A stretch of 64,000 bases of DNA from Psilocybe cubensis (Eukaryota). Position numbers and translations under genes: made by a program. The DNA is taken from positions 868,001 to 932,000 of the forward strand of contig CM039006.1 of assembly GCA_017499595.2 (NCBI GenBank). The letters are read 5' to 3'. Shown here piece after piece: positions 1 through 64,000 of the stretch (positions are counted from its first letter, which is position 1; each line of letters begins with the position of its first letter). A model generated the notes under the pieces. That model saw nothing but the letters and a program-made list of their open reading frames with translations. It had not been told where the DNA came from and did no database searches.

Positions 1-12618: not shown

Positions 12619-14989
12619 TCACGATACCACATGCACAGGGATCTCGACACTGTCGTCGAACATCATGGGCTCCCCGCAGTCGATCTGCACCGTCAGCACA
12701 CCGTTTTCTATTCTTGCACTAATATGCTCGAGCTTTTATGTCGATCAGTCATAAACGGGCAAATAATATGCACAAGATGTATATTTTGAATATGTTGATG
12801 TGGGATCCGAATCAAAACCATGTCGTTGGAGGAGAGGCAAGATCGAGAGTAATGCCAGGGTTTGCGTCGTTCCACGTGAATATTGATTGGTTGGTCGCAT
12901 TGAAGTGATCGTTGAAGCGAAATACACCGAGAGAAGGAAAAATGTTCATTAGCCGAGTTAACTTTGAAGTCGCACAGATAGGATGGGATAAGAAAATATA
13001 TAACAATTTTTCCTGTACACAACATATCTAAATAGCCAAAATCAAGAAAAACAAAGGACATCGCGCCCGACAACATCATGTGAAAGAAAATAGATAAAAA
13101 ACGTTGAGGAATATAAGGACGCACCTCTGTATTCGAAGGAACGCGTAGTACGCGTCTCATGGCCCCATAATGGCGTTCACGAACGTTCGGGTTTGCGACC
13201 CTGCCAATGAAGCCTACGTCAGTACCCGTAAGGCGCCTCATAGCCTGACCCGGTCTGTATGGCCCATGGATCTCCCATAGCGCGTCTGCTATCGATTTTG
13301 GTTCGGAAGACGAAGTCGACGGCAGAGACGCCGCAGGAGCTGATTGAACACCGTGACCCCCCGCGGTTGGTGGATGCATGGCTGAATCGGCCGTCGGTAA
13401 AGATTCGCCTTCCTCTTCTTCTTCCTCTTCTTCTTCCTTTCGCATTTGCACGTCCAAGTTATCGGTGGGCCTGAGGACGGTCGAAGGGAGAGTCGTTCCA
13501 TGCATTTTGTGTCGTCCACCTGCCTCGTCTCCATCGGCATCGTCGCTGAAAGCGGGTAAGCAAAGAGCCAGGATTACAACATTCTTCGTGCGTGTATGGT
13601 AACTTGTCCCCAGTCTAATATGTATATGTTCGGCCTTTACTCCTGGAATCTCCATAGAGGCCGTCATGATATGGGTGCGCATGGAGTACTCTATATCTGC
13701 GCGTATAGTTGAAACTGGGGCGGCATGAAGATATTTTGATGCATAGGCGTGGAAAAGCGCGGAAGAAGGTGCTTGTGTAGAAGCAGTGGGTGGAGGAATC
13801 GAGGAAGACTCCGCGCTCGACGGTTTAGGTAGCGAGGTCGAAGATGTAGAGGTCGACGATGACGATGTTTGATGAAGGGTGGAACGTGTTGCCTTTGATG
13901 CTTTGCCCGGGCCCGAAACTGACGACGCCGCGGCGCTTGTAGAAGTTGTCCCAGTTTGACTCGGCGGTGGAGTCCTGAGTAGAGAACGTCAAATGCAACA
14001 AAATGTACATTAATCCTACAAATGTCAAGTACGAGCAGAATATTGTCTCACCTGGCCAGAGAAGTCCCTCTACGAGTGGAAGAGCGTGGGATAGGAGTTG
14101 TCGATCGTGCAGACGAAACCGGTGAAGCAGGACCTGGAGTGCTACTGCGCGTTACTGGCACCCGAGAAGTACTGGGCGCTGGGCCTGACGTTGTCTTGGT
14201 GCCGGCTTCAAACCTGACGCTTGTTTTAGGTTTTGCCGCGCTACGAGTTCGTCTTGTGGTGACCTTAGCTGGAGGTGAAGGGGGTTGTGGGGGTACAGGG
14301 GGAGGAAGTGAAGGGGTTACTGAAGGGAGAGGAGTACTAACGCCTACCCCGCTAGTAGATGGCACAGGCGACACCACCACCGGTGTCAATGGTGATTCGA
14401 CAGACCCACCACGAGAGTCGTGACTTTGATAGCTCGGCACTGCACCTCCAGATGCTCTCCTATAATAGGGATGCGATTCTGCGGCACGTCCCCGACTGCT
14501 GGGGATCGACCGATGGACACCCGAGGGCTGCTGCGGTGCACGAAAAAGCGTCGATGAATCAGGAGGGCCCATATGATGTACTTGACCGTAGACGGATTGC
14601 TGCTGCTCTTGGGGCTGGACAAGGTCGTATCGCGGTTGCTGTTGTAAATATTGTTGGGCTTGTAATTGCGCAGTATGTGGATGATGGAGCAAAACAGGCG
14701 CGTCACTCATAGGCGAACCTGTCTGGCTTAAGTGAGACTGGCTTGGAACGAGATATGGGGGCTCCTCTAGTTCAACGGACGGAAATGAGGTGGCGATTGG
14801 GGTGTGCATAGGCGTTGAATGATGCGATGATTGTAACGAGTGCATTTCATGCGCCTGGGCCTGTGTGCTCTCCAGGGTCTCCCACTGAGGATACGCGCCT
14901 GGAGGCTGCTGCTGATTCGGTGTTGATGGACTCCCTGCGCCATAAATGTCTGCGTACTGGTCGTTACCGTAGGAAGGGGGAAAGGACAT
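12619..14989 (-). CDS. Large protein with a long Q/P/S/T-rich N-terminus and a C-terminal HSP20/alpha-crystallin-like domain split by an acidic insert
   Basis: ORF 14048-14989 splices (AG|GTGAGA..CAG|G) in frame into RADIEYSMRTHIMTASMEIPGVKAEHIHI. About 120 aa later comes RERHYGAMRRVLRVP, and a final exon reads LEHISARIENGVLTVQI...VVS*. These match the ordered motifs of fungal small heat-shock proteins. Confidence 0.75.
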
Positions 14990-17900
14990 GAGGGGAAAAC
15001 GGGGAAAAGGGAGAAAAGATGCAGGGATCGGTTTATATAGGGCGCGGTGTCAGTGTGACTCCATAGTCGCTTCCGCCCGGATGCCGTCACCAGAACAATG
15101 GCGCGGGTTCGAACAATGACATGAGGCGCGAGTCTCCACCAATCACATCAAGCCATCAATCCCGCCGTCGGTAACACGTGTATCTAATTAACCTTTTATG
15201 GACACGCGTACGTGGCTCGTGACCGCGTGTAATGAGTCCGATGCTATTTCCATCGCCGACTCGGGGTCTCGCTTCAGTGGTTCGACATCAATATGTTTCT
15301 GCAGGCAAGGAAAACGCGTGTTTTCATGGACCGACTAAATGAATTATAAATCTAGTCTGAAAAAAACTACTACCACGCTGCCCTCCGCGGTAACATTCCA
15401 TGATAAACTTTCACAGCGGCCTTGTAGAGTTTGTATATATCCGAGTCTTGAAGCTGTGGAGATCAAATTTCAAGTTGGGGATATTCAGGTTTACTGATGA
15501 TTCGACGGAAAACGACTGTTGTTTACAGCTTAATGTCTATTGCGCTCCCGTCCATCTCCTTCCACATCTTGATATCTAGCCAAGATATTCGCGAATCCGA
15601 ATCGCTATATCGGGTAGTATCGGAAGCAATTGGGATGATTCGGAACAATCCGTATTGAATCGGAGCTTTATTGCAAGACATCTTTTCAAATTGAACATTA
15701 TGGACGCTCAACAAACGCTCAAGCTCTTCTCTGCCACAATGATCATTGTTGCATCTGTACTCAATTTGATTCACATACCTCTAATCTGCCATGTACTCGG
15801 TCTCAATACAACCAAAATTCCGCACTTCGAACGCTATCTGGAGGTACGATTTTCAACAGGGCCAACGACCTCAGTTACCTCAGTTCTGTATGTACATTTA
15901 TCCCACAAAATGATGCCAATCGTCGTATTTCTCATCTGATTAATGATTAAAGCACAGGCCTACCACTAAATCTTCTATTCCGTCTGATCTACAGAGACAC
16001 AGACATATCTCATCATCTCACGGGCCCGGAGTGTTTGCAAGTTTGATCAAACTCTCAAGGATCCAGTGATCCGTTGCCCATTGCCAGAAAATGATATATG
16101 GATGCTAAAATGTTATCAATTCGACAGTGAAAAATAGCCATGACCTATGGTGATGCATTTTCTGGTCTGGATCGGGATACATTCACTCCAACTGACGCCA
16201 GTAACTCTGCCACGGAACGGACGTCGTTTCAATATATGATTCCACTGGCTCAAGGGTTTCTATATTCCCGTAGGATAACACGATATGGGCTCAAGAAGTC
16301 AAGACGATCCGTTTTTGACCAAAGCAGTGTCACAACCGGATGGCGGTGTCTAAACCGTGGGCTCAATGTAACATGAATAGACTGATGATGCCCATAAAGT
16401 CTTCTATCAGGCCAAATCTTTCTGGACCGCTTTTTCTCGCACGGGAGAGGCACGATGCGTACAAAGCTGTAGCAGAGTCTACAAATATCAAGAAAAACTC
16501 GTTCGAGTGTGCTGTCATTGTGGAGTTTGATATCAACACATTTCGATATTGATCTTTACTAACGCTCATGTACTCAGGGCGGCAATCTGCTCTCAGAATG
16601 AGAAATGCTGCGCATGTTGCCCAATATGCAGCTTCCCGTATAACTGCTCCGATATCTACCGGTGAGAACCTAGTAATGGCAAACTCAAAACATTATGATC
16701 ATCACATTTACAATATTGTAGTATGCGGGCGTTAATATTACAGATTCCTTCCAGTGGCCGAGGTTGGACAGTTGCTTTGTATAGGGAAAGCTGACCTCTT
16801 TCCATCTAGACGTTATGATCACAGGTCATGAAGAACATGATCATGTCGAGGTAGCCCTCATTTCACACTCCCGTCCCGGAAATCCACCTCCAATGCCGCT
16901 CTCGGAGTTCAATGTCGAACTTGTACCGTCCAGGGATAGGTTGAAAGTGAAAATCAAATCAAACCAATGGTCAGTATAGGAATATGTATCCTTTGTATAA
17001 ACTTTCACTAAATTCGCAATAAAAAGGGCGCGATAAAGATAACACGGGCTGCACCGTAAGCTCTCGGCTCAGTCATCTCATCACTCAAAGCGTGCTTCAT
17101 TTACGAGAAAGATGAAAAGACGCATCATTGGATGCTGCGACGGCTGACTGGGTTCTGGTTCTGGAGAGCATCCCAAGGAATGCGCGAAGGGTCCAACTGA
17201 ATGGTCTTGAAAGAAAGTCACACTGAAAAATTAAAGACTACAGAAATGCTTCTGCAGGGCCTGCTAGAAGGAGGAAATGAAGCGTCATTTCACCCCACAG
17301 CCGGACTTTTAAGTGCTCCGCGCTTCACCGTCAACAACATTTTTGCCGCATCCTCCGGCAATTCTGGTCACTGCAGAGTGTCATGCGGGACCCCACACTG
17401 AACACAATGGGTATATTCTCTATATAGGGTTTCGCAGGGTTTCGCAGAAAACATACGGAGTCTTCGGGGAAACCTCTCGTCTCGACCATCATGGGCTGCA
17501 GGCGCTCATTCTTCAATCCTAACAAAGCGGGTAGTCAAGAGCTCATCACTAAATATCGAAACAGTAAAAAGCCTGGCGCATCGGACACGCACACATGTAA
17601 TAGTAGCTTCCATGTTAATTCCCAGAATCTTCTCAGGTGTTGTATAGCGCGTAACTGATCATGTCCGAGACTATGATTCTTTCTTTCATGCTCTAAAACC
17701 GACCGGTGCTGTGATTAACAGTAAGAGGAAGATTGTGTGTCTGTGGCATAGCTTTCGGTATGATGCCGCGGGTGGGGGAGCCTTCGGATGTCCTCTGCGA
17801 ACCATGCCCCTAACTGATCCCCACGAAAGTGCTGGTGAGAGCAAGCACGTCATACGAATGACATAGAATGATTTGTCCGTTATCTCAGCCCCGATAATCC

Positions 17901-18770
17901 ATGCCATTGATGTTAAAGCACCACGAGACTGCCTCGTGTACTAGTCGAAATTCCTTGAGATCTGATTGTTTGACATCTAAGAGCTCTTCTATAGAGCAGG
18001 TCTATTATAACGTCGTGCCCTGATTGGTTTATGGGTATTAAAGTGACCTTATTCCGGATGGTGAGAGCTTTGATTATCAGGACTGGGAAATCTTAACAGG
18101 GATTTCTTCAATCAGCTTGACAGATAGGCCCCTCTATGTCCAAAGACTCACAGTCTAGCCATTTCCGAGGCGGGGGAGGCATCGCCTCCAATGTCAGAGC
18201 CAAATCAGCGTGTTTGGAGTGACTGTTACAGTATTAACCATCGCCCTGGTCTGCCATTTTGAAACTCGAGCATCGACGAGATTGACCAAGCCACAAGCAT
18301 TATATTTACCGTCAGTTCCGCGATGAGCCGGTGCTCCCGAAAGTTGGGGTGTTCAGAGGCGTTCGGATTCCAGACAAAAAACGTGAGCCCTGTCATCGGC
18401 TCTAAAAATGTCTGGATGCACTGGACGGCCATCTACCCAAGCTATCCATGCCAATTTGAAACGGCGAACGCTCCGAGGTACATATAAGATTGTCATTCCC
18501 CGACGACCTCTTCATCGACCTCTAAAGCTAATCTAATCCCCCGGTTATGCTTCGAGATTGAGTCCCTCCCGTCGCCAATCCTCAATACTCCTCCTCTCCT
18601 CCGCTGTCTGTACCACCACTTGTACGTGCATACATTAAAATGGACATTACCTACTGACGCTAATGATACCTTTCACTTTTGCAGAATGTTCATTCGACTA
18701 TAATCGCGATACCATATTTTATACCCTTATTGTCCATCCAAGCCTTACTATATAATCTACTACTATAATA

Positions 18771-19308
18771 ATGCCTTCCTCAAGCCCAACGGCCCCAACG
18801 GCACCATACTTCCTAAAAGAGGGGGATATCATGAAGGCAAAGCCAAAACATTTCATCCCAAGACCAGAGAGCGTGGTATGTTTGGACACACCGCCCTTCA
18901 CCACGTTTTCATTTCAGAACCTAACAATATTTGAATTTATTTAGGGGAGCGTCGGTCAACACCCGGTGATCGTGCTCACGAGGCCCGACTCTCAGGGATT
19001 CGTTTTGGTCGCACCCATGTCCCATAATCACCCGGAGGGAACTCCAACTAGAAGCGCGTCGAGATACGGTCTCCCCGTGGATCCAATAAAAGGCGAAAGC
19101 CGAGTGAACGTTGGCCAGCCCAAAGTCGTTCACCAAGATAATCTTAGAGCAAATAAACCCTACACTACTATGGCCTATAATCATTTCGCAGCTTTAAAAG
19201 CCGAAATTTGTATGTCCTTTCCTTCGGTCTCCTCGTTAATTACAGACGCTGATATCGGTTTTAACAACAGTCAAAAACCTGCATCATATGCAGCATATGG
19301 GCTACTAA
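18771..19308 (+). CDS. Small (~135 aa) hypothetical protein, possibly PemK/MazF-like fold
   Basis: Exons 18771-18875, 18945-19209 and 19271-19308 with GTATGT donors. Protein: ..EGDIMKAKP..GSVGQHPVIVLTRPDSQGFVLVAPMSH..GESRVNVGQPKVVHQDNL.. Confidence 0.6.
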
Positions 19309-19824
19309 AGCCTGAACCTGTCTACTCTCTCGATCGATCGCATATGAAGGCACTGGTTGCCTTTCGGAACAAGCAAGTCTTGGATATTATCCCCCTCACG
19401 ATTTGGAACGGATACTCTACAAATCTTATAATTCTACAGAGCACCACCGCGGACGCGACCTGGCAAAAGTCCAGTACTAATTCTTCGGAATCTCGAGATT
19501 CCATGTAATACTACAAAATTATTGTACAACTAAAGATGTAATATATCTTTATCAATTTTAGACAAAATTGGAAATACGACAAAGGAGGCAAAGTTTCTAC
19601 CATGCAAGGTAACTCGTTTACAAATGGAATCTTGTGTTTCAGGTAGTCAATCTACGCCCTGCAGATCCTGTCATTGCATAACTCGGGGGGCAGTGTAAGT
19701 GATTCCGAACATTGCTCTCCGAGAATTATAAATAGACAGAAGCACGGAGGAAGAAAAAATGAGGAAATGGTGTTCCATGCCTCCAAAACACACAGCATTT
19801 GTAGAGGCAAGGAGAGCAAAAAAG

Positions 19825-19921
19825 AACCGACGGTGGGGATCGAACCCACAACCTCTGCCTCTTCCGTAACGCGAGAAGCGCGCAATAGGAAAGCAACGCA
19901 CTACCATTGTGCTACGACGGC
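19825..19921 (-). tRNA. tRNA-Arg(CCT) with 25-nt intron
   Basis: GCCGTCG-TA-GCAC AATGGTA GTGC-G-TTGCT TT CCT A [intron] A GGCAG-AGGTT-GTGGG TTCGATC CCCAC-CGTCGGT-T, followed by a T6 terminator. One T:T mismatch in the acceptor stem. Confidence 0.85.
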
Positions 19922-20997
19922 TGTTGTTGTGAGCTAAAATATTTTTGCCAGGTGGCGGGCGCTTGTTTCGAGACACAGGACAGGTCGGCTCGCTATTTGT
20001 GCGTGTGGCTGATACTGATACTAATACTTACTCAAAATATAGTATGAACATCTAGTTTGTCACTTTTGATGACCCTTTCAGTACTTTTGAAAGTGAAAAC
20101 ACTAGCTGTGAGAAATGGGGTCTGGGTAGCTGCAAGCGTCAAACACTTGCGCACTTTTGGCACTTTTGGCCCTTTTCTCACTTTTGAAAGGTGTGAAAGC
20201 GTCTGCTAGTAGGGTTGTACTTTTTCTGATGTATTATTTAATCTAGGGAAAGCCATATCTGGACTACCACAGTGTATAGATAACTTGAGGATGAGCCTGA
20301 TAATACATCTCACAAACTTATTAACATCCAGATATTACACACCAGAGTGCAAGGCGCTACCAAAGGAGGCCCGCTGTATCAGTAGAGTTTGAAAAGAATA
20401 GTTTAGAAGCAAAATAGTACAGGAGGAGTAGTAGTAGATGTCCTACATAAGGCATAGCCTCAAAGGACAATAAATGGATTTTTTTAAAAAAAAAAATACA
20501 TCTCACCCCCCCAAGGGAGGAGCATTCTTATTTTTTTAAATACCTATAACAAAAAGTTGGGAGAATGATTATGCAATTATGATGGAATTAATCACCAAAA
20601 AGGACTCTGCCGGATAAAAGGCAACTAACAATGGGGATTGAACCCATGATTGTGGGTTCCAGGAAAGGGGAAAAAGTGTGTATGTACTCAACTAAGGCTC
20701 CAATCATTTAGTTTGTTTATCGTTTACAAACTGTTTATTCCATTTACTGTTTAGTTTATTTTGTACTTCATGCCAAACAGTATACAAACCGTTTACAAAC
20801 AGTTTACACGGTCCCTATTCCAGGATTGATCTAAGCAACTCAATTGTCCAATAAGCATTAGTAAAACACAATTTCCAATGTTGCGGGACAGCAGTTACTA
20901 TAAGAACCGGAGAAAATTCACTGAAATGTGATTTCTGAGAGTTGGCAACATTGCAGGCTGCAAGAGTAAGCCAGAAAATTCTACCACATACATTGAC

Positions 20998-22114
20998 ATG
21001 TCAGCACCTCCGCCTGGCAATCGTGTTATGCATTTGCACATTCAGAAAGTTGTCAAATCCTTGACTCTTCTCTCGTCGTCGCTTCCGGACAATATACCAG
21101 TGGCTACACGGCACGATAAAATCTATACTGCAATACCTACTGCTCCTATCGAAAGTCAGGGTTCAGCCATCTTTGAGACATTTAATCATGTCACGGACAT
21201 TCTATTTAAAGAATATGCAGACTGTCGAGATGAGCATGGTCGCTTTCATTATATCCGTCGTGGAAAGCTTGGAATGGAAAATTTCTGTGTGTATATAGGC
21301 AAAATAAACTGGGAAGTCTCTGACATTCCCCTTGACCTTGTTGGGATGAAGCTGGAACGGATACTTGATGAGCTCAAATATCTTACATGCGTAACTAATA
21401 TCTACATTTATATTCAATCTAATATGTACTTACTATTGGTTAGAAAACTTCCTCCTAAGAAAACAGGAGTCTATAACAATGCAAAGACAAAGCCGGTACC
21501 AAAAACCAAAAAGAAGGCAAAAAAAATGAGTGGAATAACTCAGGATCTAATCAATGGTGCTGTACGTGACCTTTGGAGCCTTCCTAGCAAAGGTAATGTC
21601 ACATTAAACTCACGTCTAGCCCTGAATAAAAGATCTAAATACCTTGTATTAGATGGAGAGTGTACCGACATCAATTCTGAGGATGACGCTACATTTAAAC
21701 CACGCCAAAATATGGAGCGTGAGTTATCCAAAGATTCAATTTTGTTATATACCCTCGATAAGGACGGGCTTGAAGTTGATGATAGCAAGAATGACCCAAA
21801 AAAGCGCCAGCGAGTAGTATCTGATACAGAAAGTGAAGGAGAACAGGTTAACAAGGTAAGACATTGAAATATAAGAAGTATAAGTTAACTTACTATTGAA
21901 TATTTACTGTAATAGGGCCCGTTGTACAAAAAAGCAAAGAAATCAGCAAGCGCAGCCAAATCTGCAAAGATTAAGGTCATTGATGTTGACGACGTACCTG
22001 AGGCATCAGAAACAGAAGTCAAATACAACAAAAAGGGCCCTGCAAACCATAGTCGAGCCCATTTTAGAAATCCGGTACCCGTTGTAGTACAAGGAGTTCA
22101 TCAATGGGAGTTTT
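20998..22114 (+). pseudogene. hAT transposase, 5' part up to the BED finger
   Basis: Spliced ORFs 20998-21867 and 21922-22137 end at HFRNPVPVVVQGVHQWEF. Removing the KDZ insert joins this to LCRHCKK at 44075. Confidence 0.8.
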
Positions 22115-22432
22115 CACATAAGACAGTTTATTTATAACGTACATTACCTAAGATTTAATAATAAGGATATTACGTGAGACACAGTGGATTTACTTCCGCT
22201 ACCTAATTAGGAGATTAGCGTGATGTACGTGTGATTTAGCCTGGCAAATCATAGCGTACATGACGTGCCATTTAGCGCTAAATGGAGCCGCCGGGTGGCC
22301 TGCGGGATCCGCGCGTCTACCTACACGGAAGAAACACGGGCCGGAAATGAGCCGGACGGGTCCATTTGCATCCCGTGTATTGCAAGCAGACGGATCCGCT
22401 TGACCCGTGTTGTGCTGTCAGACAGACCCATT
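22115..22432. repeat. Left terminal inverted repeat of the KDZ element
   Basis: Reverse complement of 43750-44067 with only a few mismatches. Contains internal ACACGGG/CCCGTGT and CGGATCCG motifs. Confidence 0.95.
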
Positions 22433-22557
22433 CATCCATCCGCTTCTGTATTCCGACAAATATCCGCCTTGAATCGTACATTGGATGACCGTTAATATAT
22501 GTAATAAGGTGTATAGATTATACTGGCAGCAAATTCCTTTCCATATACCCTGATAGT

Positions 22558-23837
22558 ATGGATTATGCCTTTGAGCTAACCCAATCCCTCTCAAACTACA
22601 TGAAGGCAAAGATAGCTAGTCGTCTTTGGCATGCAGAACTGCCTAATCAAATCCGGGAAAACTTCAGTGCTGAGACCATGTTTGAGTGCAATCTAGCTGT
22701 GGAGGTGATTTTGCAGGCATTTGAAAATCAAGGTATGCAATCAATAAGCTTTGAAAATTGAGATTAAATAATGTGTGAATGGCAGAATATACGACGTGGG
22801 ATGCAGAAGAATATTTGACCCATCTCAGCGCACGTTGCACGGGTCAGAATTCTGCCGTTGAGGCTCGCCTGAAAGACCAGTTTCCTCCGGTGCATTCCAC
22901 GTTACAGTACCAAACCCTGCCCGGAACTGTAATCGATAGTGCAGGCAACATATTGGTGTGGTACCTGCCAGGTATTTTGTCAGAGACAAGGGTGGTGAGT
23001 TTTAGAAACGGACCGATTAATTCCTATATTATGCGTTCTAAAGAGTAACAGGAGAGTGTGTGGAATTCATTACGGGATATTGAAACAATGATTCACAAGG
23101 CGGCACCTTTGGCCACAAGCTGGAGGGTCAATGACAGTTACTTTCGACATGAGCCAGGTTGGCTTCAACCTGGAAATCTTAACTTTTCCCCGGCATGGTT
23201 TCAGCAAGGCCATGAGGTGAGAAACTTGTTTGCTAAGTATTATACTGCCTCATATTTTCCTCAGACGTCCAACCCGCTTGAGGTCTCCTTGGACTTGTGT
23301 AATCCTATTGGACAGGAGTTTATACGAGACATGATGACATCTTCGGCTTTGCTGGGAGCCATCTTGAGCATTATACACCCCGAGCAGTACCGGGCGGGAA
23401 TAAAATTTCTTCAACGGCTTGCTGCGGAACCGGAGCTCGTCCATAAGGCCGAAATATTGAAGCAAATTCTCACAATATGGAGTTCGCCCTTTGGAGTCAT
23501 GACCGCCATCAGCAACCGAGATACACCATACCATCGGGATAATGGGTCATGCTACTCATGGTACGATTTTTTGATGCCACTTGGGAAGGGTGAACACGGA
23601 CGGCTTGAGCTTCCTGGCCTTGGACTTCGGTACAAGTATGATCCCATGACCCTTGTTGCAATTACCGGCAGGTTGCTTCAACACGGCACGGTGTGCGAGG
23701 GAGATAGGGCAGTCATAGTCTATTACATGCGTAGGAATGTATTTAAAGAGCTGGGAGTCCAAGAGGCGGGATGGTCTACTACGTACGATCTTTTTGCAAA
23801 TTTACCGGCCACCAACACTTTTGATTTTGAAATATGA
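22558..23837 (+). CDS. TET/JBP-family 2-oxoglutarate/Fe(II) dioxygenase (fungal TET)
   Basis: Exons 22558-22732, 22786-22994, 23052-23216 and 23265-23837, with no internal stop. Motifs ILVWYLPGIL, GNLNFSPAWFQQGH, NRDTPYHRD (HxD), RLELPGLG..YDPMTLVAITGRLLQHG (distal His) and GDRAVIVYYMR (2OG-binding Arg). Location inside a KDZ element is the known context for agaric TET/JBP genes. Confidence 0.88.
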
Positions 23838-24064
23838 TCAGTTTTTGACTTGGAAGTTGGGTTTGGGGAAGATTTTTTTATATTTCCAAAACAAAACGGT
23901 ACGAAAGCTACAGGACAACCAGAATTCTCTGTCCCAGGGTGTTTCCGACGCGCCCGCGCTGAGCTCTTCCAAGGTTACCGGAATCATCGGACTCCGCCGT
24001 CGTATTACCGGCGGAAAAGGCATCATCCGCCTCCTCTTCGATGTCCTGTGCAAGAGGTGGGCAA

Positions 24065-25681
24065 CTAAGATTCCTCATCCCAGGGTGTTTCCGACACGTC
24101 CTCGCTAAGCTCTTCCGAGTTACCGGAAGCATCTGACTCCTCCGTCGTATCACCGGCGGAAGACTCCTCATCCGCCTCCTCTTCAAAGTCCTGTGCGAGA
24201 TGCTCTAAAAACGTAGCTGGTGTAGAGGATTCAGTGGTATCGGACGTACTATCAATATCATCCTCTTCTCCCGGGAAAACAGGTCTTGACCTTGCGTTAA
24301 AAAGGAAGGCATTGCTGGTGTGTGCATTTGACGGAGGGCTGACGGAACCGGGCGTAGGCAGAGTATCTGTTGGGAGATGAATATTTGCAGTGTTGGAGGG
24401 TGGCGAATGATACCAGAGTGGATGAAAAGGTAGTTCCTTGACGGCAATAAAAGAATAAAAAATGTCGTTGATGTAAAATGAAGCGACTTTGAGCTTTGAG
24501 ACCTCGAAGGACCGGGCTTGAGCCGTTATAGCGCCCCAACTGTCAGGAGAAGGGTGAACGGGATGCTGAAATTTGTATTTGGCTGAAAGCCCCTTGCCGT
24601 TAGAGAACGGGAGCTCCTTAGAGTCAATCCACATCTTCTCCAATACAGAATATCTGCCCAAGGCGGCCGAAGAAGTAGTCACTGCTTTATGGGCATTCTT
24701 CATTTTGTCCGCCACATTCCGGCGCAGGTGAGCCAACTCCCTCATTACGCCCGTTAGGATAGGCTGACCGCAGCGGGGACAGTAGGGCGGTCTGTGGTCA
24801 GAAATTGCAATTGGGGATGTTTCATCCCGCGTGTTTGCAACACGGGTCGGCGGATTGGGTTTCCCCGTGGGCGGTGAAAACGCGGAGCCGTGCTTTCCCG
24901 TCAACGCGGATCCGTGCTTCCCCGAGGTGGGGACGGATGTCCGTTCAGCCGCCTTTCCCTTGCCCTTGGGATTGTTTTCCTGATTTCTTGGAGGCCCAGA
25001 GGTAGATGAACTTGCGCCCTCCTTAGCTTCTTTCCTCTGATTATTTAGCCGGAGTACCTCTTGTTGGTATTCAGGCAGAACCACCTGGTGGGAAGGACGC
25101 AAATCAGATATAATCCACAGCAATAAAAAAACATACCTTGTTCCAAAATTCTCTTGCTTGCGATTCAACGGTAACAAAGGCAACTTGCCACTCATCGCCT
25201 TCAGCAAATCCGTCCCTCCACCAATATCCCCAGCTCTTGGTCTGATTTAAAATTTCATCATCTTCCCATGCTGACCAGCTTTGATTTAGAGATTCAAATA
25301 AAACAGCTCGATGGTGGGGAGTTCGGTTCAAAATGGCATGTACGCTCTGATTCTGATATAAAAAATGGAATATCAACTTGGAATCCATTGACATAGCAGT
25401 ATCCGAGTACTCTCAGCAGTATAGCCTGACGACCAGTTCTCAATACAAGATATAATCGTTCAAAATTACTGTCTTACCACCTCCAGGTCGAGCAAATACA
25501 TCCATTTTTGGCGACGCACGGAGGAAACAGAGTCTCCGTTTGCAATGAACAAACGGTATCCGGCACGGATCCGTGCACCACAAATATGGACATGAACTTT
25601 GGCCAGAGCACGTCGCTCATCATAGGTAAGGAGATGATGTTCGTCCTCGACAGGAGGTTTAAAAAGCCGCGGTAAGTGCAT
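24065..25681 (-). CDS. KDZ cargo gene, hypothetical protein with an acidic C-terminal tail
   Basis: Spliced ORF pieces 25466-25750, 25104-25394 and 24065-25207. Contains CPRCGQP and a D/E-rich tail. The start codon is approximate. Confidence 0.6.
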
Positions 25682-27631
25682 GAATTCAACGAGATGGGAT
25701 ACAACAAGAATGTTCAAAGAACTGGTTAATCTGTAATTATAAATCTCCACACGGACGGATACTCCGGGTTAATTTGACGGAAGACCTTATCCGCGGCCCG
25801 CCCCAGATCATTCCACATGGCAATCTGCTTTTGAGCATTTGCCCTGTGACCAACTAACCTGTCAGGAACAAAATCATGCCGTGCACGCCATGTCTTTGCC
25901 ATATACACATAAAATCTGACAGTCCATTCCATTTCCTTTTTTGTCAAGGCCAGCTCTTCTTGCCATCTATTCCTCTGAGCTCGCGCGCGGAGCCAGTTTA
26001 GCCTGAAGACTAAGAAGCCCTTGAGAAAAAAATTAGAAATACAAATAGCAGTACTCACACTCATTAACGTATAATTGATTATCATTGTCCAGGCCCTGAC
26101 GGGATCTCCAAATCCAACTTAGACGGTCCGAGCTTCCTCCGCGAATGTTCGGATCCGACACGGCATTACTATGCTTGCAATCATGGACTTGCAGAATGGG
26201 ATATTGTTTCCGAATATTATCCTTGTCTCGCACGCCAGCAGATAAATAGATCATCTTCTGACGGTTTGTGTTGTAGAGTCGCCGGTGCAATTTCCAGGAA
26301 GCATTCAAAAGCTTGACGCCATCCCAAGCACGAGTCCCCATATAGACGGAGTCGGCGGTCCGAACCTGATATTTATACTGCCAAGAAAGCTGGATCAAGG
26401 CTGACCGGACCGCTTCCAGACAGTCTTCTGCGTGGCCATGTCTTATTTGAAGTTCAAGTTTGCGAAGCCCTTTTAAAATGAGGTTTGTTCCCGCGTCAAG
26501 GCCGTCAAAGAAATCTTGTTTGACGGCGGAGGGAAACGGAAGCGGCTGTCGTTCCGGATCCGCGCGGGTAATGTTGACATTTCCAAGATCAGGATCGTCG
26601 TTGTCACTGACTTCATAGTCAAGTATGGGAGCGATGTCCCCTTGAATATCCTCCAAGACATCTTCGCCCATGAAGGTCATAGCGGATCGACAGAAGGCTT
26701 CAACGCGGGTCCGCATGGAGCAACGTTTATTGACCAAGTCAAGTTTCTGCGCGGTGGAAGGATGCTTTCCGAGCTTTCTGACATGGTCCCTGAGCTCCAA
26801 TCTAAAAGCATGTTAAATTCTGTAGGATGCAATTGAAATAATCGTACTGCGCTTGCTCCAGTTTTAAGCCGGATGATATCCATGCTGCCTTTCCAGTAGC
26901 ACCATTAGATGTAAGTTCCATATTTGAAAGATGCAATTCAATTTCTTGGCGTCCAGCAGCCGTTTTCACTTTGCTTGCCATTACCTTGCCAACAGCGTCG
27001 GCCACACCTTGTTCTCGGTCCGCTTCTGCTTTTGAAATTTCATCTTCCCAAGTGTTGATGAGCCCGGAATCTTGTTGATCCGTGATACCCCTATAAAATC
27101 GGTCTGTGATTCCGGACTGTTCCCGTGCCCGTTTGAACTTTGCAGCAATTGTTGCAGCCATATTAATGGTCTTCTTCCAGTTGGAATCCCCCATGTGGTC
27201 GTCCAAAACCTCTGCTCGATGGGCAGTGGTAGCGGAACGTGTACTCCGGGATGTGTCATTTAACACGGACCACAACGGCTCCAGGATTTCTCCGTCAATG
27301 ATTCCCACACCCGGGACATAGGTGGATGCGTAGTTGTAAAGACATTCCGTCTTGTGCCCGTGGACGTGAAATAAACCAATTGCAAAAATCATTTTAACAG
27401 AAGGTGGCCAATGCATTTTTGTGGACTCTGAGAGACGCCTTGCCAAGTTAACGCAATATTGACAGTTTATATCGTAGATTTCCAAATGTTTTGTGATTCC
27501 CTGTGTGTTGGTAGTTTCCCTGGCCTGAGTCAAAGACCAATCCATGTGCATCTGCTTTTCGCCTTTGTCAAAATCGACAACGCTGGATGGACAGAAGCAT
27601 CCGTGCCTAGCGCAAGCGTGTGCCCCAATTC

Positions 27632-28081
27632 TGTCAGGGTTTCTCCAGTTTCCCCTCTTTATCTTCACAGAATTATCTTATCCTTTCATTATCTTATCAA
27701 TTATCTGATTAGATAGTTTATTTCTTTCATCACAGCCTTTTTGCTCCACTTCTTTCTAGTAAATTCTATATGATTCCTAGTCTTACTCATCCTTTTTCTA
27801 TATGATGTCACTTTTATTCTTTAACCTTCCTTTATGATGTAATGTAGGGAATATTCTAGAATAGCTGTAGAGTATAAATACTGGACTTGTAGGTAGCTGT
27901 AGCTTCAGCTTCAATCTCTTAGGATATCCACTATCATTGGTGTGATCTCTTAGAATCATTGAGTCTCTCCCACTCTCTTATTCTCTCTTTGCTCTCTTAC
28001 TCTCCCTCTGCTCTCTCTCTCTCTCCCTTGCTTGATCTTTGTTGGTGGCCTTGTCACACTGATTATAGTGTTGCCCTGACA
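27632..28081 (+). repeat. 5' LTR
   Basis: Direct repeat of 33561-34010 with no difference seen by eye. TATAAATA at 27873. Confidence 0.97.
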
Positions 28082-28572
28082 GAAGATTGAAGCTCTCTCA
28101 AGACAACTCCACCATCTCTCTTTTAACACCAAACTCTTCAACCTCTTCAACCTCTTCAACATCATCACCTCAACCTTCTTCCCCCACTTCCAACCCACCA
28201 ACCTCTTCATCAACCTCTTCACCAATCTTCTTACCAACCTCTACATCTCCACCAATCTTCAACATCCTCCTCAAGACCTTTCCTCAAGACCTTTGGCTCA
28301 TCATCTTTCCTACTCTCTGTTGTGTGCTGTGTGTGAACTTAGTAGATAGGGATACCAACTGTTGGGGCAGACACAGTCCTACTAGTGTTCTGTTTTTGGT
28401 GGTCTAGGAAATATCCAGTAACCCTGTGATCCTAGGTTTAGAGCCCTGAGTGGTGTGACAACTGGGTATCCAGTAGATAGATATTTTTTAGAATACTTAG
28501 TATAGTTTCAAGGGCACTTTTAGTAGATAGCTTCTCCCACACACACATCAGAGAGCCTACCTACCCCTACCC

Positions 28573-29682
28573 ATGGACATGGACCCCTCCCAATTGCCTC
28601 CCACCACTCCTTCTGTGGAAGAGCTCATGCATCAGGTCCAGCTCCTTACCCAAGAGTTGAATTTTCTTAGACAGCAGCAGCAGTCATCACCCACTCCACC
28701 ACACCCTCAGCAACCAGTCAGTCAGTCACCATCATCACCACCACCACCACCACCTGCTGCTCTAGATATTCACTCTTTCCCTACCCCTCATGTTGCCCCT
28801 TCCTGTTCACACTCTGTCATTAAAGTCTCACCTCCAGATCCATTTGATGGTTCTATGGAGAAGGCAGAAAACTTCCTCAGTCAGCTCAAATTATATTTCT
28901 ATGGGAAAGGGATTACAGATGACTTTCAGAAAGTTATTTGTGCTCTATCTCATATGAAAGGAGGTACTGCTGGGAAGTGGGCATATGAGAAGACTAAAGT
29001 AATAGACAATGCTCAGTCCCAAGAAGGTCTTTGGGCTGACTTTGTTTATGAATTTAGGGAAGTGTTTGCAGATCCAGACCCCTCCAACACAGCTAAACAT
29101 AAAATGCACATGCTCAAGCAAGGCAGACAGACTGCTGATGAGTATGTTGCTAGCTTCAGGGCTCTGATCTCAGATACTGGGTATAATGATGCTGCTTTGG
29201 TAGACCAATTCAAGGCTGGGCTCAATGAAAATCTCAGGAATGCAGTCTACTATGTTCCTGACATGCCCAAAACCTTGGATGGATGGATTAAATGGAGTAC
29301 TAGGCTAGATAGGCAGTGGAGACAGAGTGAGGCCTTTACCAAGTCTCTTTCCTCCTCCTCATCTTCTCCCTTTCTTAAAGCCCCAACTCCCAAGGCTGTT
29401 CCTAAGCCTACTCCAAATCCTCCAGTCTTTTCCAACAGCAGCTCAAGGACCTTTGGTGCTCAGGCAAAGCAACCAGATGTAGTTCCCATGGAGGTTGACT
29501 CTGGATGGAAGTTAGTTAGGCCAATTGTTTGCTTCAAGTGCAGAAAGCCTGGTCATAAGGCTGTAAACTGCAGGTCATCAGTTAACATCAATGCTATGAC
29601 CCATGAAGAACTGGCTGACTACTTTGGGAAATTAATCTTAGAAGGCAAGGAGCAGAAAGATGAGGAAAAGAAAAATTTTTAG
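28573..29682 (+). CDS. gag: Gag (retrotransposon gag domain plus CCHC zinc knuckle)
   Basis: Motifs PDPFDG, LKQG..TADEY..F..L, FKAGL, PMEVD and CFKCRKPGHKAVNC. Confidence 0.95.
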   Translation: MDMDPSQLPPTTPSVEELMHQVQLLTQELNFLRQQQQSSPTPPHPQQPVSQSPSSPPPPPPAALDIHSFPTPHVAPSCSHSVIKVSPPDPFDGSMEKAENFLSQLKLYFYGKGITDDFQKVICALSHMKGGTAGKWAYEKTKVIDNAQSQEGLWADFVYEFREVFADPDPSNTAKHKMHMLKQGRQTADEYVASFRALISDTGYNDAALVDQFKAGLNENLRNAVYYVPDMPKTLDGWIKWSTRLDRQWRQSEAFTKSLSSSSSSPFLKAPTPKAVPKPTPNPPVFSNSSSRTFGAQAKQPDVVPMEVDSGWKLVRPIVCFKCRKPGHKAVNCRSSVNINAMTHEELADYFGKLILEGKEQKDEEKKNF

Positions 29683-32600
29683 AAGCACCATTGGTGAAAG
29701 ACATGTCCCAATGGAATAGATTTAATGTACTAGAAAATGAAATTGACAGACTTGATCCTCAGTCTTCAGATTCTGGTGCAGAAATCATGTCTTCTTCTTC
29801 CTCTCTTTCTACCTTCCCTGAAAAGATCTACATCCTCAACCATAATCCTAAAACCTCTACCCATTTGTCTGTCATCTTAAAGACAATGGACACAGAGAAA
29901 AGGTTATCTGTTAATGCTTTGCTTGATTCTGGAGCTACTGGCCTCTTTCTGCATTCTGGTTTTGTGAAGTATCATAATCTCAACACAAGGAAACTTCCTA
30001 GAGCCATTCCAGTCTATAATGTTGATGGTACTCTCAACAAGAGTGGCTCTATCCATGAGGAAGTAGACTTAATTATGGTACACAAGAACCATACAGAAAG
30101 GGCCACCTTTGCTGTTTGTGACTTGGGAGACAAATCTGCTATCATTGGACATACTTGGCTTTGGCACCATAATCCAGATGTTGATTGGAAGACAGGGGAT
30201 GTTCAGTTTATTAGATGTCCCTCTGACTGCCAAATGGAAGCCAAAAGAGCTAGAAGAAAGAGGCAGAGAATAGCTGCAGTCAAAAGGAGGAAACTCCCTC
30301 AATTTGATGAAGAAGAAGATGATTCTATTGAAGATTCTTCTGATTCTGAGATTGAGCCTGAGGACAGAATTTTCATCTCATACCTTCATCCTCAGAAGCA
30401 GTCTATTAATGCTACTTCTACTATGTCTCAAAGATTAGCAGAAGAGTCTCATCAGCAAGCTGATTCTCCTAAGAAAACCTTTGAAGAAACTGTCCCTAAG
30501 CACTATCACCAGTTTAAAGGTGTTTTTTCAAAGGAATCTTTTGATAGGCTACCAGACAGGAAGCCTTGGGATCATGCTATCGAGCTGAAACCTGGTTCTG
30601 AACCTTATAGATCCAAGATTTATCCTCTCTCTCCCAATGAACAAAAGGAACTTGATGCCTTTTTAGAGGAAAATCTGAAGTCTGGCAGGATTAGACCCTC
30701 CAAGTCACCTATGGCCTCTCCTGTATTCTTTGTCAAGAAGAAGGATGGATCTCTTAGGCTTGTCCAGGACTATAGGAAACTGAATGAAATGACCATCAAG
30801 AACTCCTACCCCCTTCCATTGATTTCTGACATTATCACCAAACTCAGCAAAGCCAAATACTTCACCAAACTTGATGTTAGGTGGGGATTTAACAATGTCA
30901 GAATCAAAAAGGGAGATGAATGGAAAGCAGCCTTTAGAACCAATAGAGGGCTGTTTGAACCATTGGTCATGTTCTTTGGTTTAACCAATAGTCCTGCTAC
31001 CTTCCAAACTATGATGAATGATATCTTTATTGAGCTCATTGATGGAAATGTTGTCATTGTCTACATGGATGACATTTTAATTTTCACTGAGACTCTTGAT
31101 CATCATAGAGAGGTAGTCAAGCAAGTTCTGCAAATCCTAGAACAGAACAAACTCTACCTTAAAGCAGAGAAATGTGAATTTGAAAAGGAAAAGATTGAAT
31201 ATCTTGGACTAATCATTTCACAAGGCAGGATTGAGATGGATCCTGTCAAGGTAGAGGGAGTTTCTAAATGGCCTGAACCTGAAAATGTCAAGGATGTCCA
31301 ATCATTCTTGGGATTTGTTAATTTTTATAGAAGGTTTATAGAGGATTTTGCAGACATTGCTAAGCCCCTTCATGAATTGACAAAGAAAGGAACAGTCTGG
31401 AGATGGAGTCTTAGACAGCAGGAAGCCTTTGACCAGTTAAAGAAGAAAGTCACTTCTTCACCTGTCTTGATTTTCCCTGATGATAACAAGCCATATAAAG
31501 TTGAAGCAGACAGTTCAGATTATGCTACTGGGGCTGTTTTATCTCAGGAAGGATCAGATGGAAAATGGCATCCTGTAGCCTTTATGTCTAAGAGTCTATC
31601 TGAAGTAGAAAGGAATTATGAGATCCATGACAAAGAGATGCTGGCTATTATCAGAGCACTAGATGAATGGAGACATTATCTTGAAGGAACCCAACATTCC
31701 TTTGAGATTTGGACAGACCACAAAAACTTAGAGTACTTTATGGTTGCCCAAAAGCTCAGCAGAAGGCAAGCCAGATGGTCACTCTTCCTGTCCAGATTTG
31801 ATTTTACTCTTCATCATAGGCCTGGTAAAAGATCTCTTAAGCCAGATGCTTTGTCTAGGAGACCAGATCATAAAAAGGGAGAGAATGATAATCAAAATGT
31901 AGTTCTCCTCAAACCTTCCTACTTTAAAATCCAGGCTCTCAAGCAGGGTCATGCTACCATTACTGGTGCAGAAAATGATCTTCTTAAGAAGATTAGAGAA
32001 GCTAAGGAGATGGATGAAAAGGTGGTCAAGGCAGTTCAGGAGCTCAAGAAATCTTCTACCAAGAAGATTGAAGGACAGGAATGGTCAGAAGAACAAGGCC
32101 TTATTCTCTACAGGGGGAAGGTGTATGTTCCCAAGGACAAAGATCTTAGAAGAAAGATTGTGGAACTGCACCATGATGCCTTCATTGCTGGACATCCAGG
32201 GAAATGGAAGACAATTGAGCTAGTCTCTAGGAATTATTGGTGGCCAGGAATGTCACATTTTATTGCAGCCTATACCAGAGGTTGTGATAGATGCAACAGA
32301 ACCAAAACCTTTCCAGCCAAACCTCTTGGCCTTTTAATTCCTACTGAGATTTCCTCTGATGTCTGGCAATGCATCTCTGTGGACTTTATTATGGGGTTAC
32401 CAGAATGTCAAGGGTATAATGCCATTATGGTGGTTGTGGATAGACTTAGTAAAATGATCCACATTATCCCTACTACAGATGAAGTCACTTCTGAAGGGAC
32501 AGCCAGACTATACAGAGATTATGTCTGGAAACACCATGGCTTACCCATTAAAATTCTGTGTGATAGAGGTCCACAGTTTGTCTCAAGGTTTATGAAAGAA

Positions 32601-33560
32601 CTCAACTCAATACTTGGTATCCAGACAGCCTCATCTACAGCCTACCATCCCCAAACTGATGGTCAGACTGAAAGAGTTAACCAAGAAATTGAGCAGTATC
32701 TTAGACTCTTTATAAACCATAGACAAGATGATTGGGTTGAATGGTTAGCTTTAGCTGAATTCTCTTATAACAATAGAGTTCAGGCTTCAACCAGGCAGAC
32801 ACCATTCATGCTTAATAATGGCAGACATCCCAGAATGGGCACTGAACCCCTTAGAGATAGTAAAATGGACACTGTGGATACCTTTGTGAAAAATTTGGAA
32901 GAAGCCAGGAAAGAAGCAGAGTCTGCACTTAGAAAAGCTGCTGATGATATGGCTAAATTCTATAATAGACACAGAGGTACTCCAACTCAGTACAAAGTTG
33001 GGGATTTGGTATGGTTGGATGGCAAGGACCTTAAAACTGATAGGCCCTCCAAGAAATTGGATGATAAAAGATATGGGCCTTACAAAATTACCAAAGTTAT
33101 TAGCCCTAATGCCTATGAGCTTAAGCTGCCATCTACCATGAAAATCCATCCAGTGTTCAATGTGGTTAAACTTCTACCTTATCACCCAGATATTGTAGGA
33201 AGAAAGCCTCCTTCTAGACCACCACCTGTCATTCAAGGAGAAAATCCTGAGTGGGAAGTTGAATTTATCAAGGACAGCAGACTTTTTAGAAACAAACTTC
33301 AATATTTGGTCAAGTGGAAGAACTATCCTAATGAAGAATGCACTTGGGAGCCTGCAGAGCATTTGAAAAATGCTTCTAAGGCTATCAAGGACTTCCATGC
33401 CAAACATCCTTCAGCACCTAGAAGGATTTCTGCTGTGACCTTTGATAGACTTTCTTTCACTCCTATTATTAACTTTACTGAACCTCCTCCTCTTCTTAAA
33501 CCCTCTAAACTAACCCATCCATGTGCACATTGTGGAAAATGTGCCTTAGAGAGGGGGTGA
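29673..33560 (+). CDS. pol: Pol: protease, reverse transcriptase, RNase H, integrase, chromodomain; in the -1 frame relative to gag
   Basis: LLDSGAT, YMDD, EADSSDYATGAVL, H-H-C-C zinc finger and DDE integrase, YGPYKI, and chromodomain WEVEFIKDSR..YLVKWKNY..TWEP. Confidence 0.97.
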   Translation, partial: KFLEAPLVKDMSQWNRFNVLENEIDRLDPQSSDSGAEIMSSSSSLSTFPEKIYILNHNPKTSTHLSVILKTMDTEKRLSVNALLDSGATGLFLHSGFVKYHNLNTRKLPRAIPVYNVDGTLNKSGSIHEEVDLIMVHKNHTERATFAVCDLGDKSAIIGHTWLWHHNPDVDWKTGDVQFIRCPSDCQMEAKRARRKRQRIAAVKRRKLPQFDEEEDDSIEDSSDSEIEPEDRIFISYLHPQKQSINATSTMSQRLAEESHQQADSPKKTFEETVPKHYHQFKGVFSKESFDRLPDRKPWDHAIELKPGSEPYRSKIYPLSPNEQKELDAFLEENLKSGRIRPSKSPMASPVFFVKKKDGSLRLVQDYRKLNEMTIKNSYPLPLISDIITKLSKAKYFTKLDVRWGFNNVRIKKGDEWKAAFRTNRGLFEPLVMFFGLTNSPATFQTMMNDIFIELIDGNVVIVYMDDILIFTETLDHHREVVKQVLQILEQNKLYLKAEKCEFEKEKIEYLGLIISQGRIEMDPVKVEGVSKWPEPENVKDVQSFLGFVNFYRRFIEDFADIAKPLHELTKKGTVWRWSLRQQEAFDQLKKKVTSSPVLIFPDDNKPYKVEADSSDYATGAVLSQEGSDGKWHPVAFMSKSLSEVERNYEIHDKEMLAIIRALDEWRHYLEGTQHSFEIWTDHKNLEYFMVAQKLSRRQARWSLFLSRFDFTLHHRPGKRSLKPDALSRRPDHKKGENDNQNVVLLKPSYFKIQALKQGHATITGAENDLLKKIREAKEMDEKVVKAVQELKKSSTKKIEGQEWSEEQGLILYRGKVYVPKDKDLRRKIVELHHDAFIAGHPGKWKTIELVSRNYWWPGMSHFIAAYTRGCDRCNRTKTFPAKPLGLLIPTEISSDVWQCISVDFIMGLPECQGYNAIMVVVDRLSKMIHIIPTTDEVTSEGTARLYRDYVWKHHGLPIKILCDRGPQFVSRFMKELNSILGIQTASSTAYHPQTDGQTERVNQEIEQYLRLFINHRQDDWVEWLALAEFSYNNRVQASTRQTPFMLNNGRHPRMGTEPLRDSKMDTVDTFVKNLEEARKEAESALRKAADDMAKFYNRHRGTPTQYKVGDLVWLDGKDLKTDRPSKKLDDKRYGPYKITKVISPNAYELKLPSTMKIHPVFNVVKLLPYHPDIVGRKPPSRPPPVIQGENPEWEVEFIKDSRLFRNKLQYLVKWKNYPNEECTWEPAEHLKNASKAIKDFHAKHPSAPRRISAVTFDRLSFTPIINFTEPPPLLKPSKLTHPCAHCGKCALERG

Positions 33561-34010
33561 TGTCAGGGTTTCTCCAGTTTCCCCTCTTTATCTTCACAGA
33601 ATTATCTTATCCTTTCATTATCTTATCAATTATCTGATTAGATAGTTTATTTCTTTCATCACAGCCTTTTTGCTCCACTTCTTTCTAGTAAATTCTATAT
33701 GATTCCTAGTCTTACTCATCCTTTTTCTATATGATGTCACTTTTATTCTTTAACCTTCCTTTATGATGTAATGTAGGGAATATTCTAGAATAGCTGTAGA
33801 GTATAAATACTGGACTTGTAGGTAGCTGTAGCTTCAGCTTCAATCTCTTAGGATATCCACTATCATTGGTGTGATCTCTTAGAATCATTGAGTCTCTCCC
33901 ACTCTCTTATTCTCTCTTTGCTCTCTTACTCTCCCTCTGCTCTCTCTCTCTCTCCCTTGCTTGATCTTTGTTGGTGGCCTTGTCACACTGATTATAGTGT
34001 TGCCCTGACA
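33561..34010 (+). repeat. 3' LTR
   Basis: Direct repeat of 27632-28081. Confidence 0.97.
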
Positions 34011-34098
34011 AATTCCACATACTCTCTTACCCGGGCTGACTCTGTTTTCAGCTTTCTGGGCGTGGTAGTTATGACATGTTTGTTCCTGATATTTTTTT

Positions 34099-34200
34099 AC
34101 ACGGAGGATAAGCCATCCGCCGTGGAAGATTTTTTTGACACGGAAGGGAAGCATCCGCCGTGGAAGATTGTGACACGGAACGTAAGCATCCGCCGTGAAA
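34099..34200. repeat. Three ~35-bp tandem units inside an intron of the KDZ transposase
   Basis: Unit ACACGGA-n-CATCCGCCGTG(GAAGATT) repeated three times between the coding blocks APRYKR and EQTCHNY. Confidence 0.8.
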
Positions 34201-36911
34201 GATAAATCATGGTAGATAACGCACCCGTTTATAACGTGGAGCAAGAGAAATTGCTTCCTTGATGTGCTCCTTGTATGGGCCCGGAGCAGTCATGTATCCT
34301 TCTCCAACGCTCAACCAAACATCGTCTCCCTCGTTTTTCTGATTGAGGTGATCTGCTTTGAAATTACCATCTGCAACATAACTACGTATGTACAGATTGC
34401 TATTTGCTGTTAATTGCAGTCACCCTTGAAGAATAACTAAAACTTGCCTGTCAGCATCATCAATCCAGGTATCAGGTAGGTTTATTCCAGGCTGTGGACA
34501 GGCGGGGCAGAATAAGGCCAACTTCCCTCTCCTATCTTCAACTTTGGGATGATCCTCGGTCCGCGTCATTTGTGGTGCAGGCGGACCATCTAATCCACCG
34601 TGTCCCAGAGACGGGTCCGTTGACATTCCGACTTCTTGAGACGGACTATCAGATCCGCCGTCAATTGGATCAGATACATTAATACCCATCCTCTCTGGTG
34701 ATGAATCATGGCAATGATGATAGTAAGGGACCACCGCTTCTCTTGTATGCCCTTCTCCGTATTGTCGTCTCAGGACAAGGTCCCTGTATTCTCTACTAAG
34801 CCTTCTCAATTCACGATAGCGGTTCAGCACCTTTTTTGGAAACGCTGGCGAAGTCAGTCTTCGCAACTTTTGGTAATACTGATAAGCCGACGTTTTGCAC
34901 TCGAGGTTGTCCATCCGAAAGTCCTCAAGGACCTCAACTGTGAACACAGTTTGAACGTTTTCAAAGCTGGCTGCAAATAATCCCATCTCCAGATACTGTA
35001 AATCAATAGACGGAAGGCGGACGGACCGGCATGTGCATGTTCGCACGGGCAGATAATGGACTCCGGAGGTGTGCACAATTGCCTTGAAAGGAATTCCATT
35101 GTTGTCTGCTGCCTTTGGACGAGGTTGGTCCAGATAGGTTGTATCGACTTCCTCGAATAGATCATCGTCTTCATCGTCTCCATCGTCCAGCTCAACCAAA
35201 TGGGGTACCTCCGGGTCCGCCAGAAGCTGAGCCGTAAAGGATTCTTGGTCATTGCTCGCAGGAAGCGGATCCAGGTCCAATCCGTGTTCATCCTCAAAGA
35301 TGGGCGAATTGTTTCCGCCGTGCCCATGACTCCCGGATGAATTGTTTCCGCCGTCGCATCCTAGATGGCTCGGATCCGTGGGATAAGGACACCGCTTCCC
35401 ATTATGACCCAAATACAACTTGACACCCACTTCCCACAGAGCTCCCGGACGGAAATATAGACCCGTCCACTTCTCAACGCGGTGGAAAGGTGTAAATTGA
35501 TGGTTTCTTCGCAGGCATTCAGAACACAAAATTCTAGAGCCAAAGCATTGGCAACATCTCCACACTCCAGACATTCCTTGACATTGCTGACACCGTCCAT
35601 TCAGATCCGGATCCGGGGCTTCTCCTCCAATCATTGTTCCAAGATACACCTCTCGTTTCGGGAGCCATTCCCTCAGGTAATCATTTTGAGACTGGATAGG
35701 TAAAGTCATCCTGATCATTCTACTGAAAACATGTTAAAACATACCTTTCCTCCCGTTCTGTCGTCATCTAGCTGTCTCAGGTTATCAAGTACCTGCTGAT
35801 CAGTTAGATCTCCCGGATAATGAGGTATTTCTTCTTCCAGAATGTTGTGTTCATGGTTTTGGAAAGAGTAAGTCGTTGTTTGAGGGAGGTTTGTTGATGA
35901 TGATTCTGCAGGAAGTTTGTGGATCCTCGGCCGCCCTCTCTTTCGTTTCTTGGCCCCACTAGACCAGGAGGCCTCCCGAACATTGGGAAACTCCTCATCC
36001 GATCCCCTATCAGGTACTTTCTTGAAGCCCATGGATGTTGGAAACAAAGAGTCTGACAGCCTGTGAGCGCAGATCTAAATGTAGTATAACATGTTTATTT
36101 CTGTAGATAAATTTCCCTCAATTATGCCGTTTTAAAGAGGAGAAAAATAGCTTTCATATGACTTATCTTGCAGCATATTTGGATGAGTGAGTGAAATGTT
36201 ATGAACAAAACTTAATCCAGAGATGCACAAAATGGACGTGATCCCATCATAAATGTACAATATGATGCAGAACGATCCTTTCAGAACCACACTTTGGAGT
36301 GTTTTTGAAATATCTTTTCACTGGCTGGCCCCTCATTCCTCCGGCGTATATCATATGAAAGATATTTTTAATAGCTACCGAATGACATTTTTTGTAGAAT
36401 GTGAATCCTCGTATTTAAGGAGATATTCTCAATATACTAGAAAATGTGTCAAAATGAGCTCACTGGGATCATTATATTTTTTGAAAAAAATTATGCATTT
36501 GAATACCTCTCATGGTCTCTGAGATGACTGCCGTTTTGGGTTTCACAAGTTTTGGGTGAGAAGACGTGAATTTGAATTTTGTGTTTCTGTATCTTTACAG
36601 CCATCTAACAAGAATTTAAAACCTTGTAAAATTATCTTTATATAAAGCGCTAAATGTTTACAAAATTTCATGTTTATTGATTGAGTGCAGAGGGAACTAT
36701 TGCAAAATCATGAGGTCAATGTATGTGACAGCGACCAGCATGCTTTGATCATCGTGGCCGACGATGAAGCGGGATTACCTGATTGGGAAAAATATGACAT
36801 CACATCATTCATTTAGTATGATCGGAAGCTTATTTTATCTCCGTATGACGTGAGATTTGACTAGATCACACAGATACTCATCGATAAGCTACTTGTTACA
36901 TCGCTGCAATT

Positions 36912-39160
36912 ATGCCCACCAATGCATCCCCCGACGCGGATCCGCTTCCTTCCACCGCAAATGCCACAACCCACAACGGACCCAGAAGCGGACAGACGGC
37001 GGAGGGTGACTTTCCGCCGGAAGAATCAAATATATGGACCACAAAGGAAATGCGCGTGTTGAAAAAGCATGTACAGCCCTACAAAGATACATCAAAGTCA
37101 TCCAAAGCAGACTACATACAGAACACTGTCATACCTGAGCTGCAAGCTACATGGGATCACAGATACTCTAGACGTGCTAGGAAGGAAGATAAGCAACTAC
37201 ACAAAGAATGGAAGGTGAAGAAGCATGTGAGCTCGTTGTTTCTTTGAAAATTTTGTTACACACATAAACCATCACAATAGCGAATTTTTAATTGGTTTAG
37301 AAACCATGCGTCAAATCGAATTGGTGTAAAATTGGAAGGATTGAACTCCCGTATAACCTTTCAGACGGTATTCCGTGAGGAGAAGTCGGCAGAGATTGAC
37401 TCCGAGGTTGCGCTTCTATCAGGGAATGCTGCTCGTGGAAGTAAAGATTGGATGAAGTTTTATCAACAAGGACGTAAGCAGGTTGAGGCCAGATTGACTC
37501 AGGAGGAGCGGGACAGGTTCATGGAGATCCTTGAGGAATGGAATAAGAAAGGTGTTTCAAAATCAATGAAGGCAAAGTGAGTCGGTGGAACTTGTTTCCG
37601 CCGTCAATCTGACATCTGCAGGACTGCTGCCAGGCAAGGCAGAAAAATACTTCGACAAATGGAGAAACTTAAGTGGCAGAGAATGGGTATGAGGTCCATT
37701 ACCTTTGAGGGGCATTATGATATTGAGGGTAAAATCGAATACTCAATGTAAGTGTTAAACACGGCATGAACAAGTTCCGCCGTGAATGCTTACGGCAGAA
37801 TAATTTGGCCCGTATTAATGTTGACTGATGGGCATTGAAGGACCCAGACAAGCGATCTAGCACTCGACAATGTCAGAATTCCTTCCTTTGGGCAACTCTT
37901 TCCATCCGAGTTGGCCGCTTTTCGCAGAGCGTTTGTTCAATACCTCGTCCACATTTCAGAAATAGAGAAGGGTGTGGCCAATCCAGCACTGCCAGATGCA
38001 TCGTTTCATGAAAAATCCCTCAAGTTTAGCAGCAATGGATTTCCAATAGTACCTAGTCCTATCTATGGCTCAACTGGGAGAGAAGTTGCTTATGCGCAAA
38101 AGTCAATTATTAGAATTTACATGAACAAGGTTTATGGTGTGTAATTTGTCTATGTCCTCAACAAACTTGCTAACTATGTATACAGCTTTAGCCAAGGATA
38201 GGCCTGGTTCAAGTGTTCCTTGGGATGCTCTTGAAAGGCGTTCTGCAGAAATGATTGATCCAGAGTATTGGCCAAGTTCAATCCCTGTGACGGATCCGAG
38301 CCGGCTCCGCCTGGAGTCAACTTCTGCAATTCTCAAGCTATGGAGGGACCGTCAAGCGCAAGGAGACATCCCCTTTAAATTCTCAAAGGTTTTTGGAAAT
38401 GGCTATGACATTATGGAACCTCTCTATCCGTCCAACTTGTTTGACGGCCTAGAAGCCCACCCGATACCTCCACCTCCTGCAGCCATAACCAAACGTCGGC
38501 TGAGGCAAAAAGCTATACGACTTCAAACCCAATCTTCAAGCGACTCTGAATCATCCAATCTGTCAGAGTTTGATAATGGACGGGGCAGTCCGGCATCCGC
38601 GATGCCACGCACTACTGCCAGATTTGAAGTCACGCCAGAGACGGATGAGACTCCTACCGACGCACCTTCAAGATCTAGCGAGCCACCCTCTCTACCAAGT
38701 AGATCCAGCCCAACAATTGTCAATCCATCATCCAGCCCAACTCCAGAGGTTGAGGAGGCGCCTCCCAAGCCAGCTAGAAAGATTATGCCAAGAAAAAGAA
38801 CAAAGCCATATGTCGGAACGGCGGAAATGGGACGGACCCGATGAAGAGAGTTCTGTACCCCCCCCAGTTAAGCCAAAACCAACTAGAAGGATTAAACCTA
38901 GGAAAAGAACAAAGCCCTACTCAGATCCACTTGACACAGTGGAAGAAGATGGAGTCCAAACAGGAACAACCCACGACACGGATAATACACGGGCTGGCAG
39001 GGACGTGACTTGTGATGCCTTTGTGGAGACAGTAACAAGTCCAGATACGGATGAAACACGGGCCCGCAGGAATGTGACTTCGGATGCCTTAGCACTTCAG
39101 GAAGCAAGTCTGCTTGTTGTAGCAGGTAAAAGACAAAGAAAAAAAACTTTGAAAGCCTAG
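36912..39160 (+). CDS. KDZ cargo gene, multi-exon hypothetical protein (helical N-terminus, P/S/K-rich tail)
   Basis: Spliced ORFs at 36912, 37332, 37911, 38134 and 38570. Motifs IWTTKEMRVL, RIFNWFRNH and VPWDAL..IDPEYWP..DPSRL..ILKLWRDRQ. Divergent from the transposase; the 3' end is uncertain. Confidence 0.65.
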
Positions 39161-39438
39161 CTGTTGAAGTAGATTCATGATACCTATTGAATGTGATGCT
39201 TTTTATTCTTATCTTGATGTTTCTCAAACATGTTTTCACACAAAATCAAAACAGAAAGCGGGGTTCATTAAAAATCATCAAGTGCTACTTTTTGGGAGAG
39301 GTATAAAACAGATGAGCACATGAGAGTAAAAACTATATACAGTCCAAATGATGAAAAAATTGTATAGGGATGTGAGCAATGTAATATATGACAGGCAAAA
39401 AAGGAGACCAAAAAAAAGTTACAAAGAATTGAAATACA

Positions 39439-42007
39439 CTACTTTTTTTGGGCCTTGGATTTTTTGGGCGAGCGCGATGCTTCAGCCAGAGTCGTTTCCG
39501 CCTTTCGCTTTCGTCCAGCCCTTGTCTTTGTGGCTATGTTCGACGCGGGCAGCGTGGACGCCACGATCTCAACATCCTCCTCCTCCACAATTTCAACCTC
39601 GTCGCTGTCCGAGGGATCAGACAACTCCGATGAGTGTCCATTCCCGGATGGCCCAGCCTTGGAGGATGGCTTAGCCTTTGACAATGGCTTAGCCTTTGAG
39701 GATGGGCCGGCCTTTGACGATGGCGCGGCCTTTGACGATGGTGCACCCTTTGACAACGGTGCGGCCTTTGACGTCGAACTTCGAGGACGTGGAGCTGGGA
39801 GAGGGGGTGGTGGAGACAGGGAAAGGATGGGCGGTACCGGTGGGAGCGAGGGTCGGCCAGCTGGGGGGGGCAAAGGCGCTTCCGGAGTCGAACCGGGCAA
39901 GAATAGCGCTGTTGGTGGCGCAGACACGGCAGGGAGGACGGGTGCGGGTGGAGGTGGGGGAGGGGAAGGGAGGACAGGTGCTGGCGGTGGTGGAGGAGGG
40001 GAAGGGAGAATGGGTGCTGCTGGAGGTGGAGGTGGGGAAGGGAGGGGTGCTGGCGGTGGTGGTGCGCTTGGGGATTGTGGCACAGAGGTGGGTTCACGGG
40101 TCCGCGACGGACCCGATTCTTGTTCGACCTCCGTCTTGGAGGGTCCTGCTGCCTGTTTGGGGGCGGGATTCCTTTGTTCATCCTGCTCCAGCAAATCGTC
40201 GACCACATCTCGGACGTGGTTGATCCTCTTGGTGATGTCGTTGAACATCGTGACAGAAAGCGAGGTGCTTCCTGCCACTTGTTCTTTGGCCATGGTCCAT
40301 TCGGCCTTCACCTCTTGGATGCCGTCCTCGATGCTCTTCATCCTGTTCTCCACCGCCAAGTTCGTCTCGGCAAACGTCGCAATCCGTGCATTAATCGCCG
40401 TCATGGACGCGGATAACCCGTCCAGCCGTTCCATGATTCTGCCTTGGCGCTCAAAGAGCTGCACAAGCAGTTCTCCCACATCCTCGGGGAACGACCCTTC
40501 CCCGGCCTTCCCCTTCGCCGGAACATCTTCTCCCTCCTCCAACTTCAACGCCTCCCCATAGCTTCCCAGTGGCGTCGTCAAAAATTGACCCGCGAAGGTG
40601 TTGCGCCCCGGGTAGAAGCTGCAGTGGATCTTGCGAGACTTGCAAGACTCGCAAGATTGGTGCTTCACGGGGACGAGAGGCTCAGTGCCTGTCTCCCCCT
40701 TGACATAGCATGGCACCTTGAATTTGATGCATGCCGTGCACCTTTCCACCATGTCCACCATCCCCTCTGGCACCTGGCGCACTTTCTGGGATCTCGACCG
40801 CGCCTTCCTGATGGGGGGGACATCGTCCTCGGTGTCCTTCTTTACGGAACGCGTGCGCATCTTCCGGGTGGGGGTGGCAGTGGGGGTGGTAGGCGGTGCC
40901 CCTTTGTTATCGCCTTCGTCGTCCTCGTCGACGTCCGCGTCCGCGTCTTCGTCCGTGTGGCTTCCTATGATCGCCTTGCTCCTGAATTTCCCCTGCTTGG
41001 ACTTCGCCAATCTTTCCAGCTTCTCCCTGTACGCTGGGTGACCGGGCATGTTGGAGGCGGTAATGTGGGGAATGATTTCCCCCTTCTTTGTCCGTGGGCC
41101 CCTGTAATCCGCTGGAGCCAACTGAATGGACTCCACGGGGTCCGCCGCTTTCCGTTTGCCCTTGTCTTTGTGGGCGTCTGTCACGGGTCCGTCTTCCACC
41201 GGGGGTTCGACTGCCTTGCCCTTGCCCTTCTCGGCCCGTCTCTTCTCCGTCTCCTCCTTGTTCCTCTCCTCGTCTGTCTCCTGCTCCTGCTCCTGCTCCT
41301 GCTCCCTCTTCCTCCTCTCCTCCGCCTTCTGCCTCTCCTGCTCCCTGGTCCTCCTCTCCTGCTCCCTCTTCCTCCTCTCATCCTTTCTCCTCTCCTCCAC
41401 CTTCTGCTTCTCTTCCTCCCTCTTCCTCCTCTCCTCCTCCTTCTGCCTCTCTTCCTCCTCCTCCCTCTGCCTCTCCTCTTCCTCCTCCCTCTTCTTCTTC
41501 TCCTCCCTCTTCCTCCTCACCTCCCTCTTCCTCCTCTCCTCCACCCTCTGCCTCTCCTCCTCCTCTTGCTCCTCCTTCTCCCTCCTCTTCTCTTGCTCCT
41601 CCTCCTCCCTCCTCTTCCTCTGTGCCTCCTGGCCTTCCTGGTAGGCCTTGAAGTTGGCGACTTGATGTTTGAGCATCGCCCAGTCGACCTCAAACCTGTA
41701 GATGTTCTCGCCGTCCTTGCCCTGGATGACTTTGTACGAGTAGACAACGGGGCTCGCAACATAGTCAATGAGCCGGAAGCGGGCGGCGTCCCTGACATGC
41801 TCCTGACACAATGGAACCTATTGGAATTTTTTTTTTTGTTGAGCAAGTCATGATCTTATAAAATTGAGAACTTACCAAGTCCCTGTAAAGCTGCTCCAAC
41901 TCAGCGTTGAACGCGCTTTCACCGTTGCGGTAGCACTCGGTAAACTTTTTTTCCCAGTCAGCGAGGCGTTGGGCGAAGGTGGCGGTGGTGGAAGATGAAG
42001 CGGCCAT
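39439..42007 (-). CDS. KDZ cargo gene: Zn2Cys6-like cluster protein with an E/R/K coiled coil, a second coiled coil and a Pro-rich tail
   Basis: Exon 1 from 42007 (MAASSST..YRDL|GTAAGT) spliced to ORF 39439-41811. CTACIKFKVPC-x18-CESCKSRKIHC gives C-x2-C-x6-C-xn-C-x2-C-x6-C. Basic NLS-like C-terminus. Confidence 0.75.
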
Positions 42008-42238
42008 TGAAAAAAGCGTGTTTTTATGGGGGAAGACACGTTAAATGGGTGAGGCACGGTAGAACGTGAGGGTGGTGATCGTGGTTGGAGTTAGTCTAAA
42101 AAAAGTCTAAAAAAAAGCGGTCCCGCAAAACAAAACCATACACAAACATGTACAATCTGAGTCATGTGATTTCTTCACCAGATCCAGTTTGTGCAAAAGT
42201 TGCTAAGTTCGATACACGGGTGAATCTATTTCCGTGTC

Positions 42239-43670
42239 ATGGAGAATCCTCGGATAGTATTGTATTCTGTGAGATATATAAACAAGCCCACCCAGTTGCA
42301 CTTTCTGGACTGTATGTCCTCCTACAACTTTATTCCCACCTCTAGCAAAAATTCCCCCATTGACTACACCAGTCTCAACAATCTTACCAGGCTTCTTGAA
42401 AAACTGAAGGAACCTCCTCCCGTAAAACCTATAAAATGTAAGACTAATGGCATTAATTCAAGTAAATTTTAATTGATTTCTGAGCATCAGCAATGTCTTC
42501 AAATATTAGCAACTCTAAGGAAAGCAAACGCACAGCAAGGACGGATGACCTGGCTCCGCCGCCAATGCCAGTCATTCCAGATAACCTGGCTCCACCCCCT
42601 ATGCCTGTTATTCCAGATAACCTGGCTCCTCCCCCTATGCCAGTCATTTCATCTAACCTGGCTCCGCCCCCTATGCCAGTCATCCGGAAAGACCTGGCTC
42701 CGCCGCCAATGCCAGTAATTCCAGCTAACCTGGCTCCACCCCCTATGCCTGTCATTCCAGCTAACCTGGCTCCGCCGCCAATGCCAGTAATTCCAGCTAA
42801 CCTGGCTCCACCCCCTATGCCTGTCATTCCAGCTAACCTGGCTCCACCCCCTATGCCAGTCATTCCAGCTAACCTGGCTCCACCCCCTATGCCAGTCATC
42901 CGGAACGACACGGCTCCGCCGCCAATGCCTGTCATCCGGAACGACACGGCTCCGCCGCCAATGCCTGTCATCCGGAACGACACGGCTCCGCCGCCAATGC
43001 CAATCATTCCAGATAACCTAGCTCCTCCCCCTATGCCTGTCATTCCACCTACCCTGGCTCCTCCCCCTATGCCTGTTATTCCAGATACCCTGGATCCTCC
43101 ACCTATGCCTGTCATCCGGGATGATGTGGCTCCGCCGTTGATGGCAGCACATGTTTCATACACGTCTGTCGTCGACAAAATCATTATGGACTCTCGTCCA
43201 GCTATTTCCTCTGAGAGGAAGCAAGGTCGCTATTCTCCACCCCCTGAAGCATGCCACCTGCTCCTTCAAAACCCTTATTTTTGAACCTACGGCAGGTTTG
43301 ATCCCATGGGCGGCTACCCCGGTTCGCCTCCCACCCAGTCTGACATTGAGTTCGAGGATGTGACAGATCAGACGGCATATTTTAACCCTCCTTTTCTATA
43401 TGTATGCACTCAGATATTACCAAGCACTAGATACTGACAACTATTTTAGAATTATACCGAGCAGCAGCTACGGGCAACATACGACCAAATAATCGACAGT
43501 TCCGTTGGCGACAATAGTTATGACAGCAAGGTCACAACGTTTAAGAACCTCCGCCTGCATCAGCTGCAGTCAGAAATTCTGACTTATAATGCGCTGGAGG
43601 AAATTGACGCTGGGCTGGCAGGGATTGAATCGAGTTTGGAAAAGCATTTGTATACCGGTAGAGATGAATA
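42239..43670 (+). pseudogene. KDZ cargo gene with 16 x 12-aa Pro-rich repeats and a probable premature stop
   Basis: ORF 42239 splices into 42493-43284. The frame continues past TGA at 43282-43284 (TYGRFDPMGGYPGSPP..FNPPFLY|GTATGC) to a last exon ending GRDE* at 43670. Confidence 0.55.
42550..43125 (+). repeat. Coding minisatellite, 16 x 36 bp (LAPPPMPVIPAN-type)
   Basis: Tandem CTGGCTCCRCCSCCWATGCCWGTHATT.. units; variation is mostly synonymous in the first nine codons. Confidence 0.95.
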
Positions 43671-43749
43671 AATTATTTTTGGAGCCCTTGTGCTCATTGA
43701 TTCGCAATACCTCTCAAATATCCCTCCCTCTCTGGGAAGATACGGGTCA

Positions 43750-44067
43750 AATGGGTCCATCTGACAGCACAACACGGGTCAAGCGGATCCGTCTGCTTGC
43801 AATACACGGGATGCAAATGGACCCGTCCGGCTCATTCCCGGCCCGTGTTTCTTCCGTGTAGGTAGACGCGCGGATCCCGCAGGCCACCCGGCGGCTCCAT
43901 TTAGCGCTAAATGGCACGTCATGTACGCTATGATTTGCCAGGCTAAATCACACGTACATCACGCTAATCTCCTAATTAGGTAGCGGAAGTAAATCCACCG
44001 TGTCTCACGTAATATCCTTATTATTAAATCTTAGGTAATGTACGTTATAAATAAACTGTCTTATGTG
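43750..44067. repeat. Right terminal inverted repeat of the KDZ element
   Basis: Reverse complement of 22115-22432. Confidence 0.95.
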
Positions 44068-46635
44068 GAGTTTTTGTGTAGGCATTGCAAAAAGTAAGTG
44101 ACTTAATCAATCATAAAATTTGTCGCATTACTCAGCTCTGCATAAAAATTAGATCAGTAATGGTTCCACGGACTGTGGATAAAGAAAAGAGTTTCGACAA
44201 TGAGCATCCAAAGCCAGCACTCGGAAATTTAGCAACTCACCTTAAAAAACATTCTAACCTTGACCTAACTGTACCACCTGTCGCTCCTAATGGTTCCGGC
44301 GAGCTTCGGGGAATTTCCGCAGCCTCAGCAAAAGTTATGGAGGACTATCTCAAGGACGGCGAGATTAATCCGGCTCTGGCACAAACACAGAAAGGTTTTT
44401 TTAGCGTGTTCGCAGCATGGATTCTAGAGGAGGACTTACCCTTTACAACTGGTGAAACATCTGGCATTGGTTACCTTTTCAAATACATCGAGAGCCGATA
44501 CATGCTACCATCAGACACAATTGTTCGCAACTATCTTGCAAAGATTTTTTGTGAGATGAATAGAGTTGTAAAAGGCGAGTTAGAGGTACGTACATTATAC
44601 TCAATACCCAATATGTGGACTAACATATTGTATTCTGTAGAGCGTCAAATCAAAAATTGCAGTCTCAACGGATACCTGGACTACAAAATCAATGATTTTT
44701 ACATTTGCGGGAACCATTGCCACCTGGGTATTGGATGACTGGGAGCTGGTAGAACGGGTAATCGACTTTCATACAATTGTTGACAAGGAACATGAAGGTG
44801 AGTATGCTGCCAAAGGGATGGCAAAAGCTTTGTCGGACATGGGTGTTTTAGAAAAGATGAGCCAGTTTTTATTGTGCGATGCTTACTAGATCACGATTAC
44901 TTATCTAATTTAATACCTCTTAGCAGTAACCTGCGATAATGCGGCAACCAACGATGTTCTTCTGCAAACACTATCTCGTCTTCTAATCAACAAGTTTGAC
45001 ATACAATTTATTCCTGAAAATGCGCAGATTTGCTGCCTTGCACACGTCATCAATCTTGTAGTGCAAAAAATTCTTGCCACTCTTGGTGAGGCCGAACATC
45101 CTGAAAATAATGACTATTACAAAACAATGAAAGATCTGCCGGTACACTACAATGCCGACAACGATACAGCTGTTCAGGAAATGGAGCGCGAAGCTGGTGA
45201 AGGGGAAAATGGAGATGAATGCACCGCCTTTATGGTGTCTGCTGAAGACAAGGAAGATCATATACTTTTGGCCGGCTCTATGCCAGCCCTCAGCCCTCTT
45301 TTGAAGGTAGATTCTTGCATGCTGGCTGGAGCTTTCTACTTAATTGATTCAATTTTATTTTAGCTTCGCACAACCGTATCAAAGATTTTATCATCTCCTT
45401 AACGGCGTGCACAGTTTTGTAAAATTGCATCAACAATGTATAGGGACAAGGTAAAACCATCTTCTAAAATTGATACCCCTTCATTAACTACAGCAGAACC
45501 GGCACCCAAAGTATTGATTGCCCATTTGCTACCTATCCGGGATGTTCGAACACGGTGGAACTATACACACGCAATGATAAAGCGGGCTCTAATGCTTAGA
45601 AATATTTGATTTTCTTCACGTTTTGCATCTGATAAGATTGTACTGACTTTGAATTTACTATAGGCAATTAACGGATGGGCATCGCTACATGGGTTTAGTA
45701 GCCTTGTGCTTGACCGAGAAAGCTGGTCTTATCTCGAGAAGCTTGAAACTATTCTGGAACCCTTTGCTCAGGTTACACTCCAAATGTCGCATTCCAACAC
45801 TCCAACATTACCCTGGGTCCTTCCAATGTATGATTTCATGGATAAACATCTCTCAAAAGCTGCGAGCGACATGAACTTGCTTCCATCACTTCAAGAAGCA
45901 GCGGCCGCAGGACTTCAAAAGCTATACAAGTATCATGGGAAAGCTCAAAATTGTCATTACAACATTATTGCCACGAGTACGTTCTTAAACTATTTTGCTA
46001 TTGCCACAAATGTGTCTAATCATAACTAGTGCTACATCCATTTCTTGGAATCAGATTTTTTCGTCTAGTTGATGCTTCTGGTGACCGAGCTGCTAAAGCT
46101 CAGACCATTTTCAAGCATGCATTTGATCGTTACAAGGCTACATTTGAAAATTCTCCGAAGTCAGCAGTGCCACTTACTCGACAAAGCTCAGCCTCCTCAA
46201 GTTTTCTTGATGAAATTGCCTTCTTCAAAGATGATGCAGTAAATGAAGAGGCAATTTCTCCCACCACAGACGAACGCGAGCATTTTCTTCAAGCTCGACA
46301 AATATTTAGTTGTGGAGAACCAAACAAACCTTTATTATGGTGGAAAGTAAGCAATTTTGTCACTTATTAATTGTTTGGAATACTTTACTAACCATTGAGA
46401 ATTGATAATTCTGCAGAACTACGGGCACAACTTCCCGGTCATTAGTAGAATAGCCAAAGACTTTCTGGCTATTCCAGGAACAAGTGTCTCGGTGGAGAGA
46501 CTTTTTTCAAAGTCACGTCATCTGTGTGCTGACCTCCGGTCCTCTTTGAAAGCTCAAACTATCACTGAGTCTTTGCTCTCAAAGATGTGGATTAGAGCTG
46601 GTATTTTTGACCGTGTCTTGCGACAACTTGCGTAG
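44068..46635 (+). pseudogene. hAT transposase, 3' part (end of BED finger, DDE core, hATC dimerisation domain)
   Basis: Motifs LCRHC..LATHLKKH, DTWT, VTCDNAATND, CLAHVINLVV, DVRTRWNYT and PLLWWK..FPVISRIAKDFLAIPGTSVSVERLFS. In-frame TAA at 45400-45402 (SSP*RR, where SSPQRR is expected). Confidence 0.9.
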
Positions 46636-47170
46636 TCTACTGTCCTTTATTTGCTATAAAAATATATTCTCGACACCAATTCAGATGCCGCGTGACTGGC
46701 TGTGACATTCTGTACCGTTTACAAACATTTGTAAACGGTTTGTAAACAGTTTCCTACCCTTTCCGTTTATTTTATAATATTTTTTAAATGGAAACTAAAT
46801 GGTTGGAGCCTTATACTCAACAAAATATTCTAGTTTGCTTCACGTCAAGTACATCTTGATAAAACTATATGTTAATGCAATGATAATGGAATTGAACATC
46901 AGCTACTGAAAATGACTCTGCCAGACTCTGCCCAGAGGATGCAAAAGTAGTATGTACAAAAAATGGATAAAAAGTAACCAACAATGAGAATTGAACCACA
47001 ACCAGAGCCCCAAAGGAGAGGGAAAAGTGTGTATGTATTCAATAGAATATTTTAGTTCGCTTCACATCAAGTGCATCTTGATAAAATTATAGTGATTAAT
47101 CACCACCTACTAATAGTAAAAATGAGTCTACCCAGTGCGGAAGGGAGGTGCAAAAAATCGTATAAGATGT

Positions 47171-47251
47171 AACCAACGGTGGGACTCGAACCCACAGCCT
47201 CTGCCTACAGAAATTTAGGAAAGCAACGCACTACCATTGTGCTACGTTGGC
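47171..47251 (-). tRNA. tRNA-Arg(CCT) with 9-nt intron
   Basis: GCCAACG-TA-GCAC AATGGTA GTGC-G-TTGCT TT CCT A [AATTTCTGT] A GGCAG-AGGCT-GTGGG TTCGAGT CCCAC-CGTTGGT-T. T6 run about 13 nt downstream. Confidence 0.9.
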
Positions 47252-47436
47252 TTGTGATAACATCTAAAATATTTGCATCTAAATCATAATTTGAGGCTGT
47301 GCAGGTGGCCTGATTCAGGAAAAGCAAAGTCGTTCGATGAGGTAAATTGCAACCCAATCTTAAACCCCTTCCACATCCATCTCCATCTTTTATCGAACCA
47401 TAATTCTGCGCAAAAAGAACACATAAAACTCACACA

Positions 47437-50400
47437 ATGTCCACAGACCTAGGGCTTGACCCTTCTGACCCTCTCAACCTCCTCCTGCATAACACTTCCC
47501 AGGGTGCAGACTCTTCGACCAGCACTGATTCTTCACAGATGGAAAATGGAAGCGCAGAGGACTGGTCAAAGTTCAGTGCTCTTTGGGCGGAAGTCAGCGA
47601 CCAGCAGCAGCAACAACACACAAATGCAGCGATGAAGCCATACCCCGACATGATGGATTTTACGGATCTCAGCGCTTTGCCTATGGACATGGACTTCAAC
47701 CCTTCCATGTCTATCGAACCCAGTGCGCTGCACTACGACTCGATGAAATTCACGCACCCGGGAATGTCCTTCTCCTATGATGATCAGTATGGGCTCTCGA
47801 GCGAGTTGTTGGCTTCACAATTTCCTTTTACCTTCCAGTTCAACGGAGAAGATATGTCGAGCTCTTCATCCTCGGCTTCCCCCCCTTCCTCCACCAAAGA
47901 ACGCAGGTTGAGCATTACCTCGTCGTCTTCGTCCTCGGGTGCTTCATTCTCGCCGGTGCCAGAATCAATTCCCAGCCCTCCTACTTACAATGATGTGGCC
48001 CATGACTTACAATACCCCGATGCCACTGCTCCTACTACCTTCAGTGACCCAGCTGCGGAACTTGCCCAACGGGTTCGCCAATCTGCAGGCGTAATGCTCG
48101 CCGTTCCCATGAATTCCCAATTACAGAATCCAGGTGCCCAGCTACCAGGTATGTATCATACATGTGTTCTCCATTATAATCTAACTATTTACTAGCCAAT
48201 ACGTCCCAATCTAAACTGCCTATTCCCCGACTTCCCCGCCACAACTCTGTGACATCCAAATCTACACCTTCGACCTCATCCTCAGCCGCATCCACTCCCC
48301 CTCCGTCGACCCCTCCCCCTGCCAACTCGTTCAAGCTAAGCCTCAACACGGCACCCACTGCTCTTGCCCCACAAGAGCCCACATCCACTCCCGTTGCCGC
48401 AACCCCCGCCAGTGCTCTTCCTCGGCCCAAGACAAGCCATACGACTATCGAGCGTCGGTACCGTACAAACCTCAACGCCCGCATCCAGAGCCTGCGCATG
48501 GCCGTGCCAGCGCTGCGTGTTCTCGAGGACCGCGAGGGCGGCAACGGAAAGAAGATAAAGAAAAACGTCAAAGGCAGCGTCCCGATCAAGGGCACAAACT
48601 GCGCGGGCATCATCGTCGACAGTGTCGGCGAGGACGGGCAGGGCGTCGTGGATATCATAGATGAGAGAGGCTTTGTAGACGGTGTCAAGGTAGCGAGGAA
48701 GTGTAGCAAGGCCAATGTGCTTGGAAAGGCGGTAGAGTATATTAGGGTACTGAAGAAGAGGGAGCAAAGGTTGAAGGCTGAGCAAGCAGGGTTGAAGATG
48801 CTTGTAGCGGGTCTCGTTGGCGGTCCGGCGCTCGTACGAGAGTGGGAGAAGGAGTGGAGGGCCAAGTTTGGAGGGGAGGAGAAAGACGAGGTCGAAGGCG
48901 ATGACGAGGCCGACGATGATGACGACAGTGAGGATGAGGATGGAAGTGGTGATGAGGACGGCGGTAGGAAGAGAAAAAGACCAAAAGCATCGGCAGCCCC
49001 CGTAAAGAAGCCTGCGGAGAAGAAGAAGGCTGTAACTACCACCCCGCTCGTCCACACAACAAGCGGCGAGCAAGACGGGAGTACTGTTCCGGAAAAGAGA
49101 AAGAGAGGTCGACCGAGAAAGGTTCTTCCTCCTCCTGTTACTCTGGCCCCTACCGCATCGCAAGAGGTCCCGGTTCCCACTGCACAGGACGAGGTCATGC
49201 AACCGCCTATGGCGCAAGCAATGTGGACGCAACCACAACCCCAACCGCAACAATTCCTCCTCGCCGTCTTCGCGTTGTTCTCATTCTTCAACTCTCCTTT
49301 GACTTCTTCAACACCTTCGGCTTCGCATCAACATACCGGAACTGTTCTCTCTTCCCATCCCCCTCTGGCATATGCACCTGAAATTTTATCCCTATTCCCG
49401 GAGCCGAATGCGTCCTCCTCATCTCCATGGGCATGGAGGGAGTATGCCCAGGTCGTTCATCTTATCGTCTCACTTTTGGTTTTGGCAAGTTTAGTTGCCA
49501 ACTGGTTGGGTCTCGGCAAGGCCGTCGCGCGTGGACGCAGCCTATCTTTCCGGGTCGTGAAAGGCGCGGCGAGCAAAACAAGAGCTCACGCGGGCCCATT
49601 CAGCTGGTTTGACCTAGGCGAAGCCTCTGTATTGGAAGGTACGGTTCCTTTCATTTCGTTGTTGCTGCCATATTGACAATCCTTTCATAGGCCGTGCCGC
49701 TTCATTGACTTTCTACGAGCGTCTGCAAATCTACCGTTCTGTCTCATCACGTGCCTCTGCAACGACCTCGCAGTTAGTCACCTCCGCCTTGGCCATCTAT
49801 CGTACTCCCGGTCTGTTGGGTAGCATAGCGCGCATTCAGTCCCGCTCCATCTGGTCAGCCGCTAACTTGCAAGCTCAAAATACACTCCCGATTCGCAAAC
49901 ATGAAGCGCTCGTCTTCAGAGAACTCGAACTGGACACTGCAACCGCGCTTCTTACCACTGCGTCTGACGCCGACAAGACGGACGGGGAGCGAGCCTTGGC
50001 GCCTATCGAGGTCCTCGCGGGCTTGGTTGTTAAGCAGCGCGTTAAAGCTCATCTTGGGCAGTTGTTTGTCAACCTTGTTGAGGCTGAGGATGCACTTTTC
50101 GAGGATGGCAAGGAGAAAGAGAAAGAGGAAAAGGAGTGGAGGCGTACTATCGACGCGGCGCGCGAGCTAGGCGGGCAGGTTGCGCAGCTTGGCACCCTGT
50201 TCGAGCGCGTCTGGAAGGCCTCGCCGAGTGCGCTGGAGGAGGCAGAAATCGAGCTCGAGCTTGGCGAAGAAGGAAGCAATGAGGTCAAGGCGCTGCTGGT
50301 CGCTGTTATTCTGTATAGGCGCTTGTTCGACTATAGTCATGGGTGTGCATCTCCAAGCTCCTCAACGTCGACGTTGTTGATGAGCCCACCCCCGAGTCCG

Positions 50401-50625
50401 ACGTCGAAGACGGCGCAGGCGAGGAAGAAAATGATGTTGAAGCTCAGGACAGCCCTTGGAAATCGTGTGTTTGAGGCTGATGAGCAGAAGCAAGATGAAG
50501 CTGAGGTGGAACAAGGAGAAGAAACGCAAAAAATGGGATTAGAAGACGCAAGAGATAGAGTGGTGGATCTGATAGTGGAATTGGAAAGGAAGGAGAGGAG
50601 GTCGAGCACACCGTCTTGCTCGTGA
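47437..50625 (+). CDS. SREBP-type bHLH transcription factor (Sre1/SrbA-like)
   Basis: Three exons. Basic region KTSHTTIERRYRTNLN has the SREBP-diagnostic Tyr; helix 2 is SKANVLGKAVEYIRVLK. AT-hook-like KRGRPRK, and two hydrophobic segments (FLLAVFALFSFF, VVHLIVSLLVLASLVANWL). Confidence 0.85.
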
Positions 50626-50942
50626 AGATCATAAACGCTTTGTTTCGACTCTATTCCGTTTGTATTGCTTTCGCCTTCTTCCTGCTGTATACCTGGACTC
50701 ATAGAGTCTTCTGACCGTTTTATAATTATGTCTATTGCATCCTTTCTTTCTATACTTACATACGCCTGCTTTGTTGTAATTTGACTGCCTCTGTTCGGAT
50801 GCCTTTAATAAAATGCATTCGCTCGCTCCCATGGAAAATATTGTGAGACTCAGATAATCAGCATTCAGGCTGCCATGATGATGATCAAGTGGCTCGAGTC
50901 GATGAGCATATGTTCACAAAATTTATTTGAACCAACGCTCCC

Positions 50943-53900
50943 ATGTGGTGGCAGGCCCAAGTTTGGTCTCGGATTCGGATTCCTCAAAAGGGGCTGCCCC
51001 CTTCGCGATTGCGATTGCGCTTGCTTCCCAGTTCGGCTTCTTTGAGCCCCTCGCTACTTTTACGCACATTATCTACGACTAGGACTACAGCAGATATGGG
51101 CGCAGCTGGCCAGCACACTGTGAACACCACCGAGAGGCTCACGAAGCTGCGCGAGTTGATGCAAAAGCAAGACATAGATGTGCAGGCTGTTGTTATCCCG
51201 AGCGAAGATCAGCGTGTGTATTCCTCTTCTGTCTTGACGCCTTCAAGCTTGACGTGTTAACACACAGACTCGAGCGAGTATCTGGCGCATTGCGATGAGC
51301 GGAGAGCGTTCATCTCGGGGTTCAACGGGTCCGCAGGTCCGTTCCGTCGTTTATCATCATTTGGTCGGAACTGATATTTCTAATCTCTGTGCCACCAGGA
51401 TGTGCGATCGTCACTCTGGATAAAGCATACCTGTTCACCGATGGTCGATACTTCCTGCAAGCGGAGAAGCAGCTTGATCAGTCAGTCTAGTCGTCGTCGC
51501 GGGACGGGACTACTCTATTTCTTGACCTTGGGGCAGGCTCTAATCTGGGTTGGTTGTGCTTATACAGGAATTGGACGCTGATGAAGCAAGGTCTTCCGGG
51601 TATGTTTAGTTCTCTTCTTGCCCATATATCGCAGGATTGACACCAAAGGATCAGATGTACCAACATGGCAGGAGTTTTTGCACAAGGTATATCATCAATT
51701 CAACGCTACAATGCACGGGAGGCTGAAGGATTGGGATAGAATTTAGAAGGAAAGACCAAGATCGGGATCGATGCTACTCTCATATCCGCCTGTACGTTTA
51801 CAATTCTATGCTGCAGCATCTATAGTTCTTTGATCGTTTTGACACGCGTCTCATACAGCCGACGCGGAAAGTCTGAACAAGCAGCTGGCTCCTAAAGAAT
51901 CCTCGCTGGTCTCGCTCTCCAACAACCTCGTCGACGAGATTTGGACAGATAGACCTGCACGACCTGCGAACCCCGTCTTCCACCTTGACGAAAAATACTC
52001 CGGTATGAACACTCTAATCGCTGTGTTCGAAAGGTTGAATTAACGTATGGGCTAGGTCAATCTCATTTGGAAAAAGTGGAGAAGATCAGGGAAGAGTTGG
52101 TAAAGAAGAAGGCCAAGGCTGTTGTTGTCACGATGCTGGACGAAGTCGCTTGGTTGTTCAATCTTAGAGGATCCGATATTGATTTCAACCCTGGTGCGTG
52201 TCGTTCATGGTATATGATTTGCCGTCGCTGATGGTCTGGGCGGGCCAGTGTTCTTTGCTTATGCCGTGGTGACGACTGAGAAGGTTACTCTTTTCATTAA
52301 TGAAAAACAGCTCGACGATACTGCCCGAGGGTACTTGGAAAAGCATGTGGAAATTAAACCTTACGATTCGTTCTTCGACCACCTTAAAGGACTCCCCAGT
52401 ACGCTCGACCTCAAAGATGATACGGTCAGTCGTATTCCTAACCTTGTTTTCTCATATAACTGAACCGTGAAAATAGACAATTCTTCTAGGAGATAAAGCT
52501 AGTCTGGCAGTTGCTGAAGCTCTGGGCAAGAACACCTACACGATTGTGCGCTCACCCGTCACGGACCTGAAAGCTATCAAGAATGCCACAGAGCTTGAAG
52601 GATTCAGACAATCGCATATTCGCGATGGCGCCGCTCTGGCACGATACTTTGCCTGGCTAGAGGAACAGCTGAATAACGGCGCGGAGATCAACGAGAGTCA
52701 AGGGTCTGACCAGCTGGAGAAGTATCGCTCGTGCGTTTCCTTCTTCTCTTTAGGCTTTTCGCTTCCGTGTCTGTCGTTGCTGAGCGTATTTCTTCTTCTC
52801 AAAAATAGGGAACTTGATCTGTTTAAAGGATTGTCGTTTACAACTATCTCTTCTACTGGTCCTAACGGAGGTATGTCCCCTGGCTCTATCCTTATTGATG
52901 TAACCTATTTTTGGACTAGCTATCATTCACTACTCTCCTGACCCCAACGATTGTGATATCATCAAGAAAGATCAAGTAAGATTAAATTCGAATGGTACAC
53001 ACGTTCTCTCTAACATCGGCATCAGATCTACCTTTGTGATTCTGGAGGTAGTTCAACGCTCGAAATGATGCGATAAGACTTGGCTGAACTAGTGTTTTAG
53101 GACAATATTTGGATGGAACTACGGACGTTACGCGAACTTGGGTTAGACCTCATTAATGTTAGATGAAGGTCTTTGTACTTACTGCCGTTTCGTCTAGCAC
53201 TTTGGCACCCCAACAGATGAAGAGAAGCGCGCATTTACGCGCGTATTACAAGGACACATCGCTATCGACACCGCTGTTTTCCCCAATGGAACTACGGGTT
53301 ACATCATGTCAGACGTTTCAGTTATTTCCCCTAGAGGCTCTAGCTGAAAGTATTCGTAAAGTGACGCTTTTGCTCGTCGAGCATTGTGGCAAGATGGACT
53401 TGGTGGGACCGCTTTCTTTTTTTCTAATCCATAATCTGACAATGTCCCATAGACTTCAGGTCAGACTATCTGCTTGTCCGACGAAACAAGTTCTAAAGGT
53501 CTGCTAGGCACGGCACAGGACATGGCGTAGGCCACTTCCTGAACGTTCATGAAGGGCCTCAAGGTATCGGTACACGGATAAGTAAGTGCATTAAGCTACA
53601 TCACTCAACATCTACTCGCCTGATCTGGCTATACAAGCTCTCAACAACGCACCTCTCAAGCCCGGCATGACCGTCTCAAATGAACCAGGCTATTACGCCG
53701 ATGGTCGGTTTGGCATCCGGATTGAGAACGTTGTTCTAGTCACAGAAGCCAAGACTCCTAATAACTTTGGAGATAAGGGTTATCTTGGATTTGAGAACGT
53801 TACGATGTAAGTAATAATTCTCTCGATAACTATTGCAGGAGCTCTAATTATCTGTTATTTTTTCAGGTGCCCTATCCAGGTAAAACTCATTGACACCAGC

Positions 53901-54032
53901 CTGCTGACTCCACAGGAGAAAGCTTGGGTGAACGCGTATCATGAAGAAGTCTTTTCCAAGGTGTCTCCGTTGCTTCAGAACGACCAAAGAGCGCTACAGT
54001 GGTTGACACGAGAGTGCAAAAACCCCATCTAG
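50943..54032 (+). CDS. Xaa-Pro aminopeptidase (aminopeptidase P, M24 family)
   Basis: Many short exons. Motifs [88 protein letters not shown] and SNEPGYY..FGIRIEN. Second in-frame ATG at 51096. Confidence 0.95.
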
Positions 54033-54712
54033 TTTAAGAAGTAAATGAAGAAGAGCCGGAACACGTATCTCTCATTATGTTTTGAATATAGTATGTATGT
54101 AGGTTCAAAATCCATCCACAAAAGCAAATAACGCCAGATAATGGAGCAGGTCTGTTAATTGTATTCAATTTAGACTCCCACTCGAGTGTTCCAGTCACTT
54201 TGAAGTGCTAGTCACATAATCTTGAGGTATTCTGCAAGTGTCTGGTTAAATCTGTTAGATTACAGTAGTGCACTTTAATTTGGTATATTTCATTCAAATT
54301 TTAGTAGTTTCGATTCACATTGGAAGCAAATTAGCCGCCATTCTCAAGCGTGGGTGATTAATTAGTTAACCGAGCCATGTCCACTGCTATCCCAATGCGG
54401 TTTCCTTTCTAAGTTTATTTTGAATGCAATGCTTGCCATGGACTTAATGCAGAGCACGGCTTCGCGGCCACGCAAGCTTGCTCCTCTTACCTTCACATCT
54501 CACCTTCACGACTCCCAAGTTCGTGTTTTCCTCGAGGACACCAACACCCACATACACTCACACACACACCGTTGCTGAATTTGCATTTGGTCCTTTCTTT
54601 TTCAACGTCGACCTTCGTTTCTGGTTCTAACTTCTTCTTCTGACTTTTTTTTTCACTAAACGTTCGTTTTATTACCAACATACGGTTATAATCTTGGACA
54701 TATTTGCCTATC

Positions 54713-57700
54713 ATGTCTGTCAATCCCTCGTATTGCGTCCCATTTGTCACGAACGGATGCACTTTCGGAGGGAACTGCTCAAGGAGACATGACATCTTCA
54801 AGTGTTCATGTGGAAGGATCTTGCTTGAAGAATACAGAAAGCCGCACACCAAAGGGAATGCCCACCGTCAAGCACTTCAGGCTATCCAAAAATCTGGCGC
54901 TCAGATCCCTAAATCTTCCTCTACAGGTTCAGTTCCTCGCAACAGGGCAGGACGTTCGTCTCGCAGGAGTGCGACTGCGCAGTACGCTGCAGCGGTGAGA
55001 TGAATGTGATCAATCAAAGATCTTGATTACTAACTCCGATCTACAGAGGCAAGAGTCCTCTTCCTCAAGCCCTGTCCAAGAGCAATTAGTATGCGAGCAT
55101 TGCCGTAGGAAGGTGGACAACGCCGATTACGATGCGCATGTTGAGGGTCACATGCAAAGGCAACGAATGGATGATGCACTGGCGGAGCTGGAGGAAGCGA
55201 AGAACGACAAGGAGGGGGTCGTCGTGAGTGGAAGGAACGGCATTGATTTTGGAATTTTGGCAGGCGACTGTACCGTGGAGATTGGCATCACCATCACCAG
55301 TACGCTCTCTGCTGTCTCTCTCAATCGATGCCGGGTCGAGTCATCAACTCGGAAAGATGAACACGGGGTCAAGTGAGTCGCATTCTATACCTGAACTAAT
55401 CGCGACTTATTTCTGCTCAGGTTTTCTGCTCGTTTGAGAGGGAAGGGTCGAGTGATTCCAAAAGGCGCTACGAGGCACCTCTCAGTTGTATTCCACCCGT
55501 CATACGCTGGAAAATATGACGATAATCTTGCCCTCGTTTTTTTCGACTTAGAGAAACGCTCTACCTTCGTCATCACGCGAAGTGTCGCAGCTACAGTTGG
55601 GGATGCAGAAGACCACGAGCAACTCAAAGCTAAAGCACCTTACAAGCGTCGCAGGATCTTCAGGATTGATCCCATAGGAACGGTAGTTCCTAGTATGCGC
55701 CCCCCTACTTGGTCAAAGACACCTTGGGTGGACAAGTTGCTTCCGTTCTATCCTCCTGAGCGCCTGATCAAAATGGCGTTTGGGCCACCCCCTGTTGTGA
55801 GGCAGGCGTATACGAACGTGAAGAAGCACTACATGCCCGCTGTTTTCAACGAGAATACGTATGCCTGGTTTTTCCAGACTCTCCTCTATCTTGAGGAGCA
55901 TCAGGTCAAGTAAGCTATCCCTGATCGTGCTTTAAAGGCACAGGCTCAATTAACAAATTTGGCAGACTCGACTTGGAAGCGTACTCGTTGAGTGACGTCG
56001 AACTGAAGGCGGATTATCCGCGTTACAAGTGAGTTTTACTGCCTTGAAATTTACTTTTCAAACTCAACGACTTTCTCGCTTTGAACAGGTTACTTGTAGA
56101 AGGATTGGCAGAGAATCGCCCTTCAGTCCTCGTTGGAGACTTCATCCACGTCAGTCACCACGAGCCCCCCGAAACGCTCAACACGAACCGCACCTGGTAC
56201 GAAGGACGAGTTCACAAAGTTCACGAAAACCACGTTACCCTCCTCTTCGGAGAAAATTTCAGTACATACAAGGGTACCAAGTTTGATGTTCGCTTCGTCC
56301 TTAACCGTTTGCCTTTCCGCCGGATGCACCAGGCGCTAGTGAACAAAGTCAATCCGAAGAGGTTGTTGTTCCCGGAACAAGCACACATCCAGGGTGTCAC
56401 TAGGGTGTCTGCGAAACAGATGGAGGATATATCTCCCGCTAACCGGTTGGTTAAGGAGGATGAGGAACAGTTGGAAACTGTGGCAGCTATTCTAAATCAA
56501 GCTCCAGGCAGTGTGCCATTTGTAGTGTTTGGCCCGTACGTCCTGAAAACTCTCGTTTAGACCGAATTACTGACCAGGTGATGAAACAGGCCAGGAACTG
56601 GAAAGACCATCACCATCGTCGAAGCCATGAATCAAATCCTTGACCGTGATCCCAACGCCCGCATTTTAGCCTGCGCACCAAACAATTCTGCTGCTGATCT
56701 CATCGCCATGAAGCTCATGAACCGCGGACCGTCGCAAATCTACCGTCTAAATGCGCTCAGCCGCAAGTTGGACGACATGGATCAATCCCTACGTCGTTTC
56801 TCGTCGATCAACGACAATCTCGTCTTTGCCATGCCGGACAAGGAGTCGCTTCAGAAATTCCGCGTTGTCGTTTCTACATGCTTATCTGCGGGAGTACCAG
56901 CGTCACTGGGGCTGGAGCGAGGGCACTTTAGCCATATTTTCATCGATGAAGCTGGGCAGGGAAAGGAGCCTGAGCTGATGATCCCGATCAAAAGTATTGC
57001 AGATGACAAGACCAATGTGATTCTTGCTGGTGATAACCAGCAGCTGGGCCCTATCATCAATTCTAGCCTCGCTTCAAGTTTGGGGTTGAAGCTGAGCTAT
57101 CTTGCACGCATCATGCAGCGCGAGATTTATGATTTAGCGAAATACAAAGGCATCACGTACGCAGTTGTAATCACTCATACCCACGATATTAGCTTTACAT
57201 TTTGTATCTCTTTAGCATTGTCAAGCTCATCAAGAACTTCCGTTCGCATCCCGACATTCTGCGCTTCTCTAACGAGCAATTCTACAACTCGGAGCTGCAG
57301 ACATGTGGTAACGTTGCGTTGACCCACTCCTTGGTCAACTATGAAGAACTGCCCAAGAAGCAATTCCCGTTGATGTTCCACTCAGTCGTGGGGAAGGACG
57401 AGCGCGAAGCCAGCTCGCCTTCTTTCTTCAACATCATCGAAGCGACGCAGGTCAAGAAGTACTGTATTTCGCTTATCACGAACAGGAAAAACAACATCAG
57501 TTCGTCATTTTTGCATTGTTGACTGCTCGTCTGTCATACTAATAACATCATGCAGAGGCCGAACACATTGGTGTCATTACACCCTATCATGCACAACGAT
57601 GCAAGATTTTGGATCTTCTTCACAAAGATGTTCGATTCCGGGATATCAAAGTTGGGAGTGTAGAAGAATTCCAAGGACAAGTATGTAACGGCCTTATATC

Positions 57701-58242
57701 TATTTCACTTTTTTTCTGATTGCATGCCCTTTAGGAACGACGTGTCATTATTATATCGACAGTACGAAGCAACACTGACTACGTGACGTCCGATATCAGG
57801 CGCTCGCTTGGCTTTGTGGCCAACAAAAGCCGAATGAATGGTATATATCATTATTATGCATTTTCAACTACAAGAAATCTGACAACCATACACAAATCTA
57901 GTCGCGCTTACCCGCGCACAAGCCCTGCTTATTGTAGTAGGCAACCCTACAGTGCTCTCCCTCGACCCGCTGTGGCGCTCCTTCCTTAACTACATCCATA
58001 GCCGTGGTGGCTGGCGAGGCAAAGAAATCGACTGGGATCCCAAGGAACCTGTCTTCTCAGATGGTTCGTACGATGCTACCAGGAAATCACAAGCAGAAGC
58101 CGAGTTAGAGGACACGATCGCCAAACTTCGCGCGATGGTTATTCAAAAGCATGAAGACGATGGATTCGAAATCGATGATGAAGATGATGAAGATCAGGAT
58201 GCAGCTGCGTTCGAAAGACCAATTCTACGAGAAGCGGAGTGA
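54713..58242 (+). CDS. MOV10/SDE3/Armitage-like superfamily-1 RNA helicase with N-terminal Cys/His fingers
   Basis: Motifs [88 protein letters not shown] and NVALTRA. Confidence 0.92.
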
Positions 58243-58354
58243 GTAAATTTTGAGACCTGAGCGTGTTGTAGTTTGTTGTTGTATCATGAACCAGAAAGGG
58301 TTTACGTTGCCTGAAGCTAATATTAGGATATACACTTCAAAAGTCCAACTCAAA

Positions 58355-61300
58355 TCATACCCAGTGCTCCATCCCAGTAAGATTTTGGTAATATAAAAGA
58401 ACCTGAGCCACATCATGGCTTGTCAAGAAATTGTTGGCGAGAAAAACCTACAGACGAGGTGCTCAGTTTAAGACCAAATACCAGCAATATCAAGCACAAA
58501 GCTACTTACGAACAAGAAAAAGCGCAGTGCACTCCACCCAGCTGCTTTGTGGATCATCCTCCAATATGTATCGATAAAGGCCTTGACACCTTTGACATAA
58601 TTTGCGATAAATTTATTTCTAATTATATGTATGTCAATCATGTTTATATAGAAAGGTCTAAAAAGAGGTCTACTCACCGATTTGCCTGTACAAATATCCA
58701 CCGTGCCCATAGAGCATGCATGACCTTGTATTCATCCTTCACATCGTCGCTTTCCCAAATTTCGTCTTCGCGATCGATAATTTCCCATGACAGTACTCCG
58801 TATTCCGCGAGAGGCAAGGTACCCAAGAGGTCGAAGAGGTAGGGTCCCCCTGGACGGCAACTATACGTGATGGTAGCACCTGTGATGTGGCTTGGAACAG
58901 CCGCGATGCTTTCGTCGATGGCCGGACCACCACCGTCTCCTAGATGACTTGGAGACATTGGGAGGTAAGGGTATCGTGCGGCGGGCCCGAGAGGCGCGTC
59001 GGCGGGCGGAGGTGTCGGATAACGTGAAGTCGGCGATCGCGGGCGTGGCTCTTCCATTGGTCTCGAGGAACGGGGGTCTGCTGTGCGGACGGACGACGTT
59101 CCAGTCACTGAACGCGAGGGTGATACGCTCTCAGTCTCCGGGGTTCTTGTTACAGAAGCAGAAGTAGAATCTTGCAAGGTCGCCGACTCCGATTGTGATA
59201 TAGAATCTCGACTCGGCGACGATGTCGTATCTTGTACGTCCACCTCATAAGACACCGAGCTTTCTACTCGCTCACGCTTTGTGGCTACACTCCCTGTCTT
59301 TGCCCAGATAGGTTTGATTACTGTATTACTTTGCAACTTTGCTGACTTTCTCGCAATCGGTTTCAGATCAGGTCGAATCTCAATGTGCGCTGGCACAGAC
59401 GGGGACCGTGCGGTAGATGAAAGCCTGGCAGATGGTGGGGGCGACAAAGTGACAAAGGGGAATATTCCACTGTCGTCAGGACGGACATCATCTTGTGTAG
59501 CGGATGTCGACTGCGATGGGTTTGTCTGCGGCTCAGGTTCGGGCGCGGGTTCTGGGATTACGATCTGTAATTTCCACTCATATTCCTGCAACAAAGAATA
59601 ATCAGACCCGTGTCATGAAAATAGCTAGCAAGGCGCACATACGCGGGTGTCATTTCCATCTACATCTGCCACCCACTCGTGATACACTTCTTCATGATCC
59701 CATGCCAAGTGACAATCTAACATCTCCCGAGTGTTGAATCCCTTTTCTTCTCCTGATTCATCACGGTGGAAGAGATCGCATATGGGACACAGCCATTCGT
59801 CCACACCAGCCTTGTATACTCCACTGCCTGCAGTATCGTAGGTAACTTGCATCCGCATCTTCCTTCTAGTCCGCGAGTCTTGATTTTCAGGATATATTGG
59901 GATGTTGAGTGTACGACATCGCTCTAAGAACCCCACGCACACGTTTCGTCGAAGGAATGGAAGCTGGTTGGTAGCTCGCATGCGTGAAGTCGACAGAGAA
60001 AGAGCCTCGACTGCGGACACCAGCGCCTCTGAGGGATGGTACTCTCCGTCTGAATCTTCATCGTCATCGTCGTCGTATAATGTAGCTTCTTCTTGCTGCT
60101 CTCGTTTGACGGGAAGGGGCAAAGGCGCAGTGATCATCTTCTCTTCGTCGAATGGGAGAATTTCGATGGTTCTGCGGGCATCGCCCATAACGATGTCGCC
60201 ATCCGTGTCGCGTCGAGGGTGAGGATTGTACTGGTCCGGATCGAGTTCGTCTTCTTCTTCCTCATCTTCCTCCTCCTCCTCCTCTGGTACCTCCTCCTCT
60301 TCTTCACGAGGAGATTCTACGTCACCATTGTCAGAGTTGGATTCTGTAGATTTTGACTCGGATTCGGATTCGTCAGAGGATCCCACTGCAGATCGCCTCT
60401 TACGCGCTGCATTGAAAGGGTTGCCTCGAGTAGGACCTGAGGTACTTCTGCAAAGTTAATTATGTCAGATAGATCGCATAGTGTAGATGAAAATTTATTT
60501 GAAAAGAAACTTTGCCAGTTGTCGTAGGAAAGCACTGCATTAAAACTTACTTGACAAAGGACTTTTTGGCTACCGGTCTGTACCTCTCTTCTTCTTCATC
60601 CTCCTCTTCTTCATCTTCGTTATCACTAGGCCGCTCCTGGACTGGCTCTTCGTCGTCTGAAAGTTCATCGACAACGATTTCATCTCCGACTTGCAACCGC
60701 AGCCTAGGCGCAATGTGCGCAGTTTTACGGCCTATATCATTCACATCCAAAACTAACTCATCTCCCCCTCCACCACCACCGCCCCTTCTTCCTCTTCCAC
60801 CACTTGGACGAGATCCACCTCCTTCATCTCCTCCACCCCAACTGACTGTAGTCCTCCGCGCCGCAGACGCCCGCTTGGTAAATCCAACCATATTCCCCGA
60901 TCTATCGCGCTTGTGAGCGAGCATCCGCTGCTCAAACGCATCATCCAGCTGCTGCCAAAGAGGCCCCGCGGATTTATACTGCTTGACAGTGTACAGGTCT
61001 GCCGACAACGAGCTTGCGGTCGTCGTGACCGTGTTCGGATCCGCGGTCTTCCTTGCTGGTTGCGACTGCGACTGCGATTGGGATGGCGATGCTGTTATGA
61101 TGGCACGGTTTTGTTGAGTCGGGAGGAGTTTACTGCGCGATGTCTTTTTGCTGGATACTAAAGCTGCTGATAGACGGGGGCGTTGGGGTTGATAAGCTCG
61201 TCCAAGAGGCACAGCGTCACTGGGTATCGCAGTTTTCTATAAATTTGAATGATGATATATTGTTAAGGTTGATTTGAAAGGAGGTATATAAATGGGGAGA

Positions 61301-61771
61301 GACGCACGGTAGCCCTTGTATTCTTGACCGATGTCAATCCCTGCGACCGACTGGGTGTACCTTGAAGGGTAGAGCTTACGCTACGGGAGCTGGAAGCAAG
61401 AGTGGATGAACCAGCCGATAATGTCGACGCCCTTCGAGACGAGTCGATATAGTTGCGGGCCACGGGAGTTTTCGACGACGTTGCGCGATTCTCAGGAGTT
61501 CTGGCATGCGCTGGGACATCTGGAACACGAAAAACAGGCTCAGATCTTACGGAGGTCTTGCGTATGATGGTTGGTTTGGTGTGACTTGAGCTGGGAGTCG
61601 CTCTTCCCGTAGATGATGAGTGCTGACGGTCATTTTGGTCTACAGTATCCCTTGTGTGATCACTTGTGGCTGCTTCAATAGACACCTAGATATCAAATCT
61701 GTATGGAGAACATTCTAATAGACAATCGTACAAGTTCCCGGTCTCTTTCGCGGATCGTTACTGCTCGACAT
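58355..61771 (-). CDS. Multi-exon nuclear protein with a C2H2 finger and a C-terminal VEFS-box-like region (possible divergent SUZ12)
   Basis: Spliced ORFs at 61263, 60547, 59625, 58674 and 58468 plus a final exon. Motifs LPFLRRNV and WLCPICDLF..FNTREMLDCHLAWDH. C-terminus DDVKDEYKVMHALWARWI..KAFIDTY..LRFFLFVFLANNFLTSHDVAQVL. Confidence 0.6.

Positions 61772-64000: not shown

Follow-up and report, generated by a model that had tools for sequence, protein, structure and literature searches.

Short CpG-containing motifs tied to loss of methylation are read by proteins that are encoded by an element or linked to an enzyme. Maize Spm/En TnpA reads 12-bp subterminal motifs clustered at the element ends, and mammalian CXXC domains, which are associated with TET, read any unmethylated CpG. 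A sequence-specific anti-silencing system is formed by VANDAL21 and VANC21 in Arabidopsis, for which binding and hypomethylation were demonstrated experimentally (Hosaka et al. 2017, PMC5735166). Fungal zinc-cluster proteins recognise pairs of CGG triplets in inverted, direct or everted orientation and at a spacing specific to the factor, and a linker and then a coiled coil come after their cluster; described sites include those of Gal4 (CGG-N11-CCG), Hap1 (CGG-N6-CGG), Leu3 (CCG-N4-CGG) and Pdr3 (CCGCGG) (PMC10954478). The Kyakuja elements of Agaricomycetes are TET-positive transposons with a 7-bp target site duplication (TSD) and 5'-CA..TG-3' termini, and AG-type TETs have been suggested to act without target specificity (Kojima 2025, PMC12730594).

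In this study, we analyzed a window of 64,000 nt from contig CM039006.1 of Psilocybe cubensis, which contains a KDZ transposon with many copies of the palindrome CGGATCCG. The locus resembles VANDAL/VANC in being a DNA transposon with short, family-specific motifs that are present on the element and rare elsewhere, with a DNA-binding protein of its own as the proposed reader. In both cases the targets differ between related families, and only self copies are suggested to lose methylation. The system described here is proposed from sequence, whereas the effects of VANC are experimental. VANC21 localises to non-coding DNA, frequently at targets that form tandem repeats, whereas the sites in the window lie in terminal inverted repeats (TIRs) and gene bodies. 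Moreover, the six-cysteine candidate reader has no detected relation to VANC, and a TET is on board. Unlike the sites of Spm/En TnpA, those described here are dispersed rather than clustered at the ends, and the motif, unlike the target of CXXC domains, is a family-specific 8-mer.

The element and its genes

The transposon spans positions 22115-44067 and has 15.6 kb (15,569 nt) of its own DNA once a nested retroelement is removed. Its parts are as follows.

22108-22114, unstranded: left TSD GAGTTTT, read directly; the right copy is at 44068-44074
22115-22432, unstranded: left TIR, 318 nt, 99% complementary to the right TIR; CGGATCCG at 22391
23049-23837, plus strand: main exon of the TET/JBP dioxygenase (Pfam Tet_JBP E 1.5e-19); gene region 22489-24067
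24068-27631, minus strand: 3' part of the KDZ transposase gene (tblastn of P0003, Pfam KDZ), exons 27629-26841, 26803-26060, 25735-25517, 25352-25128 and 25090-24068; CGGATCCG at 24907, 25566, 26150 and 26555, CGGGTCCG at 26706
27632-34010, plus strand: nested Ty3/Gypsy chromovirus (LTRs, TSD AATTC), which splits the transposase gene
34011-36032, minus strand: 5' part of the KDZ transposase gene with the CxC2 cysteine cluster (Pfam, tblastn), exons 36032-35745, 35694-34225 and 34088-34011; CGGATCCG at 35371 and 35608, CGGGTCCG at 34612 and 35212
36888-38844, plus strand: conserved accessory gene (tblastn relatives), divergent from the transposase gene; CGGATCCG at 36937 and 38291, CGGACCCG at 38833
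39439-42007, minus strand: gene of a six-cysteine (Zn2Cys6-like) protein; CGGGTCCG/CGGACCCG at 40097, 40108 and 41184
42476-43195, unstranded: 36-nt tandem array of about 16-20 copies beside the right TIR; units contain GGCTCCGCC and three contain CGGCTCCG
43750-44067, unstranded: right TIR, 318 nt; CGGATCCG at 43784

The transposase has a KDZ domain with an N-terminal CxC cluster (Pfam KDZ E 1.4e-33, CxC2 E 1.4e-21). The ORF of the CxC2 exon (34420-35733) is 98% identical to P0003, a protein of 1691 aa with CxC2 and KDZ that is named from Psilocybe cubensis, and tblastn with P0003 matched the remaining exons with HSPs of 96-100% identity, save one overlapping HSP of 50%. With this transposase, the TET/JBP enzyme predicted by the initial annotation, the 7-bp TSD on both sides and CA..TG termini (ends CACAT..ATGTG), the element has the traits of Kyakuja (Kojima 2025, PMC12730594). 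Kyakuja-1_LB and Kyakuja-2_LB are described there as lacking TIRs, whereas the present element has them; absence of TIRs may characterise these two families and need not define Kyakuja as a whole. The available portions of the same paper mention neither a dispersed motif nor a cysteine-cluster accessory gene. The copy in the window does not have the intact transposase of an autonomous element, because the 6.4-kb chromovirus breaks the gene. Uninterrupted insertion-site contigs were present in runs X1, X10 and X12. The accessory gene at 36888-38844 matched no Pfam family but has tblastn relatives in 19 KDZ loci, or 15 once near-duplicates are collapsed.

Enrichment and constraint of the motif

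CGGATCCG occurs 10 times in the 15,569 nt of the element, once in 42,047 nt of flanking DNA (at 61036) and not at all in the 6,379 nt of the retroelement (Fisher P 1.7e-05). The initial annotation had placed all of these copies exactly, as well as the seven internal copies of CGGGTCCG/CGGACCCG and the one outside the element at 51326, and had rightly called the retroelement motif-free. In the whole window, the 11 copies of CGGATCCG compare with a mean of 0.54 and a largest count of 4 in dinucleotide-preserving shuffles, and the 8 copies of CGGGTCCG/CGGACCCG with a mean of 0.76; none of 100 shuffles reached 11 or 8, respectively. CGG-N2-CCG is likewise enriched in the element (27 vs 9, P 2.8e-09). 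Markov models of the element's composition predict 0.21-0.51 copies of CGGATCCG at orders 0-3, and 3.6 and 8.8 copies at orders 5 and 6, which are trained on the motif itself. The palindrome ranks first among the 8-mers of the element outside tandem arrays, and the sequence contexts of its sites are all distinct, the mirrored TIR pair excepted.

Every motif site contains two CpGs, and the CpG context of the element is skewed relative to the flanks (TCCG 2.2-fold, TCG 0.6-fold). The observed/expected ratio of CpG in the element is 0.80. At this level CpG is undepleted, so a 20-fold excess cannot be ascribed to protected CpGs that survived. The nested chromovirus, which has 452-nt LTRs identical at 450 of 452 positions and open gag and pol frames, contains a single CpG in 6379 nt (observed/expected 0.00).

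The sites comprise one per TIR and 15 internal ones, present in both TIRs and three of the four genes of the element, and they are spaced along it much as at random (CV 0.82 vs 0.92). This placement differs from that of subterminal transposase-binding repeats of the CACTA/Spm type, whose copies are concentrated in the terminal few hundred bases. There are no CGGRYCCG sites in the TET gene region (22489-24067) and no motif sites in 3.2 kb of intergenic DNA of the element, including the 855-bp divergent promoter region; for a plain activator this would be an odd distribution.

Within the transposase gene, the motif is created by the choice of codons. When synonymous codons were shuffled with protein and codon usage fixed, 0.44 copies of CGGATCCG were expected and at most 3 occurred, compared with 6 in the actual coding sequence (0/2000 shuffles reached this number); for CGGRYCCG, 9 sites were seen and 0.80 expected. 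Six of the seven [S/T/P/A]-Asp-Pro tripeptides of the transposase are encoded by NCG-GAY-CCG, and proline is CCG in 7 of 9 Asp-Pro dipeptides, while CCG usage is 31% overall. When the scan is confined to DNA outside the transposase gene, the motif is one of the four best-ranked, with a significance like that of the controls (4 sites, 0.19 expected). Single mismatches at the CGG/CCG positions are at background level (observed/expected 1.1, 1.2 and 0), and the two centre bases are tolerant (11 mismatched copies, 1.2 expected); among half-site arrangements, CGGA followed by TCCG without a spacer stands out. Hence, the CGG-N2-CCG frame singled out by the initial annotation is the constrained part of the motif. 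Overall, once composition, CpG and codon usage are controlled for, as the initial annotation had asked, the motif is a real DNA-level signal that is specific to the element, a specificity established for the window alone, since the metagenomic loci described below have no host-genome background for comparison.

Paired-CGG motifs and the cysteine gene in other KDZ loci

We compared the element with 80 metagenomic KDZ loci, in which the transposase gene is the only gene common to all. When 32 triplets in 27 arrangements were ranked, CGG/CCG led in 16 of 34 loci as well as in the element of the window; of the loci with log10P <= -6, 9 of 12 had it as top triplet. Four flank controls reached only -2.4 to -3.0, with CGG at ranks 25, 19, 4 and 11. 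Orientation and spacing of the CGG pairs vary between KDZ families, which have inverted, everted and direct pairs, as zinc-cluster sites do. The density of a family's own motif is 5-34 per 10 kb, compared with 0.1-0.9 in other KDZ loci (411 kb) and 0-0.7 in the flanks of the window. In a cross-validated test on 24 non-redundant loci, motifs were discovered outside the KDZ gene only and then counted within coding blocks. Seven loci showed an excess and the remaining 17 had 0-1 sites. L015 (7 sites vs 0.13 expected), L004 (9 vs 0.54), L017 (4 vs 0.37) and L036 (5 vs 0.62) exceeded all of 500 shuffles each, and in L076, L062 and L024 the observed number was reached by 3-17 of 500. In L015, L004, L017 and L024, the sites are spread roughly evenly over the element and its ORFs. 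L017 and L024, which are 67% identical, have conserved 6 of the 15 sites that can be aligned, where 10.6% would be expected (P 0.003), and each has 10 further sites in DNA that cannot be aligned. TET is present on only 23 of the 80 contigs and was not found on those of the motif-rich L015, L004, L017, L024 and L036; TET may thus be dispensable for this motif logic.

The protein encoded at 39439-42007, for which P0123 predicts the first exon and a start near 42007, begins with a K/E/R-rich N-terminal part. The cluster CTACIKFKVPC-x18-CESCKSRKIHC comes next, then a predicted long helix and finally a Pro-rich tail. Proteins of the pattern C-x2-C-x6-C-loop-C-x2-C-x6-C are encoded in the window and in thirteen KDZ families. 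A regular expression for the two triads matched 17 times in 563 kb of KDZ loci, once in the element, and never in reversed controls or in the flanks of the window. These ORFs have a common architecture and in most cases are found upstream of the transposase gene on the same strand; across 16 sequences, the second triad has three invariant cysteines, and the first triad is almost as strictly conserved in its own. The loop has 7-19 residues across the family and 18 in the window, where both triads are exact and the canonical spacing C-x2-C-x6-C-x5-12-C-x2-C-x6-8-C matches nothing; relatives in 10 of the 17 two-triad loci (8 distinct families) fit that spacing. AlcR has a loop of 16 residues in the profile alignment.

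Searches with phmmer of 1.84 billion representatives returned only 5 relatives of the window protein. Its match to Pfam Zn_clus covers half of the domain (profile positions 1-14 of 39) and stays below the cut-off (16 bits vs 21, E 0.014); of 10 locus ORFs scanned, 4 gave sub-threshold matches (13-19 bits) and 6 none. A profile of the 16 sequences matched PDB entries at marginal E-values, with Leu3 (0.005, triads in swapped order) and AlcR (0.036, colinear) followed by Lac9, Ppr1, Gal4 and Pho7; zinc-cluster proteins account for nine of the ten top distinct PDB sequences, with E-values that are marginal throughout. The structure model is poor as a whole (pLDDT 59.5) but predicts a linker that is disordered and, behind it, a helix of 60 residues (block pLDDT 67-87). 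The cysteine spacing, the long predicted helix and the best, if marginal, profile matches, together with constrained triplets around a tolerant spacer, resemble zinc-cluster systems. The differences are the score below the Zn_clus cut-off, the basic AC..C...K..C triad, which comes second and not first in the six-cysteine protein, a gene encoded by a transposon and not by the host, and sites in genes and not in promoters; the N2 spacing is also absent from the examples in the available text of PMC10954478. The Zn2Cys6-like assignment made by the initial annotation is thus partly confirmed: the exact triads and marginal profile matches suggest it, but the Pfam score falls short.

The initial annotation had named, as a check that would give strong support, a search of related KDZ families for different motifs that track different Zn2Cys6 variants. 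Its outcome was largely positive, with different paired-CGG motifs and a travelling cysteine gene found, but in this small set the presence of the gene on a contig does not predict the strength of the motif. Among 13 non-redundant loci that encode the cysteine protein, a strong paired-CGG peak is present in only 5, and another 5 show no peak; a peak is seen in 2 of 6 loci that lack the gene despite at least 5 kb of upstream sequence. L036 and L051 have similar second triads and dissimilar motif signals.

Candidate readers and proposed use of the sites

Our tentatively preferred explanation, to which we give somewhat less than an even chance, is that the motifs are selected sites for a Zn2Cys6-like reader encoded by the element, in a proposed sequence-specific self-recognition by which copies of the element would stay open. 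It builds on the observed enrichment, selection at the DNA level, constraint on CGG, family-specific geometry and conserved cysteine gene. The transposon would keep CGGATCCG and its CGGRYCCG variants across its body as putative protein-binding sites, and the recognised unit would be two inverted CGG triplets two bases apart. The most likely reader would be the six-cysteine protein, which would bind as a dimer, and other KDZ families would follow the same logic with another orientation and spacing of the CGG pair. CG methylation in fungi targets CpG, of which each site has two, and a TET is among the genes of the element; we therefore propose that the sites serve anti-silencing, and the element's copies might be kept open by blocking a methyltransferase or by guiding TET. 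The two CpGs per site, the TET cargo and the CpG ratio of 0.80, compared with 0.00 in the nested chromovirus, are circumstantial evidence for such a role.

Alternatively, the KDZ transposase itself might bind the sites, through its N-terminal CxC2 module or another part, and use them not for chromatin state but for transposition (end recognition, synapsis, cis-preference or immunity). We consider this unlikely. The transposase is the one gene shared by all 80 loci, each TIR has a site 277 nt inside, and no cysteine gene was found on the contigs of the strong paired-CGG loci L017, L024, L003, L008 and L048. However, the first four of these contigs have less than 3 kb upstream of the KDZ gene and are too short to contain the cysteine gene, which in 11 loci that have both is placed about 3.8-6.7 kb upstream, and the sites are dispersed over the element and its ORFs instead of being stacked at the ends. 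The CxC2 region is confidently predicted to fold as a compact zinc-binding module (pLDDT 78), but a structural search with the model gave no significant match. The best ones were ZZ, B-box and RING modules (E 0.6-1), which are mostly protein-binding.

It is still less probable that a host Zn2Cys6 transcription factor binds the sites and that these accumulated for transcription of the element under a host programme. Paired CGG is the usual target of fungal zinc-cluster factors, and the L004 motif CCGCGG equals the everted site of the Pdr3 type (PMC10954478), but host flanks of 42 kb have a single CGGATCCG, the divergent promoter region of the element has none, the elements encode a candidate reader of their own, and the motifs are family-specific across KDZ loci, where host-specific factors may still play a part. 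A functionless by-product of composition, codon usage, CpG-context mutation or internal duplication is very improbable and disfavoured: the skewed CpG context, the large part of the signal absorbed by Markov orders 5 and 6, and the conservation in homologues of the peptide positions of 3 of 6 Asp-Pro sites would fit it, but low-order models and synonymous shuffles predict less than one copy, site contexts are unique apart from the TIR pair, CpG is not depleted, independent families repeat the pattern with other motifs under cross-validation, and sites are retained more often than the neutral rate predicts.

The self-recognition by a Zn2Cys6-like reader that we prefer can be taken further, to a version that we regard as possible but doubtful. 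KDZ families would be self-addressed epigenetic units, each with its own AlcR-like long-loop reader and a matching CGG-pair address spread across its body and, through codon choice, into its ORFs, with TET demethylation or exclusion of a CG methyltransferase acting on self copies only, and with reader and address diversifying together. If true, these families would hold a fungal counterpart of VANC made of a zinc cluster and a TET, and a natural, reprogrammable pair of reader and eraser.

Distribution of a CGG-N2-CCG palindrome in a Kyakuja-type transposon

The palindromic 8-mer CGGATCCG occurs 11 times in the window, ten times inside 22115-44067 and once at 61036, and its variant CGGGTCCG/CGGACCCG occurs eight times, seven of these in the element, by which we mean the Kyakuja-type KDZ transposon at 22115-44067 without the chromovirus nested in it. 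All positions that the initial annotation had assigned to motif and variant were exact. Dinucleotide-preserving shuffles of the window contained on average 0.54 copies of CGGATCCG (largest count 4) and 0.76 of the variant. The counts by compartment, with ten copies of CGGATCCG in the element (15,569 nt), one in the flanks (42,047 nt) and none in the chromovirus, bear out the reported enrichment in the element and absence from the retroelement; the corresponding numbers for CGG-N2-CCG were 27, 9 and 0. The excess also withstood a control for composition, as Markov models of orders 0-3 trained on the element predicted 0.21-0.51 copies vs the 10 observed, and CGGATCCG was the top-ranked 8-mer of the element outside tandem arrays. 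Models of orders 5 and 6, both trained largely on the motif's own sub-words, predicted 3.6 and 8.8 copies. The spacing of the 17 sites was no more regular than random.

Internal duplication was ruled out as a source of the excess, since the flanking sequence is unique at every site except for the mirrored TIR pair. Survival of protected CpGs was ruled out as well, because the CpGs of the element are not depleted (observed/expected [o/e] ratio of 0.80) and such survival therefore cannot yield a 20-fold excess. Relative to the flanks, the CpG context TCCG was 2.2-fold and TCG 0.6-fold in the element.

Single mismatches within the CGG and CCG triplets were at background (observed/expected 3/2.8 at positions 1/8, 2/1.7 at positions 2/7 and 0/1.0 at positions 3/6), whereas mismatches in the two centre bases were in excess, with 11 vs 1.2 expected. 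Hence, the unit is CGG-N2-CCG, as initially annotated, with AT or GT preferred at the centre. No variant fell inside a motif among the 40 variant places listed (of 92) in contigs over 33861-39438 from the public sequencing runs X1, X10, X11 and X12, which are near-identical and diverge too little to inform on motif constraint.

The features that the analysis refers to are as follows.

Features in the window
22115-44067: element, bounded by 318-nt TIRs (99% complementary), with a 7-bp TSD (GAGTTTT) and termini CA..TG
23049-23837, plus strand: Tet_JBP (Pfam), marking the TET gene
23913-24200: 145-nt unit repeated 1.8 times (86% matches), just past the 3' end of the transposase CDS, on the TET side
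26802-27677, minus strand: KDZ (Pfam)
27632-34010: Ty3/Gypsy chromovirus with TSD AATTC, 452-nt LTRs (450/452 identical), and open gag and pol frames
34420-35733, minus strand: CxC2 (Pfam)
36888-38844, plus strand: accessory gene, multi-exon, divergent from the transposase
39439-42007, minus strand: gene for the six-cysteine, Zn2Cys6-like candidate reader (cysteine gene)
42476-43195: 36-nt tandem array of about 16-20 units, consensus with GGCTCCGCC, open in both strands, adjoining the right TIR only
48180-49676, plus strand: host ORF in the right flank; Pfam HLH (E 6.9e-09), a helix-loop-helix domain for DNA binding

The TSD and the ends agree with those of Kyakuja in the accessible text of Kojima 2025 (PMC12730594), where both reference families are without TIRs, so that the TIRs of the element are the exception. 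The element does contain the TET gene attributed to it, and the window holds no other KDZ or TET gene outside the element. The CxC2 exon ORF shares 98% identity with a protein of 1691 aa from a source that names Psilocybe cubensis; the minus-strand exons located with this protein are 96-100% identical to it, one overlapping weak segment excepted. A second KDZ family is represented by the transposase P0004, which is 53% identical. The chromovirus splits the transposase gene between 27631 and 34011. Contigs of runs X1, X10 and X12 join both halves directly (27631; 34010/34011), and the insertion is therefore missing from other copies or strains; the window copy is dead and the family is not.

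The chromovirus is young, judging by its LTRs and open frames, yet its 6379 nt contain just one CpG, located at 30581 (o/e ratios: CpG 0.00, TG 1.22, CA 1.14), as compared with the CpG o/e of 0.80 in the KDZ element around it. The two look like opposite ways to live with CG methylation, nested at one locus. The accessory gene has tblastn relatives in 19 KDZ loci (15 with near-duplicates collapsed), mostly upstream and on the opposite strand; it matched no Pfam family, and a protein atlas search with its ORF returned nothing above 0.87. At position 38829, one base is missing in contigs of runs X1 and X10 relative to the window, and the window copy of this gene may carry a frameshift there, just upstream of CGGACCCG at 38833. 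The word TCCGCCGT/ACGGCGGA is dispersed in the element with 13 copies vs 1.5 expected, a count that takes in a transposase intron (34091-34203) where a 35-nt unit is repeated three times, and may represent a second motif family. No RNA data set was listed among the 12 run rows, from 4 studies, that contain the stretch.

Motif sites within open reading frames

Taking the palindrome and its variant together as CGGRYCCG, we placed nine of the 17 sites in the transposase CDS, three each in the accessory gene and the cysteine gene, and two in the TIRs. The TET gene and the 3.2 kb of intergenic DNA of the element have none, and by a hand estimate the probability that 0 of the 15 non-TIR sites fall in intergenic DNA is about 0.03. 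In a synonymous shuffle, codons were exchanged only between positions encoding the same amino acid, so that protein sequence and codon usage both stayed fixed. The transposase CDS contains six copies of CGGATCCG vs 0.44 in the shuffles (largest 3; 0/2000 reached 6) and nine CGGRYCCG sites vs 0.80, and thus the excess persists when codon usage is controlled. Six of the eight non-TIR palindromes read xCG-GAT-CCG, encoding x-Asp-Pro. Six of seven [S/T/P/A]-Asp-Pro tripeptides are coded NCG-GAY-CCG, and the proline codon of Asp-Pro dipeptides is CCG in 7/9 cases, vs 31% overall. Of the six Asp-Pro positions, distant homologues conserve three, and the other three are in variable loops; the motif is therefore placed where the protein tolerates it. 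Cross-validation within the window was weak, with four sites outside the transposase gene vs 0.19 expected (log10P -4.3, within the control range). Selection for a DNA motif appears to have moulded the transposase ORF at synonymous positions and at those where the protein is tolerant.

Dispersed motifs and paired CGG triplets in other KDZ loci

A profile of 30 KDZ transposases yielded 80 KDZ loci (563 kb) on metagenome contigs. CGGATCCG is not general to these loci, which contain 22 copies. Seven of them, which we set aside, belong to a single 80-nt tandem array in locus L076 (16235-17235), about 6 kb downstream of a KDZ gene; the unit of this array contains CGGATCCG between GGCCAACCTGTATGGCACGG repeats. 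Many loci had a dispersed CpG-containing word of their own, and 8/39 passed log10P -8, with controls reaching -6.1 at best (four 10-kb pieces of the window flanks, plus the chromovirus, handled identically). To avoid circularity, motif discovery was confined to sequence outside the KDZ gene span, and the synonymous shuffle was then applied inside the coding blocks; this cross-validated test was relied on over a version with motifs picked post hoc. It was passed by 7 of 24 non-redundant loci, and the other 17 had 0-1 sites, as the shuffles predicted. Near-duplicates left out were L022, L026, L027, L035, L063, L074, L075 and L077.

A scan for paired triplets took each of the 32 canonical triplets through 27 arrangements, which combine three orientations with spacings of 0-8. 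Clusters were counted only if separated by more than 60 nt, and the scan covered 34 loci (leaving out the same eight near-duplicates plus L009, L013, L042, L044, L052 and L067). CGG/CCG was the best triplet in the window element and in 16 of the 34 loci; of the 12 loci that reached log10P <= -6, it was best in 9. Four flank controls gave -2.4 to -3.0, and CGG ranked 25th, 19th, 4th and 11th in them. According to the accessible text of PMC10954478, fungal zinc-cluster factors recognise CGG pairs in inverted, direct or everted orientation with factor-specific spacing, a code that the pair geometries of the KDZ families match.

Dispersed words, cross-validated coding sites and CGG-pair geometries by locus
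Window: inverted N2
L015: CGGCGCCG, 29 copies vs 2.6 expected; 7 coding sites vs 0.13 expected, 0/500 shuffles; inverted N2 (weakly also in L040, its nearest relative)
L004: TGCCGCGG, 25 copies; 9 coding sites vs 0.54 expected, 0/500 shuffles; everted N0
L017: CCGAGTCGG; 4 coding sites vs 0.37 expected, 0/500 shuffles; everted N3
L024: CCGACCCGG and CCGACTCGG; 17/500 shuffles; everted N3
L032: CGGGCCCG, among others
L036: 5 coding sites vs 0.62 expected, 0/500 shuffles; direct N3
L076: 3/500 shuffles
L062: 16/500 shuffles
L003: everted N1
L008, L048: inverted N0
L053: inverted N5
L071: everted N4

A family's own motif was present at 5-34 per 10 kb; the density of the same motifs was 0.1-0.9 across other KDZ loci (411 kb) and 0-0.7 in the window flanks. 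Between L017 and L024 (67% identical), 6 of 15 aligned sites were kept vs 10.6% expected (P 0.003) and each locus has 10 further sites in unalignable flanks, which points to conservation plus turnover. Several KDZ contigs are motif-rich end to end and the host background of metagenomic contigs is unknown, so that element specificity is proven in the window only. In a tree of the KDZ core (15 rows), the TGCCGG loci form one clade, and little else is shown. Over whole contigs of one KDZ clade (L071, L074, L055, L016 and L029), CCGG is about 5-fold over composition (179 copies in L071, over 11.3 kb), and there are 69 occurrences of TGCCGG.

Candidate reader and proposed anti-silencing

The window ORF of the cysteine gene (39439-41817, gene to about 42007) encodes 792 aa and contains two exact C-x2-C-x6-C triads with 18 residues between them. 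A six-frame regular expression for two such triads 4-20 residues apart had 17 matches in the KDZ loci (563 kb), in 13 families, and one in the element; the reversed locus sequences, the window flanks and the chromovirus gave none. The ORFs share one architecture, with a charged low-complexity N-terminal part, the six cysteines and a Pro/Ala-rich tail, and 11 families, like the window, have them on the transposase strand, upstream of that gene. When 16 sequences were aligned, the cysteines of the second triad (AC..C...K..C) were invariant and those of the first nearly so, with a loop of 7-19 residues. A word-based search found three relatives of the window protein, all named from Psilocybe cubensis, and exhaustive phmmer found five; a protein atlas search with the cysteine region returned nothing above 0.79.

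Searching all PDB sequences with the alignment profile placed zinc-cluster proteins at the top with marginal E-values: Leu3 (E 0.005), whose halves align in swapped order, AlcR (E 0.036), which is colinear and itself has a loop of 16 residues, and, further, Lac9, Ppr1, Gal4 and Pho7. Pfam Zn_clus matched half a domain of the window protein at 16 bits, below the cut-off of 21, and gave sub-threshold matches in four of ten locus ORFs and nothing in six. We therefore call the protein Zn2Cys6-like, not a Zn2Cys6 member. The fold model of the cysteine segment is poor (pLDDT 59.5), with a 60-residue helix after the cysteine region; known zinc-cluster readers have a Zn2Cys6 domain, a linker and a coiled coil (accessible text of PMC10954478).

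The cysteine protein is a candidate reader of the motif on three grounds, namely synteny, the grammar match and the presence of gene and motifs together in the window and several loci. Motifs do differ by family, as the initial proposal would have it; no link was found in the locus set between their geometry and the cysteine domain, whether its presence, its sequence or the length of its loop was considered. A strong paired-CGG peak was found in 5 and no peak in 5 of 13 loci with a cysteine gene, and a peak in 2 of the 6 loci with enough upstream DNA and no cysteine gene, so that a statistical link is absent in this small set. The main rival reader is the CxC2 module of the transposase itself. 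Its model is good (pLDDT 78), but it resembles only ZZ, B-box and RING modules, not significantly, and no Foldseek PDB match had E <= 0.001.

TET-carrying mushroom transposons are thought to fight methylation. If the cysteine protein reads the motif, anti-silencing at self copies would be a plausible outcome, given that every site has two CpGs, that a TET gene is aboard, that the element kept its CpGs while the chromovirus has one, and that VANC offers an analogy. Alternatively, the TETs of such elements possibly act non-specifically, and section 4.2 of Kojima 2025 (PMC12730594), the most recent survey, in its accessible text, considers them to be seemingly without target specificity. TET was found on 23/80 KDZ contigs and not on those of L015, L004, L017, L024 and L036, which disfavours a strict tie of motifs to TET, although short contigs may explain some absences. 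The divergent promoter region is without sites, arguing against a simple activator.

The proposed motif-directed anti-silencing would be closest in its working to VANDAL-VANC, as judged from the accessible text of Hosaka 2017 (PMC5735166), in that both have family-specific self-marks, and closest in grammar to host zinc-cluster regulons. It differs from both in that codon choice embeds the sites in ORFs, the transposon carries the candidate reader, a divergent cysteine cluster with a long loop and swapped triads, a TET enzyme is aboard the element, and the hosts are agaric fungi. Neither the dispersed motifs nor the cysteine gene was found described in the searchable literature, including the accessible text of Kojima 2025.

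Overall, the motif observation is confirmed, and the initial interpretation, a self-marking CGG-pair motif read by an element protein that recruits TET or blocks methylation, is partly supported and sharpened. The apparent constraint on the ORF is of a rarely documented kind and is seen again in independent families whose motifs differ. If the interpretation is true, the missing principle of TET targeting would be provided by a family-specific DNA address together with a zinc-cluster-like protein that is conserved and encoded by the element, directly and cheaply testable with one 8-mer, one 40-residue domain and one enzyme. Should the reader-address pairs be real, they would be a naturally occurring set of orthogonal DNA-binding modules to which a demethylase could be coupled.

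Follow-up and report, generated by a model that had tools for sequence, protein, structure and literature searches.

A young, multi-copy chromovirus of Psilocybe cubensis with a single CpG, inserted in a TET-carrying transposon

When fungal repeats have lost CpG, the loss is usually taken for damage left by a genome defence that succeeded. A working, multi-copy element with complete CpG loss would have to be read the other way, as a transposon that has run out of targets. We asked which of these describes a retrotransposon on Psilocybe cubensis contig CM039006.1, within a window (the whole stretch of DNA analysed) of 64 kb. Our literature search turned up no account of a fungal retrotransposon that is both intact and free of CpG.

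The element and its insertion site

The element spans positions 27632–34010 (6,379 bp, 41% G+C; Table 1). It has direct LTRs with TG...CA ends (termini TGTCAG...CTGACA) and a short target-site duplication, which define an LTR retrotransposon; its gag carries a capsid and a CCHC knuckle by Pfam and its pol domains run PR-RT-RNase H-IN, as in Ty3/Gypsy elements (Metaviridae); and its integrase has the C-terminal chromodomain that marks chromoviruses. No protease Pfam model gave a score for this pol protein. By these sequence features the element belongs to the autonomous Ty3/Gypsy chromoviruses and, within them, to the Tf1/sushi type. It shares with that group its domain order, SH3_Tf2-1, the C-terminal chromodomain, and an 11-nt putative primer-binding site (PBS) complementary to the LTR. 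This complementarity is the only match of at least 8 nt found (about 0.003 such chance matches are expected, by our estimate), inspection revealed no tRNA-type TGG primer-binding site directly after the 5' LTR, and the element is probably self-priming. Tf1 is a single ORF, whereas here gag and pol lie in separate frames joined by a candidate −1 slippery site, and the composition is CpG-free. The gag-frame codons at this site read AAA AAT TTT TAG, and the pol frame, −1 relative to gag, is open from 29664.

Table 1. Features of the retrotransposon and of the KDZ transposon around it (window coordinates).
Feature	Position	Strand	Remarks
TET/JBP dioxygenase ORF	23049–23837	+	beside KDZ transposase; PF12851 Tet_JBP 1.5e-19
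Interrupted KDZ transposase ORF	26802–27631	−	C-terminal part, insertion host; PF18758 KDZ 4e-26
5' target-site duplication	27627–27631	+	AATTC; identical 5 bases follow the 3' LTR at 34011–34015
5' LTR	27632–28081	+	450 bp, TG...CA ends; 450/450 identical to 33561–34010; 0 CpG (14.1 expected)
Predicted U3	27632–27906		inside the 450-bp LTR, which has 0 CpG
LTR stretch complementary to PBS	27907–27917	+	reverse complement of 28084–28094; predicted start of R
Putative self-priming PBS	28084–28094	+	Tf1-like, 11 nt; 2 nt past 5' LTR; complement to LTR 27907–27917
gag	28573–29682	+	369 aa, uninterrupted; Ty3_capsid 3e-10, Retrotrans_gag 1.5e-9, zf-CCHC 3.4e-4
Candidate −1 frameshift heptamer	29673–29679	+	A AAT TTT, directly before gag stop; predicted
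pol	29703–33560	+	1,285 aa from ATG (1,298 aa stop to stop), uninterrupted
pol protease DSG	29925–29933		residues 75–77; D75 and G77 invariant in alignment A1
Sole CpG of the element	30581–30582	+	codon junction ATC|GAG, Ile293-Glu294 of pol
pol RT	30732–31217		Pfam RVT_1 1e-37
pol RNase H	31479–31799		Pfam RT_RNaseH 5e-39
pol integrase	32136–32651		Pfam Integrase_H2C2 7e-20, rve 4e-10
pol SH3_Tf2-1	33000–33185		Pfam 4e-18
pol chromodomain	33252–33401		PF00385 Chromo 2.5e-15; residues 1184–1233, C-terminal to rve and SH3_Tf2-1
Predicted polypurine tract	33548–33560	+	AGAGAGGGGGTGA; abuts 3' LTR
3' LTR	33561–34010	+	450 bp; 0 CpG
3' target-site duplication	34011–34015	+	AATTC
KDZ-associated CxC2 cysteine-cluster ORF	34420–35733	−	upstream part of the interrupted gene region; PF18803 CxC2 1.4e-21

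The insertion lies in a KDZ DNA transposon. When the element and one copy of the duplication are removed, a 367-aa minus-strand ORF crosses the insertion site. Raw Illumina reads from another strain (run X19) include 183+183 that join 27626 to 34011, with five letters common to both sides; these represent KDZ copies without the insert, which may be paralogous KDZ copies. Depth per direction in the same run was ~670–855 on the element, ~320 on KDZ, and 42–59 in the low-copy bins 44343–47000, that is, ~16 times low-copy depth for the element and ~5–7 times for KDZ, and loose ends with many different, low-agreement flanks occurred at both LTR borders. Intact ORFs, identical LTRs, and several near-identical copies at different sites are what an active element presents, and we conclude that the element is young, recently transposed, and multi-copy. 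A sequence-only reading of this locus had described an intact, recently active element with uninterrupted gag and pol and matching LTRs, nested in a TET-carrying element, and each of these points held: the ORFs and LTRs are as listed in Table 1, the read evidence agrees, and the TET/JBP ORF sits beside the interrupted transposase.

The X19 reads reproduce the CpG-free sequence. Among the 40 best-supported differences between reads and assembly (678 lower-ranked ones lie beyond these), in each of which at least one run has no covering read that agrees with the assembly, three fall inside the element, at 29513 (all four runs), 31892 (X19), and 31046 (X12), and none of them makes a CpG; at two of the three, all X19 reads differ. 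An assembly or base-calling artefact at methylated CpGs, for which we found no evidence, can be dismissed, because these different-strain reads match the element, which refutes it, and because base-call errors could not produce intact ORFs with recoded Arg codons. Run X14, which we guess to be RNA although DNA may be present, yielded five contigs of 152–227 nt that match the element with 0–4 differences, plus further contigs that fall on KDZ.

CpG content, codon usage, and relatives

By exact count, the element contains one CpG where ~265 are expected (o/e 0.004), and this one is removable by a synonymous change. There is none in either LTR, in the 5' UTR, or in gag (57.4 expected), and pol has the one against 156.8 expected. 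The desert ends at the element borders: the nearest CpGs outside lie at 27617 and 34032, and o/e is 0.84 at 20000–27631, 0.745 at 34011–42000, 0.80 across the window, and 0.93 in the low-copy region. With an expectation derived from the base composition of the element and adjusted to the window o/e of 0.8 (lambda 214.5), the Poisson log10 probability of at most one CpG is −90.8. The longest other CpG-free gap in the 64-kb window, 335 bp at 41323–41658, was set aside as trivial, being a G-poor, CT-rich low-complexity repeat.

The coding sequence is recoded throughout. All 91 Arg codons are AGA (57) or AGG (34), with no CGN, and TCG, CCG, ACG, and GCG are absent. In contrast, host ORFs in the same window use 40 CGN versus 21 AGR codons, and the KDZ/TET ORFs 33 versus 32. 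Codon junctions of the form C|G number 1 versus 88 expected, and codons that do not begin with G are preceded by a third-position C 307 times, whereas among the 476 that do begin with G this happens only once. C-ending codons are thus avoided only before G, an effect of context and not a codon bias.

We compared 96 relatives (36–67% amino acid identity), whose pol CpG o/e has a median of 0.70 and a minimum of 0.26. CpG is plentiful in the intact relatives and scarce in the decayed ones, the 12 stop-free relatives having values of 0.64–1.46. At conserved Arg positions the relatives use 1,580 CGN versus 946 AGR codons. Ten intact CpG-rich relatives were compared, and in 39 pol columns at least 75% of them have Arg; the element keeps Arg in 32, always as AGR, and has Lys in 4 and other residues in 3. 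Decayed relatives (L064, L076, and L050) show Cys, Trp, stop, His, or Gln at Arg sites, whereas the element has no stops and lacks this CG-to-TG/CA degradation. Because its conserved Arg residues are retained as AGR, the element was purged and not decayed. Its closest protein relatives (P0001–P0040, 70–85% identity) are fungal-type chromoviruses, and the sole DNA-bearing member of its wider clade, L080, is decayed with an o/e of 0.61. A metagenome scan gave 48–66% identity (best segment) among the loci listed, and scans of viral contigs gave 8 distant loci; the genome contigs yielded no loci with a single protein as query and, with an alignment, 8 distant ones in bacterial assemblies or MAGs.

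The depletion is therefore confined to the element: the KDZ/TET transposon, the window genes, and the 96 relatives are all not CpG-free. KDZ is the only in-window repeat control, as a scan of 69 more ORFs (22 with 200 aa or more and 47 of the smaller ones) revealed no other retroelement. These counts bear out what had been claimed from the letters alone, namely an element almost devoid of CpG with a single CG at 30581, Arg coded only by AGA/AGG, and a purged lineage; an exact count finding many CpGs, or similar depletion across repeats and genes, would have spoken against that reading, and neither was seen in the window or the relatives. Its description of the KDZ flanks as CG-rich stands in part, in that they are richer than the element (0.74–0.84 versus 0.004), but "CpG-rich" overstates a value that lies below the low-copy 0.93.

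Routes to CpG loss

Repeats are reported to be CpG-methylated in the agarics Marasmius oreades (PMC9674265) and Agaricus bisporus (as cited in PMC12730594), and the TET/JBP gene in the host KDZ element implies that this genome contains 5mC. We infer that the host methylates CpG in repeats. With 1 CpG in place of ~265, CG-directed methylation of the kind found in related mushrooms would find almost nothing to mark. We think it likely that CpG methylation by the host, together with deamination, cleared CpG from a lineage that remained functional, until almost no CpG target was left. Given that related agarics methylate repeats at CpG and that 5mC deaminates to T, CpG-bearing copies would be silenced and would gather damaging CGN-to-TGN/CAN changes, and only variants with synonymous CpG replacements would have kept transposing. 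Such replacements could run from NCG to NCH, from NNC|G to NNT|G, and, by transversion, from CGN Arg codons to AGR. The resulting element would present CpG methylation with hardly any substrate, would have no hotspots for 5mC deamination, and could amplify as near-identical copies. It would presumably be unmethylated and transcribed, and escape from methylation, beyond mutational robustness alone, would have driven the purge. Counting against methylation escape, fungal repeats are also silenced through histone marks and RNAi, independently of CpG. TpG and CpA (o/e 1.22 and 1.14) are barely above the KDZ flanks (1.16 and 1.03). Recent deamination has thus left no visible trace, and the purge must date far back. 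KDZ DNA is only mildly depleted relative to the low-copy region, so that repeat CpG decay in this host is not obviously fast; the TET gene might protect KDZ from such decay.

More tentatively, the whole 6.4 kb (promoter, leader, gag, and pol) may have been recoded CpG-free as a heritable stealth adaptation to a CpG-only host defence, which we regard as quite possible though just short of probable.

The purge could instead be a passive by-product, in which the CpG hypermutability of a methylated family, combined with purifying selection, ratcheted CpGs away. The element would then still be open to silencing, by way of chromatin marks or RNAi. Mutation pressure and functional selection suffice for this in principle, as every coding CpG is synonymously removable, and the decayed relatives display the deamination pathway to which the excess of CpG transitions in agaric repeats has been attributed (PMC3318451). 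We nevertheless consider this explanation unlikely. The o/e of the element lies far under that of the lowest relative, decayed ones included; AGR at every Arg codon demands transversions fixed at each site; ~909 TpG/CpA sites (443 + 466) stand one transition from CpG, yet a single CpG is present; and the ~16-fold near-identical amplification fits an unsilenced element.

Selection might instead act on the RNA or cDNA through a host factor that targets CpG by means other than DNA methylation, such as a ZAP-like RNA-binding restriction factor or a cytosine deaminase acting on reverse transcripts; this would account for a depletion that spans the whole transcribed unit. CpG suppression through RNA sensing is known in vertebrate RNA viruses and HIV-1; however, we know of no CpG-sensing RNA factor in fungi, the predicted U3 is equally CpG-free, and the TpG and CpA values lack the strand asymmetry expected of minus-strand cDNA editing, which makes such selection improbable.

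Even less credible is a recent horizontal arrival from a strongly CpG-suppressed donor, with the composition being the donor's and not the host's. The family does look young here, since its LTRs are identical and its copies differ by few fixed changes, and runs under five coded organism labels carry the element sequence at a word share of 0.71–0.77, but these labels may be close species or strains. The fungal-type affinities of its closest protein relatives, the nearest named of which come from the agaric Lyophyllum shimeji (55–57%), argue against such a transfer, and no CpG-free genome is known.

Related systems and implications

Cited work describes a CG-deficient transposable-element fraction in basidiomycete genomes (Clutterbuck 2017, as cited in PMC11451569) and an excess of CpG transitions in agaric repeats (Horns et al. 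2012, PMC3318451). The present element shares the deficiency relative to the rest of the sequence (0.004 versus 0.93), and the loss in those repeats is likewise ascribed to methylation and deamination. As we understand these sources, depletion there marks mutated, immobilised copies, whereas here it is near-total in an intact, young, multi-copy element with recoded Arg. Horns et al. also mention TE lineages of Microbotryum in which TpCpG is scarce at positions where a C-to-T change would be nonsynonymous (PMC3318451). These are likewise sequences that avoid the target motif of a cytosine-mutating host defence, but the avoidance described is partial, concerns a trinucleotide at nonsynonymous sites, and belongs to Pucciniomycotina; in this agaric element CpG is gone from all site classes.

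The promoter of ONSEN/ATCOPIA78 in Arabidopsis lacks the symmetric CG and CHG sites needed for stable maintenance methylation, which its authors present as a counter-silencing strategy (Cavrak et al. 2014, PMC3907296). Our element similarly lacks sites for a maintenance methyltransferase, with the CpG specificity of its host taken from other agarics. For ONSEN, freedom from such sites is described for the LTR promoter alone and CHH methylation remains, whereas here CpG is lacking along all 6.4 kb, coding sequence included, and the host belongs to fungi whose methylation is reported to fall on CG. Agarics also have TET/JBP-carrying KDZ (Kyakuja) DNA transposons (Kojima 2025, PMC12730594), one of which is the insertion target here. 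They too are a transposon answer to methylation silencing in the same fungi, but KDZ keeps its CpGs and carries a 5mC-oxidising enzyme, while the retrotransposon does without the target dinucleotide.

If the stealth reading is true, the element would be constitutively unmethylatable and not subject to 5mC decay, and its recent amplification would be accounted for; in mushrooms, changes of sequence could then be enough by themselves to overcome CpG-only methylation defences fully, and the element would be the retrotransposon counterpart to the TET genes of the DNA transposon that hosts it. For annotation, the element is a warning that low CpG o/e is an unsafe proxy for "dead" repeats. Confirmation by a methylome would make this a clean natural test of the extent to which CpG methylation by itself controls agaric transposons, would show why retrotransposons need no TET enzymes, and would make a promoter and coding unit that naturally lack CpG available for work on methylation-independent silencing.

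A chromovirus inside a KDZ transposon

The two 450-bp LTRs of the element are identical (450/450), start with TG, end with CA, and are both flanked by a 5-bp AATTC target duplication. Between them, gag and pol are open throughout, as the sequence-only reading had it. The protease DSG motif does not vary across the family alignment, and a polypurine tract adjoins the 3′ LTR. Because pol is read in frame −1 with respect to gag and a heptamer, A AAT TTT (29673-29679), stands directly before the gag stop, we infer that the two are joined through a candidate −1 frameshift. A tRNA-type primer site was not found after the 5′ LTR; two bases past that LTR, 11 nt at 28084-28094 are exactly reverse-complementary to LTR positions 27907-27917, a match with an estimated chance expectation of ∼0.003. 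Such an LTR-complementary primer is the arrangement of Tf1-type self-priming elements, under which transcription would start near 27907. Given LTRs, target duplication, gag, pol, polypurine tract, and a putative primer site, the element is a complete, autonomous Ty3/Gypsy chromovirus. Among named sequences, its closest pol relatives come from Lyophyllum shimeji (55-57% identity); the proteins P0001-P0040 are closer, at 70-85%.

Features of the element and its surroundings, with CpG counts and depth of X19 reads per read direction
Feature	Position	Strand	Product or match	CpG observed	CpG expected	X19 depth
Element	27632-34010					about 670-855
5′ LTR	27632-28081			0	14.1	
Leader (5′ UTR)				0	20.9	
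gag	28573-29682		369 aa; Ty3_capsid, Retrotrans_gag, CCHC knuckle	0	57.4	
pol	29703-33560		1,285 aa, open from 29664; RVT_1, RNase H, integrase zinc and core, SH3_Tf2-1, C-terminal chromodomain	1	156.8	
3′ LTR	33561-34010			0	14.1	
TET/JBP dioxygenase ORF	23049-23837					
KDZ transposase	26802-27551	minus	PF18758			
CxC2 cluster	34420-35718	minus	profile match			
KDZ flank						about 320
Low-copy bins	44343-47000					42-59
Consecutive ORFs	56048-57685	plus	MOV-10 beta-barrel (1.6e-16), AAA_11 (9e-27), AAA_12 (2.8e-14)			

The proposed nesting in a TET-carrying transposon agrees with the PF18758 and CxC2 matches on either side and the nearby TET/JBP ORF. When the element and one AATTC copy were removed in silico, a 367-aa minus-strand ORF ran across the site; the element sits inside a KDZ transposase gene. 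The host KDZ transposon is large, at about 20000-44067, with parts at 23049-23837, 26802-27631, and 34420-35733. In another strain (run X19), its depth as far as about 44067 is ∼5-7 times that of low-copy sequence, and 637 reads break off near that position with varied flanks; ∼44067 is suggested as its right end.

The low-copy part of the window holds a bHLH gene whose nearest named relatives are from Agaricales (about 45-57% identity) and, 22 kb from the element, the plus-strand ORFs of a MOV10/Upf1-like RNA helicase gene. The bHLH and pol relatives together mark the host as an agaric. MOV10/Upf1-like helicases act against retrotransposons in animals.

CpG content and codon choice

An exact count upheld the earlier by-eye report of a single CG: the element (6,379 bp, 41.1% G+C) has one CpG, at 30581-30582, for an observed/expected ratio (o/e) of 0.004, compared with 0.84 in the left flank, 0.745 in the right flank, and 0.80 across the window. 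With an expectation of ∼215, calculated from the base composition of the element itself and the window background ratio of 0.8, the Poisson probability of at most one CpG is ∼10^-91. The nearest CpGs outside are at 27617 and 34032, and the CpG-free interval, that one dinucleotide apart, matches the element. Elsewhere in the 64 kb, no CpG-free gap exceeds 335 bp, and the stretch of that length is a CT-rich low-complexity repeat nearly devoid of G; this only other long gap is due to a CT-rich imperfect tandem array at 41262-41630 (units of 6-105 bp, inside a 60% G+C stretch), where read depth dips to 78-104 versus ∼215. The KDZ flanks had been called CpG-rich; they stand far above the element but are themselves mildly depleted (o/e 0.74-0.84).

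Arginine is encoded solely by AGA/AGG, as first noticed, in 91/91 codons (AGA 57, AGG 34), and no TCG, CCG, ACG, or GCG codon occurs. CpG avoidance in the element is context-dependent: codons ending in C precede a non-G codon 307 times, and a codon starting with G only once (1/476, 88 expected). This is not host codon usage. The host ORFs in the window (bHLH and MOV10-like helicase) have 40 CGN versus 21 AGA/AGG arginine codons, the KDZ and TET ORFs 33 versus 32, and all of these use NCG codons freely.

Relatives and copies in other strains

We compared the DNA of 96 related elements among the matches listed (36-67% amino-acid identity). Their pol CpG o/e has a median of 0.70 and never falls below 0.26, and the 12 of these 96 without a stop in the alignment range from 0.64 to 1.46. 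At arginine positions shared with the element, relatives use CGN 1,580 times and AGA/AGG 946 times. In strongly CpG-depleted relatives such as L064, L076, and L050, the element's arginine sites are occupied by Cys, Trp, stop, His, or Gln in 36, 14, and 15 cases, respectively, which is the footprint of CGN deamination. Among most relatives, the intact are CpG-rich and the CpG-poor are broken; the element is the exception. CpG deficiency was reportedly taken by Clutterbuck in 2017 as a mark of inactivated elements.

Ten intact CpG-rich relatives were compared with the element, and in 39 pol columns at least 75% of them carry arginine. There the element has Arg at 32 (all AGA/AGG), Lys at 4, and other residues at 3; with no stops, this supports the earlier view of a lineage purged of CpG rather than decayed. 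A change from CGN to AGA/AGG needs a first-position transversion, which deamination cannot supply; the CpG-free state is thus the outcome of variants being filtered over a long time. The roughly 909 TpG/CpA sites amount to just a slight excess (o/e 1.22/1.14 versus 1.16/1.03 in KDZ), so the purge is old relative to the present copies.

In a FastTree phylogeny of the RT-to-integrase region (63 query-anchored rows and 10 proteins), the element groups with the proteins P0001, P0003, P0005, P0008, P0014, P0020, P0043, P0048, and P0054, of which P0001 is 91% identical across kept columns. L080, the sole clade member with DNA compared, is decayed (o/e 0.61). L081 and L091-L096, soil-metagenome contigs filed as viral in IMG/VR, form a separate, more distant Gypsy clade with o/e of 0.26-0.49, 24-35 AGA/AGG versus 2-9 CGN codons at shared arginine sites, few deamination-type replacements, and 3-12 stops each. 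Partial CpG avoidance may have arisen more than once, with these contigs as a possible independent case. Fungal-type Gypsy pol also occurs at L086, L087, L089, and L090 and at L083-L085 and L088. Some of these loci lie in bacterial isolate assemblies (labeled Shewanella canadensis, Neobacillus notoginsengisoli, and Oceanobacillus profundus), on contigs whose coverage is very low (cov 0.3-0.5), and others in soil MAGs; L086, L087, and L089 differ hardly at all (branch lengths 0-0.015), and all look like eukaryotic contamination of those records.

Raw Illumina reads of X19, a run with the same species label, were compared with window 27001-47000. Because many differences in low-copy bins 44343-47000 are shared by all reads, X19 represents another strain or haplotype. 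The best 40 of 718 difference rows include three inside the element, at 29513 (all four runs), 31892 (X19), and 31046 (run X12). The raw reads reproduce the element and none of the three (0/3) creates a CpG, which leaves practically no room for an assembly or base-calling artifact. At 29513, all covering reads and contigs of four runs have C where the window has T, a change from TCA (Ser) to TTA (Leu) near the gag end that involves no CpG; the T is either a nonsynonymous change private to this copy or an error of the assembly.

At a likeness of at least 85%, X19 holds roughly 16 copy equivalents of the element and 5-7 of KDZ. Both LTR borders are the endpoint of hundreds of reads with flanks in low agreement, which indicates many insertion sites. 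The insert is missing from other KDZ copies, as 183+183 reads and one X12 contig run directly from 27626 to 34011. Leader indel variants are frequent at 28140, 28267, and 28483, and their inserted letters bring no CpG. Identical LTRs, ∼16 copy equivalents, and many insertion sites indicate recent amplification. The stretch, or part of it, occurs in 16 runs from eight studies, none recorded as RNA. X12, which has another organism label, has contigs over portions of pol and of the 3′ LTR (30336-34337), with word depths that run from hundreds into the thousands; a 240-nt piece shows 30 differences. These contigs suggest that a related family is present in that sample in very many copies or was sequenced very deeply.

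Explanations for the missing CpGs

The sequence-only reading held that the lineage purged its methylation targets while staying active. The element is indeed intact, purged of CpG, multi-copy, and recently amplified; evasion of methylation is the inferred part. The explanation we prefer, and consider reasonably probable, is filtering at the level of the lineage under CpG-specific methylation and 5mC deamination, which would leave an element with almost no CpG substrate. Literature support for the methylation mechanism comes from other agarics only. Published work reports Marasmius oreades repeats methylated at ∼0.75 per CpG and low mCpG in its active transposons (PMC9674265), CG methylation said to be almost restricted to transposons in Agaricus bisporus (PMC12730594), and an excess of CpG transitions in agaric repeats ascribed to deamination (PMC3318451).

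A less probable but serious competitor is that the purge was a mere by-product of hypermutable CpGs and selection for function, without escape from silencing. On that account the multi-copy KDZ is hard to place, since its mild depletion means that repeats here are not all driven to zero, although KDZ could instead have been protected by its own TET enzyme. We regard a CpG-directed factor acting on RNA or cDNA as improbable, and horizontal arrival from a CpG-poor donor as slightly more so.

Basidiomycete repeats have been described as CpG-deficient (Clutterbuck 2017, as cited in PMC11451569), and Microbotryum transposons as poor in TpCpG wherever a mutation would change the amino acid (PMC3318451). 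The literature searched, which omits many subscription papers, yielded no account of a fungal retrotransposon that is complete and working yet lacks CpG. Kojima (PMC12730594) notes that a TET gene is found on no retrotransposon and asks why. An element free of CpG would have no need of a TET gene.
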